Shown: positions 1-32,000 of the stretch, one piece after another
Layout of the letters: each line of letters begins with the position of its first letter
How positions within the stretch are numbered: position 1 is the first letter of the stretch
Assembly (NCBI RefSeq): GCF_000341395.1
Contig: NC_020304.1
Coordinates: 3,570,001 to 3,602,000, forward strand
Length of the DNA stretch: 32,000 nucleotides
DNA from: Desulfocapsa sulfexigens DSM 10523
GTDB taxonomy: Bacteria; Desulfobacterota; Desulfobulbia; Desulfobulbales; Desulfocapsaceae
Direction: 5' to 3'
Position numbers and translations under genes: made by a program
Notes under the pieces: generated by a model
What the model was told of the DNA's origin: nothing
The model's database searches: none
Seen by the model: the letters and a program-made list of their open reading frames with translations, nothing else

Positions 1-533
1 TTCACCTCATCAATCTGGTATCTTGTTATGATGTGGGGACCATATTGAACGCTACTCTGTTCGATATCTCTACTGAGAAAAGGAGCAAGCATCTGCAGCA
101 TTTTCACATTATGACGAGGTCTGGCAATAAGCAGGAGGCGCTCTTCAATAGCCTTGGCCGGATTATCAGCCGAAAAAGACGTTGCCGGAAAAAACGCTAT
201 TGAGAATTCCTTTCCAAGGAGTTCATTAAAGCCGGGGGCATCTAACACAGAACGCATCTTGATCCAGGATTCTTCCATTGTCAGAAGCGAGATTCCCGGT
301 TCACCAAGCTCTGCGGCAATACCTTTGTAATCTATTCCAGCCAGAACCTGGCCCAACCGACTCTCCAAAAAATCCGTATACATACTGGTAAAATCCAACT
401 GTTCCCCATAAAAAAGGACATCGGATGGCAGACAATCTGCGGCCTCGATAGTTTTATCCTGCTTTCCCACAAAAATAAAAAGCAGTCCCAGGCAACAGAC
501 AATCAGGATTACAACAATTCCAACTTTTTTCAT
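1..533 (-). CDS. hypothetical exported or membrane-anchored protein, partial (C-terminal part lies beyond the window start)
   Basis: Manual minus-strand translation from the ATG at 533..531 stays open to position 1 (MKKVGIVVILIVCCLGLLFIFVGKQDKTIEAADCLPSD...). Hydrophobic N-terminal signal/anchor. Sits 18 nt downstream of the HD-GYP gene on the same strand. Absent from the ORF track because it leaves the window. Confidence 0.6.
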   Translation of the reverse strand, partial: MKKVGIVVILIVCCLGLLFIFVGKQDKTIEAADCLPSDVLFYGEQLDFTSMYTDFLESRLGQVLAGIDYKGIAAELGEPGISLLTMEESWIKMRSVLDAPGFNELLGKEFSIAFFPATSFSADNPAKAIEERLLLIARPRHNVKMLQMLAPFLSRDIEQSSVQYGPHIITRYQIDEV

Positions 534-551
534 ATTTACATTCTCTTGAAG

Positions 552-1619
552 TTAGGACTTTTCAGGCAACACATTAATTCTTTGATACCGTTCCTTAATA
601 GTTAACCAGACACTTTCCTGACGTAAAAACGAATCAACAACATCAGGATCAAGATGTTCTCCCCGTTCCTGAGTGATAATACTCTTTACCTTCTCATGGG
701 AAAAAGCTTCTTTGTAACATCGCTCACTGGTCATGGCATCATAAATATCAGCAAGGGCCATTATTCGTGCACCAAGAGGAATTGCATCCCCCTTCAAGCC
801 CTCAGGGTACCCTTTTCCATTAAACTTTTCATGGTGATACATGGCAATATCACTGGCGGTTTTCAGATAATGGGATCCCGTTTTTGCAAAAATATCAAGG
901 AGCATCCTTCCACCAATAACAGAGTGTTCTTTCATTATTTCAAACTCTTCACTGGTAAGCTTCCCTGGCTTATGAAGAATATTATCTGGAATTGCTACCT
1001 TCCCGATATCATGCAGAGGAGTAACCTGGGCAATTTCTTCAACAAAAGATGGTGTTAAATGAAATTTCTTACAATTTTCAAGAAGGTCATGGCCCAATAA
1101 CGCAGCATAACGCTGTACTTTCTCAAGGTGGTATCCGGTTTCCTCGCTTCTATATTCAGAAAGCCTGGCCATGGCGAGAATAAGCTCATCCTGGCTCTCC
1201 AGACGCAGGAGACGAATGCCACTCTTAATCCGTAGCTGTAGTTCCTCATTGAAGGCGGGTTTTGTGAGGAAATCATCTGCACCATCGTTCAAGGCTGCAA
1301 CGACGGAATGTTGCGCCTCATGTGAAGTTAGAACAATGATATAGGTATATTTTGTCTGCTCCTGACGGACCCTTCGAATCAACTCAAAACCATCCATAAA
1401 TGGCATATCAAGGTCAGTAACCACAAGCCGGATGTCCGGATTTTCTCTAAACAGCTTCAGTGCCTCAACACCGTTACAGGCTGTAATCACTTCATAACCC
1501 TGCTGTTCCACAAGCATTCTGATCAGCATCAACTGAGCCGAATCATCATCAACAATAAGGATAGAAAGCTTCCGGGTTTGCAACATACTCTTATCAATCA
1601 TTGTGGCCCCCATTCTCAA
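552..1619 (-). CDS. response regulator with receiver + HD-GYP domain (putative c-di-GMP phosphodiesterase, RpfG-like)
   Basis: 355-aa ORF. Receiver motifs (ILIVDDD ... VVTDLDMPFMDG ... LTKP) are followed by HD-GYP motifs (HDIGK ... HHEKFNGKGYP). The start is uncertain: the track start overlaps the kinase gene by 26 nt, and Met codons at 1601 or 1586 are alternatives. Confidence 0.9.
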   Translation of the reverse strand: MRMGATMIDKSMLQTRKLSILIVDDDSAQLMLIRMLVEQQGYEVITACNGVEALKLFRENPDIRLVVTDLDMPFMDGFELIRRVRQEQTKYTYIIVLTSHEAQHSVVAALNDGADDFLTKPAFNEELQLRIKSGIRLLRLESQDELILAMARLSEYRSEETGYHLEKVQRYAALLGHDLLENCKKFHLTPSFVEEIAQVTPLHDIGKVAIPDNILHKPGKLTSEEFEIMKEHSVIGGRMLLDIFAKTGSHYLKTASDIAMYHHEKFNGKGYPEGLKGDAIPLGARIMALADIYDAMTSERCYKEAFSHEKVKSIITQERGEHLDPDVVDSFLRQESVWLTIKERYQRINVLPEKS

Positions 1620-4600
1620 TCAATGCTTGAAGGGATTCGGTCAACTGGCGAAAAAGAGATGCATACTCACGAATATCACTTTTCTTTGCAGAAATATGGA
1701 GCATTCTTGCCAGTTCTATCTGTGTTACAAGTCCTAATCCCATCAGCGTTCCCTTTATTTTATGCGCAATGGATTCCAGTATAACGATTTGATTCAGTGC
1801 AAGAGCCTGAGATGCCTCCTGAATGGATAATTTCAGTGATCGAACCGACTCATCCAGCAGTTCCGTAAGCTGCTTTTCCTCCAGTGGATAGACCGACCGA
1901 AGGTGCTCCCAAGCTATTTTTCGTAAATCTTCTCCATTCGCTTCCTGTTTTTCTCCTGAACTTCCTGCCTCCTGAAATCCATCCTGAGAGTCAACAGTAA
2001 GCGGATATTTTGTTATCTGTTGAATAATTTTATTTATTGCGTCACGAGTGAACGGTTTTGCAAGAAATTCATCCATGCCGGCTTCTCGACACTGTTTTCT
2101 GGACTCATCGTCAAGATTACCTGTCAGGGCAACAACCGGAATATGGCCACCCTGTAGAAAATTGGTTTTTTTTCCAGCCCACTGTTCAAATATTTCTGAT
2201 TCCAGCCCATTCCTCTCACAGTCACGTATAATTTTTGTGGCCTGCAAACCATCAAGAACAGGCATTTGCATATCCATAAAGATAATATCAAATCGTTTCT
2301 CTACAAGTTTCTCAAGAGCTATCTGTCCATTATCAGCAACAGTTATCCTATGACCATGGTACTCTAATAACAGAGAAACTATTTTTTGATTAAAAGAATC
2401 ATCATCCACCAAAAGAACATCCAGCTTCCTCCTGTTTGAGGCATCAAGGATTTCACGGATGGTGCGGAGAAGAGTCCGGGACTCTATGGGCTTTGTCATG
2501 TAAGCCGAGAATCCGTCATCAAAACTCTGTTTACTGTTCATCGTTTTGCTGAATCCCGTACACAATATCATAGGGATGTCTGACCTGATTGCCAGAATCT
2601 GTTTACCAAGTAGCTCTCCAGAAAGGTTGGGCATATTCATATCCGTAACAACAATATCAAACTGGGAAGGATCTTTTCGGAAATGATTCAACGCTTCAAG
2701 ACTGCTAACAAACGTTGTCACTGTATACCCGTGTAATTCAAGAAGTTCGGAAATCACGTCAAGAATCCACTTTTCATCATCAACCAGCAGAATTCTTTCA
2801 GTTCCGCCATGAACTTCAGGAAGATCAACGTCAGCAGCAGTAATAATTTCCTGATCTGCCAGAAGCGGGAAAAGAAGTTCAAAGGTGGTTCCCTTGCCGG
2901 GCGCACTTTTGACCGTTATATGACCATCATGCCCCTGAACAATCCCATGGACAACAGCGAGACCAAGTCCGGTACCTTCACCGCTCTTTTTGGTTGTAAA
3001 GTATGGTTCAAAAATCATTTTCTGAGTAGCCTTGTCCATACCACAGCCAGTATCGCTAATCTCAACAGACAAATATTGCCCAACAGGAAGACTCACCTTT
3101 GCTGAATGTTTTTTTTCTGTAATATTTTCTTCCGAAAGTGAAATCTTCAAACATCCGCCAGTATCCTGCATGGAATGATATCCATTGGTACACAGATTGA
3201 GAATAACCTGATGGATCTGAGTTGCGTCGGCAAGGATCAGACGATCACAATCAATGTCAGTGATTATTTCCACCGTAGTTGGAATGGTTGCACGTAATAG
3301 TTTCACAACTTCTTTTACCACTGTTGCAACGCACAGGGGCTGTTTTTTCTGCTGTCCTCTACGTCCAATGGAGAGTATCTGCTCCACAAGATCTCTTGCT
3401 CTGAAAGATGCACTTAACCCTGATGAGAGATACTTGTCCAATTTTTCCGGAGAGAGATGTCCAGCTCTAGCTAACTCGATATTTCCTATAATGGCGGCCA
3501 GAATATTGTTAAAATCGTGGGCGATACCACCTGCAAGGGTTCCGATAGCCTCCATTTTCTGCGACTGTCGCAGGGCATCTTCATGCTTTCTCTGCTCGGT
3601 GATATCTGTACTCATTCCTATCAGGTATTTTTGGCCTTCATACTCAAACAAACTTCCGTTTATCAGGTATGGAATCCGGCCCTGATCCAGAGAAACCATC
3701 TCAACTTCTACGCTCACAGGGTGTTGCGTAGCGAATACATGTTGAATAGCCTCAGTAAACTTTTTTCTATCCTCTGGCACTACACGATCTAGAAATTGAT
3801 ACCCTGCGACTTCATCTTCAGAAACCCCAAGTTTTTCCCTGTATCTATCATTGAAGAGTATGGCCTTCAAATCCTCATTATAGACAACAAAAAGTCCAGG
3901 AAGACTGTTGATAATCGCATCAGAAAACACCTTTTCACGAAGGAGTTGCTGTTCCGTTCGCAGCTGGACGCCCACCCCATTTTGTAAACGCTTTCGCATT
4001 TCGTTCAAGGAAGAAACTATTCGATCGAGTTCATCTTGGTGACCAGGTGCTGATTTTTTTCTATCCAGCTGCAGTTCCTGATCAAGAGTACTGATTCTAA
4101 GATCCCCAGCAAATTTCGCTATTTTATTGATATGTCTATTGTATTTAAACAAGAACAGTCCCAGTATGAACACTCCCGACAGGAACAGGACTATCATTTC
4201 CGTTACCAAAACCAAGGGGAAATGATGCCTTAATCGATCATGGAGGCGATCAGGGGCGGCATAGATCGTAATTTTTCCAAGTTCAACGGATTTCTCTTTT
4301 AACTGTTTTGCAAGGCTGAATCCATGCACAACAAGATCATCCGTCTCCACAGGAACAGCTCCTGACTGGAATCTGTCGCCATAACTGTTTATGAGCACAA
4401 CAGCCTTAACATCAGGATACTGCAAAATACTTTTCAATTGAATATCAATCCCTTCCTGGTCCATGTTCCAAAGGTTCTTGGTGAGAGAATCTGCATGACT
4501 TCCCTGTAACTCTACAAGGTTCTGACGGATGGTATCAATCTCATCGTCATGAACAATCCACAGACGCAGTGTAGCCAGAAGAAAGGCAATCAACAGGGAG

Positions 4601-4665
4601 AAGCATACGACATAAGCGACAAGACGAACAAGAAGAGGATACTGTTTAAAAATACGCGCTGGCAT
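1594..4665 (-). CDS. hybrid sensor histidine kinase (TM-sensor-TM, PAS, HisKA, HATPase_c, two REC domains, C-terminal HPt)
   Basis: 1023-aa ORF with two N-terminal hydrophobic segments. H-box GIAHDFNNIL. ATPase boxes LNLCTNGYHSM, DTGCGMD and GTGLGLAVV. Two receiver domains (LLVDDE..TDMNMP..TKP and LLVDDD..FMDMQMPVLDG..AKP). HPt motif HKIKGTLMGLG. Confidence 0.9.
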   Translation of the reverse strand: MPARIFKQYPLLVRLVAYVVCFSLLIAFLLATLRLWIVHDDEIDTIRQNLVELQGSHADSLTKNLWNMDQEGIDIQLKSILQYPDVKAVVLINSYGDRFQSGAVPVETDDLVVHGFSLAKQLKEKSVELGKITIYAAPDRLHDRLRHHFPLVLVTEMIVLFLSGVFILGLFLFKYNRHINKIAKFAGDLRISTLDQELQLDRKKSAPGHQDELDRIVSSLNEMRKRLQNGVGVQLRTEQQLLREKVFSDAIINSLPGLFVVYNEDLKAILFNDRYREKLGVSEDEVAGYQFLDRVVPEDRKKFTEAIQHVFATQHPVSVEVEMVSLDQGRIPYLINGSLFEYEGQKYLIGMSTDITEQRKHEDALRQSQKMEAIGTLAGGIAHDFNNILAAIIGNIELARAGHLSPEKLDKYLSSGLSASFRARDLVEQILSIGRRGQQKKQPLCVATVVKEVVKLLRATIPTTVEIITDIDCDRLILADATQIHQVILNLCTNGYHSMQDTGGCLKISLSEENITEKKHSAKVSLPVGQYLSVEISDTGCGMDKATQKMIFEPYFTTKKSGEGTGLGLAVVHGIVQGHDGHITVKSAPGKGTTFELLFPLLADQEIITAADVDLPEVHGGTERILLVDDEKWILDVISELLELHGYTVTTFVSSLEALNHFRKDPSQFDIVVTDMNMPNLSGELLGKQILAIRSDIPMILCTGFSKTMNSKQSFDDGFSAYMTKPIESRTLLRTIREILDASNRRKLDVLLVDDDSFNQKIVSLLLEYHGHRITVADNGQIALEKLVEKRFDIIFMDMQMPVLDGLQATKIIRDCERNGLESEIFEQWAGKKTNFLQGGHIPVVALTGNLDDESRKQCREAGMDEFLAKPFTRDAINKIIQQITKYPLTVDSQDGFQEAGSSGEKQEANGEDLRKIAWEHLRSVYPLEEKQLTELLDESVRSLKLSIQEASQALALNQIVILESIAHKIKGTLMGLGLVTQIELARMLHISAKKSDIREYASLFRQLTESLQALIENGGHND

Positions 4666-4687
4666 ATGTATTCCATTACAATAATAG

Positions 4688-4726
4688 AGAATCTGTTTCG
4701 AAAGGCTGTACCGGCTTACAGATTCT
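4688..4726. other. 9-bp inverted repeat (AGAATCTGT-N21-ACAGATTCT) between the comM 3' fragment and the kinase gene start
   Basis: Perfect 9-bp arms read directly from the sequence. Could be the old comM terminator or a regulatory site for the kinase operon. No strong T-tract follows it. Confidence 0.25.
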
Positions 4727-4937
4727 GCAGCAGAAAATCAGGCGTTTTCTTATCAAAAAGTCCTGCATACAGGGAATATATTGAACCATTTCCCAGACTA
4801 CAAAAATCACGGAGAGATTAATATGATAGCTAATATTTAATCATTTAAAGGAAGACAAAGTCAAATCTATTCCGAAGTCCCTGACACCACAATACCATCA
4901 CTACGTTTCCAGGTGGACGTTATCTCCGCTCAAGAGG

Positions 4938-5143
4938 TTATCCGTTTCGACGATACTGGACTGCTTCGGCAATATGTGATATTTTAAGAAGTTCCTTATT
5001 ATCCATATCAGCGATTGTTCGGGCGATTTTAAGAATACGATGATATCCCCTGGCAGAAAGGCCAAGCTTTTCCACGCTTCTTTGCAATAAACGCTTTGCC
5101 GTTGCATCAACCTTGCAATATTTTTCCACTTCAGCTGGGCCAA
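4938..5143 (-). pseudogene. displaced 3' fragment of comM/yifB (attL-like direct repeat of 22726..22931)
   Basis: 206 bp matching the stop codon plus roughly the last 68 codons of the intact comM, with 5 mismatches by eye. The track ORF within it (4938..5129) translates as MEKYCKVDATAKRLLQRSVEKLGLSARGYHRILKIARTIADMDNKELLKISHIAEAVQYRRNG. Homology ends abruptly at 5143/5144 and no upstream comM sequence follows. Confidence 0.9.
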
Positions 5144-5325
5144 AAACTCACTATAATTGACATAGTCTCTTTGCAGCATTTTGAAAAGAATGAAAAAAAA
5201 CTTGGAAAAGATTAGTGTAGAAGATCAATCAGATTCTGACAGCAGGTCATGGGGCAAAGGAAGGGCAGGATTAGCTTTTGCAGTCAAACCCCACACCCTA
5301 CTGGACACCTCTGTTCGAGTAGTAA

Positions 5326-6207
5326 TCATTCCCTTTCTCTCCATTTGTCAATCTGATGCTGGAACGGATAGGGAACATCCCCATTTTGTTCGGGATAATC
5401 AGCACTACCGGTCTCCAGATTCAAATCAGTGAAATCGGAGAGTAGTGGCTCGGATGCATGCAGGTATTTTGTGATCATTATCGGCCCGGCCCACAGGATA
5501 TACTGTTCGTTGTATTCTGCTTCAACTGAGGCTGATTGTGGAACCATCACCAGCTGCCCGCTGAGATGGTCAATGGCCATAACCTCAAGGGCAGTTTTGG
5601 CTCTCAGTATTTCATTATTAGCCAGGAACCATTCAATTCTGGTTCGCACGGTTCCAAACACATCCACTGTAACATATACATCGATTTCAGCTTCCGAAGG
5701 TGGTACAACTGCTACCCCCTGCAGAAAAAAGTAAGTCTGTAATAGACCCGAAAGGTATTGCAGATCATCAGATGTTATTTCCTCTGAGTTATGGTACGCT
5801 CCCAGTCCCTTATATTCCAGACCGATTTGTATTTCATTTCCACTTCCTGTTGTTTCGGTATGTTTCTGTTCAGGTACGGCAAGAACTGAATCCGTAGAAC
5901 TTCTGCTGGAGGACGAGGTACGACTTTTCGTATTTTGATCACTGCTTTGTGAATCGGTAGTTGATGTGGACGAGCCAGAGGTCATCGATTGATATCGACG
6001 AAAAGTTGATTTTTCAATCACGGGAGGCGATTGAATATAATCCCCACGTACCTGCGAAACGAGAGAGAATCGACCGCCAATCAGGTTTCCTGCGCCCGTA
6101 TCTCCAATAGCACTCACATAAAGATTAACTTTTTTACCACGTATCGTTGTAAGATCAATTTTCTTTATCGTTGCACGTGTTGCGGCTGCGACCAACTCCT
6201 GCTCCAC
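5326..6207 (-). CDS. hypothetical protein with a Ser/Thr-rich low-complexity tract, possibly 5'-truncated
   Basis: 293-aa ORF starting at GTG with no signal peptide. An in-frame stop lies 14 codons upstream, inside the 25-nt repeat at 6246..6270. I recognise no family. Confidence 0.4.
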   Translation of the reverse strand: MEQELVAAATRATIKKIDLTTIRGKKVNLYVSAIGDTGAGNLIGGRFSLVSQVRGDYIQSPPVIEKSTFRRYQSMTSGSSTSTTDSQSSDQNTKSRTSSSSRSSTDSVLAVPEQKHTETTGSGNEIQIGLEYKGLGAYHNSEEITSDDLQYLSGLLQTYFFLQGVAVVPPSEAEIDVYVTVDVFGTVRTRIEWFLANNEILRAKTALEVMAIDHLSGQLVMVPQSASVEAEYNEQYILWAGPIMITKYLHASEPLLSDFTDLNLETGSADYPEQNGDVPYPFQHQIDKWRERE

Positions 6208-6245
6208 GGCGAAGCGTTTCCCTCCACCGTGTCCTGGGGGAGTCA

Positions 6246-6701
6246 GGGGTCAAGTCTGCCTTTGACCTTTGTAAACTTTTTTCCTTATCGTTCAAGGTCT
6301 TTTCTCGGTCCACTGTCACTCTCAATTCTAAATTCCACTCGCTGGACAACACTACTTTCCTAAAAATGAGAACACCGTTACCTGGCCTTATAGTCCCCCC
6401 AATTGAACCCCAAGGACAAAACTAACCTGTGTCAAGGGATTATTTGTCGATTATTCATCCAGTTACCTAGATCAGTCCCCATTGCCCACAGGCTGTTATA
6501 CAGAAAAAAAATTAGTCAGAAAAAAGGGGTCAAGCCTGCCCTTGACCTTTCTCTTCAATCGAGCAGCGAATGATATGGGCAACCCTTTAGTTTACCGACT
6601 ATTTTCCACATAGCCAAGCGCAAAAAAAACATGGGAGCAGAAATTCCAGGTTGATTTGATATCACACATTCACCACAAAGGTCAAAGGGAGACTTGACCC
6701 C
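6246..6701. mobile_element. MITE-like 456-bp element bounded by 25-bp terminal inverted repeats (GGGGTCAAGTCTGCCTTTGACCTTT), with a third internal copy
   Basis: Left copy at 6246..6270 (+). Right copy at 6677..6701 (-, 24/25 match). Internal copy at 6526..6550 (+, GGGGTCAAGCCTGCCCTTGACCTTT). Each copy contains a GGTCAA/TTGACC hairpin. No coding capacity and no obvious target-site duplication. Confidence 0.55.
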
Positions 6702-8011
6702 TTTTTTTTTACAATCAATTCACCTTCCAGGTTACCGAAAATATAATGCCTGTCTGTAAAATCCGGTACGCCGTTTCCTGCATAGGCATCTATGCCAAGG
6801 GTTGTGTCACAAAACTGCATATCATCGCCGGTGGGGGAAAGTGTATCTTCATGCATTGTTTGATAGAGAAAGAGGGAACGATCTTCGAGATATTGGGTTG
6901 AATATTCGGCAGCCACCAGATTGACATAGCCTGGCTGGTTGCCAGAGATGGCAAAACCAGCTAACGCGTTTAAGGCAAAAAGAAAGGCGTTGTCATTTTC
7001 TGCAGCACTTCGGAGAGCTTCGGCAGAATGCTCATGCAGTGATGTTACCGTCAAACCAGTCAGGCTATGGTCGTTGGCATACCCGGTTAATTCAATGGCA
7101 AGATCAACAGAGACCTGGGTGGGGTCAATACCGGCCTGAAAAACATTATTAACAACCGATAAGGCATGCTCATCGGGCATTTTTTCCAGAAAAGGGGTAA
7201 AGTCATCGGGATTATCACTGCCGCTGATGGTCGAGAAAAGATTGTAGATGCATAGAGAAGAGGTTAATCCAACGATACTGTGAGCAGTCAGTGGATTTTG
7301 TGCATCAACAGATATAATAATTGGTGTGGAGACGGAAAGGCCGACGGACGAAACAATATCGTCCGTTGCGACAATATTAGAAACTGGCAACACAGTAGGA
7401 AGAGCAATAGGATTATCTGGTGAAAGAGCACTTGAGATGGCTTCAATAATATTGCCGCCGACACCTGTCACCCCTGGTGCGTTGTAGATAAAGGTTTGTG
7501 TCACATCTGTAGAATATTCAAGTGTGAGATTGGTGGCAAGAAAACCGCCCAGTGAATGTCCCGTTACTAAAAAACCGGAATGAAGATCACCTAAATCCAC
7601 CCATTTTTCTACTTGCGCTGAAAGTGCTTTGTATTGTGCTTGGTATTCACTTGTGCCCAGTGCCCCAATATCAATAACGTCGGTAATAACGTCGTTAAGA
7701 TCGTTAGTGCCGCGCACGGCAATTACTTGTTTACCACTGCTATCCTCAAAAAGTGTTACTGATAAACCGGTAGGATTGAGAAAGGTATGCTCCAAACCAA
7801 ATTCGTCAACGTAACTCTCTTCGACAGTTCCATCGTATTGGTCGATAACATTCCAATTACTGGAGAAATCTTGGGCTTGGGTGAGCGTCATGCCATTGCC
7901 ATTGTTTTGTAATGCATCGGTATAATCTTTACCAGACATTCCTGGAGACAGATTTGAGTATGATGCAAGTGCAAGTTCAGCTTGTAGGTAATATTCACTA
8001 ATCGTACTCAT
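6662..8011 (-). CDS. class-3 lipase (GHSLGG) domain protein, 3'-truncated paralog lacking the RTX region (P1)
   Basis: 449-aa ORF with a lipase-like head (AVRGT ... VTGHSLGGFLA; GHSLGG codons at 7544..7561). The C-terminal ~180 aa are nearly identical to the 1153-aa paralog. That homology stops at 6712, and the last 16 codons (VKKKGSSLPLTFVVNV) read through a poly-T tract and the 25-nt repeat. Confidence 0.8.
   Translation of the reverse strand: MSTISEYYLQAELALASYSNLSPGMSGKDYTDALQNNGNGMTLTQAQDFSSNWNVIDQYDGTVEESYVDEFGLEHTFLNPTGLSVTLFEDSSGKQVIAVRGTNDLNDVITDVIDIGALGTSEYQAQYKALSAQVEKWVDLGDLHSGFLVTGHSLGGFLATNLTLEYSTDVTQTFIYNAPGVTGVGGNIIEAISSALSPDNPIALPTVLPVSNIVATDDIVSSVGLSVSTPIIISVDAQNPLTAHSIVGLTSSLCIYNLFSTISGSDNPDDFTPFLEKMPDEHALSVVNNVFQAGIDPTQVSVDLAIELTGYANDHSLTGLTVTSLHEHSAEALRSAAENDNAFLFALNALAGFAISGNQPGYVNLVAAEYSTQYLEDRSLFLYQTMHEDTLSPTGDDMQFCDTTLGIDAYAGNGVPDFTDRHYIFGNLEGELIVKKKGSSLPLTFVVNV
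6712..7255 (-). repeat. linker-module repeat shared with 16038..16581
   Basis: Collinear with a constant offset of 9326 nt and no indels. Near-identical by eye with scattered substitutions. Encodes ...NLFSTIS..DDFTPFLEKMPD.HALSVVNNVFQAGID...RHYIFGNLEGELI in both lipase paralogs. Confidence 0.85.
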
Positions 8012-8571
8012 TTTTTATATTCCTTTGTGAAAATTGAAGATTCAAAATTGGAGTTTCCAGTGATATCGAAGCATGAGAAACTTGATCCATGCCATAATCC
8101 AGGCAAATCACCACCACCTCGACCATAACGGACATATTCACCTAACACTTTACCATCAATACGTCTGACAATTCGAGTTTGCTTGCGTGTTACCTGAGGA
8201 TCATTTCTGTGGTAATAAAAAAGGTCACTTTCATAAAAATAATTATCCGTCGGTTTTGCTTTGGATTTGTCTGGTATTTTAATTCTACCAAATTTGTCAA
8301 TTAGGTCAGGCGGTAGCTCCACAGTTTCATAGACTTTTACACCACCATCTTTTGCACAGAGCTTCTCCACTTTGAGATCCCAATATATCTTCTTGCCAGC
8401 TACTTCCCAGAAAGTTCCGCCAAGCCAGACCGAAGAAAGAAGCACTCCAAGAAGGATATGTGAAATCTTTTGTGTTAAGTTCGCAGGCTTCCAATGTTGC
8501 CAGATACGATAGAGTACCCAGCTCACAAACAGCCAAATTGCAATCAGTGTTAATAAATAAATCCCGCTCAT
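8008..8571 (-). CDS. two-TM membrane protein, lipase-associated partner family member I1 (candidate immunity or accessory protein)
   Basis: 187-aa ORF. Its stop overlaps the lipase start (ATGA at 8008..8011). GGAGGG lies 7 nt upstream of the ATG. Two N-terminal hydrophobic helices separated by a basic loop. VYETVE motif and a C-terminal RRIDGKVLGEYVRY motif are shared in pattern with the ORFs at 12931, 17436 and 19443. Confidence 0.75.
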   Translation of the reverse strand: MSGIYLLTLIAIWLFVSWVLYRIWQHWKPANLTQKISHILLGVLLSSVWLGGTFWEVAGKKIYWDLKVEKLCAKDGGVKVYETVELPPDLIDKFGRIKIPDKSKAKPTDNYFYESDLFYYHRNDPQVTRKQTRIVRRIDGKVLGEYVRYGRGGGDLPGLWHGSSFSCFDITGNSNFESSIFTKEYKK

Positions 8572-8640
8572 GCTGCCACCCTCCAGTCAAATCTTGTGCC
8601 GTCGCCGTAATCACCCATAATGAAATCTCCGTGGATAAAT

Positions 8641-8894
8641 GGGGTCAGAGTAATTTTAAACTCCGCCCCATCAAGAAGATAAATAAAACAACAATCGTAG
8701 CAATCCATTATTTTTCACTAAGAGTGAAATAATTAACATCAAAACGGAGAAGCATCAACATCTAACATCTGTTATATTAGTACGTTATAGATGCCTAAGT
8801 GCTAACATCATTGTCATTTCAATGCCTCCAGATGTTTTCCTAAAAATTAAAGATAAAAAATAATAAAAACAACATTTTCAAGCTGTTCTCTGTT
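8641..8894 (-). repeat. conserved cassette-upstream region U (homologous to 22160..22378)
   Basis: Begins with the 32-nt element GGGGTCAGAGTAATTTTAAACTCCGCCCCATC (8641..8672). Contains a 39-nt block (8810..8848) matching 22289..22327 at 38 of 39 positions. Overall similarity is roughly three quarters by eye. Confidence 0.7.
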
Positions 8895-11290
8895 CGGTGA
8901 CAACGGGGTCGGACCAAATTAACAGTTTGAATATTAAACATTTTATCTCCAAAAGCAGATCTTTCTGGGGCTTAAAACACCCTTTTCAGTATCAAAAACA
9001 GTACTGTAAAGAATGTGGTTACAATAAAGCTAAAACCCCGATGGTACTCAACCGCTCTATCTCATCACTCTCAATCCCAACAAGCACAGGGCAAGTGAAC
9101 CTGATCACTCCCTGCATTTCCATAGAGTGCATCATCACCGGCTTCACCAAACAAGTTATCATTGTCAGTATCACCGTAGAGTTCATCATTACCGTTTCCA
9201 CCATACAGATTGTCTTCCCCCTGGCCTCCATATAACGCATCATCACCAATACCGGTTCCATCACTATTATCGCCATAGAGATAATCATTGTCTGATTCCC
9301 CGTATAAGAGATCATTCCCGTCTCCGCCCCGGAGTTGATCCTCACCACTTCCACCATACAATTCATCCATACCTGAACCGGTATTATCAGGGTTATCTCC
9401 TAAAAGAAGGTCATTTCCATCTCCGCCATAAAGTGAATCATCGTCTTCTCCACCGGCAAGACTGTCATTACCTATTTCTCCATGCAATGCATCATTGCCC
9501 AGACCTCCCTGGAGTACGTCATCGCCATGACCACCAAAAAGTGCATCTATACCGTCGCCACCAAAAAGATCGTCATTGTCATCATCGCCATAGAGGACAT
9601 CATTTCCTCCTGAACCGTAAAGCACATCTTCACCGGAGCCACCATGCAATTCATCATTTCCAGTACCACTTAAATCGCCATAATCACCATACAGATGATC
9701 ATCACCATCTCCACCGGAAAGGATATCGTCACCTCCCTCGCCAGCGAGTGCATCGTCACCGATCTCACCATAAAGGGAATCATCTCCTCCTCCGCCAAGC
9801 AGTTGATCATTACCCAGGCCACCGTAAAGTAGATCCTCACCGGTACCTGTGTTATTCCATTCATCTCCTCTTAAGACATCGTCACCATCTCCGCCGAAAA
9901 GCTGATCATTATCAAGGCCGCCATACATATCATCGTTACCCTCTCCACCATAGAGGATATCATTGCCTTCCTGGCCATAAAGCCTGTCAAGATCTTCTTC
10001 TCCAAACAAAACATCATTACCAAGTGATCCCTGAAGAAGATCGTCACCTGTGCCGCCCAGCAGATAATCATCTCCAGCGTCACCAAATAGCCTGTCAACA
10101 CCTTCTTCTCCAATGAGGGTGTCGTTGCCATTTCCCCCCATCAGGTTATCATCACCTATTCCGCCAAAAAGGATATCATTACCGTCTCCACCCCATGCGT
10201 TATCATTATCAGATTCTCCGTAGAGCTTATCATCACCACCCATACCAAGGAGTTGATCATCACCCAGACCACCATAAAGGGAGTCATTACCGTTTATTCC
10301 AAACAACGTATCGGAACCACCATAGCCATACACTGTAAAGGTGGAGAGAGCGGATACGTCACTGTCAAACAGGACAGTTTCACTTCCATCTGCATATTGG
10401 ATACTAAAATGATAATTCCAGGTATCGGCTGTTATCTGGCTCAGACTTGAAACTTCCATCTCATCAGTACCAGCCAGGGAGTTGGTGTTTGGAGTGGGCT
10501 CTACATAGTCAGCCAGATTGAAGCCGAAATCGCCCGAGGAAAAGGAGTTTATGGTAAAATAGAAATTACTGGCCAGGGAAAACAGGTTCAGCGTTTGATT
10601 GGTGGAGTCATAACGAACTCTGTAATTAGCATCTTCGTAGATGTCGCTGTTTTCCTGAATTTGATTAAAGGTGAGACCTGTTATCTGATTGGCTCCATAC
10701 CAGATGGTACCCTGATTATCCGCATCGTCAACAATATCGCCGACACCGATATGGTAGGTGTCATTGCCGATACCGCCGTAAAGGGTGTCTTGAACAAAAT
10801 CATCCACACCATCTATGCCTGCCCCATATAAGATATCATCTCCCCCAGCACCGTTTATTGTATCAATGCCGGTGCCGCCGGAGATGGTATCTTGATCACT
10901 ACTTCCGGTCAGGGTGTCCTGGCCTGCCCCACCTTCTATGCGGGCAATGTTGGAGACTGTTATTCCTGTTAAGTCTATGGTGTTGTCGCCTGCGGTTCCG
11001 GCCAGTATATTTAGTCCTTCTCCACCGTCTATTATTTCTATGGAGTTTTCTGCAAGGGAGAGGGTGTTTACTCGGATGGTGTCATCCAGGTTGCCTCCGA
11101 GGATTTTATCCTCATCACCAGTACCGCCGTTGAAGGTGTCGAAGGCTTCAGGATCTTCATCTGTGCCATGGATGATGAAGGTGTCGTTTCCGGCTCCTCC
11201 GTTCATGGTGTCGCTGCCGGAGCCTCCTTCGAGGATGTCGTTGCCGGCATTGCCGGTTAGGGTGTCATTGCCTGCCATGCCGTAGAGGTG
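8895..11290 (-). repeat. large direct repeat, copy 1 (RTX coding region plus 176-bp downstream tail); partner is 13784..16017
   Basis: Collinear near-identity by eye from the REP-like end (CGGTGACAACGGGGTCGGACC) through the whole RTX region up to the DHLYGM codons (11276..11290 vs 16003..16017). The length difference is 162 nt, explained by two in-frame indels of 108 and 54 nt. Confidence 0.9.
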
Positions 11291-12934
11291 ATCGTCACTG
11301 AGAGCACCAATCAATTTGGCGCTGTCATCTCCTTCCGTGCCAAAGATATAATCTCCATATGGAAGTTCTTCGTCGGGAGGATTGAGTTCAATACCTGATT
11401 GCAGATCATGAAAGTGTTTCTGCTCAGAGTAATTGTGCATGGTGTGGTAGAGGAATTTTGTTCTATCTTCGAAGTATTGTGATGAAAAGTTATCTAAATC
11501 TAACTCGTTGTTTGCATTCAAACTGCTATATTGACTATTCGGGCCCGTTATCGTGATGGGATTCAACCTTTGTAAAGCAAAGCGATATGCCATGCCAGTA
11601 CCATTATCTTGGCTTGCAAACGAAATAATGTCAGACTCTGAGATATCACCTAAAAATGATATTTCATATTGGCCTTGTGAAGATTGGGTTGCATTTCGAA
11701 CTTGAAATATCTTTTCATAGAGTTCTTCTCGAGCAACATCCCCGTTCTTTACGTCGAATGGTGAATAATCCTGTACGCATATTTCACCAAAGGTATTGAT
11801 AACCGTTTCGAGCGTTATATGGTTGTCTCTTCCTTGCCGATATGCATTGAAGACAGGGAGAAGAGATTGAAAAAACTGCGATCCATCCATCGAAGAATAC
11901 ATATCATCCAAGCGGCCAAAAAGGTCATAAACCGCCAGAGAATCTGTCATCTGTTCTTTTCCATGACCCGCAGTTGTTCCTGATAGAGATACAGATTCAA
12001 TAAATATTCCTTGGTGATCTCCTTGCTGACCGAGGGCAAACACACTGTCCATGGTCGTCATTTCCAGGAACTTATCACCAAAAATATTTAATATTTTCGA
12101 ACTCTCAAAAGAATCGCTTCCCCCAAGCATAGCAAAGAGGTTACGGATGTTGGTCTCGCCGTTCCCGCTCAAGCCACTAAGCGCTTCTGTCATATACCCA
12201 GCACCATTTATGGTCACAACATCATCACAGACAGAACCGAAAAGCCGTGAGAATGCAGCGGCCAGATGCCCACCCAAACTATGACCTACTGCTGTAACCT
12301 GTCCTTCAATATCATGGGATAACGCACCATATTGTCTTTCATCCGTGAATATTTCGTTCGAATAGACATCGGTGTTGATAGTGTATACCGTGCCGGTTGG
12401 CATATCGATTATGACATTATCCAATGTCCGCAGGTATAGTTCATATGGGCCGGCTACACCCAGAGGCATAGCAGTTTGTTCTGCCGCAAGTAGAGCCGTT
12501 TTGTCCGTCAACAGCTCCAATTCCGCTGCTTTATAGACGGTATTTGGAGCTGCATTTATTCTTTGCCAGTCGTTATACATGTCGACTATTTGCTTAATCG
12601 CCAGCCCATCGTAAACAATGTCACCACCGTCTGTAACGAGTAGATCGTCAATTCCCGGTTCCGTACCTCGGCATGCATAATGGTATTTGCCTGTGTTCTT
12701 ATTCCGAAAAAGAGTAGCTGAAAAGCCTGTATCGGTGTTGGGTTGGTGATAAATCACTTCCCAATTGTTGACAAAATCTTCAGCTTGCTCAGCTGTCATT
12801 TTGCCCTCAAAAGCGCTGTTTTGTAAAGCGTCTCTTATATCATCCTCAATAGTTAGATCCTCTATTTTATCAAAAAGAACGTAGGCCGCTTCAGACAATA
12901 ACGCCATATCGTAATAAATGGATGAACTGCTCAT
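9071..12934 (-). CDS. giant lipase-RTX protein (class-3/family I.3-like GHSLGG lipase head + hemolysin-type Ca-binding repeats), P2
   Basis: 1287-aa ORF. Head motifs are ACRGT and AVGHSLGGHLAAAF, followed by a unique middle region. Then come two blocks of GGxGxDxUx nonapeptides (several dozen units) separated by a non-repeat beta-rich module. The ORF ends only 13 aa after the last repeat (..GSDQVHLPCACWD). Confidence 0.9.
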   Translation of the reverse strand: MSSSSIYYDMALLSEAAYVLFDKIEDLTIEDDIRDALQNSAFEGKMTAEQAEDFVNNWEVIYHQPNTDTGFSATLFRNKNTGKYHYACRGTEPGIDDLLVTDGGDIVYDGLAIKQIVDMYNDWQRINAAPNTVYKAAELELLTDKTALLAAEQTAMPLGVAGPYELYLRTLDNVIIDMPTGTVYTINTDVYSNEIFTDERQYGALSHDIEGQVTAVGHSLGGHLAAAFSRLFGSVCDDVVTINGAGYMTEALSGLSGNGETNIRNLFAMLGGSDSFESSKILNIFGDKFLEMTTMDSVFALGQQGDHQGIFIESVSLSGTTAGHGKEQMTDSLAVYDLFGRLDDMYSSMDGSQFFQSLLPVFNAYRQGRDNHITLETVINTFGEICVQDYSPFDVKNGDVAREELYEKIFQVRNATQSSQGQYEISFLGDISESDIISFASQDNGTGMAYRFALQRLNPITITGPNSQYSSLNANNELDLDNFSSQYFEDRTKFLYHTMHNYSEQKHFHDLQSGIELNPPDEELPYGDYIFGTEGDDSAKLIGALSDDHLYGMAGNDTLTGNAGNDILEGGSGSDTMNGGAGNDTFIIHGTDEDPEAFDTFNGGTGDEDKILGGNLDDTIRVNTLSLAENSIEIIDGGEGLNILAGTAGDNTIDLTGITVSNIARIEGGAGQDTLTGSSDQDTISGGTGIDTINGAGGDDILYGAGIDGVDDFVQDTLYGGIGNDTYHIGVGDIVDDADNQGTIWYGANQITGLTFNQIQENSDIYEDANYRVRYDSTNQTLNLFSLASNFYFTINSFSSGDFGFNLADYVEPTPNTNSLAGTDEMEVSSLSQITADTWNYHFSIQYADGSETVLFDSDVSALSTFTVYGYGGSDTLFGINGNDSLYGGLGDDQLLGMGGDDKLYGESDNDNAWGGDGNDILFGGIGDDNLMGGNGNDTLIGEEGVDRLFGDAGDDYLLGGTGDDLLQGSLGNDVLFGEEDLDRLYGQEGNDILYGGEGNDDMYGGLDNDQLFGGDGDDVLRGDEWNNTGTGEDLLYGGLGNDQLLGGGGDDSLYGEIGDDALAGEGGDDILSGGDGDDHLYGDYGDLSGTGNDELHGGSGEDVLYGSGGNDVLYGDDDNDDLFGGDGIDALFGGHGDDVLQGGLGNDALHGEIGNDSLAGGEDDDSLYGGDGNDLLLGDNPDNTGSGMDELYGGSGEDQLRGGDGNDLLYGESDNDYLYGDNSDGTGIGDDALYGGQGEDNLYGGNGNDELYGDTDNDNLFGEAGDDALYGNAGSDQVHLPCACWD

Positions 12935-13503
12935 CGTTTTTCCTCACCGGTTTGTTTGTAAGTTTTTTTTAACTCACTAAATTCCTTTTTTTTAATAGCT
13001 GGCTGTCTCAGATGTGTCCAGAATTTAAGATCGCTTGAAGAACCACTATATATTTGCACGCGTTTGGCTAACGTCTCATCGGTCTTAGTATCGATAATGA
13101 GTTCTTCTTGTGTTACGACGGGAAGAATGGGTAAGCGATGTTCAATAAATACCCAACCAATCCGCTGATTTAATTTATACCCCCTTGTAATACCAGTAGC
13201 TTCATAAGAAGGTGACAACTTCTTCCAAGTCAAAGTCTCAGCAACTCCAGGGTTCTCTGCCTTCCACTGTTCCAGAGTCTTATAGACCCAGAAACCTGAC
13301 CTGGTATGGACGAGATATTTGAAGGTGATCAGTGTCGGCAGATAATCCCAGAAAACAAGGTTGTACATTATAAAAGCAACCAACCCGCCCCATAACCATG
13401 CCCGCCTGCCTCTATTCTTAGCCCACCGGACAGCAAGAACGGTAACTCCGATCGAAACTGCCAAATAAAACACAAAAAAAACAATTACCGCTAAACCGAA
13501 CAT
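12931..13503 (-). CDS. two-TM membrane protein, lipase-associated partner family member I2
   Basis: 190-aa ORF. Its stop overlaps the P2 start (ATGA at 12931..12934). GGGGAGG RBS upstream. Layout is TM1, basic loop (RWAKNRGRR), TM2. Motifs VYKTLE and LIIDTKTDETLAKRVQIY. Confidence 0.75.
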   Translation of the reverse strand: MFGLAVIVFFVFYLAVSIGVTVLAVRWAKNRGRRAWLWGGLVAFIMYNLVFWDYLPTLITFKYLVHTRSGFWVYKTLEQWKAENPGVAETLTWKKLSPSYEATGITRGYKLNQRIGWVFIEHRLPILPVVTQEELIIDTKTDETLAKRVQIYSGSSSDLKFWTHLRQPAIKKKEFSELKKTYKQTGEEKR

Positions 13504-13520
13504 TCTTCTACCTCCCCGTT

Positions 13521-13773
13521 AATACGGGGTCGGACCAAGCTAACATGCTGAATGTTAAACATTTTGTCTCCAATAATAGGTGTTTTTATGGCTTAGAGTA
13601 CCCTTTTCAGCATCAAAAACGGTGCTGTAAGCAATTTCAGGCTCTTTCAAAACAGTAGCATCTTTGACTGAAACTATGGAGCGCTTCTGTGCCCGGCTTG
13701 CAAGTTGCTGCTGAATATCTTCTGTAAATGATTTTCTGCCAACGGCACTGGACTCACTCCAATCTTGATTTCT
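13521..13773 (-). pseudogene. 3' fragment of the RAYT-type transposase gene with its REP-like end (type B)
   Basis: Near-identical to 18487..18739 of the intact unit. Encodes only the C-terminal ~73 aa (NQDWSES..KNTYYWRQNV) and lacks the HUH and Tyr motifs. Starts with AATACGGGGTCGGACCAAGC (13521..13540). Confidence 0.85.
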
Positions 13774-13783
13774 CAGCAAGAAA

Positions 13784-16017
13784 CGGTGACAACGGGGTCG
13801 AACCAAGTTAACAGTTTGAATATTAAACATTTTACCTCCAAAAACAGATCTTTCTAGAGCTTAAAACACCCTTTTCAGTATCAAAAACAGTACTGTAAAG
13901 AATGTGGTTACAATAAAGCTAAAGCCCCGATGGTACTCAACCGCTCTATCTCATCACTCTCAATCCCAACAAGCACAGGGCAAGTGAACCTGATCACTGC
14001 CTGTATTTCCATAGAGTGCATCATCACCGGCTTCACCAAACAGGTTATCATTGTCAGTATCACCGTAGAGTTCATCATTACCATTTCCACCATACAGATT
14101 GTCTTCCCCTTGGCCTCCATATAACGCATCATCACCAATACCGGTTCCATCACTATTATCGCCATAGAGATAATCATTGTCTGATTCCCCGTATAAGAGA
14201 TCATTTCCGTCTCCGCCCCGGAGTTGATCATCACCACTTCCACCGTACAATTCATCCATACCTGAACCGGTATTATCAGGGTTATCTCCTAAAAGAAGGT
14301 CATTCCCATCTCCGCCATAAAGTGAATCATCGTCTTCTCCACCGGCAAGACTGTCATTACCTATTTCTCCATACAATGCATCATTGCCCAGACCTCCCTG
14401 GAGTACGTCATCGCCATGACCACCAAAAAGTGCATCTATACCGTCGCCACCAAAAAGATCGTCATTGTCATCATCGCCATAGAGGGTGTCATTTCCTCCT
14501 GAACCGTAAAGCACATCTTCACCGGAGCCACCATGCAATTCATCATTTCCAGTACCACTTAAATCGCCATAATCACCATACAGATGATCATCACCATCTC
14601 CACCGGAAAGGATATCGTCACCTCCCTCGCCAGCGAGTGCATCGTCACCGATCTCACCATAAAGGGAATCATCTCCTCCTCCGCCAAGCAGTTGATCATT
14701 ACCCAGGCCACCGTAAAGTAGATCCTCTCCGGTTCCTGTGTTATCCCATTCATCTCCTCTTAAGACATCGTCACCATCTCCGCCGAAAAGCTGGTCGTTA
14801 TCAAGGCCGCCATACATATCATCGTTACCCTCTCCACCATAGAGGATATCATTGCCTTCCTGGCCATAAAGCCTGTCAAGATCTTCTTCTCCAATGAGGG
14901 TGTCATTGCCATTTTGCCCCATCAGGTTATCATCACCTATTCCGCCAAAAAGGATATCATTACCGTCTCCACCCCATGCGTTATCATTATCAGATTCTCC
15001 GTAGAGCTTATCATCACCGCCCATACCCTGGAGTTGATCATCACCCAGACCACCATAAAGGGAGTCATTGCCGTTTATTCCAAACAACGTATCGGAACCA
15101 CCATAGCCATATACTGTAAAGGTGGAGAGAGCAGATACATCACTGTTAAACAGGATAGTTTCACTTCCATCTGCATGTTGGATACTGAAATGATAATTCC
15201 AGGTATCGGCTGTTATCTGGCTCAGACTTGAAATTTCTATCTCATCAGTACCAGTCAGGGAATTGGTGTTTGGGGTGGGCTCTACATAGTCAGCCAGATT
15301 GAAGCCGAAATCGCCCGAGGAAAAGGAGTTTATGGTAAAATAGAAATTACTGGCCAGGGAAAACAGGTTCAGCGTTTGATTGGTGGAGTCATAACGAACT
15401 CTGTAATTAGCATCTTCATAGATGTCACTGTTTTCCTGAACTTGATTAAAGGTGAGATCTGTTATCTGATTGGCTCCATACCAGATGGTACCCTGATTAT
15501 CAGCGTCGTCAACAATATCGCCGACACCGATATGATAGGTGTCATTGCCGATGCCGCCGGAAAGGGTGTCACGGACATTGTCTTCCTGGTTGGTTAATGT
15601 ACCGCCATAAAGGATATCATCTCCACTTGAACCGGTTATGGTGTCGGCTCCACCTCCGCCTTCTATTCGGTTTATGTGGGTTACTGTGATGCCGGTTAGG
15701 TCTATGGTGTTGTCGCCGCTGGTTCCGGCAAGGATGTTTTCTCCGGCTCCTCCGTCTATTCTTTCTATGGAGTTATCTGCAAGGGAGAGCGCGTTTACTC
15801 GGATGGTGTCGTCCAGGTTGCCTCCGAGGATTTTATCCTCATCACCAGTACCGCCGTTGAAGGTGTCGAAGGCTTCAGGATCTTCATCTGTGCCGTGGAT
15901 GATGAAGGTGTCGTTATCGGCTCCTCCGTTCATGGTGTCGCTGCCGGAGCCGCCTTCGAGGATATCGTTTCCGCCGTTGCCGGTTAGGGTGTCGTTACCG
16001 TCCATGCCGTAGAGGTG
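13784..16017 (-). repeat. large direct repeat, copy 2 (partner of 8895..11290)
   Basis: See copy 1. This copy carries the single hybrid version of the 26-nt AGCCTGTCAAGATCTTCTTCTCCAAT motif (from 14870) where copy 1 has two versions 108 nt apart. Confidence 0.9.
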
Positions 16018-17421
16018 GTCTTCCTTGGAATTGCCTTCAATCAATTCGCCTTCCAGGTTACCGAAAATATAATGCCTGTCTGTAAAATCCGGTACGCCGT
16101 TTCCTGCATAGGCATCTATGCCAAGGGTTGTGTCACAAAACTGTATATCATCGCCGGTGGGGGAAAGTGCATCTTCATGCATTGTTTGATAGAGAAAGAG
16201 GGAACGATCTTCGAGATATTGGGTTGAATATTCGGCAGCCACCAGATTGACATAGCCTGGCTGGTTGCCAGAGATGGCAAAACCAGCTAACGCGTTTAAG
16301 GCAAAAAGAAAAGCGTTGTCATTTTCTGCAGCACTTCGGAGAGCTTCGGCAGAATGCTCATGCAGTGATGTTACCGTCAAACCAGTCAGGCTATGGTCGT
16401 TGGCATACCCGGTTAATTCAATGGCAAGATCAACAAAGACCTGGGTGGTGTCAATACCGGCCTGAAAAACATTATTAACAACCGATAAGGCATGCCCATC
16501 GGGCATTTTTTCCAGAAAAGGAGTAAAGTCATCGGCATTGTTGCTGCTGCTGATGGTTGAAAAAAGGTTGTAGACGTACAGGGATTCGACAAGAGTACCG
16601 ATAGAATGGTAGTGAACGGGGTTGAATGTACTATCGCTGATAGAAATATTGACATCGGCACTCCCGATATCAGTTCCAAGATCGGCGACAAGATCATGGG
16701 GTATATCCCACCAAGTTTCTGAGGATTTGACATTTGTTACCAGGCTGTCGACTCCGTTCTTATTAGACTCAAAGTTGGAATAAGCGTCATAAAGCTCTTG
16801 TGTGATTTCTACTGGCCCAAACAACGATTCACCGGTTATATCATCATAACCAATAAAGGCTTCTTTATAATATCTCCCATTACTTGTCGATAATTCTGGA
16901 GATTCCAGATCTTTTGCACCTGGAGAATTATAAGTGTAACTCTCATCAACAAAATCGGTATAGGTCGCGGTAAAGATCTGAGCTAATGCACCACCCAAGG
17001 AATGACCTGTAACAGTAAGCTTTTCTCCGCTTAATACCTTATCATCTTCTTGAAGCTTTTCGAAAAATGATACCATGTCTTCAAATTGGAGCGGCGTATT
17101 GCCTGCTTTTAGCCCGAGAATATCATCATCCCAATCAGTGCCAATCAATTGGTCGGTTCCACGGATGGCCAGTATTTTTTTACCACTATTAATGTCTTCA
17201 AACAACGTGGCGCTGAATCCGCTTTCTGGACCTATGTTGTATTCGGCGCTGGTGGCAAGGACATTGTAGTGCTCAACAAAATTATCAGCCTGTTTTTGAG
17301 TAAAATTACGGTCATTCTTTAGTGACTTTATAATGTCATCATCCAATGTAGTTTGTATGATATCAATATAGCTTGCATCAGCCAATTCACCAAATTGTAA
17401 CAATTCTGGAATAGTTGCCAT
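13960..17421 (-). CDS. giant lipase-RTX protein, P3 (different lipase head, same RTX chassis as P2)
   Basis: 1153-aa ORF. Head motifs are AIRGT and VTGHSLGGALAQIF. The linker is identical in type to P1. The RTX blocks and the C-terminus (..GSDQVHLPCACWD) are near-identical to P2. Confidence 0.9.
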   Translation of the reverse strand: MATIPELLQFGELADASYIDIIQTTLDDDIIKSLKNDRNFTQKQADNFVEHYNVLATSAEYNIGPESGFSATLFEDINSGKKILAIRGTDQLIGTDWDDDILGLKAGNTPLQFEDMVSFFEKLQEDDKVLSGEKLTVTGHSLGGALAQIFTATYTDFVDESYTYNSPGAKDLESPELSTSNGRYYKEAFIGYDDITGESLFGPVEITQELYDAYSNFESNKNGVDSLVTNVKSSETWWDIPHDLVADLGTDIGSADVNISISDSTFNPVHYHSIGTLVESLYVYNLFSTISSSNNADDFTPFLEKMPDGHALSVVNNVFQAGIDTTQVFVDLAIELTGYANDHSLTGLTVTSLHEHSAEALRSAAENDNAFLFALNALAGFAISGNQPGYVNLVAAEYSTQYLEDRSLFLYQTMHEDALSPTGDDIQFCDTTLGIDAYAGNGVPDFTDRHYIFGNLEGELIEGNSKEDHLYGMDGNDTLTGNGGNDILEGGSGSDTMNGGADNDTFIIHGTDEDPEAFDTFNGGTGDEDKILGGNLDDTIRVNALSLADNSIERIDGGAGENILAGTSGDNTIDLTGITVTHINRIEGGGGADTITGSSGDDILYGGTLTNQEDNVRDTLSGGIGNDTYHIGVGDIVDDADNQGTIWYGANQITDLTFNQVQENSDIYEDANYRVRYDSTNQTLNLFSLASNFYFTINSFSSGDFGFNLADYVEPTPNTNSLTGTDEIEISSLSQITADTWNYHFSIQHADGSETILFNSDVSALSTFTVYGYGGSDTLFGINGNDSLYGGLGDDQLQGMGGDDKLYGESDNDNAWGGDGNDILFGGIGDDNLMGQNGNDTLIGEEDLDRLYGQEGNDILYGGEGNDDMYGGLDNDQLFGGDGDDVLRGDEWDNTGTGEDLLYGGLGNDQLLGGGGDDSLYGEIGDDALAGEGGDDILSGGDGDDHLYGDYGDLSGTGNDELHGGSGEDVLYGSGGNDTLYGDDDNDDLFGGDGIDALFGGHGDDVLQGGLGNDALYGEIGNDSLAGGEDDDSLYGGDGNDLLLGDNPDNTGSGMDELYGGSGDDQLRGGDGNDLLYGESDNDYLYGDNSDGTGIGDDALYGGQGEDNLYGGNGNDELYGDTDNDNLFGEAGDDALYGNTGSDQVHLPCACWD
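16038..16581 (-). repeat. linker-module repeat shared with 6712..7255
   Basis: See 6712..7255. Confidence 0.85.
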
Positions 17422-17435
17422 CTCTAGCCCCCTAG

Positions 17436-18149
17436 CTAATTATCTTTTGATTTCAGTGTGTTATATATCAATACTTCACTATTACCTTTAAATGGGCAAA
17501 GTGTTCCAAGAGAACCATCAACATTGAGCAATGTCGCCCTAAGCCACCCTCTATTCCATCTGTACATTACTCGAATCCCCAAAGTCTCATTATGATGTCT
17601 GTCATTGATTTCCGTATAGATAAATTTATCTATAGTCGGTATTGCCAGGATTCTTTGGTCTTTGTTAGGCTGATAAGCTACCTCATACCTGCTGACTTCA
17701 TCAGGTTGCAATGGCTTCACTGCAAAACAAGGTATTTCCTGGTCAAAGGATTCTTTAAACTTATATTCATCCTTCTTTTTTGGCTTATAGCACCCTTCAG
17801 AACTTGCATCATTTAACCAATAACTACGAAAGAATTCACCGGTTTCTTCAACCTGGTAATCAATATATTTATAATTTTTATTTGGCATGCGGGGAGTACG
17901 TTTTATTCTCAATTCGCCCACATAAAACCCTTCCACATTCTCCACGGTCTTATAAATCTTCATGCCGGATTTAAATTTGCAGAAGTACCAGAAGGTGGGG
18001 TAGCCGATTATCACATCCCAGCTAGGAATTAGAGCCAGAATAATAATTCCAATGATTCTGCCTTTTGTTGATTTTGCGACCAAAACAATTACCAGTAATC
18101 CCAAAAGGAGGTAGATAGCTGCACCAAATATGACAAGAATCTGAATCAT
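17436..18149 (-). CDS. two-TM membrane protein, lipase-associated partner family member I3
   Basis: 237-aa ORF ending 14 nt upstream of the P3 start, with an AGGGGG RBS in the gap. Layout is TM1, KSTKGR loop, TM2. Motifs IYKTVE and YTEINDRHHNETLGIRVMY. Confidence 0.75.
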   Translation of the reverse strand: MIQILVIFGAAIYLLLGLLVIVLVAKSTKGRIIGIIILALIPSWDVIIGYPTFWYFCKFKSGMKIYKTVENVEGFYVGELRIKRTPRMPNKNYKYIDYQVEETGEFFRSYWLNDASSEGCYKPKKKDEYKFKESFDQEIPCFAVKPLQPDEVSRYEVAYQPNKDQRILAIPTIDKFIYTEINDRHHNETLGIRVMYRWNRGWLRATLLNVDGSLGTLCPFKGNSEVLIYNTLKSKDN

Positions 18150-18361
18150 TGCTCTCTCTCCTTTGTTTTTATCTCTCGGTGAAGCATGATAACAAGGACA
18201 AGACTTATCAAGACAATGATTCCGGGAGGTATGAGTAATATATAAAAATTATCTCCATCCTTTCCTTCCCTCATGGCCAGTCCAATCATCCGAACAAACC
18301 AGCTCGTACCAAATAATATCCCGGCATAGCCGACTAATAACAAAACTATTCTGAACATCAT
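18146..18361 (-). CDS. small two-TM membrane protein (71 aa), first gene of the cassette-3 operon
   Basis: Its stop overlaps the I3 start (ATGA at 18146..18149). Two hydrophobic helices. AAAGGTGAGAGA RBS-like sequence before the ATG. Confidence 0.55.
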   Translation of the reverse strand: MMFRIVLLLVGYAGILFGTSWFVRMIGLAMREGKDGDNFYILLIPPGIIVLISLVLVIMLHREIKTKEREQ

Positions 18362-18450
18362 TCTCTCACCTTTACTCTTTTTGAACTACTTTTTACCTCT
18401 TAAGAAAATGCCTAGAAAACCAAAACACGGGGTCAGCAAAACACGCAACA

Positions 18451-18482
18451 CGGAGTCAGAGTAAACTTAAACTCACCCCATC
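18451..18482 (-). repeat. degenerate third copy of the 32-nt element seen at 8641..8672 and 22160..22191
   Basis: CGGAGTCAGAGTAAACTTAAACTCACCCCATC versus GGGGTCAGAGTAATTTTAAACTCCGCCCCATC. It has a 1-nt deletion relative to the others. Confidence 0.6.
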
Positions 18483-18486
18483 TATT

Positions 18487-19434
18487 AATACGGGGTCGGA
18501 CCAAGCTAACATGCTGAATGTTAAACATTTTGTCTCCAATAATAGGTGTTTTTATGGCTTAGAGTACCCTTTTCAGCATCAAAAACAGTGCTGTAAGGAA
18601 TTCCAGGCTCTTTCAAAACAGTAGCATCTTTGACTGAAAGTATGGATCGCTTCTGTGCCCGGCTTGCAAGTTGCTGCTGAATATCTTCTGTAAATGATTT
18701 CCTGCCAACGGCAATGGACTCACTCCAATCTTGATTTCTTGTTAGGACGTTATTGTTTAGCTCAGCTGTTATCCAGTTAGTGTGCTCTTCGCGAAATCTG
18801 TTTTCATCCTGCATTGAAAAATAATCCAACAACATCTTCCTGTTGATAATGCCGTAACGCTTTGGAGGATTTTGAATTTCATTGTAACCACTATTTCTGT
18901 ATTCAGATGGATGTGATACGACGCCTGCCCTGACCATATTAAGATCAATATAGACCATGCATTTTGCAAGATGGTTGATTGTGTCAACGGCCGTGGCATG
19001 ATATCGGTCTTCCCAAAACGAACCTTTCCTCTGTTTCCGACTATTGAACTCCTGAGCTGTTCTTCCTGCAATTAACTGAAGACTTTGTGGAATAGTTTTT
19101 TCCCCTGTATCGACAACAAGTAAGTGGATATGGTTGGAAGTGACAATGTAATTTAGAACGCAAAGCCCATACCGCTTTTTTGCTTCGAATAACCAATAAA
19201 GCCAGCGTTTTCTGTCTTTTTCAAATTTCAGTAAAAACTCCTGCTTATGACATCGGTGTGTGATGTGCCAAACACAACCAGGAATATAATGTCTATTTGC
19301 TCGTGGCATGGTAGTTTAAATTTTCTTAGAAGGTTGTTTTGGACAACAAAAAGTTACCTTTAAGTGTTTATATGGCTTTTATTTCATAATATTTCTTGTT
19401 ATTCCTATATATTGGCTTGGTCCGACCCCGTATT
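18487..19434 (-). mobile_element. RAYT/IS200-like unit bounded by perfect 20-bp inverted repeats (AATACGGGGTCGGACCAAGC)
   Basis: 18487..18506 is the exact reverse complement of 19415..19434. The match breaks on both sides. The repeats enclose the 262-aa Y1 transposase ORF. This is the REP-flanked arrangement typical of REP-associated tyrosine transposases. Confidence 0.8.
18521..19309 (-). CDS. IS200-like Y1 (HUH) transposase, REP-associated tyrosine transposase (RAYT) type
   Basis: 262-aa ORF with N-terminus MPRANRHYIPGCVWHITHRC. HUH motif SNHIHLLV. Tyr motif YIDLNMVRAGVV (compare YxxxNPVRAGLV in COG1943/PF01797 proteins). Carries a ~100-aa C-terminal extension. Confidence 0.85.
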   Translation of the reverse strand: MPRANRHYIPGCVWHITHRCHKQEFLLKFEKDRKRWLYWLFEAKKRYGLCVLNYIVTSNHIHLLVVDTGEKTIPQSLQLIAGRTAQEFNSRKQRKGSFWEDRYHATAVDTINHLAKCMVYIDLNMVRAGVVSHPSEYRNSGYNEIQNPPKRYGIINRKMLLDYFSMQDENRFREEHTNWITAELNNNVLTRNQDWSESIAVGRKSFTEDIQQQLASRAQKRSILSVKDATVLKEPGIPYSTVFDAEKGTLSHKNTYYWRQNV

Positions 19435-19442
19435 CAACCGAG

Positions 19443-20390
19443 TTACCTCCGGTTTTCATGATATTTTTTTGATAATATTTTCAGCAAAGAATTATTTCTC
19501 CCTTGACGCGATCCATAAACATCTATTGATCCGAACAAAATCTTGTCAACAAACTGATAGGCCTGTTTGTCACCAAGCACCTGATGAAAATCAGGATTTG
19601 CACCGCCAAATTCGGAAAGCCAGTTCCCATATGCCATATACCTGCGGGAGAAGGCGATCACCTCGTTTTTCTCCATATCGGTGATGGTGATCTCGTCGGT
19701 GTGTAATAGTCTGGAGGCGGGGTAGCCGGTCTTTACCATGTTGAAATCCACCCGGTAGCGCATGGGTGGCAGTTTGTCCGGGGAAGCGAAGCCCTCAGCC
19801 CGATCCATGATGCTTTGTAATTCGCTTTTCCATGGTTCGTAATATGCACCAAACTCCGTAGAATTTTTTTCTATTTCTCTGATTGTCCGCCACAGTTCTC
19901 TGTTATCTAGACCCTTGCCACCCTTGCGGCGGACCTCCCTTGCACTTTCTTTCATAGCGTCCAGTTCCCGTTTTTTCTGATCCCGAGCTGGTCGCATTTT
20001 TTCACTCTCGGCAAAAGTTGAAGCATCGGCCCGGTACAGATAGATTTTCCCGTCATCGCCATTCACGGCCAGGGCCTGGAGATGCACGCCGTCAAGATAT
20101 TTTTCAACCATGCTTTCACGAAAGTGTTTGTCAAATCCCGGCCAGACATTGTCCTGCCAATACACAGAAATCGGCGCTTCAACGGTCTGATGAATCACCT
20201 GCAAGGGCTGCTTGCCGTAATACTCAAACAGCAAGTTGCACAGGATCGGCCGCCAGAATGGGCCGAAGATGAGCAGCAGCACTCCCAGCCACACCACTGC
20301 CTTCGACTTCGTCCACCGCTTGACGAGATACAACACAATCGCTCCCGCAAGCAGATAAATGGTTACAACAATAAGCAACGCTATTCCCAT
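19443..20390 (-). CDS. two-TM membrane protein, partner family member I4 (orphan: no adjacent lipase gene)
   Basis: 315-aa ORF. Layout is TM1, KRWTKSK loop, TM2. Motifs IHQTVE and ITITDMEKNEVIAFSRRYMAY. Its stop lies 8 nt from the RAYT inverted repeat. Confidence 0.7.
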   Translation of the reverse strand: MGIALLIVVTIYLLAGAIVLYLVKRWTKSKAVVWLGVLLLIFGPFWRPILCNLLFEYYGKQPLQVIHQTVEAPISVYWQDNVWPGFDKHFRESMVEKYLDGVHLQALAVNGDDGKIYLYRADASTFAESEKMRPARDQKKRELDAMKESAREVRRKGGKGLDNRELWRTIREIEKNSTEFGAYYEPWKSELQSIMDRAEGFASPDKLPPMRYRVDFNMVKTGYPASRLLHTDEITITDMEKNEVIAFSRRYMAYGNWLSEFGGANPDFHQVLGDKQAYQFVDKILFGSIDVYGSRQGRNNSLLKILSKKYHENRR

Positions 20391-20464
20391 ACTGTTATTC
20401 TCCCGTGGGTATTTTGGTGTTCAGAAACAGGAAAACTCATTTGCCCCGGCGCGTAACAACGGGC

Positions 20465-20491
20465 GTGACAACGGGGTCGAACCAAGTTAAC
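20465..20491 (-). repeat. REP-like element, type A (GTGACAACGGGGTCGAACCAAGTTAAC)
   Basis: Same sequence as the ends of the tails at 8897..8922 and 13786..13811. Here it stands alone, directly abutting a type B copy. Confidence 0.75.
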
Positions 20492-20493
20492 TT

Positions 20494-20791
20494 AATACGG
20501 GGTCGGACCAAGCTAACATGCTGAATGTTAAACATTTTATCTCCAACAATACGTGTTTTTATGGTTTAGAGTACCCTTTTCAGCATCAAAAACGGTGCTG
20601 TAAGCAATTTCAGGCTCTTTCAAAACAGTAGCATCTTTGACTGAAACTATGGATCGCTTCTGTGCCCGGCTTGCAAGTTGCTGCTGAATATCTTCTGTAA
20701 ATGATTTTCTGCCAACGGCAATGGACTCACTCCAATCTTGATTTCTTGTTAGGACGTTATTGTTTAGCTCAGCTGTTATCCAGTTAGTGTG
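20494..20791 (-). pseudogene. 3' fragment of the RAYT gene with REP-like end (type B, second copy)
   Basis: Near-identical to 18487..18784. Encodes HTNWITAELNNNVLTRNQDWSES...KNTYCWR only and lacks the HUH and Tyr motifs. Confidence 0.85.
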
Positions 20792-20794
20792 AAC

Positions 20795-20960
20795 GCTAAC
20801 ACGGGATCGGACCAAGCTAACAACTTGAATATTAATAATTTTGTATCCAGAAACAGCCGTTACCTGGCCTTAGAGTGCCCTTTTTGCCATCAAAATGTGT
20901 GTCGTAAGAATCTTGACCAGCAACATTAGCATCCTTAACGGTTTATATTTTGGTCAACGA
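20795..20960 (-). repeat. divergent RAYT-3'-like tail with REP-like end (type C) downstream of the DUF4915-like gene
   Basis: GCTAACACGGGATCGGACCAAGCTAAC followed by sequence recognisably related to the RAYT 3' end (..GKKGTLRPGNGCFWIQN in translation). Much more diverged than types A and B. Confidence 0.55.
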
Positions 20961-21037
20961 ACTATTTCAAAGCTCAACGGTTATCCAACCACTGTATTAT
21001 TCACAATAATTAATTTTCTTTTTGTAAAGGATTTTTG

Positions 21038-22123
21038 CTATAACGTAGCTGCTGGCCCAATGGTAATCATCCGTTCTATCTCATCACTTTCAAAACCAAC
21101 AAGTAGAGGACAGATGGAACCCGGTATTGTAATCACGTCATACAATTCCTTGACTACACCTTCAATTATAAGGCTATGTACTATTTCTCCCGACTGAGTA
21201 TCAATAACCTGCAAGCCACAGCACTCCCCCCCAAGTGAAGGCAGCAAGTCATCCAAAACAAGATCTTGAAAAGCTGTACTTCCACGAGGACGTGAGAGAC
21301 CTACAATTGCATAGTTATCTACAAAGGTAAGCCCCCTAAGATAGCCAGGACATTTAGCGACCTGAATAAACTCGCTTTTGTTCAGGTATCCGAATTCACC
21401 CTTACCGGAGTTTAGTAACCAAATTTTGCCTTTGTAAAACCTGGGGGAATGGGGCATGGAAAGCCCTTGGGCGACAATTTCATTGGAGGCGACATCAATA
21501 ACAACCCCTCCATTCTGCCTGTTTTCTTTCTTTCTCCAGCCACCTCTTGAATTGGAGCGGGAAATTGACGTCACAACATATGGTTTTCCATCTCGCATTG
21601 CCAGACCGTTAAGATGGCATCTGTCTTCAGGGACAAGCTCTGAAATAAATTCAGGTTTCCATAGGGGAATAAAACTATGGGTGTTACTTGTTGTGGCCAA
21701 ACAATTAAACAATGTATTCACAAACAGAGGACGATTGTTATACCAGGCAATATCATGTCCACTCACCTTACCTGTTGTAAAGGCGAGCTGGGGAACATAC
21801 ACCTTGTCGTGCCCTTTATAATTTTCTCCAGGACTAGTGACATTATTGAGCTGCCATATTTGATAAAGAGTAGTGGTCAGCAAACGGTTCTTCTCTTCAT
21901 TGAGGCAAAGCCCCATACATCTGGCAAAATTTCTTTCATAAACAGAAAGTGATTGTTGCTTACTATCAAGCCCGACGAAAAGCAATTTCCCGGACTGATA
22001 TGTTGAGAAGGCTAGTGAAACATCATGGCTTCGAAGCCAGTTTTCTATTCCAAAACTTGCCTTGAGAACAAAATGTTTGGATTGAATTACAATCGAATTG
22101 TATTCAGTATTATTATTGGGCAT
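21038..22123 (-). CDS. TIGR03032/DUF4915-like uncharacterised protein (tentative family call)
   Basis: 361-aa soluble ORF. The motifs SMPHSPRFYKGKIWLLNSGKGEFG, RGLTFVDNYAIVGLS and CGLQVIDTQSGE recall that family from memory. An HMM search is needed to confirm. Confidence 0.75.
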   Translation of the reverse strand: MPNNNTEYNSIVIQSKHFVLKASFGIENWLRSHDVSLAFSTYQSGKLLFVGLDSKQQSLSVYERNFARCMGLCLNEEKNRLLTTTLYQIWQLNNVTSPGENYKGHDKVYVPQLAFTTGKVSGHDIAWYNNRPLFVNTLFNCLATTSNTHSFIPLWKPEFISELVPEDRCHLNGLAMRDGKPYVVTSISRSNSRGGWRKKENRQNGGVVIDVASNEIVAQGLSMPHSPRFYKGKIWLLNSGKGEFGYLNKSEFIQVAKCPGYLRGLTFVDNYAIVGLSRPRGSTAFQDLVLDDLLPSLGGECCGLQVIDTQSGEIVHSLIIEGVVKELYDVITIPGSICPLLVGFESDEIERMITIGPAATL

Positions 22124-22159
22124 AACTTGTCAGGCTCTGTTTGTTTTTCCTGCATAAAA

Positions 22160-22378
22160 GGGGCCTGGGTAAAATCAAATTCAGCCCCATCAATAAGATA
22201 AACAAAACGATTAACACCCAAATAGTGAAACATCAACACTTAATACTCGTTATATCAGCATGTTGCATGTAGAGCAATCGCCAACATAATTGTCATTTCA
22301 ATGGCTCCAGATGTTTTCCTAAAAATTTGGCTACAAATAATAATTAAAATAAATTCAAATGTTCTCTGTCCTGTTAAC
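22160..22378 (-). repeat. conserved cassette-upstream region U, second copy (partner of 8641..8894)
   Basis: Begins with GGGGCCTGGGTAAAATCAAATTCAGCCCCATC (22160..22191). Contains the 39-nt conserved block at 22289..22327. Confidence 0.7.
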
Positions 22379-22456
22379 GCAATATTGACTTTTTTTGCTA
22401 CTTTTCACTTTTCCACTAATGACACTCTTTATTTTGACAGGTTTGGTTAATGCGGC

Positions 22457-22676
22457 AATACGGGGCCTGACCAATTTAAAATGCTGAATTTTCATCCTGC
22501 ATAGAAAAGCAATCCAACACCATCTTTCTGTTGATAATGCTGTAAGGCTTTGGTGGTTTTGATTTTCATTGTAACCACTGGTTTTGTATTCAGATGGATG
22601 TGATACAACTCCAGCCCTGACCATATTACCATCAATATAGACCATGCATTTTGCAAGATGACTGAGTGAATGAACA
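22457..22676 (-). pseudogene. degenerate RAYT remnant (REP-like end fused to an internal gene segment)
   Basis: AATACGGGGCCTGACCAAT..ATGCTGAAT is joined directly to sequence homologous to 18801..~18990 of the intact gene (..YIDGNMVRAGVVSHPSEY..). It is frameshifted and truncated. It lies 50 nt from the comM stop. Confidence 0.75.
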
Positions 22677-22725
22677 ACAAGTAGGTGGGCGTCGGTGCCT
22701 TTCCAGATGGTCCTTATTTCAAAGA

Positions 22726-22931
22726 TTATCCATTTCGACGATACTGGACGGCTTCGGCAATATGTGATAATTCAAGAAGTTCCTTATTATCCATATCAGC
22801 GATTGTTCGGGCGATTTTAAGAATACGATGATATCCCCTGGCAGAAAGGCCGAGCTTTTCCACGCTTCTTTGCAATAAACGCTTTGCCGTTGCATCAACC
22901 TTGCAATATTTTTCCACTTCAGCTGGGCCAA
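22726..22931 (-). repeat. attR-like direct repeat: functional 3' end of comM, duplicated at 4938..5143
   Basis: See 4938..5143. Homology ends at 22931/22932. Confidence 0.9.
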
Positions 22932-24246
22932 TTTGAGCGTTGCAATGAATGCTTTGAAGGGAATGGTATCTATTTTCCTGGATTTTCCTGCAGCTATCCA
23001 CCCGTTTCTTAATCTCCCTGGATGACTCGCCCTGTCGTTCATCGCTGATATCTTTAAAGGGAACAGCAGCAACTTCGAGATGAATATCAATGCGGTCCAG
23101 AAGTGGTCCTGAAACTTTACTGTTATAGCGTTGAATCTGTTGGGGTGTACATTTACATTCTCTGATTTTGTCACCAAGATACCCACATGGACAGGGGTTT
23201 GAAGCAACAACAAGGACAAATCGTGCTGGGAATTTCAGAGTTTGTTGAGCACGGGCGATGGATACATCTCCAGCTTCGAGTGGCTGACGGAGGACTTCCA
23301 GGACGTGTTTCTTGAATTCAGGAAGTTCATCGAGAAACAGTACTCCGTTATGGGCAAGGGAAACTTCACCGGGACGAGGATGCTGTCCTCCTCCGATAAG
23401 ACCGGCATCGGAAATGGTATGATGGGGGGCTCGAAACGGGCGGGTAGTGATCAGGGGAATATCACTACTCAACTTACCGACAATGGAATAGATCTTTGTG
23501 GTTTCAAGAGCCTCTTCAAAACTCATTGGCGGCAGGATGGTTGCAAGCCGCCTGGTGAGCATGGTTTTACCCGATCCGGGCGGCCCCTTTAAAGCTATGT
23601 TGTGACCACCAGAAGCCGCTATTTCAAAGGCCCGTTTGACGTGCTCCTGCCCCTTCACCTCCTGAAAATCAACTTCCCCTCCGTATTGAGTCCCAAGAAG
23701 GTCCTTCTGGTTAAGCACTATTGGATCAATGGACTTTTTTCCTGCAAGAAATTCAACGGCATGATGAAGATGCCCTACGGCTATAACATCTATCCCTTGA
23801 ACAACTGCTGCCTCGAGTTGATTCGCCTCTGGAACTAGAATACCTTTCAGCCCATTTTCCTTAGCATTCAGGGTTACAGGAAGAACGCCTGGAACTGACC
23901 GTACCGAGCCATCGAGTGAAAGTTCGCCAACCACGGCATACTGATCCAGAAGATCGGGTTTAAAAAGCTCCGTTGCGGCAAGGATACCAAGAGCCATGGG
24001 AAGGTCAAAGCCGGCACCACCTTTTTTGATATCAGCAGGGGCCAGGTTAACTGTAATGCGTTTAGGTGGAAAGTCGTATCCGCAATTTTTAATGGCAGCC
24101 TTGACCCGCTCCTTACTTTCACGCACCGACCCATCGGGAAGGCCGACGGTTGTAAACATTGGCAAACCAAGGGCAAGATCGACCTCAACCATTACCGATA
24201 GGCCATTGACACCAAGAACTGCACCACTATGAACTTTTGCGAGCAT
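22726..24246 (-). CDS. comM: YifB/ComM family Mg-chelatase-like AAA+ ATPase
   Basis: 506-aa ORF. Walker A GPPGSGKT. Walker B VLFLDELPEF. C-terminal ChlI-type region with the CPCGY Cys motif. Confidence 0.93.
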   Translation of the reverse strand: MLAKVHSGAVLGVNGLSVMVEVDLALGLPMFTTVGLPDGSVRESKERVKAAIKNCGYDFPPKRITVNLAPADIKKGGAGFDLPMALGILAATELFKPDLLDQYAVVGELSLDGSVRSVPGVLPVTLNAKENGLKGILVPEANQLEAAVVQGIDVIAVGHLHHAVEFLAGKKSIDPIVLNQKDLLGTQYGGEVDFQEVKGQEHVKRAFEIAASGGHNIALKGPPGSGKTMLTRRLATILPPMSFEEALETTKIYSIVGKLSSDIPLITTRPFRAPHHTISDAGLIGGGQHPRPGEVSLAHNGVLFLDELPEFKKHVLEVLRQPLEAGDVSIARAQQTLKFPARFVLVVASNPCPCGYLGDKIRECKCTPQQIQRYNSKVSGPLLDRIDIHLEVAAVPFKDISDERQGESSREIKKRVDSCRKIQENRYHSLQSIHCNAQIGPAEVEKYCKVDATAKRLLQRSVEKLGLSARGYHRILKIARTIADMDNKELLELSHIAEAVQYRRNG

Positions 24247-24276
24247 CAGCGCGTTATCCGGCTTGGTTGGACTATG

Positions 24277-25041
24277 TCAGTTTGGCTTATAGAATTGCTG
24301 CATGGCTTCACTGTAGTCACCATTTTTACGGTCATAAATATACAAGGGAGGACGAACATCGACACCTTCGCCTCCATTCTTAACGGCTTCCAGCAACAGG
24401 AGTCGCGCCGCCATTGATTTGTCAGGGTAGGAGTACACTAATTGCATTCTTTTTACTATCAATTGCTGGCTCGCAAGAAGGTGAAGCAGATCTCCCAGGC
24501 CTTCGGCGGGATACACCAGATAAACCCTGCCCCTGTTTTTTACGGCCACCGCTGCTGCTGCAATAACTTCCGGCAAGCTACAGGCTACCTGATGTCTTGC
24601 TATCTCTGACTCTTTGCAGGAAGAAACCCTGCCACTGCCTGCGGGATAAAAAGGCGGATTACAGACAACGGTTGAGAAGGATTCCGGCACGAAATATTGC
24701 TGAATATTTCGCAGATCTCCTTCAACAACCTGCATAACTTTTTCGAAGTGGTTGATGCTGATATTTTCCTCAATAAGCCGGGTAAGCCCTGTCTGCAGTT
24801 CAAGGGCAGTAAGCATCCGTATTCTCTCTCTCGCTCGATAGAGGAGTATCAATCCAATCACTCCGCATCCGGCACCAAGGTCGAGAACCGCTTCATCCCT
24901 GGTGAGGCGTACAAAATGAGCGAGAAGGACAGGATCTATGGAGAATCGATACCCAATCCGATGCTGCAAACACCGTAGCGCTCCATCAAAAAGGGTATTG
25001 CTGGTCGTCTCCACATCAGCTAAGCCGGTCGACTTCTTCAC
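24277..25041 (-). CDS. SAM-dependent N6-adenine methyltransferase, tRNA1(Val) m6A37 (TrmN6/YfiC)-like
   Basis: 254-aa ORF. SAM-binding motif LDLGAGCGVIG. Catalytic NPPF motif (VVCNPPFYP). Confidence 0.8.
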   Translation of the reverse strand: MKKSTGLADVETTSNTLFDGALRCLQHRIGYRFSIDPVLLAHFVRLTRDEAVLDLGAGCGVIGLILLYRARERIRMLTALELQTGLTRLIEENISINHFEKVMQVVEGDLRNIQQYFVPESFSTVVCNPPFYPAGSGRVSSCKESEIARHQVACSLPEVIAAAAVAVKNRGRVYLVYPAEGLGDLLHLLASQQLIVKRMQLVYSYPDKSMAARLLLLEAVKNGGEGVDVRPPLYIYDRKNGDYSEAMQQFYKPN

Positions 25042-26392
25042 CGGATATTTGCTGATTAAAGAGTAATCCGGTCATAATTTTCGGATAAAAATATGTGGAT
25101 TTATGAGGCATGATTAACTTTTCATCGGCAACCTGCTGTACCTGCTTCACCCGGGTCGGATTCATCACAAAGAGCAGATGGGTTTGACTCTCCTGGGTTG
25201 CACATTTTTTTACGGCTTCATCAATAGCCTCGTCAGGGTCACTGAAGTAGTGAATCAGGTTTTCCTCTTCACAACGGTGATGGTCGAGTTCCAGAGCACC
25301 CTGAACAATCACATCTGAAAGCACTACCACGTCAAGCTCCTGTAACTGAGCTGGTTTTTCTTTCAGGGATTCATATGCTTCAGGCCTTGTTGTAAGTAAA
25401 AAGCAACGATCTTCGCCGGGATGGTACACGCCAAAAGTTGTTCGTTTATCTACAGTCTTCTGCTCTTCTTCTTCCATTCTGGAAAAAACCTCACAGAGTA
25501 ACACTTCTCTGGTGCCACCGGTAATTTCATCAAGTTCAAAAAAAGGTGCTAAACGATTCATTAATGCATCAACTGAAAGCTTTCCGGGCCAATGCAGGAG
25601 ACGATGGGTTGGGAGTACTGAAAGACCTGGATCTTCCATAGGACAAAGGTACATCATGATGTGATTGGCAGGATCTTTTTCTGAAAAATCAGGATTTCGT
25701 TCCCTCTCCAGCCTTCTGTAGGAGAGCGCAGTGCGATACCGATGATGCCCATCGGCGATGTACAGTGCCTTATCCATAAAGAAATCCTGTACCTGCATGA
25801 TTACAGCCCCATCGGTCACACGGTAGAGAGAATGGATACAGCCATCGCCGTCGGTAATACTCCCCATGGGATCGTGTTCTTTTGCGGCATCGAGCAGGGA
25901 CAGGACCCTGTTTTCCTCATCGCTGTAAAGTGAAAATATCTGGCTGAACTGGGCCTTGGTGGCATCGAGCAACCGCAGCCTGTCGCTGATAACCGATTCA
26001 AAGGTCTCTTCATGAGGTTTAACCACCCCTTCATCGAACTCGGACAGACCGACAAGAGTAACAACACCTTTTCTGGTGAGCATTTTCCCGGAAGGATGCT
26101 TATACTGCACCGTATAGAGATACAAAGCGGCCTGTTTGTCACGTCTCAAGACATCCTGATCCAGCCATTTTTGGAAAAGATCAGCGACATTCTGGTACCG
26201 TTTATCCGAGCCGACTGCCCCACCGGGATTCTTTGTGATATCGAGACGAATCATGGAATAGGGATTTTTGGCCGTGTACGATTCCACAGCATTTTCACTG
26301 ATCACATCATAGGGAGGAGTGACGACATCATCGAGACTGCCCGTTTTTTCAACATTAAAATATATGCCCTTAAAGGGTGCTACAAAGGCCAT
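25016..26392 (-). CDS. DUF1015 domain-containing protein
   Basis: 458-aa ORF. N-terminus MAFVAPFKGIYFN...VVTPPYDVIS and the ADGHHRY motif are typical of DUF1015. Confidence 0.8.
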   Translation of the reverse strand: MAFVAPFKGIYFNVEKTGSLDDVVTPPYDVISENAVESYTAKNPYSMIRLDITKNPGGAVGSDKRYQNVADLFQKWLDQDVLRRDKQAALYLYTVQYKHPSGKMLTRKGVVTLVGLSEFDEGVVKPHEETFESVISDRLRLLDATKAQFSQIFSLYSDEENRVLSLLDAAKEHDPMGSITDGDGCIHSLYRVTDGAVIMQVQDFFMDKALYIADGHHRYRTALSYRRLERERNPDFSEKDPANHIMMYLCPMEDPGLSVLPTHRLLHWPGKLSVDALMNRLAPFFELDEITGGTREVLLCEVFSRMEEEEQKTVDKRTTFGVYHPGEDRCFLLTTRPEAYESLKEKPAQLQELDVVVLSDVIVQGALELDHHRCEEENLIHYFSDPDEAIDEAVKKCATQESQTHLLFVMNPTRVKQVQQVADEKLIMPHKSTYFYPKIMTGLLFNQQISGEEVDRLS

Positions 26393-26575
26393 GCGCGCCT
26401 ACTCCTTTTTTTTACTGCAAAAATTATTTATGAATACAAAAATATATGATTTATTATTATGGTGCTGATTAAAGATTAATTTGAAATAATAACACTTAAC
26501 TGTATACACTTTCAAGACTTGCAATTGTTTTTCTCCACTTTTCTGACAGAAAAACAAGGCAAAGGAGCATACACT

Positions 26576-26956
26576 ATGTACGATATATTTATTAAGACCC
26601 ATTTTGCCGGTGCCCATCATTTACGAAACTATCCCGGCGACTGCGAAAATCCCCATGGTCACAACTGGAAAATTAAGGTTACTGTCCGGGCCACACAAGT
26701 AGACGAGCTTGGTATGGGCATAGATTTCAAGGTATTAAAGAAAATTGTAAACACTGCGGTTGATATGCTTGACCACCGAGACTTGAATGAACATCCGGCT
26801 TTTCAGGATCGCAACCCGTCATCCGAGCATATTGCTGCATTCCTTTATGATACCTTGTATCCAGATCTGAAGCATGACAGATACAAGCTGCACTGTGTTG
26901 AAGTATGGGAAACAGAAACTTCCGGTCTAATCTTTTATGGGCCCGATGCCAGCTAA
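26576..26956 (+). CDS. queD: 6-carboxy-5,6,7,8-tetrahydropterin synthase
   Basis: MYDIFIKTHFAGAHHLRNYPGDCENPHGHNWKIKV with the His/Cys motifs of QueD. AAGGAG lies 8 nt upstream of the ATG at 26576. The track start at 26519 is probably too early. Confidence 0.9.
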   Translation: MYDIFIKTHFAGAHHLRNYPGDCENPHGHNWKIKVTVRATQVDELGMGIDFKVLKKIVNTAVDMLDHRDLNEHPAFQDRNPSSEHIAAFLYDTLYPDLKHDRYKLHCVEVWETETSGLIFYGPDAS

Positions 26957-27614
26957 CATTAAGATTTCAGAAATCTTCTACTCCATACAGGGGGAATCGA
27001 GCTATGCCGGTCTCCCCTGTATATTTATTCGGTTAAGTGGCTGTAACCTGCGCTGCAACTATTGCGATGCTGCCTACACCTGGGAAGAAGGAGATCCGTG
27101 GAGTATTGACTCTATTCTTGCAAAAGTGAACTCCTATCCATGTGATCTTGTTGAAGTCACCGGAGGAGAGCCCCTCTTGCAAAAGAACTGTCCTGAGCTA
27201 CTTGCAGGACTTTCCACACAGGGGAAAAAAACACTTCTTGAAACCAATGGGTCCATAGCTATCAATGCAATTCCTGATGAAACAATTGCCATCCTGGACG
27301 TAAAATGTCCCGATAGCGGCTCAAAAGACAGCTTTCACCCGGACAATCTCTTACTGATACGAAATCGCCTGGCTGCAACCCCTGGCTCAGCTGAGCTGAA
27401 GTTTGTACTATCAACACAGGATGACTACATCTGGGCAAAGAATTTTATCAGCCAGCATCAGCTCGTTGGTTTACTGCCCATTCTTTTCTCACCCGTGCAA
27501 CCAGGCGTAACAGCACAGGACCTTGCTGACTGGATTTTGAAGGATGGTTTGGATGTACGTTTGCAGATTCAGCTTCACACCATACTTTGGCCCACTATCA
27601 GTCGTGGTGTTTAG
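26937..27614 (+). CDS. queE: 7-carboxy-7-deazaguanine synthase (radical SAM)
   Basis: 225-aa ORF. Radical-SAM CxxxCxxC motif (CNLRCNYCD). N-terminal EIFYSIQGE. 20-nt overlap with queD. Confidence 0.9.
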   Translation: MGPMPANIKISEIFYSIQGESSYAGLPCIFIRLSGCNLRCNYCDAAYTWEEGDPWSIDSILAKVNSYPCDLVEVTGGEPLLQKNCPELLAGLSTQGKKTLLETNGSIAINAIPDETIAILDVKCPDSGSKDSFHPDNLLLIRNRLAATPGSAELKFVLSTQDDYIWAKNFISQHQLVGLLPILFSPVQPGVTAQDLADWILKDGLDVRLQIQLHTILWPTISRGV

Positions 27615-27666
27615 TAATGATCACACACTCAAAAATTTATTTTCAGCTTAAGGATTAATTAAGATA

Positions 27667-28692
27667 ATGAAAAAGATAGTTCCTGTTGAAGAAGCTGTTG
27701 GAATGGTTCTCCCTCATGATATAACAGAAATCGTTAAAGATGAGTTTAAAGGACGGGCATTTAAAAAAGGTCATATCATTCGCGAAGAGGACATTGAACA
27801 CCTGAAGCGCTTAGGAAAAGAACATATTTACGTTCTGAAACTCGGACCAGATGAAATCCACGAAAACGAAGCGGCTGAAATACTTGCAAGAGCCCTTTCA
27901 GGTCCAGGATCAATGCTCTCAGCGGAACCCGTGGAAGGCAAAATTGCCATTAACGCAAAATGTGACGGCCTGCTGAAGGTTAACGAAGAGGCGCTATATC
28001 GGTTCAATCTCCTCGGTGTTGTCATGTGCTCCACCCTGCAGACAAATACCCCTGTTAAGAAAGGGGAAAACATTGCTGCCACCCGCCTTATTCCACTCGT
28101 TTCAGAACGCGCCGTCGTAGAAGAGGCTGCTGCCATTGCAAAAAACGCCAACTCAATCATTTCAGTAAAAGAGTTACGGAAGGCCAAAGCAGGACTGATC
28201 ATAACCGGCAACGAAGTCTTTCACGGCAGAATAGAAGACAAGTTTGAGCAGGTACTGCGAAACAAGCTTGCAAAGATTGGCTCTGAAGTGATCTCCGTCA
28301 CCTTTGCCCCCGATGATATTGAGATAATCGGAAAGGCCATTACCGATGCAATAGTCGGTGGGGCAGATCTTATTATCACATCAGGCGGTATGTCTGTTGA
28401 TCCCGATGATGTGACTCGTATGGGGATCGAACATGCAGGAGCCACCGACTGTTTTTACGGCACCCCCGTCCTGCCCGGGGCCATGTTTTTAAGTGGTAAA
28501 ATAGGAGACATCCCCGTACTCGGTCTTCCGGCCTGTGGAATGTTTCATAATATCACAGTTTTTGACTTGATTTTACCACGAATTCTCAGCGGTGAATCAA
28601 TTGGCCGGGAAGAGTTTGCCCGAATGGGTCACGGCGGCCTCTGCCGCAACTGTAAACGATGCCAGTACCCGGTATGTAACTTTGGAAAATAA
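27667..28692 (+). CDS. molybdopterin-binding (MoCF_BD, MoeA-like) protein
   Basis: 341-aa ORF. MoaB/MogA/MoeA-type fold motifs (LIITGNEV ... DLIITSGGMSVDPDD). C-terminal Cys cluster CRNCKRCQYPVC. Confidence 0.65.
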   Translation: MKKIVPVEEAVGMVLPHDITEIVKDEFKGRAFKKGHIIREEDIEHLKRLGKEHIYVLKLGPDEIHENEAAEILARALSGPGSMLSAEPVEGKIAINAKCDGLLKVNEEALYRFNLLGVVMCSTLQTNTPVKKGENIAATRLIPLVSERAVVEEAAAIAKNANSIISVKELRKAKAGLIITGNEVFHGRIEDKFEQVLRNKLAKIGSEVISVTFAPDDIEIIGKAITDAIVGGADLIITSGGMSVDPDDVTRMGIEHAGATDCFYGTPVLPGAMFLSGKIGDIPVLGLPACGMFHNITVFDLILPRILSGESIGREEFARMGHGGLCRNCKRCQYPVCNFGK

Positions 28693-28699
28693 ATCAAAA

Positions 28700-29578
28700 A
28701 TGACCAAACGACCAGACAAAGAGGAACCGATACACTGTAACATTCTGGTAAAAGCTCCAGCAGTTGCAAGCCAGCTTCTTGCCGACAGCAGCGGCTTACC
28801 AAAGGAACGTATCAAACATGCCATGCTCAAGGGTGCCGTATGGTTAAAACGCCCAGGAAGTAAAGAGCGACGCCTCCGAAAAGCAAAATTCAAACTTAAA
28901 ACAGACGATTTTATTCAACTCTTTTATAATGCGGACGTTCTTTCTCAGACACCTCCTGAGCCGACACGCATTGCAGAAAATGAAGAGTATAGTGTCTGGT
29001 TTAAGCCTCCATGGCTCCTCAGTCAGGGAACCCGCTACGGAGACCATTGTTCCCTGCTTCGATTGGCACAGAAGAGCGCCAGTGATGTCGATTTCAAACT
29101 TATCCACCGGCTTGACCGGGAAGCTTCGGGCCTGATGGTACTGGCCCATAATCGTAATGCGGCAATGCTCCTCTCGAAACTCTTCCAGGAAGACAGGATA
29201 GAGAAGCGCTACTTTGCTGAAGTCAATGGGCATCCGGAAATACCCGAAAAAGGCCTGTTTCTGAACTCAGAGATTGATGGAAAATCGGCATCCACGGAGA
29301 TTCTTCGAGGATATCCTGGAAAGACAGATGGAAACACTATACTGGATATTCGCCTTCATACAGGAAGGCTGCATCAGATACGGAAACATCTCGCTGATTT
29401 TGGACACCCGGTTATAGGTGATTCCAAATATGGGGAACGACAGAGGGGATATTATGAATTGCATCTCTGCGCCTGGAAAATACATTTTCTCTCCCCCTTT
29501 ACCCAGGAGACAGTTACATACCAGGCACCTCTCGAAATGAGGCCATCTTTTCTTAAAGATACAATAGCTACGACATGA
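28700..29578 (+). CDS. RluA-family pseudouridine synthase
   Basis: Catalytic motif HRLDREASGLMVLA and the downstream HTGRLHQIRKH motif. I prefer the start at the ATG at 28700 (MTKRPDKE..), because the track start at 28592 overlaps the preceding gene by 100 nt. Confidence 0.85.
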   Translation: MTKRPDKEEPIHCNILVKAPAVASQLLADSSGLPKERIKHAMLKGAVWLKRPGSKERRLRKAKFKLKTDDFIQLFYNADVLSQTPPEPTRIAENEEYSVWFKPPWLLSQGTRYGDHCSLLRLAQKSASDVDFKLIHRLDREASGLMVLAHNRNAAMLLSKLFQEDRIEKRYFAEVNGHPEIPEKGLFLNSEIDGKSASTEILRGYPGKTDGNTILDIRLHTGRLHQIRKHLADFGHPVIGDSKYGERQRGYYELHLCAWKIHFLSPFTQETVTYQAPLEMRPSFLKDTIATT

Positions 29579-29593
29579 AATCGATCGGGATTT

Positions 29594-30751
29594 TCAGGAA
29601 ATAAGACTAAGGGCCAGCTCTGCGGCCTTCTCAGAAGCTCCTGATTGCCCCATCCTGTCACGCACCAGCTCAAGGCCCTGCAGCATCTCTTTGCGTCTTT
29701 GACTGTCAAAGAGTATCGCCATAAGCTCTTCCTCAATGCGTTCAGGACAAACCTCTTCCTGAATCAATTCCGGGACTATCTCTTTTCCGCCAATCAGATT
29801 AACAAGAGAAAAGTGTTTCAAATCACTGTTCACCAGGAGCTGTGCAATTCGATAAGTCCATCTGGACAACTTGTATATGACAATCATTGGGGTATCGAGA
29901 AGAGCAAGTTCCAGAGTTACCGTACCGGAAACCACCACGGCCGCATCGCAGGCTGCCATCATATCATACCGATTTTCTTTGATCAGGCGGACATCAAGCC
30001 CCTGACCATACTCAGCCAACCCATTTTCGCGGATATCTGTTTCGCTGACGGTTGAAGCCAGGGGGAGCAGGAAAACCATCTGTTTTTTCTGACAGTTCTG
30101 CTTCTGCAACCTTTGAGCAGTCTGCAGTAAAATCGGCAGAAGAGTCGCTATTTCCTTTCGCCTGCTGCCAGGTAACAAACCAATACAGAGATTTTCGGTG
30201 TCGATAGTATGATTTTTACAAAACTCATCGCGCCCGGTGATGCTCTTCACAGTATCGAGTAAGGGATGGCCCACATATTCCGCTGTAAGACCATGACTGC
30301 GAAAAAAATCCTGCTCAAAAGGGAGAATTACACCAATTTTGTCAACCCGTTCGCGAATGGTCTTTACCCGTCCGGAGCGCCAGGCCCACACCTGAGGTGT
30401 GATATAATAAAAAACTGGAATACCAAGTTTTTTTGCAGACCTGGCAAGCATAAGGTTGAAATCAGGAAAATCAATAATGATAAGAAGAGCAGGACGTTCT
30501 TCTTTAAGCGCTGTTCGTAATATTTTTCGTGCTGCAAGGATATCAGGAAGGTGAGTAAAAACTTCGGCAATCCCGACCACCGCAATTCTCTTCGCATCGA
30601 ACAGGACATTCACTCCGGCAGCTATGAGTTCCTTACCACCCATCCCGGTGTAGCTGAGTTCGGGCCTTGCAGCCTGCATGGCCCTGACTAAATTTCCACC
30701 ATGCAGGTCACCGGATGCCTCTCCGGCAATGATCATTACTCTGTTATTCAT
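29594..30751 (-). CDS. lpxB: lipid-A-disaccharide synthase
   Basis: 385-aa ORF. N-terminus MIIAGEASGDLHG and overall GT19 LpxB-like sequence. Confidence 0.92.
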   Translation of the reverse strand: MNNRVMIIAGEASGDLHGGNLVRAMQAARPELSYTGMGGKELIAAGVNVLFDAKRIAVVGIAEVFTHLPDILAARKILRTALKEERPALLIIIDFPDFNLMLARSAKKLGIPVFYYITPQVWAWRSGRVKTIRERVDKIGVILPFEQDFFRSHGLTAEYVGHPLLDTVKSITGRDEFCKNHTIDTENLCIGLLPGSRRKEIATLLPILLQTAQRLQKQNCQKKQMVFLLPLASTVSETDIRENGLAEYGQGLDVRLIKENRYDMMAACDAAVVVSGTVTLELALLDTPMIVIYKLSRWTYRIAQLLVNSDLKHFSLVNLIGGKEIVPELIQEEVCPERIEEELMAILFDSQRRKEMLQGLELVRDRMGQSGASEKAAELALSLIS

Positions 30752-31723
30752 TTACCTTCCGGACATATCCTCTGCATACACCCCAAGTTTTTGATGATCC
30801 TTTATCTGTTCAATCACCTGCAGGGCAACATCAAGCGCCCTCCGTCCTTCTTTTCCAGAAACAAGTGGAACGGTGCGGTTACGCACGTTTTCAACAAAAT
30901 GCAGGATCTCAGAGTTTAAGGCATCCCCCTTGGGAAAAGTACTCACAACGATATCCTGTTTCGGCATACCGTTTGCCATAAATTCGTTCTTTTTCAGGTG
31001 TAATGTCGTAACCTTGCGATTGGCAAAGTCAACATTAATAAATGAACCAGGCTGGAAAATACGCATGCGCCGGGTGTTATTTCGTGAAATCCGTGAAACC
31101 GTAACATTTGCCGTAGCTCCATTCTCAAAGATAAGCCTGGCATTGGCAATATCCGTGAAATCGGTAACGACCGGAGCACCGACAGTATGAATTGTCTCCA
31201 GAGGAGATTTGATTATATTTAAGATGATATCAATATCATGAATCATGAGATCGAGTACAACATCCACATCAACGCCACGATTTTTGAAGGTGGAGATTCG
31301 CTGGGATTCTATAAACACAGGAACGGTAAGGGAGGGAAGCATTGCCTCCACTGCAGGATTAAAACGTTCAAGATGGCCGACCTGTAATATCAGATCATGT
31401 TCTGCAGCTTTCTCTATAATCTCATCAGCTTCAGCAACCGTGGTAGTGATGGGTTTCTCCATCAGCATATCCACACCAGCCTCAATGCAGTCAAGAGCAA
31501 CCGCATAATGATAACTTGTCGGTACTACGACTGAAACTGCATCAACAAGCTCTAACAACTCTCGATAATCGGTGAATGCAAGACAACCGTTCTCTTTGGC
31601 AATTGCCTGAGCAGCATCCGGGTCAATATCAGCGACACCGACAAGCTCTACATCCTCCATAGCCCTATATTTCTGAGCATGATACTTCCCTAAATACCCA
31701 ACCCCGATAACACCTGCTTTCAT
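30752..31723 (-). CDS. Gfo/Idh/MocA family NAD(P)-dependent oxidoreductase
   Basis: 323-aa ORF. N-terminal Rossmann motif MKAGVIGVGYLGKYH and an EKP motif (LMEKPI). Its stop directly abuts the lpxB start (30752/30751). Confidence 0.85.
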   Translation of the reverse strand: MKAGVIGVGYLGKYHAQKYRAMEDVELVGVADIDPDAAQAIAKENGCLAFTDYRELLELVDAVSVVVPTSYHYAVALDCIEAGVDMLMEKPITTTVAEADEIIEKAAEHDLILQVGHLERFNPAVEAMLPSLTVPVFIESQRISTFKNRGVDVDVVLDLMIHDIDIILNIIKSPLETIHTVGAPVVTDFTDIANARLIFENGATANVTVSRISRNNTRRMRIFQPGSFINVDFANRKVTTLHLKKNEFMANGMPKQDIVVSTFPKGDALNSEILHFVENVRNRTVPLVSGKEGRRALDVALQVIEQIKDHQKLGVYAEDMSGR

Positions 31724-31761
31724 ATTCGTTTATCCTTTATTCCTTCTCTCACGCAGATATA

Positions 31762-32000
31762 TCAGATTCCCAGGTAGGCTTTCTGTATATCCTGATTTTT
31801 TAGCAGGTTCTCGGCTGTGTCACTGATGGTAATATCACCATTTTCGATGACATACCCACGATCAGCAATATGCAGCGCCTGATTGGCATTTTGTTCCACC
31901 AGAAATATCGTCGTATTCTGTTCTTTGTTTATTTTCTTAACAATTTCAAAAATCTGCTTAATAATAAGTGGAGCCAGCCCCATTGACGGTTCATCGAGCA
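31762..32000 (-). CDS. livF: branched-chain amino acid ABC transporter ATP-binding protein (LivF-like), partial (N-terminal part lies beyond the window end)
   Basis: The reading frame is open to the window edge. Walker B region LDEPSMGLAPLI and the C-terminus ..LLKNQDIQKAYLGI are typical of LivF. Confidence 0.75.
   Translation of the reverse strand, partial: LDEPSMGLAPLIIKQIFEIVKKINKEQNTTIFLVEQNANQALHIADRGYVIENGDITISDTAENLLKNQDIQKAYLGI

Follow-up and report, generated by a model that had tools for sequence, protein, structure and literature searches.

Introduction

Some mobile elements carry a substitute for the 3' end of the gene that they enter, as do e14 and phage 21 in icd of E. coli, SGI1 at trmE, and the islands of the dusA and guaA types. 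Beside the att site at the target gene, these elements have a gene for a tyrosine integrase and, as a rule, one for an excisionase. Cis-mobilisable elements (CIMEs) are att-flanked remnants of ICEs and IMEs in streptococci. The Tn7-like transposons of the AbaR/Tn6022 family interrupt comM of Acinetobacter baumannii, generate a 5-bp target duplication and bear tniABC-type genes.

We analysed a 32,000-nucleotide stretch of the Desulfocapsa sulfexigens DSM 10523 chromosome (hereafter the window), in which an island lies by comM. Like the elements with a substitute 3' end, the island lies between direct repeats that reach into the 3' end of a conserved protein gene, this gene is intact through an end that the element would have supplied, the displaced end is kept as a fragment, and the differences between the copies lie away from the putative crossover end. 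Unlike them, it has no integrase, and its cargo is not phage-, ICE- or IME-like. It shares with CIMEs the att-like flanks, the lack of recombination and transfer genes, and the presumed status of a decay product needing a recombinase in trans, but no cognate element or integrase was identified for it and its mobilisation in trans is only putative. With the AbaR/Tn6022 family it shares comM as a hotspot, but the gene interruption, the 5-bp target duplication and the tniABC-type genes were not seen. A genomic island in comM with flanking direct repeats is also found in Acidithiobacillus ferrooxidans ATCC 23270, where the 94.9-kb iMGE6, unlike the present island, has an integrase, RitABC and a 14-bp repeat according to the table of that paper (PMC10322971).

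Duplication of the comM 3' end around an insertion

The repeats, comM and the neighbouring genes are arranged in the window as follows.

552-1619: HD-GYP response regulator; with the kinase, a native comM neighbour in the empty-site relative
1594..4665, minus strand: hybrid sensor kinase; its native place is downstream of comM, as in the empty-site relative
4906..5143, minus strand: left (distal) repeat; displaced comM 3' fragment (ComM aa 439-506) and about 32 nt downstream; stop codon at 4938-4940
5144..22699, no strand: inserted island, 17.6 kb, missing from the syntenic locus of the closest relative
22700..22931, minus strand: right (proximal) repeat; the final 68 codons of the intact comM with its stop, and about 26 nt downstream
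22726..24246, minus strand: comM / yifB (Mg-chelatase-like AAA+ ATPase), intact, 506 aa

By BLASTN-short, the direct repeats at 4938-5143 and 22726-22931 align over 206 nt with 97.6% identity and 5 mismatches, exactly the coordinates and mismatch count that the earlier note had given by eye, and they cover the comM stop codon and the last 68 or so codons as it had described. MAFFT and a repeat finder placed the pair at 4935-5143 and 22723-22931 (209 nt, 97%), with 17.58 kb between the copies (5144-22722), and gapped BLASTN extended the homology beyond the comM stop codon to 4906-5143 and 22700-22931 (238 columns, 93.3%, one 6-nt indel). A match of 200 nt at 97% cannot be chance. No third comM fragment was found in the window. 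The intact ComM has all three Pfam domains (ChlI, Mg_chelatase and Mg_chelatase_C) and scores 650 bits with TIGR00368. The left copy is 95.6% identical to it, matches only profile positions 28-94 of Mg_chelatase_C and has in-frame stop codons just upstream; it is a dead, non-functional fragment. These results uphold the distinction drawn before between an intact right copy and an isolated left one.

The 12 differences between the extended copies cluster toward the outer side, by the stop codon (permutation p = 7e-5): the copies agree throughout the inner 79 nt, and the 32 nt past the stop codon hold 6 substitutions and the 6-nt indel. This distribution suggests two alleles that share an inner crossover region, not a fresh in-place copy that decays evenly. 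A mis-join of the assembly at the repeat has next to no probability, as the copies differ at 5 positions and have different flanks, comM is intact, the 3.99-Mb chromosome is finished (PMC3739170), and nothing specific was found in favour of such an artefact.

In the nearest relative available, a Desulfocapsa sp. MAG (L001, which is also L082) with a ComM 84% identical, the locus reads MTase, comM, 524 bp, kinase and regulator, with the gene order kept on both sides and a single comM 3' end. The empty site in the closest relative indicates that the 17.6 kb is an insertion. The earlier note had proposed the search for a relative in which comM is followed directly by the sequence now left of the island. 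It had named two outcomes that would speak against it, both repeat copies in a relative lacking the island and island genes that are syntenic core genes, and neither is found in L001. The spacer left of the left copy (4833-4872) has weak collinear homology to the comM-kinase spacer of L001, the sequence after the right copy has no such homology, and the left copy is contiguous with the native spacer.

Direct repeats over a gene end, with a functional proximal copy and a fragmentary distal one, have the topology of one crossover with a circle bearing a comM-like 3' end. There is, in our estimate, about an even chance that the 17.6-kb block is the fossil of a site-specific integration by a single crossover at comM codon ~438, the recombinase for which was lost or acts in trans. 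One reciprocal crossover would have occurred inside the comM 3' end, near codon 438 and beside the conserved CNAQ(M/I) motif, and the incoming DNA would have brought along some 240 bp of comM-like sequence, made up of the final 68 codons, the stop and about 30 nt beyond it. The incoming copy at 22700-22931 would have completed comM, and the original end would have been pushed 17.6 kb off, to 4906-5143, still against the native spacer and the kinase gene; the left repeat behaves as an attR-like site and the right one as an attL-like site. We infer that the incoming molecule was circular, and that the crossover was most likely made by the site-specific recombinase of an integrative element, the gene for which would since have been deleted or be encoded elsewhere. 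Of the site-specific integration footprint claimed before, the insertion and the topology of gene-end duplication stand, but the enzyme that made the crossover is not shown.

Search for recombinases in the island

Pfam, NCBIfam and PHROGs searches of all island ORFs returned no recombinase except one Y1/RAYT transposase, a six-frame Pfam scan of the unannotated stretches gave nothing further, and tblastn searches of the island with 10 large serine recombinases detected no remnant of such a gene. At the available sensitivity, no integrase, excisionase, pseudogene of either, or Tn7-type gene was detected there, and the RAYT was the sole match of this kind, in agreement with the first reading of the sequence. 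Because no such gene or pseudogene is present, the key crossover step cannot be observed. The profile searches also found no phage, conjugation or replication genes in the island, repeated arm-type motifs common to both of its ends were not found, and its GC content is not distinctive. The missing integrase or remnant, the lack of shared arm-type motifs, a cargo unlike that of phages, ICEs or IMEs and the undistinctive GC content speak against a fossil integration. Between a lost integration module and an unusual mechanism, which the earlier note had left side by side, the loss would be the simpler option, and nothing shows an unusual mechanism.

Cargo of the island and its decay

The following features were recognised between the repeats.

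5326..6237, minus strand: PF26521 (MAFA_adhesin family) gene UWK_03218, without about 50 N-terminal codons
6245..6702, no strand: MITE-like element; terminal inverted repeats of 28 nt, 96% complementary, and a third hairpin copy inside
6662..8011, minus strand: lipase-type paralogue (GHSLGG) of the RTX-lipases, truncated; shares 537 nt with 16038-16574 at 97% identity
8008..8571, minus strand: small protein with an N-terminal hydrophobic (probable transmembrane) segment, family member 1
9071..12934, minus strand: RTX-lipase, 1287 aa, 20 HemolysinCabind matches
12931..13503, minus strand: small protein with an N-terminal hydrophobic segment, family member 2
13519..13830, minus strand: REP and RAYT 3' fragment (RAYT aa 189-262)
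13960..17421, minus strand: RTX-lipase, 1153 aa, 66% identical to the 1287-aa copy
17436..18149, minus strand: small protein with an N-terminal hydrophobic segment, family member 3
18484..19434, minus strand: intact RAYT unit; Y1 transposase gene at 18521-19309, inverted REP copies at 18487-18512 and 19409-19434
19443..20390, minus strand: 315-aa protein with an N-terminal hydrophobic segment, family member 4, no adjoining lipase gene
20492..20815, minus strand: REP and RAYT 3' fragment (RAYT aa 176-262)
21038..22123, minus strand: DUF4915 / TIGR03032 protein
22488..22687, minus strand: frameshifted piece from the interior (aa 104-170) of a second RAYT copy, which is more diverged

The genes at the island ends belong to chromosomal RTX/type I secretion neighbourhoods in relatives: PF26521 there closes an operon with a giant RTX gene, a C39-ABC exporter and a membrane fusion protein, and DUF4915 adjoins a giant RTX gene in L166. 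The four small proteins form a weakly related family whose genes come after lipase genes, and an immunity role for the first of them would be a guess. The DUF4915 protein is modelled as a beta-propeller (pLDDT 90) and not as a recombinase.

The island carries an accessory RTX-lipase/type I secretion cluster of toxin-like genes, which is in decay and has been rearranged around the RAYT with its REP repeats and the MITE-like element. Signs of erosion are the 5'-truncated PF26521 gene, the missing exporter genes of its operon, the 3' ends of both RTX-lipases, each of which passes into an out-of-frame DUF4915 remnant, at least four RAYT fragments, and the MITE-like element exactly at the deletion junction of two truncated genes. 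The island is not a recognisable mobile element, and looks like a chromosomal accessory region. On the side of comM, 12 nt separate the broken RAYT gene at 22488..22687 from the comM-homologous segment, so that the present ends are secondary and this one is not a pristine attP flank, a further point against a fossil integration.

Because local duplications and deletions abound in the island, with REP or MITE sequences where they join, and a RAYT fragment lies beside the right junction, the island might have reached the comM-kinase spacer otherwise, and the left fragment might stem from a local segmental duplication or template switch after RAYT/REP or MITE breakage. We regard this as improbable: copies that began as identical should show neither so uneven a spread of differences nor the indel of the outer 32 nt, the 1 kb around the left junction is free of REP and hairpin copies, and a full REP consensus is absent from both junctions. 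Target duplication is not known for Y1/RAYT transposases.

It is very unlikely that the island is a still-active mobile element of a new kind, with the RAYT or an unannotated island protein integrating at comM. The Y1 transposase gene does look intact, with its inverted REP flanks and a visible HIH motif and Tyr, Y1-type transposase genes also occur downstream of comM in L086 and inside the insert of L094 (see below), and several island proteins are without family assignment. Against this, Y1 genes near comM in 3 of about 160 loci may be chance if such genes are as common as assumed, DUF4915 is modelled as a beta-propeller, the unannotated proteins are small, have a hydrophobic N-terminus and lie beside lipase genes, the cargo is visibly decaying, and the five comM duplications described below have no gene in common.

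comM as a target in other genomes

Large serine recombinase genes, at least 10 of them, directly adjoin the 3' part of comM in provirus contigs of IMG/VR (L173, L186, L169, L188, L192, L177, L178, L200, L203 and L204), and in those examined the recombinase gene abuts this distal fragment. The proviruses have the 5' and 3' halves of comM apart, and the breaks recur at conserved motifs (aa ~215-386 and ~477, not 438). Thus comM is independently shown to be a recurrent recombinase target; these proviruses and the island reported as iMGE6 (PMC10322971) support the hotspot role suggested before. Among ORFs up to 4 kb downstream of an intact comM in about 150 relatives, no integrase family was found among the Pfam families shown (those with at least 2 ORFs), which speaks against a fossil integration. 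The serine-recombinase prophages share with the island its target gene and a preference for conserved motifs. They differ in that those examined split comM and do not duplicate it, which also speaks against a fossil integration, and that their recombinase gene adjoins the 3' part, whereas in the window comM is intact and neither a gene of this kind nor a remnant of one was found.

Among 55 direct-repeat pairs in 2.05 Mb around 159 comM genes, four are comM 3' ends. In L094, an intact comM is followed by a 5.7-kb integrase-less insert and a comM fragment, whose junction 'PHGCPCGY' is that of the recombinase-bearing proviruses L204, L172 and L200; decay of the kind proposed here does happen. In L078 (Geobacteraceae), the duplication starts 16 nt from the boundary in the window, at the same CNAQM motif. 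The share of comM ends among the repeat pairs, L094 and L078 speak for a fossil integration. In L013, 588 nt of comM and 177 nt of downstream spacer are duplicated with 98-99% identity. The inner boundaries of the five comM duplications vary by locus (aa 315, 351, 411, 433 and 438), and none of the five has a recombinase.

These observations bear on the main alternative, a homology-driven origin with no dedicated integrase at this step, to which we give a lesser but appreciable likelihood. A RecA-mediated single-crossover (Campbell) insertion of a circle bearing the comM 3' end of a close relative is one version (a). In the other (b), an integrating element would have split comM at codon ~438, as the serine-recombinase prophages do, and later recombination with an intact allele, anchored by homology in comM and joined illegitimately within the island, would have repaired it, leaving the original 3' part as a fossil and deleting the proximal part of the island. 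The 97.6% identity and about 30 nt of non-coding downstream homology absent from L001 point to host-lineage DNA, and the incoming copy would be from a very close relative; this origin fits a homology-driven event equally well. The repeat end 12 nt from the truncated RAYT gene is as an illegitimate join would give, the L013 duplication is hard to see as an attP, and the varying boundaries, the lack of recombinases, and the intact comM of L094 with the junction signature of prophages that split the gene agree with this origin. However, version (a) leaves a circular intermediate with a comM end unexplained, and version (b) needs two events and an extra deletion of a recombinase that, in the proviruses examined, adjoins the distal fragment. 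Moreover, the enrichment at comM and the breaks at its conserved motifs point to site-specific targeting, at least in the first step.

Status of the island

Under site-specific integration, heavy erosion and reshuffling would have followed, by deletions and duplications associated with RAYT/REP and MITE sequences. The island is most likely an ordinary, immobilised one. Its present state would be that of an att-flanked remnant without its own recombinase, comparable to a cis-mobilisable element, and it could leave the chromosome only via a recombinase in trans or by RecA recombination between the repeats.

Duplication of the comM 3′ end

The comM gene (22726-24246, minus strand) is intact, with all three Pfam domains present and a TIGR00368 score of 650 bits, but its 3′ end occurs twice. 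By BLASTN-short, 4938-5143 and 22726-22931 align over 206 nt with 5 mismatches, exactly as the earlier note had counted them by eye. MAFFT and a repeat finder gave direct repeats of 209 nt with 97% identity (4935-5143 and 22723-22931), and gapped BLASTN carried the homology past the comM stop codon, to 238 columns at 93.3% identity with one 6-nt indel (4906-5143 and 22700-22931). The left copy codes for ComM aa 439-506 only, at 95.6% identity, has in-frame stop codons upstream and covers just positions 28-94 of the Mg_chelatase_C profile, so the contrast between an intact right comM and an isolated left fragment, also drawn in that note, holds. No third comM fragment was found in the window. 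The repeats bracket the island with an inter-repeat interval of 17.58 kb; one of them overlaps and restores the 3′ end of comM, and the distal one remains as a fragment, as is seen with att sites. The result is an intact comM with 68 codons duplicated, in a duplication of ~240 bp.

To place the two copies in context, the region was compared with 159 comM loci from genome and metagenome collections. The closest was that of a Desulfocapsa sp. MAG (L001, on the same contig as L082), whose ComM is 84% identical. Its gene order is GFO-LpxB-RluA-MoeA-QueE-QueD-DUF1015-MTase-ComM-[524 bp]-hybrid kinase-HD-GYP regulator, which is the order of the window on either side, with nothing inserted and a single comM 3′ end. 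This MAG is the sole sufficiently close relative; in L002 and in more distant Desulfobulbales other genes follow comM, mostly one for a DUF3352 protein. On the outer side of the left repeat, the spacer (4833-4872) is weakly collinear with the comM-kinase spacer of L001 (77.5% over 40 nt), whereas the DNA past the right copy has no homology to that spacer. Hence it is the left copy that still lies in its native context, and the 17.6 kb are an insertion. The empty site that the earlier note proposed to look for in relatives thus exists, as comM-[524 bp]-kinase; neither an island-less locus with both repeats nor an island made of syntenic core genes was seen, in a comparison with one close relative.

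The copies differ at 12 places (11 substitutions and the 6-nt indel), and these are skewed, with a mean position of 4951 against a midpoint of 5024.5 (permutation p = 7e-5). Seven of the 12 fall in the 32 nt past the stop codon, and the inner 79 nt (5065-5143) are identical in both copies. Both non-synonymous changes belong to the dead left copy, where KI replaces a conserved EL. When the five coding differences were polarised with L001, the left copy was ancestral-like at two sites and the right copy at three. The skew is the pattern of two diverged gene ends that have in common an identical inner stretch, in which a crossover could take place. A duplication made in place is improbable, since the uneven spread of the differences argues against a recent copy with even decay. 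The non-coding homology between the copies is absent from L001, which indicates a very close relative of the host, and not a distant donor, as the source of the second copy.

Content of the island

Every gene of the island lies on the minus strand, and the GC content is 0.38-0.50, as compared with 0.41-0.49 in the flanks. The features are as follows, where RAYT stands for a Y1 (HUH) transposase linked to REP repeats.

Features of the island, from the right repeat to the left
22687-22488, minus: frameshifted internal fragment (aa 104-170) of a diverged RAYT, starting 12 nt past the comM-homologous segment
22123-21038, minus: DUF4915 / TIGR03032 gene
20815-20492, minus: REP and RAYT 3′ fragment
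20390-19443, minus: 315-aa protein with hydrophobic N-terminus
19309-18521, minus: intact RAYT, HIH motif and Tyr visible, inverted REPs on both sides
18149-17436, minus: small protein with hydrophobic N-terminus
17421-13960, minus: RTX-lipase, 1153 aa
13830-13519, minus: REP and RAYT 3′ fragment
13503-12931, minus: small protein with hydrophobic N-terminus
12934-9071, minus: RTX-lipase, 1287 aa
8571-8008, minus: small protein with hydrophobic N-terminus
8011-6662, minus: lipase paralogue, truncated
6702-6245: MITE-like element, 458 bp, with 28-nt inverted ends
6237-5326, minus: PF26521 gene, 5′-truncated

The PF26521 gene is UWK_03218 of D. sulfexigens DSM 10523 (100% identity over 5326-6207), and DUF4915 also has its match in this genome. 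In relatives, PF26521 is the last gene of an operon, after a giant RTX gene, a C39-ABC exporter and a membrane fusion protein, and DUF4915 comes after a giant RTX gene; the best DUF4915 matches outside the clade include cyanobacteria. These RTX clusters of relatives lie at other chromosomal sites, adjoining mraZ in L162 and IDH in L166. Exporter genes are absent from the window. Both RTX-lipase ORFs end ('...VHLPCACWD*') within what is left, out of frame, of the final ~24 codons of DUF4915 (9022-9135 and 13911-13982), and an 86-nt repeat is present at 9008-9093, 13897-13982 and 21027-21112. Since the RTX repeats of both proteins extend to the stop codon and leave no room for it, a type I secretion signal at the C-terminus appears to be lacking, and the two genes may be non-secretable relics. 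The absence of the exporter, together with the RTX ORFs that end in DUF4915 remnants, indicates that the cargo is a duplicated and eroding accessory RTX/type I secretion cluster. PHROGs detected no phage-like genes in the island, and the cargo is not a phage, an ICE or an IME. In D. sulfexigens, the island is in the main a decaying RTX-lipase cluster, probably with little present function.

Some further features of the cargo were observed. The terminal inverted repeats of the MITE-like element (6245-6702) are 28 nt long, 96% complementary and built on the hairpin GGGGTCAAGNCTGCCNTTGACC, all three copies of which lie within the element. It sits exactly at the junction of the truncated lipase gene and the 5′-truncated PF26521 gene. 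This position hints at a transposon-associated deletion in which the genes for the ABC exporter and the membrane fusion protein were lost. The four proteins with a hydrophobic N-terminus (8008-8571, 12931-13503, 17436-18149 and 19443-20390) could be assigned to no family and show weak N-terminal kinship (best pair, E = 3.6e-5); three of them are encoded directly downstream of lipase-type genes. The lipase and small-protein pairs look like a polymorphic effector/immunity arrangement, which is a guess. Two non-coding segments of ~160 nt (8732-8893 and 22210-22369), 74% identical with a 48-nt core at 94%, are located upstream of the first small hydrophobic-N-terminus protein gene and of DUF4915, and may be a promoter or leader shared by these two genes.

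Search for a recombinase

The earlier note had claimed that the island encodes no integrase, excisionase or Tn7-like genes and has a RAYT alone, and every search bore this out. Pfam, NCBIfam and PHROGs found only the Y1/RAYT transposase among all island ORFs, and a six-frame Pfam scan of the unannotated stretches (4666-6700, 8500-9100, 20380-21060 and 22100-22760) returned only the comM fragment. No remnant of a large serine recombinase was found in the island by tblastn with 10 queries from comM-associated proviruses. Beside the att-like site there is thus no tyrosine or serine integrase; att-like repeats are present, and recombination and transfer genes are absent, as in a CIME (cis-mobilisable element), an att-flanked remnant of an ICE or IME. 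DUF4915, the largest unexplained protein, was considered as a hidden recombinase and rejected: it is modelled as a beta-propeller (pLDDT 90.2), with YWTD-type propellers as the best PDB matches.

The window gave no match to tRNA or Rfam families, and the site is therefore not of the tRNA/tmRNA type. No match to the whole island was found in the plasmid collection by megablast, no arm-type motifs of at least 9 nt were common to both island ends in direct orientation, and the junction on the element side had no exact match in viral contigs. Just downstream of intact comM in ~150 relatives, the 25 listed families included neither Phage_integrase nor Resolvase; the loci had been chosen for a full-length comM, and the listed families mostly matched at least two ORFs, so that a single occurrence could escape. 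The genome paper of D. sulfexigens (PMC3739170) mentions neither an island nor an integrase or transposase.

The RAYT/REP component

The RAYT matched Y1_Tnp with E = 2.6e-10, and REP_Tyr_transpos with 62 bits, under the NCBIfam cut-off of 80. It is a Y1 HUH gene flanked by inverted REPs (18487-18512 and 19409-19434), with dispersed REPs nearby, as in RAYT/REP systems. The REP motif ACGGGGTCGGACCAAGYTAAC occurs eight times in the 32-kb window, always within the island (8903-20821). No consensus REP was found at either repeat junction, and a RAYT fragment lies 12 nt from the right one. We know of no precedent for Y1 enzymes that duplicate their targets, and a new RAYT-dependent or otherwise novel mechanism is very improbable.

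The intact RAYT has 262 aa, with a C-terminal extension of ~120 aa beyond the usual RAYT length. A unit that joins a REP to the 3′-terminal 75-265 nt of the RAYT gene recurs three to six times at module boundaries. On a Desulfobulbaceae-like metagenome contig (L086), an apparently intact Y1 (IS200-like/RAYT-like) transposase gene (4098-4868) lies downstream of comM, with its start at a distance of 113 nt. If L094 and the window are included, Y1 transposases were seen near comM at three loci, which may well be compatible with chance.

comM as a target of recombinases elsewhere

The ComM C-terminal profile matched 73 IMG/VR loci. Many provirus contigs terminate in an incomplete comM, with recurrent starts at aa ~215, 273, 300-307, 330-339, 345-352 and 381, and large serine recombinase genes adjoin the comM 3′ parts in ten of them (L173, L186, L169, L188, L192, L177, L178, L200, L203 and L204). 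These recombinases carry Resolvase, mostly together with Recombinase and Zn_ribbon domains. When IMG/VR was scanned with the N-terminal part of ComM, the matching 5′ halves ended abruptly at aa ~217, 284, 352-357, 386 and 477. The two sets of ends show that serine-recombinase prophages split comM at conserved motifs, with no duplication. The one relevant precedent found in the literature is Acidithiobacillus ferrooxidans, in which a 94.9-kb island with an integrase lies in comM (PMC10322971).

In IMG/VR, the loci where the recombinase gene adjoins the comM 3′ half are within L167-L255. Three loci (L209, 4223-5305; L214, 6179-7264; L206, 341-1459) encode a ~360-aa protein with PF07508 'Recombinase' only, in which the Resolvase catalytic domain was not detected. 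A comM-like gene immediately precedes it, near-complete in L209 and L214 and truncated by the start of the contig in L206. Two groups of matches were discarded. In the phage collection, the matches of tblastn with the ComM C-terminus were confined to complete comM genes and to bacterial contigs that carried a phage label, and the short ComM-like matches in viral contigs starting at aa 443-470, which had been considered as att fragments, were contig-end truncations or phage-encoded mini ComM-like proteins.

Other comM duplications lacking an integrase

A search within 10 kb of 159 comM genes found four further loci with an intact comM and a displaced piece of it.

Loci with an intact comM and a displaced comM piece
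L078: aa 433-502 duplicated, 72% nt identity; an MNT/HEPN toxin-antitoxin pair between
L094: duplicated from aa 351, 450 nt at 94%; 5.7 kb between, with a DUF4258/DUF2283 pair, a GH141-like gene, a Y1 transposase with a DnaA_C domain and an HTH gene
L130: aa 411-502 duplicated; two ordinary-looking genes between
L013: 765 nt, comM end plus 177 nt of spacer, second copy internally deleted; 1.6 kb with one HTH gene between

None of the four has a recombinase, and no gene is common to them. The comM duplications make up 4 of the 55 direct-repeat pairs in 2.05 Mb, which suggests that direct repeats are enriched at comM. In L094, the fragment junction 'PHGCPCGY' is also the junction in the recombinase-bearing proviruses L204, L172 and L200; an integrase-less comM duplication can thus descend from a recombinase-mediated insertion. 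The boundary in L078 is 16 nt from that of the window, across the conserved CNAQM motif.

In L094 (7991-15663), the intact comM is followed by the recombinase-free insert and then the comM fragment. In L078, a Geobacteraceae contig (549-2962), the 62-aa copy of the ComM C-terminus, with a 30-nt deletion, is located beyond the MNT/HEPN pair and is followed by a primase-polymerase-like gene. This gene presumably resembles those of TOTE conflict-system proteins, and a small defence island may extend downstream of comM there. In L013 (10946-13803), the 765-nt copies are 98-99% identical around the 1.6-kb insert and the second has lost 302 nt internally; its appearance suits a homology-driven event or a tandem duplication better than an att site.

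Mechanism of the insertion

In the proposed mechanism, a single reciprocal crossover would have joined the chromosomal comM end with a homologous segment on a circular molecule. That the topology is the product of such a crossover is well supported: the proximal copy is functional, the distal one is dead and in its native context, a relative has the site empty, and the two copies have diverged like alleles. An assembly error, which would make the arrangement an artefact, is scarcely credible. As to what performed the crossover, the preferred candidate is a site-specific recombinase, encoded by a gene that has since been lost or is located elsewhere, and we hold the chances of this to be even; it is the targeting of comM at conserved motifs, the decay path seen in L094 and the many deletion scars of the island that point to such an enzyme. 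The earlier note's interpretation is borne out in part. Its reading as an insertion with an att-like scar stands, and of its two options, a lost integration module or an unusual mechanism, the former is the likelier; the data speak neither for nor against the latter.

The main rival, a homology-driven event, is possible, though on the unlikely side. It could be a Campbell insertion of a circle with host-derived DNA, or the repair of a split comM, in which a previously split gene recombines with an intact allele and there is an illegitimate join as well. The repair version would account for the broken RAYT 12 nt from the repeat and for the host-like second copy. A broader proposal, that the integrase-less duplications of the window, L013, L078, L094 and L130, which are independent loci of Desulfobacterota, come from a recurrent homology-driven process, is rather doubtful. 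Along one route, a comM split by an element would be repaired by recombination with intact alleles; along the other, host-derived gene ends captured on circles would be re-inserted by RecA. Either would leave a duplicated gene end and trap the intervening cargo, and islands of this sort would arise and become fixed with no integrase at work in the last step. Five independent integrase-less cases make this proposal worth a look, which is short of a demonstration.

Comparison with known systems

With recombinase-mediated insertion as the preferred reading, the island is, by analogy, like e14/phage 21 at icd and SGI1 at trmE, where the 3′ end of the target is replaced, and its present state is like that of a CIME as an att-flanked remnant. 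The lack of an integrase sets it apart from autonomous integrative elements. A further difference is from large-serine-recombinase prophages, since no gene with Resolvase, Recombinase or Zn_ribbon recombinase domains stands beside a comM part, and since these prophages split comM without duplication, whereas in the window comM is intact and 68 codons are duplicated. The Tn7-like AbaR/Tn6022 insertions have Tns/Tni genes, a 5-bp target duplication and an interrupted comM; in contrast, the island has no Tns/Tni genes, a ~240-bp duplication and an intact comM.

We rate the island as a fossil at the known hotspot comM. It is a clean and well-delimited example of this hotspot outside Gammaproteobacteria, with the empty site, the native flank and both att-like copies, and shows how an att-flanked fossil can persist after the presumed loss of its recombinase. 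The side results on comM, namely the splitting by prophages and the restored comM, are of more general use than the island itself: serine-recombinase prophages strike comM at several conserved motifs, and some lineages nonetheless come out with an intact comM and a displaced fragment. If the restoration of comM is homology-driven, it would bear on the frequency with which genes disrupted by a prophage are repaired.

Follow-up and report, generated by a model that had tools for sequence, protein, structure and literature searches.

What do three adjacent lipase genes encode in Desulfocapsa sulfexigens, where each is preceded by a small membrane-protein gene of its own (I1 before P1, I2 before P2 and I3 before P3)? 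The initial annotation of this stretch of DNA (32 kb, the window) interpreted them as a polymorphic toxin locus. The computational core of that interpretation, namely a variable head, an upstream partner, homology arms and an orphan module, is retained here, but an armed system in D. sulfexigens is not. We consider it reasonably probable that toxin/immunity cassettes of a T1SS-RTX family, each with an N-terminal lipase toxin and an upstream immunity gene, stand in tandem here and are now orphans. The genes, all on the minus strand, are as follows.

6662-8011, minus: P1, orphan lipase UWK_03219, 449 aa; GHSLGG at 7544-7561; head 7249-8011, linker 6712-7248, tail 6662-6711 from a REP-like hairpin
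8008-8571, minus: I1, partner of P1, UWK_03220, 187 aa; ATGA overlap onto P1
9071-11290, minus: RTX region of P2, with the same truncated end as P3
11291-12934, minus: lipase head and own linker of P2 (aa 1-548); GHSLGG at 12269-12286, QYFEDRTKFL at 11450-11479
12931-13503, minus: I2, partner of P2, UWK_03222, 190 aa; ATGA overlap onto P2
13960-16017, minus: RTX region of P3, 88-98% identical to that of P2, ending in ...GSDQVHLPCACWD and the stop within the RTX block
16018-16575, minus: linker of P3, 97% identical to that of P1; motif QYLEDRSLFL at 16192-16221
16576-17421, minus: lipase head of P3 (aa 1-282); GHSLGG at 16990-17007; near-threshold Lipase_3, DUF6792 and Mbeg1-like matches
17436-18149, minus: I3, partner of P3, UWK_03225, 237 aa; two-helix membrane hairpin and beta-rich domain with four Cys invariant in the alignment
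18146-18361, minus: S3, 71-aa membrane protein, translationally coupled to I3 via an ATGA overlap
19443-20390, minus: I4, lone partner-family gene UWK_03228, 315 aa, with a RAYT gene next downstream and no lipase

The open reading frames and motif positions confirm the three annotated GHSLGG genes (P1, 6662-8011; P2, 9071-12934, 1287 aa; P3, 13960-17421, 1153 aa), and the frames of P2 and P3 are intact. ATGA overlaps were likewise verified at 8008-8011, 12931-12934 and 18146-18149, as was the spacing of 14 nt between I3 and P3. In self-blastn, P2 and P3 are near-identical from the first RTX block to 176 nt beyond the stop, as annotated (8895-10005 with 13784-14894, 97.8%; 10083-10789 with 14864-15570, 95.5%; 10905-11290 with 15632-16017, 87.9%), and the near-identical linker of P1 and P3 spans 537 bp (6712-7248 with 16038-16574, 97.0%). 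P3 is a mosaic, its linker resembling that of P1 and its RTX region that of P2, and P2 and P3 stem from a recent duplication. The dS between them climbs from 0.06 to 0.37 toward the head, the pattern that recombination at domain borders should produce. The dN/dS between the paralogues is 0.14-0.29, which at the sequence level shows purifying selection on the supposedly silent RTX parts; this selection could likewise mean that the proteins still function, or that a functional copy has recently converted the genes.

The heads are more divergent. As annotated, the P2 head is only distantly related to the others (25-36% identity with P1 or P3), P1 and P3 being 54% identical overall with the near-identical linker counted in. 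The predicted domains were found unevenly: HemolysinCabind matches are strong in P2 and P3 (E 1e-76 to 1e-85), but Lipase_3 matches are weak in P3 (23.0 bits against a cut-off of 22) and P1 (19.5 bits), and the Pfam profile search gave no Lipase_3 match for P2. Both P1 and P3 weakly match the NCBIfam 'SA1320 family'. Of the anticipated Ser-Asp-His triad, the alignment of heads shows full conservation of the GHSLGG Ser and of a single His (S141 and H272 in P3), but the acidic residue has no clear assignment. The best PDB fold match of the P3 head is 9cys_A, an Enterobacter cloacae T6SS lipase effector in a toxin/immunity complex (E=9e-6), with low TM-scores and a head model that is poor past residue 170 (pLDDT 58). 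Heads related to P3 also occur on XVIPCD-bearing X-T4SS effectors (L043, L062); a Pfam search found no XVIPCD in P1-P3, and no FrpC-type self-processing module was detected.

The genes upstream of the heads belong to separate types, as annotated, but they are not unrelated. Alignment and cross-type phmmer matches place I1-I4 in one superfamily of distant homologues, I4 aligning with I1-I3 and weakly matching I3-type partners in phmmer. The superfamily comprises about 1100 representative clusters (1122 at E<=1e-3), many of the weak matches (18-26 bits) depending on a motif of about 30 residues, and it has no curated family in Pfam or NCBIfam. The AlphaFold2 model of I3 (pLDDT 79) has no PDB fold match by Foldseek. 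Four Cys are invariant in the I3 family, a lipobox replaces the membrane hairpin in 19 of 109 partner homologues, and some I1-type relatives carry lipoprotein signals. The charges beside the hairpin are compatible with either topology; the Cys residues and the lipoprotein relatives suggest that the soluble domain is probably periplasmic. Homologues of S3 were found only in the closest I3-type modules (L002/L086, L003, L088). Partner genes stand alone amid housekeeping genes in three loci (L102, L103, L106) and in tandem in two (L112, L119), which would be immunity-like behavior. An I4-type relative (5714-6553 of L089) is followed by a divergent lipase head.

In other bacteria, 73 loci carry at least one module in which a partner adjoins a lipase head, and heads fetched by head similarity have the partner directly upstream on the same strand. 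The co-variation of heads and partners that the initial annotation anticipated is evident across genomes: the type of the head follows from that of the partner in 20 of 21 foreign modules, a value reached by 0 of 200,000 shuffles. P1-type heads come after I1-type relatives in 9/9 foreign modules, and P2-type heads after I2-type ones in L002, L012, and L014. In a partner-first metagenome scan, a lipase head lies directly downstream of 57 of the 68 partner genes with downstream room.

Complete loci of the relatives encode one giant lipase-RTX protein (1800-3300 aa) beside ABC, MFP, and OMF export genes. Among the 28 loci of 9 kb or longer, 16 have T1SS genes nearby, in agreement with the annotated T1SS-type RTX body, and the order in L002, L004, and L006 is partner, lipase-RTX, then OMF/ABC/MFP genes. 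This is a widespread family of secreted giant calcium-binding proteins that is apparently undescribed. Short orphan modules (partner, head and linker) precede the giant gene in relatives. Examples are provided by L014, where three to four short modules precede a gene of 1858 aa or more, and by L002, whose I3-type main gene has an I2-type orphan ahead of it. In the Arcobacteraceae loci L010 and L011, lipase and non-lipase heads each have their own upstream membrane protein, and a linker of 510-650 bp, 92-97% identical, recurs in all of them and in a 2055-aa main gene. Because the linker is common to orphans and main gene, it could serve as a homology arm for head swapping.

Why, then, does the D. 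sulfexigens window contain no giant gene? The ends of the lipase genes coincide with mobile-element sequences.

6245-6712, no strand assigned: three REP-like hairpins (GGGGTCAAG-N7-CTTGACC) at 6245-6272, 6515-6559 and 6668-6712
8903-9014, minus: degenerate RAYT 3'-end remnant (81%) after the P2 stop
13519-13773, minus: second RAYT 3'-end copy, 97% identical, annotated as 91-aa UWK_03223, directly upstream of I2
13792-13903, minus: degenerate RAYT 3'-end remnant (81%), beginning about 55 nt past the P3 stop
18485-18739, minus: RAYT 3' end and downstream sequence, the master repeat copy, with copies after P3, before I2 and after P2 (blastn and alignment)
18521-19309, minus: RAYT-like Y1 transposase gene UWK_03227 (Pfam Y1_Tnp, E=2.6e-10; NCBIfam REP_Tyr_transpos, 62 bits, below the cut-off of 80)

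All RAYT 3'-end copies end in GGTCCGACCCCGT, and those at 13519-13773, 13792-13903, and 8903-9014 confirm that RAYT-derived repeats flank the modules. A REP-like hairpin forms the end of P1, and P1 lacks RTX because this hairpin cuts it. Its annotation as an orphan-like module is upheld, foreign orphan modules also sharing their linker with a main gene. P2 and P3 stop inside an RTX block beside a RAYT remnant, with about nine non-repeat residues and three Cys at the end. Relatives of 1845 aa and 2433 aa match P3 collinearly over no more than their first 1040-1216 aa and carry 700-1200 further residues, among them a non-RTX, HCBP_related C-terminal region; compared with collinear relatives, P2 and P3 have no C-terminal secretion region. 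Of the conserved RTX chassis in the initial annotation, the shared RTX region is real, but the chassis is not complete. Judged from these comparisons, all three lipase genes are 3'-truncated and have lost the export end. No T6SS genes occur in the window. With P2 and P3 truncated and the 32 kb devoid of T1SS genes, the cassettes form an orphan array rather than an armed system.

An alternative, unlikely though worth weighing, is that the toxin/immunity assignment is right and P2 and P3 are still exported through an unconventional C-terminus by a T1SS encoded elsewhere. Both reading frames are intact, the last 930 nt have a dN/dS of 0.14 (12 synonymous vs 6 non-synonymous differences), and T1SS signals are poorly conserved. 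The search for T1SS genes covered the 32-kb window, and a T1SS or a full-length master gene may lie farther away in the genome. However, the proteins end within RTX repeats with Cys-containing tails, collinear relatives are longer by a whole C-terminal region, the break coincides with a RAYT remnant, and T1SS genes, adjacent in over half of the larger related loci, are absent from the window.

Under the cassette-array reading, the exchangeable toxin would be the N-terminal lipase head, and the gene just before it would encode the cognate immunity protein. T1SS substrates carry their secretion signal at the C-terminus; relative to CDI and Rhs, the polymorphic end and the immunity gene would therefore be mirrored. 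The partner, held in the inner membrane by its two-helix hairpin (by a lipoprotein signal in relatives), would use its Cys-rich domain, probably facing the periplasm, to neutralize an incoming lipase of matching type; toxicity of the lipase and a route into target cells are presumed in this scheme. Heads would be swapped by recombination through the linker. In D. sulfexigens, all three lipase genes would be orphans, P1 cut before RTX by the hairpin and P2 and P3 cut mid-RTX with loss of the secretion region, and I4 may be a fourth partner whose lipase was lost to the RAYT gene. Most likely, the locus now serves as an immunity repertoire and head reservoir and not as an active weapon.

It is doubtful that the proteins are instead surface-retained or host-directed RTX proteins, adhesin- or MARTX-like, with a lipase acting on eukaryotic or environmental lipids and a partner that anchors or retains the N-terminus. 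During T1SS export the N-terminus is the final part of the substrate to leave the cell, and LapA-type adhesins can retain it at the surface. Cadherin-like and Big_9 domains are present in the L002 relative, and Ca. Thiodiazotropha, one of the carriers, lives as a symbiont. FrpD is an upstream lipoprotein binding the FrpC N-terminal domain (PMC6759196); anchoring was the original idea for this pair. On the other hand, most carriers appear from record titles to be free-living sediment or water bacteria, antibacterial T4SS and T6SS use related heads, and an anchor needs neither lockstep diversification with the head nor lone genes or orphan arrays.

Very improbable are ordinary nutritional exolipases like the RTX lipases of family I.3 (Pseudomonas sp. 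MIS38 PML, Serratia LipA; about 480-620 aa) with a foldase, chaperone or secretion adaptor upstream. The layout (N-terminal GHSLG/GHSLGG lipase, C-terminal RTX, T1SS export) is shared, PDB 2z8x, a family I.3 lipase, was matched via the RTX part, specific pairing is also expected of a private chaperone, and Lif foldases are membrane-anchored and periplasmic. However, sequence comparison detects no similarity between the heads and the catalytic domains of I.3 lipases, there is no Pfam Lif match, T1SS export skips the periplasm, in which the partner domain apparently resides, and lone partner genes without any lipase, arrays of truncated heads with a common linker, non-lipase heads and related heads on bacteria-killing T4SS effectors do not fit. 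Neither an upstream partner nor polymorphism or orphans are known for family I.3.

The initial annotation knew of no described precedent for the mirrored layout, but it is found in TslA/TilA (PMC10730906) and X-Tfe/X-Tfi (PMC6536674) and was proposed for FrpC/FrpD (PMC6759196). By analogy, the present locus is best read as a variant of these. TslA of Staphylococcus aureus, a T7SS lipase toxin of reverse domain arrangement (PMC10730906), similarly combines an N-terminal phospholipase and a C-terminal targeting part with an upstream gene for an extracytoplasmic immunity (lipo)protein (putative here), immunity gene number varying. In contrast, it is a Gram-positive substrate with an LXG-like C-terminus, DUF576 immunity proteins and no RTX repeats, and truncated orphan heads with a shared linker are not described for it. 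The X-Tfe/X-Tfi pairs of the Xanthomonadales-like bacteria-killing T4SS (PMC6536674, PMC6759196) also have variable N-terminal toxins, including Lipase_3/DUF2974 heads, a C-terminal signal and an upstream immunity gene (putative here), often for a lipoprotein; however, their signal is the XVIPCD for VirD4 and not RTX/T1SS, and the pairs are scattered rather than arrayed around a common linker. FrpC/FrpD of Neisseria meningitidis, hypothesized to be a T1SS antibacterial effector and its immunity protein (PMC6759196), and Smlt3024-like N-terminal domains of RTX proteins share the large T1SS RTX protein whose N-terminal domain is bound (putatively here) by the envelope protein encoded upstream, but the FrpC head is not a lipase and the FrpD fold differs, Foldseek with I3 not recovering it.

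With CDI (CdiA-CT/CdiI) and the Rhs orphan toxin/immunity arrays, which are polymorphic toxin systems (PMC3482391), the locus shares a conserved delivery body, a variable toxin end adjoining a cognate immunity gene (both putative here), truncated orphan cassettes keeping a short homology arm, and lone immunity genes. The order is mirrored, with the toxin N-terminal, the immunity gene upstream, and the relatives' orphans upstream of the main gene; delivery, as suggested by the relatives, would be by T1SS/RTX rather than TPS, T6SS or T7SS. T6SS Tle lipase effectors and their Tli immunity proteins, such as the Tle/Tli complex of E. cloacae (PDB 9cys), share the GxSxG lipase head, as the best structural match, and periplasmic immunity (putative here). 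Because the partner fold matches no solved structure, no solved Tli protein was recovered, and, unlike Tle/Tli, the export genes adjoining related loci, where present, are those of T1SS.

The three lipase genes (P1, P2, and P3) and their upstream partner genes rather likely represent toxin/immunity cassettes. The initial annotation had read the locus as a mirrored toxin/immunity system, and independent comparative tests largely back this reading with three amendments: the lipase genes are truncated orphans, the partner genes form one family, and the layout has precedents. All relevant genes of the locus, which is from Desulfocapsa sulfexigens DSM 10523, lie on the minus strand. In the 5'->3' order of that strand, the locus and its two neighbors are arranged as follows.

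21038-22123, minus strand: gene of the DUF4915/TIGR03032 family (E=1e-122 to 1e-129), ~650 nt upstream of I4
19443-20390, minus strand: I4, lone gene of the partner family, first of the locus and followed by the RAYT-like gene
18521-19309, minus strand: RAYT-like Y1 transposase gene, between I4 and S3
18146-18361, minus strand: S3, two-helix membrane protein of 71 aa, coupled to I3
17436-18149, minus strand: I3 (UWK_03225), partner gene between S3 and P3
13960-17421, minus strand: P3, lipase gene, 1153 aa, annotated as 'Ca2+-binding protein, RTX toxin'
between P3 and I2, in minus-strand order: two RAYT 3'-end fragments
12931-13503, minus strand: I2, partner gene directly before P2
9071-12934, minus strand: P2, lipase gene, 1287 aa, annotated as 'Ca2+-binding protein, RTX toxin'
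between P2 and I1, in minus-strand order: one RAYT 3'-end fragment
8008-8571, minus strand: I1, partner gene directly before P1
6662-8011, minus strand: P1 (UWK_03219), lipase gene, 449 aa
after P1, last of the locus in minus-strand order: three REP-like hairpins
5326-6207, minus strand: UWK_03218, 293 aa, no Pfam family, GTG start, middle part rich in Ser/Thr, directly past the P1 hairpins

The initial annotation gave the ATGA overlaps and the 14-nt spacing of I3 and P3 exactly, and the GHSLGG motif is present in all three lipase proteins, as claimed. Homologs of the small gene S3 (~85% identity) occur only in the closest I3-type modules, that is, partner genes followed by a lipase head on one strand, from the related loci L002/L086, L003, and L088.

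The identity blocks proposed among the paralogs were reproduced by self-blastn of the window. P3 is a mosaic, with an RTX part matching P2 and a linker matching P1. The blocks shared with P2 are 13784-14894 vs. 8895-10005 (97.8% identical), 14864-15570 vs. 10083-10789 (95.5%), and 15632-16017 vs. 10905-11290 (87.9%), and the near-identity of the P1 and P3 linkers also holds (6712-7248 vs. 16038-16574, 97.0%). Between P2 and P3, dS is 0.06 at the 3' end and increases to reach 0.37 in the first RTX block; beyond this block, the heads have only 25-36% identity. On sequence comparison, this gradient and the divergence of the heads fit the pattern expected of recombination at domain borders. The dN/dS ratio between the paralogous copies (0.14-0.29) shows that their differences passed through selection; it is compatible with copies that recently derived from functional genes or underwent gene conversion by them, and also allows for residual function.

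The window contains both GGTCAAG...CTTGACC hairpins and repeated 3' ends of RAYT, the Y1 transposase gene of REP elements. The RAYT-like gene matches Pfam Y1_Tnp (E=2.6e-10) and scores 62 bits against NCBIfam REP_Tyr_transpos, under the cut-off of 80. The 3'-end copies all end at GGTCCGACCCCGT, and the REP-like hairpins have the form GGGGTCAAG-N7-CTTGACC.

18485-18739: RAYT 3'-end copy
13519-13773: RAYT 3'-end copy
13792-13903: RAYT 3'-end copy
8903-9014: RAYT 3'-end copy
6668-6712: REP-like hairpin, 3' end of P1
6515-6559: REP-like hairpin, middle one
6245-6272: REP-like hairpin

A degenerate RAYT 3'-end copy is located ~55 nt past the stop codons of both P2 and P3, and the 91-aa 'gene' UWK_03223 (13555-13830) is a mere C-terminal fragment of RAYT. 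The middle hairpin looks like a terminator; the promoter/terminator scan of the window gave nothing usable except the REP-like hairpins.

All three lipase genes of the window are truncated orphans. The Pfam search recovered the RTX repeats in P2 and P3 (HemolysinCabind, E=3.5e-85 and 2.9e-76, respectively; ~20 stretches each) and found no RTX nonapeptide repeats in P1. The conserved RTX chassis of the initial annotation is truncated: P2 and P3 end '...GSDQVHLPCACWD*' inside an RTX block. A non-repeat C-terminal region after the RTX repeats is the kind that carries T1SS signals. Such a region is absent past the last RTX block of P2 and P3 and present in the related loci L002 and L004. Only the first 1040-1216 residues of the L004 (1845 aa) and L002 (2433 aa) proteins are collinear with P3, and these relatives extend further, through additional RTX repeats and domains of the cadherin-like and Big_9 types, to a non-repeat C-terminus (HCBP_related; '...DADGNGSGAAVEFALLTSRPEISASDFMIAAS'). 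P1 is cut just ahead of the RTX region, and its last 16 codons are formed by a REP-like hairpin. The 32-kb window contains no genes for T1SS (ABC, MFP, OMF), and its ORFs include no T6SS genes (VgrG, PAAR, Hcp). T1SS components are present within the fetched stretch in 16 of the 28 module-bearing loci of at least 9 kb. Because the three lipase genes have no export end, the D. sulfexigens locus is best seen as an immunity repertoire with silent heads, probably a relic shaped by REP/RAYT-associated rearrangement.

Related loci were collected by a genome scan seeded with the heads, using the generic pattern [VI][TV]GHSLGG[AF]L, and by a metagenome scan seeded with the I3 family. The two scans gave at least 159 further loci (at least 164 in all), and among the matches listed at least 73 loci have one or more partner-then-head modules on one strand. 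In the set collected from the partner side, 68 partner genes have 300 nt or more of sequence behind them, and 57 of these are directly followed by a lipase head. Partners were typed by phmmer against I1, I2, and I3, and heads by blastp against P1, P2, and P3. The predicted co-variation of heads and partners is observed across genomes, with types agreeing in 20 of 21 foreign modules: I1 with P1 in 9/9, I2 with P2 in 3/3, and I3 with P3 in 8/9, the sole exception being a 28-bit partner match. This agreement was reached by none of 200,000 shuffles, and by two of 200,000 once related modules were collapsed. Phylogeny alone does not account for the association, since different types coexist in one genome, as in the window, L002, and L014.

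The following loci illustrate the modules; L002, L004, and L005 are the surroundings of I3 homologs.

L002: I2-type partner, truncated P2-type head of 514 aa, S3 homolog, I3-type partner, P3-type lipase-RTX gene (2433 aa), then OMF and ABC genes
L004: I3-type partner, lipase-RTX gene (1845 aa), then C39-ABC and MFP genes
L005, 1127-4050 (GCA_947258675.1): P3-type lipase gene broken after 184 codons by an IS21-family element (IstA/IstB); I3-type partner intact
L010, 3383-10524, and L011, 1248-7481 (Arcobacteraceae MAG CBDETN010000024.1): arrays of lipase and non-lipase heads

Arrays of modules are common in the related loci. In L014 from Ca. Thiodiazotropha, a lipase-RTX gene of at least 1858 aa is preceded by three to four short modules, and similar arrays are found in L006, L007, and L089. 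In the Arcobacteraceae arrays, each head follows its own membrane-protein gene, one of them with MORN repeats; the non-lipase heads have 464-602 aa, two with LysM domains. A 3' linker of 510-650 bp is common to all these Arcobacteraceae heads and the 2055-aa main gene (92-97% identity), and the linker identity of P1 and P3 is the same phenomenon. Orphan cassettes that keep a homology arm are exemplified not only by P1, with its linker 97% identical to that of P3, but also by L002, L014, and L010/L011. The linker motif Q-Y-[LF]-x-D-R-x-x-F-L is present in P1 (6866-6895), P2 (11450-11479), and P3 (16192-16221), ~70-90 residues ahead of the first RTX repeat, and in 25 of 59 long relatives. By analogy with VENN in CdiA, it is a possible boundary marker between the variable and constant regions.

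The genes upstream of the heads had been described as different. The partner types are indeed diverged, but I1-I4 belong to one family: their mutual alignment is weak and consists of a two-helix hairpin followed by a 'vYkTvE' motif, and phmmer joins the I2-type and I3-type proteins at E ~1e-5. When run against 1.84 billion representative proteins, the family profile matches 1122 representative clusters (E<=1e-3), and neither Pfam nor NCBIfam has a family that covers the four window partners. Four Cys residues are invariant in the I3 family, and the I3 model (pLDDT 79) has a beta-rich fold with no significant Foldseek match in PDB.

Three known kinds of protein were considered for the partners. 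An FrpD-like fold was rejected for I3, as the Foldseek search of PDB with the I3 model gave no match at E<=0.001 and did not list FrpD. The Lif foldase has a Lif domain and is encoded downstream of a T2SS lipase; it is ruled out by the absence of a Pfam match, the upstream position, the beta-rich fold, and T1SS export. HlyC-type activating acyltransferases, whose genes precede the toxin gene in other RTX operons, were also rejected, the partners being membrane proteins that match no Pfam family.

Among 109 distinct partner homologs, the two-helix hairpin is present in at least 51 and replaced by a lipoprotein signal in 19. The latter include L016 ('...LGGC') and L017 ('...ITAC'), I1-type partners that each precede a P1-type lipase-RTX gene. 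Since the partner domain is hung interchangeably on a lipobox or a membrane hairpin, it is, judging by these signals, most simply extracytoplasmic. T1SS substrates bypass the periplasm; therefore, a role in folding or export would account poorly for a periplasmic partner. Protection against a lipase coming from outside would account for it well, by analogy with Tli of T6SS, X-Tfi, and TilA. Partner genes standing alone amid housekeeping genes (L102, L103, L106), tandem partner genes (L112, L119), and I4 seem to behave like orphan immunity genes in their arrangement. Relatives of I4 precede a divergent lipase head in L089; in the window, I4 is followed by the RAYT gene.

In 21 aligned heads, GHSLGG, H272, D96, R87-G88, and N230 (P3 numbering) are invariant. 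The expected Ser-Asp-His triad can be traced in part: the Ser of GHSLGG and H272 are invariant, but the acid is ambiguous, either the invariant D96 or E/D near residue 265. Pfam scores of the heads are near threshold (Lipase_3, 23.0 vs. 22; Mbeg1-like, 20.2 vs. 21.1; similarly DUF6792), and sequence searches of PDB gave only marginal alpha/beta-hydrolase matches. The AlphaFold2 head model, reliable for residues 1-170 only, has as its best PDB match the E. cloacae T6SS lipase effector in a toxin/immunity complex (9cys_A, E=9e-6); monoacylglycerol lipases rank next. Heads related to P3 are also found on XVIPCD-containing X-T4SS effectors in Xanthomonas sp. Leaf148 (L043, 9021-11293) and S. maltophilia (L062, 11696-13030); therefore, the head family is common to T1SS- and T4SS-delivered proteins. 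Another such head is found in Neisseria sp. (L064, 9246-11260). An upstream gene is present in L043 and L064, the latter a lipoprotein gene. By analogy with other toxin domains, the occurrence of one head on different delivery systems would be typical of a toxin.

Two other identities of the lipase genes were rejected. P1-P3 are not X-Tfe proteins, as none matches PF20410 (XVIPCD). They are not family I.3 lipases either: phmmer against PDB with the heads fails to recover 2z8x, and the RTX part alone matches. The linker and RTX part gave only RTX matches in PDB and no FrpC self-processing module.

T5SS (CDI), T6SS, and T7SS are known to deliver polymorphic toxins, and the bacteria-killing T4SS uses variable effector/immunity pairs. 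To our knowledge, antibacterial use of large RTX proteins by T1SS is a hypothesis only, represented by FrpC/FrpD. The loci described here resemble polymorphic toxin systems (Zhang et al., 2012) in that (i) one body bears alternative toxin heads, P2 and P3 having a common RTX part and different heads; (ii) lipase and non-lipase heads in Arcobacteraceae are set on one common linker; (iii) the candidate cognate immunity gene adjoins the toxin end (57/68) and co-varies with it (20/21); and (iv) stand-alone orphan cassettes with a homology arm exist, such as P1. The difference is that those systems have a C-terminal toxin and a downstream immunity gene, whereas in these loci the candidate toxin domain occupies the N-terminus and its partner gene precedes it; therefore, this is a mirrored variant of a polymorphic toxin system. 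P2 and P3 share the nonapeptide repeats with T1SS RTX substrates but have no C-terminal secretion region. Unlike for T6SS Tle/Tli, the window has no T6SS genes, and the export genes found beside related loci in a scan for T1SS components are those of T1SS.

The initial annotation knew of no precedent for this layout. The mirrored order itself is established for the T7SS lipase TslA, which has the immunity lipoprotein TilA encoded upstream (PMC10730906), and for X-Tfe/X-Tfi pairs (PMC6536674). For T1SS, Bayer-Santos et al. proposed that the RTX protein FrpC and the upstream lipoprotein FrpD form a toxin/immunity pair, and counted 221 RTX proteins whose N-terminal domain resembles Smlt3024 (PMC6759196). 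Burroughs et al. reported Min-Wnt toxin domains located N-terminally to RTX repeats (PMC12419801), and the 2012 survey of polymorphic toxins mentions T1SS solely as the RTX-toxin route (PMC3482391). What stands of the novelty claim is narrower: our literature search, mostly outside subscription journals and so no proof of absence, found no account of lipase-RTX genes with a two-TM partner family or of mirrored orphan arrays.

A possible scenario is that the full-length lipase-RTX protein leaves the cell through T1SS with the C-terminus first, the N-terminal lipase attacks envelope phospholipids of competitors, and the type-specific periplasmic partner shields sibling cells. New pairs of heads and partners would be installed by recombination in linkers or RTX blocks on one side and in the upstream flank on the other. 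The D. sulfexigens locus would then be a set of silent heads and an immunity repertoire remodeled at REP/RAYT sequences. More tentatively, a widespread T1SS-dependent interbacterial weapon across Proteobacteria might consist of giant RTX proteins whose N-terminal toxin heads can be exchanged, together with periplasmic immunity genes and orphan cassettes that both lie upstream, with the ~1100-cluster two-TM/lipoprotein partner family as a new lipase-immunity family and the QYLxDRxxFL linker as the recombination or demarcation site; we lean slightly against this broader generalization. If true, it would constitute a so far uncharacterized weapon, a T1SS counterpart of the CDI, Rhs, and LXG systems, and would vindicate the FrpC/FrpD toxin/immunity hypothesis. 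The defined head family, the unannotated partner family of ~1100 clusters, and the mirrored linker-sharing orphan arrays make the T1SS antibacterial hypothesis concrete and testable, and tractable relatives with complete loci are available in Arcobacteraceae, Sulfurimonas, Thiobacillus, Herminiimonas, and Ca. Thiodiazotropha. Confirmation would require reinterpretation of many 'RTX toxin/Ca2+-binding protein' annotations in environmental bacteria and would raise the question of how a T1SS-released protein brings a lipase to the envelope of a competitor.

Other genes of the window encode a histidine kinase and a response regulator, the DUF4915 protein, a ComM-like ATPase, QueD/QueE, and LpxB. 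Long His-rich ORFs ('HHHRLH...') run antisense to the RTX regions on the plus strand, at 9127-10116 in P2 and 14016-14897 in P3; these are by-products of the repetitive GGxGxD codons, not genes.

What the first reader, a model, noticed from the sequence alone, without database searches (positions are those of the whole stretch)
8008..20390. Four-member, fast-diverging two-TM protein family linked to the lipases (one orphan copy)
The members are I1 (8008..8571), I2 (12931..13503), I3 (17436..18149) and I4 (19443..20390). All share the layout TM1, basic loop, TM2 with Trp/Pro, then a [VI][YH]xT[VL]E motif at about residues 65-90. They also share a C-terminal pattern h-x-h-x-[DN]-x3-4-[EK]-x-[LI][AG]-x4-Y (RRIDGKVLGEYVRY, IIDTKTDETLAKRVQIY, EINDRHHNETLGIRVMY, ITDMEKNEVIAFSRRYMAY). 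Otherwise they differ in sequence and length (187-315 aa). Three sit directly upstream of a lipase, with an ATGA overlap or a 14-nt gap. I4 is followed 8 nt later by the RAYT inverted repeat, as if its lipase had been displaced. This pattern fits cognate immunity proteins with a periplasm-facing domain. Membrane-anchored lipase-specific foldases (Lif-like) or secretion adaptors are alternatives.
Basis: partly seen in the sequence, partly recalled or inferred. Interest (0 to 1): 0.7.

Follow-up and report, generated by a model that had tools for sequence, protein, structure and literature searches.

The report
Immunity-like partners of RTX lipase toxins
Four very different-looking small membrane proteins in this Desulfocapsa sulfexigens window belong to one large, unnamed protein superfamily. 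Its genes almost always sit directly in front of lipase-headed RTX secretion proteins, and they most likely encode periplasmic immunity (inhibitor) proteins of a little-studied type I-secreted polymorphic toxin system.

Summary
I1 to I4 are real ORFs (UWK_03220/22/25/28 of Desulfocapsa sulfexigens DSM 10523) with two N-terminal TM helices, a [VI][YH]xT[VL]E strand and a C-terminal beta-hairpin motif. I1, I2 and I3 are homologous over nearly their full length through intermediate sequences (profile-profile 99%). I4 demonstrably shares only the N-terminal 80 residues.

No library names the superfamily (no Pfam, NCBIfam or PDB match). It is large: 407, 58 and 436 clusters were found in three searches. 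In 86 loci from many lineages, 109 of 135 members are followed, usually by a 4-nt overlap, by a class-3-lipase-like head. That head is often the N-terminus of a 1,000 to 3,300-aa RTX protein next to type I secretion genes.

Four results favour cognate periplasmic immunity proteins over foldases or adaptors:
- Head type co-varies with I type.
- I genes stay intact beside truncated heads and as orphans.
- Many betaproteobacterial members swap the TM hairpin for a lipoprotein signal.
- The periplasmic-domain cysteines are conserved.

Function remains untested. In this window the array is decayed: Lip1 lacks RTX repeats, Lip2 and Lip3 lack a C-terminal secretion domain, and I4 has no lipase. RAYT transposase copies recur between cassettes here and elsewhere.

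The parts
8008..8571 (-). I1: 187-aa, two-TM member of the I superfamily (I1 family, 407 clusters found). Its gene overlaps the start of Lip1 by 4 nt.
12931..13503 (-). I2: 190-aa member of the I superfamily. Its gene overlaps the start of Lip2 by 4 nt. It lacks both conserved cysteines.
17436..18149 (-). I3: 237-aa member of the I superfamily with four family-invariant cysteines, 14 nt upstream of Lip3.
19443..20390 (-). I4: 315-aa member. It shares the N-terminal 80-aa module and carries a helical insertion in the soluble domain. It is an orphan here: a RAYT gene follows instead of a lipase head.
6662..8011 (-). Lip1: 449-aa class-3-lipase-like head (Ser153, His244) plus linker, with no RTX repeats. 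Nt 6712-7248 are 97% identical to Lip3 nt 16038-16574. It is a truncated module.
9071..12934 (-). Lip2: 1287-aa protein with a lipase-like head (GHSLGG at 217) and RTX repeats. It ends inside the repeats and has no C-terminal secretion domain.
13960..17421 (-). Lip3: 1153-aa protein with a lipase-like head (GHSLGG at 139; Lipase_3 23.0 bits against a cutoff of 22) and RTX repeats. It has the same truncated 3' end as Lip2.
18146..18361 (-). 71-aa ORF with two hydrophobic stretches (read by eye as two TM helices) that overlaps the I3 start by 4 nt. It is conserved upstream of the I3 relatives in L001 and L002.
18485..19434 (-). Complete RAYT (Y1 transposase) gene at 18521-19309, flanked by a perfect 20-nt inverted repeat (19415-19434 and 18487-18506). 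It sits between I4 and the I3 module.
13519..13830 (-). RAYT 3' fragment plus the REP 20-mer, 97% identical to the full copy, ending 16 nt upstream of I2.
20492..20815 (-). RAYT 3' fragment plus the REP 20-mer, 97% identical to the full copy, about 100 nt upstream of I4.
8895..9093 (-). Out-of-frame remnant of a TIGR03032 gene 3' end plus a REP-like segment. It supplies the stop codon of Lip2.
13784..13982 (-). Second copy of the TIGR03032 3' remnant plus REP-like segment. It supplies the stop codon of Lip3.

Best explanation
I1 to I4 are members of one unnamed superfamily of periplasm-facing proteins. Members are anchored either by an N-terminal TM hairpin or, in other lineages, by a lipoprotein signal. 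Each most likely acts as the cognate inhibitor (immunity protein) of the class-3-lipase-like alpha/beta-hydrolase head encoded immediately downstream.

That head is the variable N-terminal toxin domain of large RTX proteins exported by a HlyB/HlyD/TolC-type type I secretion system. The I protein would bind and neutralise the matching head in the periplasm. The head could have been delivered by neighbouring kin, or it could be the cell's own head exposed during export. The inner membrane would thereby be protected from lipolysis.

The I-plus-head unit behaves as a polymorphic cassette. Arrays of I genes with truncated heads accumulate upstream of a full-length gene.

Shown: homology, synteny, co-variation of I type with head type, retention of orphan I genes, and the anchor swap. 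Inferred: periplasmic topology of the two-TM forms, binding, neutralisation, toxicity of the head, and antibacterial use.

In this window the system looks decayed. All three lipase genes are truncated, I4 has lost its lipase, and no secretion genes lie within the window. The I genes here may therefore serve mainly as stand-alone protection.
For: Synteny. 109 of 135 evaluable I-like ORFs in 86 loci are followed by a head homolog, 103 of them within 20 nt or less and 48 with a 4-nt overlap. 105 of 126 head ORFs are preceded by an I gene.

Partners are secreted RTX proteins. Heads carry an invariant GHSLGG serine, a histidine and an aspartate and match Lipase_3. 44 partners have at least 3 RTX motifs and reach up to 3,333 aa. 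Type I secretion ABC or HlyD genes lie in 13 of 22 loci of at least 15 kb.

Cognate specificity. The nearest-neighbour head shares the I family in 63 of 68 cases.

Periplasmic location. 26 of 106 I1-type ORFs have a lipobox signal instead of two TM helices yet still precede RTX lipases. Basic inter-TM loops are present. Cysteines are invariant: I1 C72 and C167; I3 C57, C120, C141 and C218.

Immunity-like retention. I genes are intact beside heads that lack the histidine (33 of 36) and with no head (24 of 26). 35 of 83 loci hold two or more I genes, with arrays such as L039 (six modules). L085 holds an isolated orphan.

Precedent. FrpD is a lipoprotein encoded upstream of frpC. It binds the N-terminal domain of the type I-secreted RTX protein FrpC, and it has been proposed as an immunity protein (PMC6759196).
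Against: - No experiment shows toxicity of the heads, binding or protection.
- How a type I-secreted RTX protein would reach a target cell's periplasm is unknown.
- Co-variation and tight linkage would also be expected for a dedicated chaperone or tether.
- Orphan I genes might simply be young remnants.
- The soluble domain of I4 is not demonstrably homologous to the others.
- No structural similarity to any solved immunity protein was found.
- In this window the lipases lack a C-terminal secretion domain, and no secretion genes lie in the window or within 10 kb to its right.
Confidence: 0.62

Rival explanations
1. The I proteins are periplasmic docking or retention partners for the N-terminal head and have no protective role. 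This would resemble FrpD binding FrpC, or the retention of LapA-type adhesins. They would hold the giant RTX protein at the producer's envelope or surface.
For: The gene sits upstream of an RTX gene and the product is sometimes a lipoprotein, as for FrpD and FrpC. Many partners are adhesin-like giants with cadherin and Big domains. Co-variation fits any specific binder.
Against: The heads keep an intact catalytic Ser, His and Asp across 68 sequences, which is unnecessary for a plug. I genes persist intact without any partner (24 of 26) or beside dead fragments (33 of 36). Inner-membrane two-TM forms cannot tether anything to the cell surface. No similarity to FrpD appears among the 50 listed Foldseek matches, none of which is significant.
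Confidence: 0.15
2. The I proteins are membrane-anchored lipase-specific foldases or secretion adaptors (Lif-like) needed to fold or export the cognate lipase.
For: They are tightly and translationally coupled to the lipase gene. They have a membrane anchor plus a periplasmic domain, as Lif has. I type matches head type.
Against: There is no Lipase_chap or other Pfam or NCBIfam match. Predicted soluble domains are beta-rich, not the all-helical Lif fold. Neither Lif nor any other solved structure was matched significantly by Foldseek or by sequence profile. The partners are RTX proteins flanked by type I secretion genes. By established knowledge such substrates bypass periplasmic folding. I genes are kept without a usable lipase.
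Confidence: 0.08
3. The I proteins have another membrane function unrelated to binding the head, for example signalling, regulation of the operon or a transport accessory. Under this reading the linkage reflects co-regulation only.
For: No functional domain is recognisable. A further small ORF with two hydrophobic stretches accompanies I3-type modules.
Against: The rapid diversification matched to head type, the orphan arrays and the interchangeable anchor are typical of binders in conflict systems, not of housekeeping accessories.
Confidence: 0.08
4. The four proteins are not one family, and their resemblance is TM composition plus chance motifs.
For: Pairwise similarity is confined to the TM region. 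The soluble parts alone give P of only 1e-3 to 1e-2. I4 aligns only over its first 80 residues.
Against: The N-terminal module scores z = 7.7 to 12 above nulls shuffled within segments. A profile of intermediates links I1, I2 and I3 over nearly their full length at E 1e-17 or better. 63 of 147 database representatives are hit by all four family HMMs. The N-motif occurs in 0 of 848 background ORFs. All four families share the same gene context.
Confidence: 0.03

Closest known systems
Tle-Tli pairs (type VI secretion phospholipase effectors and their periplasmic immunity proteins)
   Same: A lipase-type toxin is paired with an adjacent, fast-diverging, periplasm-facing immunity protein that is often a lipoprotein. 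Orphan immunity genes occur.
   Different: There is no sequence or fold similarity to any Tli. The partner here is the N-terminal head of an RTX protein next to type I secretion genes, not a type VI effector. No VgrG, PAAR or Hcp context was seen. Many members are anchored by a TM hairpin.
FrpD-FrpC of Neisseria meningitidis, and the related Smlt3025-Smlt3024 pair
   Same: The gene lies immediately upstream of a type I-secreted RTX protein gene. The product binds the N-terminal domain of that RTX protein. FrpD is a lipoprotein and has been proposed as an immunity protein (PMC6759196).
   Different: The N-terminal domains differ: here it is a class-3-lipase-like hydrolase. FrpD (PDB 5EDF, code as cited in PMC6759196) is not among the 50 listed Foldseek matches, none of which is significant. 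Here there are multi-cassette arrays and a TM-hairpin anchor.
Orphan toxin-immunity arrays of CDI (cdiA-CT/cdiI) and Rhs systems
   Same: A variable toxin domain is joined to a conserved delivery region. The cognate immunity gene is adjacent. Truncated orphan modules sit in tandem and share a homologous junction with the full-length gene. In the window that junction is 97% identical over 537 nt.
   Different: The polarity is reversed. The toxin head is N-terminal, the immunity gene is upstream, and in other genomes the orphans lie upstream of the full-length gene. Export is by type I rather than type V or VI secretion. RAYT transposase copies recur between cassettes.
AprI/Inh, the periplasmic inhibitor of type I-secreted serralysin proteases (from my own knowledge; not tested beyond the Pfam scan)
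   Same: A small periplasmic inhibitor is encoded beside a type I-secreted RTX enzyme and is thought to protect the producer's periplasm.
   Different: No Inh family match was found. AprI is not polymorphic, is not arrayed, and inhibits a protease.
Lif lipase-specific foldases
   Same: A membrane-anchored periplasmic protein is encoded in an operon with a lipase.
   Different: There is no Lipase_chap match, and the predicted fold is beta-rich rather than helical. The gene lies upstream rather than downstream. The partner is a type I RTX protein rather than a type II-secreted lipase. I genes persist without lipases.

Membership tests
Lipase-specific foldase (Lif, Pfam Lipase_chap) | Sequence match to the Lipase_chap family | tested here: not met
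   No Pfam or NCBIfam family at E <= 0.1 apart from chance-level TM or coiled-coil hits.
Lipase-specific foldase (Lif, Pfam Lipase_chap) | A single N-terminal anchor followed by an all-alpha-helical periplasmic domain | tested here: not met
   AlphaFold models (pLDDT 86 and 85) show a TM hairpin and then beta-sheet-based domains. Foldseek against PDB found no significant match to any solved structure.
Lipase-specific foldase (Lif, Pfam Lipase_chap) | The partner is a Sec/type II-secreted lipase that needs periplasmic folding | tested here: not met
   Partners carry RTX repeats and sit beside type I secretion ABC, HlyD and OEP genes.
Tli immunity proteins of type VI lipase effectors | Homology to a described Tli family | tested here: not met
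   No Pfam or NCBIfam hit. No PDB relative by sequence profile or by fold.
Tli immunity proteins of type VI lipase effectors | Periplasmic location | tested here: met
   Lipobox signal peptides occur in 26 of 106 I1-type ORFs. For the two-TM forms the location is inferred from basic loops and conserved cysteines.
Tli immunity proteins of type VI lipase effectors | Encoded beside a type VI-delivered Tle effector | tested here: not met
   The neighbours that were identified are RTX proteins and type I secretion genes. VgrG, PAAR and Hcp were not searched for systematically; none appears in the precomputed Pfam listings of the 10 loci that have them.
Tli immunity proteins of type VI lipase effectors | Neutralises the cognate lipase | not testable with these tools
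   Needs co-expression or biochemical assays.
FrpD-like binders of RTX N-terminal domains | Gene immediately upstream of a type I-secreted RTX protein gene | tested here: met
FrpD-like binders of RTX N-terminal domains | Structural similarity to FrpD (PDB 5EDF, code as cited in PMC6759196) or Smlt3025 | tested here: not met
   These structures are not among the 50 listed Foldseek PDB matches, and the best E-values overall are 0.05-0.07.
FrpD-like binders of RTX N-terminal domains | Binds the N-terminal domain of the RTX protein | not testable with these tools
   No multimer prediction or assay was available. Co-variation (63 of 68) is indirect support only.
Polymorphic toxin-immunity cassette systems (CDI/Rhs type) | A variable toxin domain joined to a conserved delivery region, with a sharp identity boundary | tested here: met
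   Lip1 and Lip3 heads differ. Their sequences then become 97% identical over 537 nt. Lip2 and Lip3 share 87-98% identical RTX regions.
Polymorphic toxin-immunity cassette systems (CDI/Rhs type) | An adjacent immunity gene that co-varies with toxin type, and orphan modules | tested here: met
Polymorphic toxin-immunity cassette systems (CDI/Rhs type) | Toxin domain C-terminal, with the immunity gene downstream | tested here: not met
   The head is N-terminal and the I gene is upstream. N-terminal toxin domains fused to RTX repeats have been noted for another toxin family (PMC12419801).
Polymorphic toxin-immunity cassette systems (CDI/Rhs type) | Demonstrated toxicity and specific protection | not testable with these tools
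   An experiment is required.

The most novel reading that the evidence does not exclude
These loci define an undescribed class of type I-secreted polymorphic toxins. Giant RTX proteins would carry an exchangeable N-terminal lipase head, each head with its own upstream periplasmic immunity protein from the I superfamily. Head and immunity cassettes would be swapped by recombination between two conserved arms. One arm is a co-oriented RAYT/REP copy on the 5' side, and the other is the conserved linker and RTX region on the 3' side. Displaced I genes with truncated heads would be left behind as orphan arrays. If so, a 'domesticated' REP-associated tyrosine transposase would have a role in diversifying a toxin system.
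Probability: 0.25. Interest if true: 0.85.

Novelty: new variant of a known kind. Interest (0 to 1): 0.66.

Why it matters
Interbacterial toxin-immunity systems are well mapped for type V, VI and VII secretion. For type I secretion little is known beyond small bacteriocins, Cdz and the speculative FrpC/FrpD case.

If the I superfamily is an immunity family, hundreds of giant 'RTX toxin' or 'calcium-binding protein' annotations would be re-read as polymorphic antibacterial lipases. The affected lineages are Desulfobulbales, Desulfuromonadales, Thiodiazotropha symbionts, Nitrosomonas, Rhodocyclaceae, Gallionella and others. The I genes would give a simple genomic marker for such proteins.

The idea is directly testable by expressing a head in the periplasm with cognate and non-cognate I proteins. 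The repeated presence of RAYT genes inside the arrays also offers a concrete place to look for a cellular role of these transposase relatives.

Tried and rejected
- Direct pairwise BLAST and phmmer of the four proteins gave only weak N-terminal hits and cannot settle homology.
- Profile comparison of the soluble parts alone was marginal, with P of 1e-3 to 1e-2.
- Pfam and NCBIfam scans of I1 to I4 found nothing.
- PDB searches by sequence profile found nothing.
- Foldseek of two good models found no significant match. The best hits were PelC at E of about 0.05 with TM-scores of 0.1-0.25, and I treat them as meaningless except that both models gave the same weak hit list.
- The Lip3 head against PDB sequences showed only nucleophile-elbow similarity to esterases.
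- Literature searches for a described type I RTX lipase with an immunity protein, for PF26363, and for a link between RAYT and toxins found no direct description.
- I looked for a remnant of a lipase head downstream of I4 by tblastn and found none.
- I looked for a common truncation point in orphan heads. There is only a minor cluster at the GHSLGG codons and otherwise the ends are scattered.
- I tried to extend the genomic context to find secretion genes. The left-flank look-up failed, and the right flank shows housekeeping genes only.
- I considered that the Peptidase_C39 hits on the ABC transporters mean bacteriocin-type export with N-terminal leaders. I set this aside because HlyB-type RTX exporters also carry a C39-like domain (my own knowledge). 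The catalytic residues were not checked.

Full report
**Source and layout.** The window is a chromosomal segment of Desulfocapsa sulfexigens DSM 10523. All the proteins discussed here are deposited as hypothetical proteins or 'Ca2+-binding protein, RTX toxin' (UWK_03219 to 03228). Every gene of interest is on the minus strand. Read in the direction of transcription, the order is:
- TIGR03032 gene (22123-21038)
- RAYT 3' fragment (20815-20537)
- I4 (20390-19443)
- complete RAYT (19309-18521)
- 71-aa ORF with two hydrophobic stretches, which I read as two TM helices (18361-18146)
- I3 (18149-17436)
- Lip3 (17421-13960)
- RAYT 3' fragment (13830-13555)
- I2 (13503-12931)
- Lip2 (12934-9071)
- I1 (8571-8008)
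- Lip1 (8011-6662)

**Checking the observation.**
- The [VI][YH]xT[VL]E motif is present in all four proteins, at residues 65-80. It is absent from 848 background six-frame ORFs of similar length.
- My version of the C-terminal pattern, which allows 3-5 residues between D/N and E/K, matches I2, I3 and I4 and 5 of 848 background ORFs.
- Hydropathy gives two N-terminal hydrophobic segments separated by a basic loop of 3-4 Lys/Arg in I1, I3 and I4. I2's second segment is weaker, and its loop RWAKNRGRR is strongly basic.
- The RAYT gene is bracketed by a perfect 20-nt inverted repeat, GCTTGGTCCGACCCCGTATT. The upstream copy begins 8 nt after the I4 stop. No shuffled sequence gave a match.

**Are the four proteins related?**
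- Direct comparison sees only the N-terminal ~70 residues.
- I collected homologs: 12 for I3, 58 for I4, 407 for I1, and an I2 relative in locus L001.
- Family profiles align I2, I3 and I4 at about 96% probability over the anchor module, and I1 with I3 at 86% over the whole length.
- This is not TM composition. When template columns are shuffled within each segment (TM1, loop, TM2, post-TM), real scores exceed the null by z = 8.6-12 for I2/I3/I4 and by z = 7.7 for I1-I3. I1-I2 and I1-I4 are marginal.
- Without the hairpin the soluble parts match only weakly. In three separate pairs, however, the best local match is exactly the C-terminal motif.
- An I3-family profile run against 1.84 billion representatives returned 436 proteins at E <= 0.001. 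Many of them are intermediates: 66 of 147 are also hit by the I1 and I2 HMMs, and 63 by all four.
- A profile built from these intermediates matches I1 at 98.9% (E 1e-17, residues 1-181), I2 at 99.0% (E 2e-18, residues 1-153) and I3 at 100%. It matches I4 at 98.3% (E 2e-14), but only over residues 1-80.
- Intermediate sequences such as L051:7707-8252 visibly combine the I3-type 'PLWDVIPG...LC.TEAG..VY' with the I1-type 'ELPAEYWD' and 'FRYWGGW...C'.

I conclude that I1, I2 and I3 are homologous throughout. I4 shares the anchor module, the first strand and the gene context. Homology of its soluble domain, which has a helical insertion at residues 123-196, is unproven.

**Structure.** AlphaFold models of I1 (pLDDT 86) and I4 (pLDDT 85) both show a TM helical hairpin. 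This is followed by a short strand carrying the YxTVE motif and a beta-sheet domain. In that domain the C-terminal motif forms a beta-hairpin. Neither model has a significant match in PDB by fold. The family profiles have no match by sequence. No Pfam or NCBIfam family matches.

**The partners.**
- Lip1, Lip2 and Lip3 start with an alpha/beta-hydrolase head with GHSLGG. Lip3 passes the Pfam Lipase_3 threshold (23.0 against 22 bits), and Lip2 and Lip3 carry about 20 RTX repeat units.
- Across 68 heads from many genomes an R-G-T motif, an Asp, the GHSLGG serine, an N-x-P-G motif and a His are invariant or nearly so. All three window heads keep them.
- Relatives carry precomputed hits to Pfam PF26363 'Phospholipase-like'.

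**Gene neighbourhoods elsewhere.**
- I3 relatives sit directly upstream of 1,845 to 2,433-aa head-plus-RTX proteins that are followed by OEP, ABC and HlyD genes (L001, L003).
- A Candidatus Thiodiazotropha contig shows, in order: ABC, HlyD, I, a 636-aa head with RTX, then (after a fragmented I2-type gene) a 536-aa head, I, a 509-aa head, I, and a 3,168-aa head with RTX (L004).
- A scan of one genome per species with the I1 alignment found 202 matching stretches. I kept 78 loci from Desulfobulbales, Desulfuromonadales, Thiodiazotropha, Nitrosomonas, Rhodocyclaceae, Gallionella, Sulfuricella and others.
- I called ORFs in all loci and searched them with family HMMs and a head HMM. 109 of 135 evaluable I-like ORFs are followed by a head homolog. 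In 103 of these the gap is 20 nt or less, and in 48 there is a 4-nt overlap.
- 105 of 126 heads are preceded by an I gene, and 35 of 83 loci have two or more I genes.
- Type I secretion genes lie in 13 of 22 loci of at least 15 kb.
- I4 relatives precede a phospholipase-like RTX protein of more than 3,227 aa (L086) and a 477-aa head (L087). One occurs as an isolated orphan next to an RTX C-terminal fragment (L085). I4's lack of a lipase in the window is therefore secondary.

**What discriminates between functions.**
1. Head subfamily tracks I subfamily. The nearest neighbour of a head has the same I type in 63 of 68 cases. Mean bit scores are 150-169 within a type and 73-95 between types.
2. 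I genes outlive their partners. They reach the C-terminal end of their HMM in 33 of 36 cases where the adjacent head is truncated before the catalytic His, and in 24 of 26 cases with no head at all. Arrays such as L039 (six I genes, five with ~140-160-aa head stubs and one with a 387-aa head), L081 and L061 resemble orphan immunity arrays.
3. The anchor is interchangeable. In Betaproteobacteria the same soluble domain follows a signal peptide with a lipobox (for example 'LLLPLVAC|SS'), and these lipoprotein forms still precede 2,500 to 3,200-aa RTX lipases. 26 of 106 I1-type ORFs are of this kind. The domain therefore works in the periplasm.
4. The soluble domain carries invariant cysteines: two in I1 and four in I3. 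Window I2 lacks both, while its relative in L001 has both. This fits periplasmic disulfides.

Together these results favour a cognate periplasmic inhibitor. A foldase or export adaptor would be useless without its lipase. It is also not expected for type I substrates, which by established knowledge do not fold in the periplasm.

A pure docking role like that proposed for FrpD cannot be excluded. The FrpD-FrpC pair is the nearest described precedent: a lipoprotein gene upstream of a type I-secreted RTX gene, whose product binds the RTX N-terminal domain. Its authors themselves suggested an effector-immunity relationship (PMC6759196). N-terminal toxin domains fused to RTX repeats have also been noted for another toxin superfamily (PMC12419801).

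**State of the locus in this window.**
- Full-length relatives end in a non-repeat C-terminal region of about 90 aa, for example '...LVxAMAAF...WQ'. Lip2 and Lip3 stop inside the RTX repeats ('...GSDQVHLPCACWD').
- The DNA at both stops is a remnant of the 3' end of a TIGR03032 gene, read out of frame. It reads 'VGIESDEIERLSTIG', compared with 'VGFESDEIERMITIG' in the intact gene at 21038-22123. A REP-like segment follows. The whole junction is duplicated at 97.75% identity over 1,111 nt.
- Lip1 shares a 537-nt stretch, 97% identical, with Lip3 and then ends before any RTX repeat.
- No type I secretion gene is in the window or within 10 kb to its right.
- The whole 17.5-kb array (about 5143-22700) is bounded by a 238-bp direct repeat. 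That repeat is a duplicated 3' end of the comM/yifB gene, as if an island had integrated there.

In this strain the lipases are probably not exported. The I genes may persist as orphan protection.

**RAYT association (seen in passing, partly followed up).**
- RAYT-like Y1 transposase ORFs, complete or fragmentary, occur in 21 of 86 loci. 30 of 32 are co-oriented with the I genes, and they usually lie 12-760 nt upstream of an I gene.
- Typical orders are 'I, truncated head, RAYT, I, full-length RTX lipase' (L009, L047) and 'I4-type, RAYT, I4-type, RAYT, I4-type, head' (L006).
- Within a locus the RAYT copies are 80-100% identical in DNA. The I genes that follow them share no DNA similarity in the window or in L009.
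- In the window the conserved RAYT-plus-REP segment ends 16-124 nt before three unrelated I cassettes.
- RAYTs are reported to be typically single-copy per genome (abstract of PMC5581495), so this enrichment is unexpected.
- One reading is that RAYT/REP copies serve as the upstream homology arm for cassette exchange, or as its agent. This is a hypothesis only.

**Verdict.** The immunity interpretation is the best supported, at about 0.6, but it is untested by experiment. As far as the libraries and literature available here show, the I superfamily is unnamed and the lipase-RTX plus upstream-I arrangement is undescribed. It is a new variant of the known toxin-immunity theme, with type I export, an N-terminal toxin head and the immunity gene upstream.

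Noticed in passing
window 18485-19434, 13519-13830, 20492-20815, 22355-22645; loci L005, L006, L007, L009, L014, L019, L025, L036, L037, L044, L046, L047, L058, L086, L087: RAYT (REP-associated Y1 transposase) genes or fragments are embedded in the I/lipase arrays of 21 of 86 loci. 30 of 32 are co-oriented with the I genes and they usually lie just upstream of one. Copies within a locus are 80-100% identical in DNA, while the I genes that follow them are unrelated at DNA level in the window and L009 (79-88% identical in L006). They may act as the homology arm or the agent of cassette exchange.
   Followed up: partly
window 8895-9093 and 13784-13982 (3' ends of the ORFs 9071-12934 and 13960-17421): Both RTX-lipase ORFs stop inside the RTX repeats, where an out-of-frame remnant of a TIGR03032 gene 3' end has been joined on. 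Full-length relatives have a non-repeat C-terminal region of about 90 aa that is missing here. These genes are probably not secretable.
   Followed up: yes
window 4906-5143 and 22700-22931: A 238-bp direct repeat (93% identical) duplicates the last 67 codons of the comM/yifB Mg-chelatase-like gene (22726-24246). It brackets the whole 17.5-kb I/lipase/RAYT region, as if a genomic island had integrated into the 3' end of comM. No integrase was seen.
   Followed up: partly
window 18146-18361 (-); L001 9789-10004; L002 3-272: A conserved 71-aa ORF with two hydrophobic stretches (read by eye as two TM helices) overlaps the start of I3 by 4 nt. It is found in the same place before the I3 relatives in L001 and L002 (which encode the same I3 relative, P0011). 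No family matches it and its function is unknown. Other small ORFs precede I4-type genes in L086 and L087, but they are not homologous to it.
   Followed up: partly
window 5326-6207 (-): A 293-aa Ser/Thr-rich protein lies downstream of Lip1. It has homologs next to I/lipase arrays in L003 (where the precomputed Pfam hit is MAFA_adhesin), L030, L031 and L055.
   Followed up: no
loci L035, L039, L048, L049, L062, L070 (Betaproteobacteria): I1-family members of about 150 aa carry a signal peptide with a lipobox in place of the two-TM hairpin. They still precede RTX lipases of 2,500 to 3,200 aa.
   Followed up: yes
protein P0245 (542 aa): This protein is a tandem fusion of two complete I-type units, each with a TM hairpin and a soluble domain.
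   Followed up: no
L087 6348-7133: A 261-aa protein with one N-terminal hydrophobic segment and several cysteines sits directly upstream of a phospholipase-like RTX gene of more than 2,067 aa. It has no Pfam match and does not look like an I-superfamily member by eye (it was not compared with the I-family profiles). It may be a second, unrelated partner family for these heads.
   Followed up: no
window 9127-10116 (+) and 14016-14897 (+): Long His/Arg-rich ORFs lie antisense to the RTX repeat regions. They are by-products of the repetitive GGxGxD coding sequence, not genes.
   Followed up: no
window 8732-8893 and 22210-22369: A 160-nt segment upstream of I1 is 74% identical to the region just upstream of the TIGR03032 gene. 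This is one more sign that the array grew by duplications that included TIGR03032 flanks.
   Followed up: no

Follow-up and report, generated by a model that had tools for sequence, protein, structure and literature searches.

Do the short repeats between the genes of a 17.6-kb accessory island beside comM in Desulfocapsa sulfexigens DSM 10523 join the cassettes of an integron-like array, or are they what a transposon has left behind? We analysed a 32,000-nucleotide stretch (the window) for which the first-pass annotation had proposed cassette assembly mediated by REP repeats and a RAYT gene. Our results point to a different reading. The island is probably an accumulation of copies of one TIR-flanked Y1 (HUH, single-tyrosine) transposon family, and the repeats would mark and shape the junctions as debris and through ordinary recombination, with no dedicated cassette capture. 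The features are listed in Table 1.

Table 1. Features of the island and its borders (window coordinates)
Position	Strand	Feature	Evidence or remark
4930..5143	-	orphan comM 3'-end copy, left direct repeat of the island	contiguous with native downstream flank
5144..22718	.	accessory island	17.6 kb, missing from relatives
6246-6267, 6526-6547, 6680-6701	+, +, -	hairpin repeat of another kind, three copies: GGGGTCAAGyCTsCCyTTGACC	3 matches, 0 expected
6662..8571	-	truncated lipase paralog, 449 aa, and upstream 187-aa membrane protein	54% aa identity to RTX2 N-terminus
8632..8893	+	upstream region common to DUF4915 upstream region (22150-22369)	sequence comparison
8895..9018	+	lineage B solo end module (8903-9009)	nhmmer E 1.6e-20; TGTAA(A)G inner boundary
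9019..9093	-	out-of-frame DUF4915 3'-end remnant	RTX1 ORF terminates inside
9071..13503	-	RTX1 (1287 aa, ~20 RTX repeat matches) and upstream 190-aa gene (UWK_03222)	
13519..13773	+	young truncated copy, lineage A: end module and RAYT aa 189-262	tblastn
13784..13982	+	solo lineage-B module and DUF4915 3' remnant	duplicate of 8895-9093
13960..18361	-	RTX2 (1153 aa, lipase-like N-terminus) and upstream 237-aa and 71-aa ORFs	
18420..18484	+	partial "stutter" terminus copies (ACGGGGTCA, ACGGAGTCA) and shared upstream motif	abut left inverted repeat
18487..19434	-	intact TIR-flanked Y1 element, 948 bp	left module 18490-18597, right module 19325-19431
19443..20390	-	315-aa protein, UWK_03228	singleton cluster
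20465..20491	+	27-nt lineage-B terminus stub, butted against next copy	nhmmer positions 1-23
20492..20791	+	young truncated copy, lineage A: end module and RAYT aa 176-262	internal stop codon; tblastn
20795..21008	+	lineage C copy, old and decayed: end module and remains of RAYT aa 172-261, internal deletion	nhmmer E 4.4e-21; tblastn 30% identity
21038..22123	-	intact DUF4915/TIGR03032 gene	Pfam E 2.7e-129; NCBIfam 407 bits
22460..22687	+	lineage D copy, old and decayed: degenerate terminus followed by RAYT aa 104-170	31 nt from island right border
22719..24246	-	comM (YifB-type Mg-chelatase-like ATPase)	Pfam; last 214 nt are the right direct repeat

Island borders and junctions

At its borders the island has 214-bp direct repeats made up of the comM 3' end, and not modules of the Y1 family. 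The orphan copy is 96.7% identical to 22719-22931 and aligns to the comM 3' end of the relatives L047, L048 and L050; in L047 the match extends 18 nt beyond the stop codon. The comM product itself is 100% identical to the D. sulfexigens protein. In the relatives L050-L052 the gene directly next to comM is that of the CHASE5 histidine kinase, which lies at 1594-4665 here, and the island is absent; L047 and L048 have other genes after comM. The first-pass annotation had proposed to look in relatives for gain or loss of cassettes at this locus. What the comparison gave was the absence of the whole island, bordered by comM repeats, and no gain or loss with breakpoints at modules could be shown.

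Every copy of the Y1 family in the window lies within 8903-22687, and core-motif and nhmmer searches of the window found no copy in the flanking core DNA (14 kb). The earlier count of repeats at five of six junctions is right for the five; our own map has eight intergenic junctions, one of which (6246-6701) carries a different hairpin repeat and two neither kind. Similarly, the cargo genes do all lie on one strand, but this is not special to the island, as the flanking core genes (552-4665 and 22726-26392) share that strand and both the GC skew and the gene polarity are uniform throughout the window.

End module and intact element

Allowing up to three mismatches, the 16-nt core ACGGGGTCGGACCAAG has nine matches in the window (8903, 13524, 13792, 18490, 19416 on the minus strand, 20471, 20497, 20801 and 22460). 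Eight of the nine are on the plus strand, and shuffles gave 0.12 ± 0.33 matches by chance. Both the number and the orientation bias reported before were recovered. On sequence comparison, this "REP core" is the outermost 21 nt of an end module of ~108 nt, which is found inverted at both ends of a 948-bp Y1 element.

The description of an intact Y1/HUH gene between inverted repeats was confirmed. The ORF at 18521..19309 (minus strand; 262 aa, WP_015405438.1) matches Pfam Y1_Tnp (PF01797) with an E-value of 2.6e-10 and 40.9 bits (cutoff 23) and has the motifs H60-I-H62 and Y120-I-D-L-N; no HTH-type domain was detected at the C-terminus of the protein. The inverted repeats (18487-18512 and 19409-19434) are 26 nt long and 92% complementary, with the first 20 nt perfect. 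There are more than 8000 homologs of about 262 aa, many of them on contigs of ~1 kb, as expected for a repeated mobile element, and the orthologous elements of L001 and L053 carry these inverted modules too.

The repeats do not behave as REPs. Neither the core nor the whole module folds better than shuffled sequences (z from +0.5 to -1.1), which is where the hairpin check proposed in the first-pass annotation ended, and covariation in the internal palindrome of the module is not significant. The core is not palindromic and lacks a GTAG or CGTC tag, and the protein scores 62 bits against the NCBIfam RAYT equivalog (cutoff 80) and 21 bits against the IS200 model (cutoff 55). Characterised Y1 transposases use hairpin ends; modules without a stable single-strand structure differ from these, a point that tells against reading the repeats as transposon debris.

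Solo modules are sharply bounded at both ends, and the inner boundary, typically TGTAA(A)G, is family-wide. Such an inner edge would suit a discrete mobile or recombining unit better than random decay. Directly outside the TIR, partial copies of the terminus occur in 6 of 73 modules compared to 1.2 expected, and they are also found beside MITEs.

Partial copies and cargo genes

Judging by the alignments, the island contains a single intact element, two young 3'-end fragments with 97% identity to it, a solo module that was carried along in the RTX duplication, a 27-nt stub and two old decayed copies. At least four sequence lineages of one Y1 family are represented, with identities to the intact copy of 97%, ~81%, ~77% and ~90%, and the truncation points differ (aa 189, 176, 237, 172 and 104). 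The lineage A fragments 13519-13773 and 20492-20791 are 97.3% and 97.0% identical to intact 18485-18739 and 18485-18784, respectively, and directly adjoin old modules of the B or C type. For lineage B we observed ~81% identity to the intact left end (8895-9014 and 13784-13903), and the stub is 100% identical to 13786-13812. The lineage C copy is 77% identical to the intact end across 20797-20895, and its RAYT-like coding remains reach 21008. The repeats do derive from the Y1 element, as had been supposed: their sequence is that of the element ends, and the core heads the truncated copies of the gene 3' end.

The young truncated copies end 3 and 11 nt short of the next, older copy, which bears out the earlier remark that RAYT 3' fragments are broken close to the next repeat. 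Several breakpoints of homology fall exactly at the outer ends of modules (8895/13784, 13773-13784, 20491/20492 and 20791-20794). The start of the RTX1 and 190-aa unit is 93.7% identical to the JGI metagenome contig L056, and this homology ends 3-4 nt from the terminus of the copy at 13519, which in turn is separated by 15 nt from the start codon of the 190-aa gene.

Together with their tails, RTX1 and RTX2 form a segmental duplication with 97.8% identity and a period of 4889 bp, which includes 13784..13982 as part of a 1.1-kb duplication with the same identity. By this comparison the two genes have arisen through homologous duplication, and the repeats at 8895 and 13784 are not the independent copies that they were taken for. 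The tails of the RTX and DUF4915 genes are homologous and run from the DUF4915 3' end through a RAYT remnant to the terminus. The RTX ORFs are fused to the DUF4915 3' remnant: an alternative frame of 9019..9093 reads ..CPVLVGIESDEIERLSTIG.. where the DUF4915 C-terminus has ..CPLLVGFESDEIERMITIG...

The sequences upstream of p187, p71 and DUF4915 are related to one another as well. They share the motif GGGGTCAGAGTAA..TTAAACTC.CCCCATC (8641-8672), and the intact element interrupts the shared region after CCCCATC. At the left side of the island 6712-7248 is 97% identical to 16038-16574 in RTX2. The similarity of the lipase paralog to RTX2 ends at 6712, and the hairpin repeat of 6246-6701 is terminator-like, its last copy ending the truncated paralog. 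For UWK_03228 neither Pfam nor NCBIfam gave a match.

The family in other genomes

Elsewhere, 45 genome and 113 metagenome stretches carry this 21-nt terminus, mostly with 1-3 copies each. The hosts include Desulfobulbaceae, Desulfuromonas, Mariprofundus, Gammaproteobacteria, Aminicenantales, Planctomycetota, Binatia and Nitrospinaceae. Across many phyla the module takes three forms: at both ends of ~950-bp elements, in back-to-back MITE-like pairs (nearly identical in L091, as judged by eye) and solo. Altogether 84 of 205 modules are in inward-facing pairs and 121 are solo.

At 132 non-redundant loci in other organisms, solo modules next to each other are co-oriented by 20:2 and often bracket toxin-antitoxin genes; arrays of this kind with spacers of 0.3-1.4 kb occur in L153, L068, L162, L127, L004 and L142. 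An active site-specific process would also leave terminus-exact breakpoints and co-oriented arrays round small gene pairs in unrelated genomes. The integron-like fixed cargo orientation suggested earlier did not hold across genomes: relative to the module, the cargo is in opposite orientation in the window and L004 and in the same orientation in L153, L162 and L068. Neither an integrase nor an attC-like site was found.

Possible origins of the array

To our knowledge there is no earlier work on the chemistry by which TIR-flanked Y1 proteins transpose, and for this reason the orientation bias and self-targeting that we propose are borrowed from IS200/IS605 biology. The Y1 family would insert in one orientation relative to replication, like IS608 and ISDra2 on a single-stranded lagging-strand template, and may prefer sites beside or within resident termini, a preference that would produce the nested arrays and the terminal stutters. 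The termini might then anchor deletions that eat into neighbouring DNA, which could account for truncations 3-11 nt from the next terminus and for genes fused to modules. Co-oriented copies would also be a substrate for homologous recombination, leading to duplication and reshuffling of the gene blocks between them.

An active cassette system seems unlikely to us. Here the ~108-nt module would be a recombination site, the Y1 enzyme would cut the same strand at two co-oriented modules, and a single-stranded circle of module and genes would re-insert at another module and so build integron-like arrays. By nature, Y1 transposases act on two same-orientation ends of one strand, as established for IS608. 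The co-oriented solo modules with their sharp bounds, the toxin-antitoxin arrays and the breaks of homology at termini, both within the window and against L056, are all consistent with it. One terminus, furthermore, directly adjoins the ribosome-binding site of the 190-aa gene and so leaves this gene no promoter space of its own. However, no cassette was seen in two contexts with module borders on both sides, the cargo orientation relative to the module varies between arrays, and toxin-antitoxin genes are found immediately outside the arrays as well (L153), so that the modules may be no more than residents of toxin-antitoxin islands. Two island junctions of the window are without a module, comM repeats form the borders and a foldable site was not found. 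Of the REP/RAYT-mediated assembly first proposed, the placement at junctions, the co-orientation, the breakpoints at termini and the recurrence elsewhere stand; the junction repeats of the window are mostly dead transposase copies of unequal length and age and not a uniform recombination site.

We also doubt that amplification alone formed the array. In that case unequal crossing-over would have multiplied one ancestral unit of gene, tail and module, the copies diverging later and the modules being passengers without repeated insertions at the locus. The RTX duplication, the homologous tails, the related upstream regions and several repeat classes at ~97% identity, comM repeats included, argue for it. 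On the other hand, there are four remnant lineages with differing truncation points, and young A fragments beside old B and C modules require new arrivals, for which copying alone is insufficient; the intact element moreover interrupts the shared upstream region.

Very improbable is a classical REP/RAYT system, in which a domesticated single-copy RAYT would maintain a genome-wide REP/REPIN population and the locus would be one cluster of it (a REPtron with BIME-like neighbours): the gene does lie between inverted repeat copies as RAYT genes do, close homologs are named RayT in some databases and the best 120 homolog matches include no second, non-identical chromosomal homolog from D. sulfexigens, but the RAYT score, the missing palindrome, fold and tag, the low copy number of the terminus in other genomes and the IS-like traits (patchy cross-phylum distribution, many ~1-kb contigs, fragments) speak against it.

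Comparison with known systems

With integrons and CALINs (attC arrays that lack an integrase) the arrays of this family share co-oriented repeats of ~100 nt between small accessory genes, many of them toxin-antitoxin pairs, and one ORF here (190 aa) starts 15 nt after a repeat. Unlike in these systems, there is no IntI and no attC architecture here (no R''/R' cores, no foldable site), the cargo orientation is not fixed, and at the junctions the repeats consist of transposon ends or dead transposase genes.

IS200/IS605 elements (IS608, ISDra2) have the catalytic domain family in common with the Y1 element, and the co-orientation observed here has its best available precedent in their insertion, which is biased in strand and orientation. 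Instead of TIRs they have subterminal hairpins, and their target is a tetra- or pentanucleotide. The protein of the island has nearly double the length of theirs and falls short of the IS200 model cutoff.

A Y1 gene between inverted short repeats that are also found gene-free is known from REP/REPIN-RAYT systems (Nunvar 2010; Bertels and Rainey 2011), and the back-to-back module pairs in other genomes resemble REPIN doublets. The repeat here differs in being no palindrome, lacking the tag and having a low copy number wherever measurable, and the gene family is IS-like in its fragments and cross-phylum spread, with a protein under the RAYT model cutoff.

Of the kinds described so far, TIRYT/TIRtron (Di Nocera et al. 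2013, PMC3733652) comes closest in sequence features; it largely equals TnpA-Y1 subclass 2.1 (Quentin et al. 2018, PMC6006769) and the Bertels Group 1 RAYTs (PMC5581495). The TIRs of this kind share GGGGWSAS and their repeat families are "single, dimeric or grouped" (PMC3733652); subclass 2.1 proteins are long, not REP-associated and horizontally spread (PMC6006769). Likewise, our family has a RAYT-like Y1/HUH protein longer than IS200 TnpA with the class-2 signatures NHxH, WE and Y-x-x-x-N, a gene between terminal inverted repeats with a GGGG-W-S motif instead of REP hairpins, solo, paired and clustered TIR copies, and a patchy, horizontally spread distribution. It differs in the TIR core (GGGGTCGG or GGGGTCGA, 7/8 positions of GGGGWSAS), in the Y motif (YIDLNM, not YI(E/H)LNP) and in the C-terminus, where an HTH-type domain was not detected. 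As far as the searchable literature shows, the conserved end of ~108 nt, the co-orientation of neighbouring solo copies and their frequent placement around toxin-antitoxin genes have no earlier description.

Repeat copies within the island

Every copy of the repeat in the window lies within a 17.6-kb accessory segment beside comM (5144..22718, here called the island), and the 14 kb of flanking core DNA holds none. The first-pass annotation had listed nine REP-like cores, eight of them co-oriented, together with a Y1 gene bounded by perfect 20-bp inverted repeats and copies of the 3' end of this gene at the junctions, and our searches reproduced all of these. With up to 3 mismatches, the 16-nt core ACGGGGTCGGACCAAG gave 9 copies between 8903 and 22475, 8 of them on the plus strand, compared to 0.12 in shuffled sequences. 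The inverted arms extend to 26 nt (18487-18512 and 19409-19434) and match at 24 of 26 positions, the outer 20 perfectly. The copies of the element were found by self-comparison and tblastn, and the partial ones fall into lineages A to D (see the table). The lineage-A fragments stop 11 nt and 3 nt short of the adjoining B or C copy. A further candidate, an inverted gene fragment in the tail of an RTX gene (9015-9038 against 22555-22578, 79%), was rejected as chance-level; tblastn finds none on that strand. A promoter-like site (TTGGCA, 17 nt, GATATT; consensus-level match only) lies on the minus strand in the 3' coding region of the intact gene (18680-18708) and is kept in both truncated young copies (13714-13742 and 20687-20715), where it faces the 190-aa and 315-aa genes downstream.

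Y1 gene, partial element copies and lipase/RTX units of the island
Feature	Position	Strand	Content	Identity to intact copy
Intact Y1 gene	18521..19309	-	262 aa; AGF79754.1/WP_015405438.1, annotated 'transposase'	
Young fragment, lineage A	13519-13773		aa 189-262	97.3%
Young fragment, lineage A	20492-20791		aa 176-262, internal stop	97.0%
Short copy, lineage B	8895-9014		aa 237-262	about 81%
Short copy, lineage B	13784-13903		aa 237-262	about 81%
Decayed copy, lineage C	20795-21008		aa 172-261 with deletion	77% (nt)
Decayed copy, lineage D	22460-22687		degenerate end + aa 104-170	about 90% over internal part
Terminal stub	20465-20491		27 nt, identical to start of lineage-B copies	
Lipase/RTX unit 1		-	187-aa gene + truncated lipase	
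Lipase/RTX unit 2		-	190-aa gene + RTX1	
Lipase/RTX unit 3		-	71-aa + 237-aa genes + RTX2	

The Y1 protein and the conserved end module

The 262-aa protein matches Pfam PF01797 (Y1_Tnp) over residues 12-122 with 40.9 bits (cutoff 23). By motif position we assigned the HUH motif to H60-I-H62 and the catalytic tyrosine to Y120-I-D-L-N124. A sequence search of the PDB gave only a marginal match to ISDra2 TnpA (E about 0.1), and in Rfam neither the whole window at gathering thresholds nor the element at E <= 1 had a match. The family is a large one: more than 8000 homologs of similar length (about 262 aa) were found, many on contigs of about 1 kb. The 90% cluster of the protein contains the intact copy and a 91-aa fragment from 13555-13830 and no others, and among the best 120 protein matches there was no second non-identical homolog from the 3.99-Mb D. 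sulfexigens chromosome.

We scanned one genome per species and metagenomes for the outermost 21 nt of the element, the terminus ACGGGGTCGRACCAARYTAAC. It occurs in 45 genome stretches from species other than D. sulfexigens, where about 2 are expected by chance on our own estimate, and in 113 metagenome stretches. Hosts include Desulfobulbaceae, Desulfuromonas, Mariprofundus, Gammaproteobacteria, Aminicenantales, Planctomycetota, Binatia and Nitrospinaceae, among others. Exact copies number six in the window and mostly 1-3 per stretch in other genomes. When the matches are aligned, conservation begins exactly at ACGGGG and ends about 108 nt on at a TnTAAG block, with CTTAnA, TTTT and AAAA as conserved inner blocks; we refer to this stretch as the module. 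A profile search recovered it in three forms: inverted at both ends of elements of about 950 bp that encode homologs of the window protein (the TIR-flanked gene arrangement is found in orthologous loci L001, L002, L034, L041, L053, L094, L126 and others), as gene-less inverted pairs standing back to back (210-280 bp; one contig, L091, has near-identical copies of them), and as solo copies. The 205 modules from 132 non-redundant loci comprise 84 in inward-facing pairs and 121 solo copies. Adjacent solo modules within 5 kb of each other are co-oriented in a ratio of 20:2 across the family (one pair is partly redundant). No terminator was detected in the modules by the promoter and terminator scan, and promoter-like sites reached consensus level only.

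Partial copies of the terminus, which we call stutters, lie just outside 6 of 73 modules (1.2 expected) and also beside MITE-like copies. They are short tandem copies of the terminal 6-20 nt, seen in the window at 18420-18460 and 20447-20470 and at loci L005, L006, L022, L068, L091, L093 and L153, just outside element ends in many unrelated genomes; no mechanism that we considered accounts for them. At another locus (L017, 4655-7463) two inverted modules enclose a Tex-like housekeeping gene (782 aa) with no transposase between them, which reflects either two insertions between genes that occurred independently or a derivative that carries cargo.

Cargo genes and the comM locus

The three lipase/RTX units are paralogous, and the island further encodes a 315-aa protein and a 293-aa protein, both unknown, and a DUF4915/TIGR03032 gene. 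The 3' parts of RTX1 and RTX2 including their tails are 97.8% identical with a period of 4889 bp. Part of RTX2 has a 97%-identical counterpart in the truncated lipase, whose truncation coincides with a hairpin repeat of another kind. This second repeat family, GGGGTCAAGyCTsCCyTTGACC flanked by runs of A or T, is terminator-like and has 3 copies (6246-6267, 6526-6547 and 6680-6701; 0 expected), and the truncated lipase paralog has one of them as its 3' end. The hairpin starts with GGGGTCAAG, resembling TIRYT-type TIR motifs.

The two RTX ORFs each run out within an out-of-frame remnant of a DUF4915 gene 3' end (9019-9093 and 13908-13982), whose alternative frame reads ..CPVLVGIESDEIERLSTIG.. 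where DUF4915 has ..CPLLVGFESDEIERMITIG... The RTX and DUF4915 tails are therefore homologous units; they are 71-73% identical and share the order DUF4915 3' end, transposon remnant, terminus. The normal C-termini of the RTX genes are probably gone and, since both ORFs stop in the remnant, RTX1 and RTX2 probably lack the normal C-terminal type-I secretion signal. They may be pseudogenes or unsecreted. The RTX fusion has a parallel at 1772-1810 of L004, a contig from a Desulfobulbaceae MAG on which four modules share one orientation; there an AbiEii-type toxin ORF takes its final residues from the module. On a JGI metagenome contig from a relative (L056) the DNA upstream of the 190-aa/RTX1 unit differs from the window and includes another TIRYT with a GGGGACAG TIR; within positions 1-900 this different element (220 aa, TIR GGAGTTCCGGGGACAG, stutters) sits in a lipase-like gene, so these lipase/RTX arrays are struck repeatedly by Y1 elements.

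Three sites (8641-8672, 18447-18480 and 22150-22190) share an imperfect, roughly 35-nt palindrome (GGGGTCAGAGTAA..TTAAACTC.CCCCATC), 30-90 nt upstream of the first gene in three units (the 187-aa, 71-aa and DUF4915 genes). The intact Y1 element is inserted immediately behind one copy (18480-18487), and the palindrome might act as an operator or a target, or be the end of an old element. The uniform orientation of the cargo, which the first-pass annotation took as a trait of the island, is not an island property, because the flanking core genes share the strand and GC skew keeps one sign window-wide. None of the window cargo genes was found beside modules in the other compared loci.

The comM protein of the window is 100% identical to that of Desulfocapsa sulfexigens DSM 10523. 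In relatives L050-L052 comM is 84% identical and the CHASE5 histidine kinase (window 1594-4665) follows it directly, with unbroken nucleotide synteny on both sides of the island site. Thus the segment 5144-22718 is an insertion. Its borders are formed by direct repeats of 214 bp, each a copy of the comM 3' end (4930-5143 and 22719-22931, 96.7% identical); the left one is contiguous with the native downstream sequence. Closer relatives (comM 93% and 89% identical) carry still other genes after comM, which makes the locus a variable spot, and no module was found at the comM locus in any relative compared. Given these bounding repeats and the three different gene sets seen directly after comM among relatives, the 3' end of comM is, in this clade, a hotspot of recombination or integration. 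The repeat pair may have arisen by Campbell-type integration or by tandem duplication followed by loss.

History of the island

We favour, with moderate confidence, a history of piled-up transposon copies, terminus-anchored deletions and ordinary recombination. At least four lineages of a TIR-flanked Y1 family would have landed in the dispensable island, in one orientation and often beside or into resident termini. Deletions anchored at the termini would have shortened newer copies together with adjacent genes, and recombination between co-oriented repeats may account for the reshuffling of the RTX units and for their duplication, which itself is observed. Strand-specific single-strand transposition is established for IS608 and ISDra2, and the co-orientation of the modules would be expected under such a process. 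For D. sulfexigens this describes an ordinary variable island, full of transposon debris, whose RTX-lipase genes are duplicated and probably damaged. For experiments, the 21-nt terminus within the 108-nt module, in three natural forms, is a concrete conserved substrate.

The first-pass annotation had instead proposed REP/RAYT-driven assembly of cassettes. Its breakpoints close to the repeats and its co-orientation were confirmed, whereas the island shows no integrase and no attC-like or foldable site. Homology breaks at module termini at the left boundary of the RTX duplication (8895/13784) and at the joint between stub and copy (20491/20492), and both lineage-A truncation points adjoin older termini. 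Furthermore, a 190-aa gene and RTX1 start 93.7% identical to those of the window are found on contig L056, where homology is lost 3-4 nt from the terminus at 13519. Across the family, the genes between solo modules are often toxin-antitoxin pairs (AbiEii, RelB/ParE, HTH_3/Gp49, HicB, HigA/HigB, MazF, RelE, RHH/ParE, DUF6088, HipA and PIN), at roughly 14 of 35 naive ORFs as a raw count. This regularity, with adjacent solo ends in one orientation and such genes often between them, is one that the searchable literature does not describe, and it makes it directly testable whether a Y1 enzyme can move genes between its own ends. However, toxin-antitoxin genes are also present immediately beyond the arrays, so the modules may simply populate toxin-antitoxin islands. 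Most junction repeats in the window are dead copies of the gene that differ in length and age, two island junctions have no module, and the island borders are comM repeats. Cargo and modules point in opposite directions in the window and in L004 but in the same direction in three other loci (L153, L162 and L068), and no cassette was found in two contexts. We therefore consider an active integron-like mechanism at this array unlikely. The specific form in which the module of about 108 nt is a stand-alone, trans-acting recombination site, with the Y1 enzyme excising and re-inserting genes between co-oriented solo modules as single-stranded circles, also seems improbable to us. If true, module recombination would be a second, integrase-free route to integron-like toxin-antitoxin and accessory arrays in many phyla, with the D. 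sulfexigens comM island as one such array. That amplification alone produced the array we regard as doubtful.

Folding of the repeat

A REP associated with a RAYT forms a hairpin from an imperfect palindrome of 20-40 nt and usually carries a GTAG or CGTC tag, and REP systems have tens to hundreds of repeat copies genome-wide. The repeats had been read as REPs in the first-pass annotation, and folding does not bear this out. The core reaches only -0.7 kcal/mol (z +0.33), the modules score z +0.5 to -1.1 against shuffles, and on either strand neither the core nor the whole module folds better than shuffles. RNAalifold on the module alignment gave no helix and 2 pairs only, and neither tag is present in the repeat sequence. 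We also rejected a reading of the module's apparent inner palindrome (CTTAnA..TTTT..AAAA..TnTAAG) as a covarying hairpin: RNAalifold found no helix, the DNA folds were no better than shuffles, and neither pair counting on the alignment (paired 67.9% compared to 67.1% in shuffles) nor a register-free own-arm versus other-arm test (p = 0.12) gave significant covariation. The repeat is not a REP. With no fold above shuffles and a Y1 protein at 62.1 bits, under the cutoff of 80 of the NCBIfam RAYT equivalog NF047646, a classical REP/RAYT system is very improbable here.

Comparison with known systems

TIR-flanked Y1 transposases are among the largest branches of the HUH/Y1 family, and to our knowledge no mechanism has been worked out for them. 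In the searchable literature we found no TIRYT paper later than 2018.

Integrons and CALINs differ from the island. IntI lies near the array in integrons, whereas the ORFs tested across island and window gave no integrase domain, and the other window genes are syntenic housekeeping genes. The attC site has R''/L''...L'/R' cores and a foldable bottom strand, whereas the module ends are not mutually complementary and show no significant fold on either strand; the module was rejected as an attC site on these sequence grounds. IS200/IS605 elements have subterminal hairpins and no TIRs. In contrast, the window element has TIRs, and its protein scores 21.3 bits against the IS200 TnpA model NF033573, under the cutoff of 55.

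The closest described kind is the TIRYT/TIRtron, in which RAYT-like genes are flanked by TIRs sharing GGGGWSAS and the TIR repeats are single, dimeric or grouped in some genomes (Di Nocera et al., PMC3733652). Most TIRYTs belong to TnpA-Y1 subclass 2.1, whose members are long, not REP-associated and horizontally spread (Quentin et al., PMC6006769). One difference is the C-terminal HTH-like domain (Bac_DnaA_C, HTH_23, HTH_28), which was not detected in the window protein; Pfam at E <= 0.01 gives Y1_Tnp only. The class-2 signatures are NH[VYF]H, W[EQ] and Y[IV](E/H)LNP in proteins of about 238 aa, and the 262-aa window protein has the close variants NHIH, WE and YIDLNM. The window gene is also flanked by TIRs unrelated to REPs, which read GGGGTCGG or GGGGTCGA, 7/8 of GGGGWSAS, and the exact form GGGGTCAG occurs in a stutter at 18427-18434. 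In its architecture and in these near-consensus motifs the window element fits a TIRYT.

Follow-up and report, generated by a model that had tools for sequence, protein, structure and literature searches.

The shared terminus of two RTX lipase-like genes of Desulfocapsa sulfexigens is probably a deletion scar carrying the end of a DUF4915 gene

Why do two large RTX genes of Desulfocapsa sulfexigens DSM 10523 end, out of frame, inside what looks like the last codons of another gene? Both lie in the stretch of 32,000 nucleotides analyzed here (the window), in which the DUF4915 protein, RTX1, RTX2, P1 and the transposase are exact matches to D. sulfexigens DSM 10523 proteins. The minus strand carries all of the genes concerned (Table 1). 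Read along that strand, the order is comM-like gene, RAYT remnant, DUF4915, two RAYT remnants, TM4 and live RAYT, followed by TM3, RTX2, relic 2, RAYT remnants 2 and 1, TM2 and RTX1, and finally relic 1, RAYT remnant 2, TM1 and P1. A 238-nt duplication of the comM 3' end (4906-5143 = 22700-22931, 93%) brackets the resulting 17.5-kb island.

Table 1. Features of the island in minus-strand order, with positions in the window
Feature	Position	Strand	Remarks
comM-like gene	24246 to 22726	-	Followed by a RAYT remnant; 5'-most in minus-strand order
Intact DUF4915/TIGR03032 gene (beta-propeller)	21038..22123	-	Relics correspond to its last 88 nt (21038-21125)
Two RAYT 3' remnants + REPs, 3' of the intact DUF4915 gene	20492..20908	-	Order as downstream of RTX2
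TM4, small membrane protein analogous to TM2	19443-20390	-	
Live RAYT (Y1 transposase) with 26-nt inverted REPs on either side	18483..19434, ORF 18521..19309	-	
TM3, small membrane protein analogous to TM2	17436-18149	-	Directly before RTX2
RTX2 (AGF79751.1)	13960..17421	-	1153 aa; Lipase_3/DUF6792 N-terminus + RTX repeats; truncated end as in RTX1
DUF4915 3' relic 2, at RTX2 end	13908..13991	-	Copy of relic 1
RAYT 3' remnant + REP, downstream of relic 2	13785..13899	-	Same as the remnant at 8896..9010
Second, younger RAYT 3' remnant	13519..13818	-	97% identity with the live RAYT gene; collinear with 20492-20791
TM2, small membrane protein	12931..13503	-	4-nt overlap with RTX1 start
RTX1 (AGF79748.1)	9071..12934	-	1287 aa; lipase-like N-terminus + ~40 RTX nonapeptides
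DUF4915 3' relic 1, at RTX1 end	9019..9102	-	Last ~25 codons + stop; +1 relative to RTX1 frame
RAYT gene 3'-end remnant + REP (GGTCCGACCCCGT), directly 3' of relic 1	8896..9010	-	3' boundary of the RTX1/RTX2 duplicated block
TM1, small membrane protein analogous to TM2	8008-8571	-	Before P1
P1, third lipase gene, cut where RTX repeats should start	6662..8011	-	97% identity with RTX2 linker region

The original prediction, made from the DNA alone, was that both RTX open reading frames (ORFs) terminate within an out-of-frame relic of a DUF4915 3' end and have no normal C-terminal secretion domain. We confirm both points. RTX1 and RTX2 contain tandem Ca-binding nonapeptides (HemolysinCabind E = 3.5e-85 and 2.9e-76, with 19-20 matched stretches), and both terminate in ...GNAGSDQVHLPCACWD, the stop codon being TGA in each case (9071-9073 and 13960-13962). 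GNAGSDQVH is itself a complete nonapeptide and the last one; 7 residues (LPCACWD) lie beyond it and not the 13 first counted, and after GSD the sequence leaves the x-L-(Y/F)-G continuation of the repeat. The +1 frame of the same DNA reads ...RFTCPVLVGIESDEIERLSTIG(V/A)LALL* and closes with TAA at 9019 and 13908.

In their general design, RTX1 and RTX2 resemble RTX substrates of type 1 secretion systems (T1SS) such as HlyA, serralysin and the lipase class, having an N-terminal enzymatic domain and then long GGxGxDxUx runs. As with such substrates, their homologs adjoin genes for a C39-ABC transporter, a membrane fusion protein (MFP) or an outer membrane factor (OMF), and the homologs in two of the loci compared, L085 and L093, do have linked T1SS genes. 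In contrast, none of the ORFs of the window encodes an ABC transporter, MFP or OMF, and the few non-repeat residues that RTX1 and RTX2 keep do not amount to a non-repeat C-terminal secretion signal, which would take up at least the last 50-60 aa. Type 1 secretion requires the 50-60 residues at the extreme C-terminus, and these also suffice for it (PMC8870123). Among RTX relatives, 111 of 120 have at least 50 residues past the last repeat (median, 98), and full-length lipase-RTX homologs have 100-200. RTX1 and RTX2 thus lack the C-terminal signal needed for type 1 secretion, and we infer that secretion by this route has been lost. A tblastn search for remnants of an RTX C-terminal domain was negative across the window, and that includes the sequence preceding the intact DUF4915 gene.

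Close orthologs of RTX1 and RTX2 were absent from the protein and metagenome collections searched, and the two proteins are themselves singletons in the protein collection. The RTX internal domain gave no match in a word-indexed protein search, and the C-terminal 309 aa retrieved only generic RTX proteins at ≤47% identity, none of them an ortholog with which to compare termini. The internal domain was also run against metagenomes twice; the first scan recovered no relative and the second 6 weak partial matches, none near DUF4915. No further D. sulfexigens paralogs appeared among the top lipase homologs.

The intact DUF4915/TIGR03032 gene has, at its 3' end, a homolog of the sequence into which RTX1 and RTX2 run. 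Local nucleotide alignments of the relics with that gene score 65-69, compared to 15.7 +/- 2.3 (maximum, 27) in 500 shuffles, which bears out the homology proposed from inspection. Identity to the resident gene is 82.5% in a 57-nt core and ~72% across 78 codon-aligned nt, and the DUF4915 stop aligns with the alternative-frame stop of the relics. The 18-mer AGTGATGAGATAGANCGG occurs 3 times in the window, where 0.01 occurrences are expected. A tblastn search with the DUF4915 protein recovered both relics (E about 1e-6) and no other DUF4915 fragments nearby. The intact gene terminates in ...SICPLLVGFESDEIERMITIGPAATL*; the relic translates as CPVLVGIESDEIERLSTIG, which contains the conserved C-terminal motif of DUF4915/TIGR03032, CPxxxGFxSDEIRRxxTIG. 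With ~25 codons left, the relics do not encode the full ~335-residue beta-propeller domain in an ORF of their own, and they are gene remnants, not genes.

A longer form of this motif, ELYDV..LPG..(R/C)P(M/L)x(I/L/V)G(F/L)xS(D/E)EI(R/E)(R/H)xx(T/S)(I/L/V/M), is conserved across phyla and was found in 120/120 DUF4915 homologs listed. The shared tail falls outside the Pfam DUF4915 profile match (aa 26-340) and inside the TIGR03032 profile match (aa 21-354). Because the motif is conserved family-wide and lies within the TIGR03032 model, the stretch must have come from a DUF4915 gene and landed at the RTX ends. An AlphaFold2 model of the DUF4915 protein (mean pLDDT, 88; pTM, 0.89) is a beta-propeller in which the shared stretch forms the last short strand and coil, and as modeled the tail is an integral part of one protein family and not an independent module. 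A fold search with the model returned nothing beyond generic six-bladed propellers (YWTD/LRP6 type; TM about 0.5), with no functional clue for DUF4915, and we found no paper in the literature searched on this uncharacterized, widespread beta-propeller family.

The relics are closest to the DUF4915 gene of the window itself, at 82.5% identity compared to 65-67% for the DUF4915 genes of relatives L002 and L004. The 10 differences between relic and resident gene in the 57-nt core are distributed 3, 1, and 6 over codon positions 1, 2, and 3 of the DUF4915 frame. This preponderance of third-position changes indicates that the relic diverged as coding sequence, i.e., as a once-functional paralog.

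The surroundings of the relics point to the same origin. The flanks of RTX2 and the intact DUF4915 gene are collinear over >500 nt, in the order DUF tail, RAYT remnant 2 (~115 nt) and REP, RAYT remnant 1 (255-300 nt) and REP, and TM gene; the flank of the intact gene differs only by a 121-nt spacer and a 36-nt extra segment. The RTX1 flank holds the first two elements of this order. Thus, relative to the downstream landmarks, the RTX genes occupy the former place of a DUF4915 gene body. The RTX1 and RTX2 ends are also copies of one another: 8895-10005 and 13784-14894 are 97.75% identical along 1.1 kb, further blocks at 95% and 87% come next, and the boundary of the duplicated block falls exactly at the REP. 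By comparison, the N-terminal lipase domains share only 31% identity. Such a contrast, with a REP at the boundary, suggests that an already truncated 3' module was duplicated or gene-converted between cassettes. The scar is older than the split of this module between RTX1 and RTX2.

That the tail is accompanied by RAYT-derived sequence was likewise foreseen, and a RAYT 3'-end remnant and REP do follow each relic. The live RAYT gene encodes a Y1 transposase (Y1_Tnp E = 2.6e-10) between inverted 26-mers at 18487-18512 and 19409-19434, although its score of 62 with the NCBIfam RAYT model is under the cutoff of 80. The REP core has 8 occurrences in the window. This arrangement is like that of REP/RAYT systems (REPINs; PMC3116915, PMC3337134), in which a Y1-transposase gene lies between inverted REPs and REP copies are scattered intergenically. 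Here, however, what is scattered is not REP doublets alone: among the copies are pieces, 115-300 nt long, of the 3' end of the RAYT coding sequence.

If the RTX genes stand where a DUF4915 gene once stood, were the two genes neighbors before? The two closest DUF4915 relatives that can be placed on contigs, L004 and L002 (61% and 69% identity), both have an RTX gene directly upstream on the same strand. In L004, the RTX gene (2583 aa) stops at 9985 and DUF4915 begins at 10001, 16 nt later; in L002, the RTX ORF stops at 1670 and DUF4915 begins at 1768, 98 nt later. The L004 RTX protein has 41% identity to RTX2 over 911 aa, in an alignment that spans a rare internal non-RTX domain, TIW(Y/F)G...F(T/S)SGD(F/Y)G. 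Judged by sequence, it is a true RTX2 homolog, and it retains a 102-aa C-terminal domain.

The pairing extends well beyond these two loci. We examined 82 DUF4915 loci, i.e., L002, L004 and those of 80 GTDB genomes of cyanobacteria, planctomycetes, proteobacteria, and verrucomicrobia, and counted as an RTX neighbor any ORF that has ≥4 nonapeptide motifs and ends no more than 1 kb from DUF4915. An RTX neighbor is present at 24 of the 82 loci. RTX ORFs occur at 16.5 per 100 kb in the first kilobase and at ~1.3 per 100 kb between 1 and 10 kb. All 8 RTX neighbors tested contain HemolysinCabind and FG-GAP repeats. In cyanobacteria, planctomycetes, and proteobacteria alike, DUF4915/TIGR03032 is physically linked to large RTX/FG-GAP proteins. 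The position of DUF4915 varies among relatives, downstream of the RTX gene in some and upstream in others. Where the RTX ORF is directly upstream, 9 of 10 such ORFs have 93-117 aa past the last repeat, and most of these 9 have a short hydrophobic stretch at the end; L081, the tenth, has 27. P0361, a lipase-RTX homolog from L085 that is adjoined by T1SS ABC and MFP genes, has a C-terminal domain of the type seen in the nine.

Taken with the homology, the conserved tail, the collinear flanks, and the missing C-terminal domain, this synteny leads us to conclude that the out-of-frame DUF4915 remnant at the ends of RTX1 and RTX2 is probably a deletion scar, later copied to a second cassette. In the starting state, a full-length lipase-RTX gene would have been followed immediately, on its own strand, by a second DUF4915 gene. 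One deletion of perhaps ~1.3-1.5 kb, a size estimated by analogy with L004, would have run from the last RTX repeats to about codon 335 of DUF4915. Lost with it would have been the last RTX repeats and the non-repeat C-terminal domain of ~100 aa for type 1 secretion, together with the short spacer between the genes and ~335 of the ~360 DUF4915 codons (about 93%). Given the out-of-frame join, the RTX ORF would now read 7 codons into DUF4915 sequence before meeting TGA. The truncated 3' module, consisting of RTX repeats, scar, and RAYT-remnant/REP, would then have been duplicated or gene-converted onto the neighboring cassette, giving the identical scar in RTX1 and RTX2; the scar would have no function of its own. 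In the MAFFT alignment, GTGAT and GGTTC are matched on both sides, and a gap of 9-10 nt opens against the resident gene; these two microhomologies are the candidates for the breakpoint, which probably lies at one of them. Since RTX followed by DUF4915 is a conserved pair, one deletion accounts for the lost C-terminal domain and for the fact that only the last ~25 DUF4915 codons are left, as well as for the missing intergenic region and the out-of-frame join. The collections searched contained no pre-deletion allele, and with no relic of the RTX C-terminal domain in the window, the ancestral tandem in D. sulfexigens is postulated from the relatives only.

Recombination had been suggested before, but in the other direction, with RTX genes spliced into a preexisting DUF4915 cassette. 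The scar itself stands, while this direction is less supported than its converse. In such a scenario, a cassette with the tail and RAYT-remnant/REP came first, and RTX bodies entered at its end, replacing the DUF4915 body. Tail and RAYT-remnant/REP do occur at every cassette end, the REP at the edge of the duplicated block fits this as well, and REP-guided rearrangement is plausible in a mosaic region rich in RAYT remnants. However, the splicing of RTX bodies into the cassette requires an extra, unexplained loss of the RTX C-terminal domain and ignores the conserved RTX-then-DUF4915 pair in the closest relatives, two facts that one deletion covers; we consider it unlikely. It was also proposed that the shared stretch is a functional 3' module, and it could be imagined as a DNA or RNA element: a terminator, a REP-like structure, a regulatory RNA, or a recombination site. 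There are indeed three copies in 12 kb, each beside REP sequences, but a terminator scan found no terminator-like site in the stretch, its folding energy is no better than that of shuffles, and it has no Rfam match. Moreover, its substitution pattern is protein-coding in the DUF4915 frame and its motif is a protein motif conserved across phyla, which makes retention as such an element very improbable.

Could the relic instead still be translated? Programmed +1 recoding at GAU-UGA-G would add ESDEIERLSTIGVLALL as a functional C-terminus, and a shift farther upstream would give a 27-aa tail in that role. In favor, the +1 frame has no stop before the one matching the DUF4915 stop, its tail is first acidic and then hydrophobic, and the relic is still well preserved. 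Against this, the P-site GAU in the context UGG GAU UGA G is unable to re-pair in the +1 frame (AUU), no Shine-Dalgarno-like stimulator was seen upstream, a slippery site is lacking, as had been noted at the outset, and RNA folding is no better than in shuffles (z = -0.13). That the +1 frame stays open for 115 codons follows from the composition of RTX repeat DNA. The tail itself, a propeller strand and coil in the AlphaFold model, is not a secretion domain and is far shorter than the 93-117-aa domains of the relatives. None of 276 non-DUF4915 proteins fetched has an in-frame DUF tail or carries HLPCACWD, and no conserved alternative terminus came to light. We therefore give recoding almost no credence, and the odd RTX1/RTX2 terminus is explicable without it. 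A sequencing or assembly frameshift, with the true RTX genes in frame with the tail, is just as hard to credit. Nothing speaks for it directly beyond short C and G runs near the junction; two separately assembled copies agree in frame while differing at other nearby positions, and an in-frame tail would still not restore a normal C-terminal domain.

The deletion scar matters mainly for annotation. The two D. sulfexigens proteins annotated as "Ca2+-binding protein, RTX toxin" are without the type 1 secretion part, and their export as toxins should not be assumed. The scar is like ordinary pseudogenization scars in that an out-of-frame gene fragment lies at the end of a neighbor, with flanks collinear with an intact paralog. 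It is unlike them in that the truncated ORFs are long and intact and a second cassette has received the scarred module. The DUF4915-RTX linkage and the cassette arrays deserve more attention than the scar itself.

It is tempting to read the island as an "orphan" module array of a type-1-secreted, N-terminally polymorphic lipase effector. Each variable lipase domain would be paired with an upstream cognate, immunity-like membrane protein, copies without the C-terminal RTX or secretion part would be silent cassettes recombining via the shared RTX/linker region, and the beta-propeller DUF4915 would be a conserved accessory of RTX substrates of this kind. We offer this as a tentative idea that is rather unlikely to hold in full. 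The comparison is with the CDI/Rhs orphan toxin-immunity arrays (PMC3482391), which likewise have a variable enzymatic domain and a small partner protein in tandem, a shared recombinogenic region, and several copies without the delivery part. However, the polarity here is the opposite one. The variable domain forms the N-terminus, its partner is encoded upstream, and it is the C-terminal part that is missing; the immunity role is putative. If the orphan-array reading is true, the island would be a mirror image of the CDI/Rhs arrays, and the scar would mark the former "main" gene with DUF4915 next to it. The 2012 survey of polymorphic toxins (PMC3482391) does not mention T1SS and mentions N-terminal toxins once, in an unrelated context.

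Arrays pairing genes for small membrane proteins with 3'-truncated lipase genes, along with lipase-RTX genes, occur in at least two unrelated genomes. The recurrence of the pattern here and in L093 suggests orphan-type cassettes of an N-terminally polymorphic T1SS effector, as a hypothesis only. The L093 array begins with OEP, [279 aa][414-aa lipase] and [254 aa][464-aa lipase] and continues with [258 aa][798-aa lipase-RTX], [230 aa][586 aa], and [219 aa] plus a lipase-RTX of >3975 aa. Its small proteins are homologous to TM3 and TM4, and its short lipases stop where RTX repeats begin, as P1 does. The pair of small membrane protein and lipase, with its 4-nt start overlap, is conserved. The two partners also co-vary, TM3-type proteins accompanying RTX2-type lipases in L093 as well as here and TM4-type proteins accompanying other lipases; in L085, a TM4 homolog lies upstream of the phospholipase-like RTX protein P0361.

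Large RTX/FG-GAP genes are strongly linked to genes of the DUF4915/TIGR03032 beta-propeller family, and this holds across phyla. Among 82 loci, made up of those of the two closest DUF4915 relatives (L002, L004) and of 80 GTDB genomes (L005-L084), an RTX ORF lies within ≤1 kb of a DUF4915/TIGR03032 gene in 24, and RTX ORF density is ∼12-fold higher within 1 kb of DUF4915 than at 1-10 kb. All eight tested neighbours of DUF4915 genes carry both HemolysinCabind and FG-GAP. A literature search on DUF4915/TIGR03032 returned no papers.

The two lipase-RTX genes of the window, RTX1 and RTX2, share an internal non-RTX domain that is rare and unannotated. A word-indexed protein search found no relatives, and two metagenome scans gave none or weak partial matches only. 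The domain was matched, at 27-48% identity, in RTX proteins of L004, L085 (P0361) and five others (P0316, P0283, P0275, P0298 and P0273), all drawn from proteins or loci fetched by other routes.

The entire ∼17.5-kb lipase/RTX/DUF4915/RAYT region is enclosed by a 238-nt direct repeat of the 3' end of a comM/Mg-chelatase-like gene (93% identity; inner 144 nt, 99%). The two copies are placed like att sites around an inserted island. No recognisable integrase lies between them. The dispersed repeats within the window are not bare REP doublets but 115- to 300-nt remnants of the 3' coding end of RAYT, the Y1 transposase gene, together with REP, its repeat sequence; the remnants are 74-97% identical to the live RAYT gene. 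A different inverted-repeat element lies exactly where P1, the third lipase gene, stops short relative to its 97%-identical RTX2 counterpart, which means that P1 owes its truncation to a repeat element of another kind. Two similarities lie upstream of both TM1, a small membrane protein gene, and the intact DUF4915 gene: a 48-nt repeat that includes GGAGG-ATG, and a short peptide-like segment with the conserved sequence YL(I/L)DGAEF. They may mark a shared leader or promoter region.

Table. Coordinates of features in the window and in related loci
Feature	Locus	Coordinates	Identity
RTX + DUF4915 region	L004	2234-11065	
RTX + DUF4915 region	L002	3-2832	
Internal non-RTX domain (TIWYGANQ...FSSGDFGFNLADYV)	window	10298-10783 (RTX1), 15052-15537 (RTX2)	
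Inverted-repeat element (AGGGGTCAAG...CTTTGACC)	window	6245-6272, 6515-6559, 6668-6712	
P1	window	6662-8011	
48-nt repeat	window	8801-8848, 22280-22327	94%
Further similar stretches	window	8568-8708, 22087-22239	
RAYT 3'-end remnants + REP	window	8896-9010, 13519-13899, 20492-20908, 22437-22700	
Live RAYT gene	window	18521-19309	
TM4	window	19443-20390	
comM 3'-end repeat	window	4906-5143, 22700-22931	
Membrane protein-lipase array	window	6662-20390	
Membrane protein-lipase array	L093	416-18397	

Pairs of a small membrane protein and a phospholipase-like protein, with overlapping starts, are arrayed both in the window and in L093, a locus of another genome. The L093 small proteins are homologous to those of the window (TM3, 34-37%; TM4, 28%), and small-protein type co-varies with lipase type in the two arrays. 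Several of the lipases are truncated, either where the RTX region begins or ahead of it; at its downstream end, the L093 array has a single giant full-length RTX gene. Such arrays may be toxin-immunity orphan arrays with reversed polarity. In the window, the live RAYT gene follows TM4, in the place expected for TM4's lipase partner.
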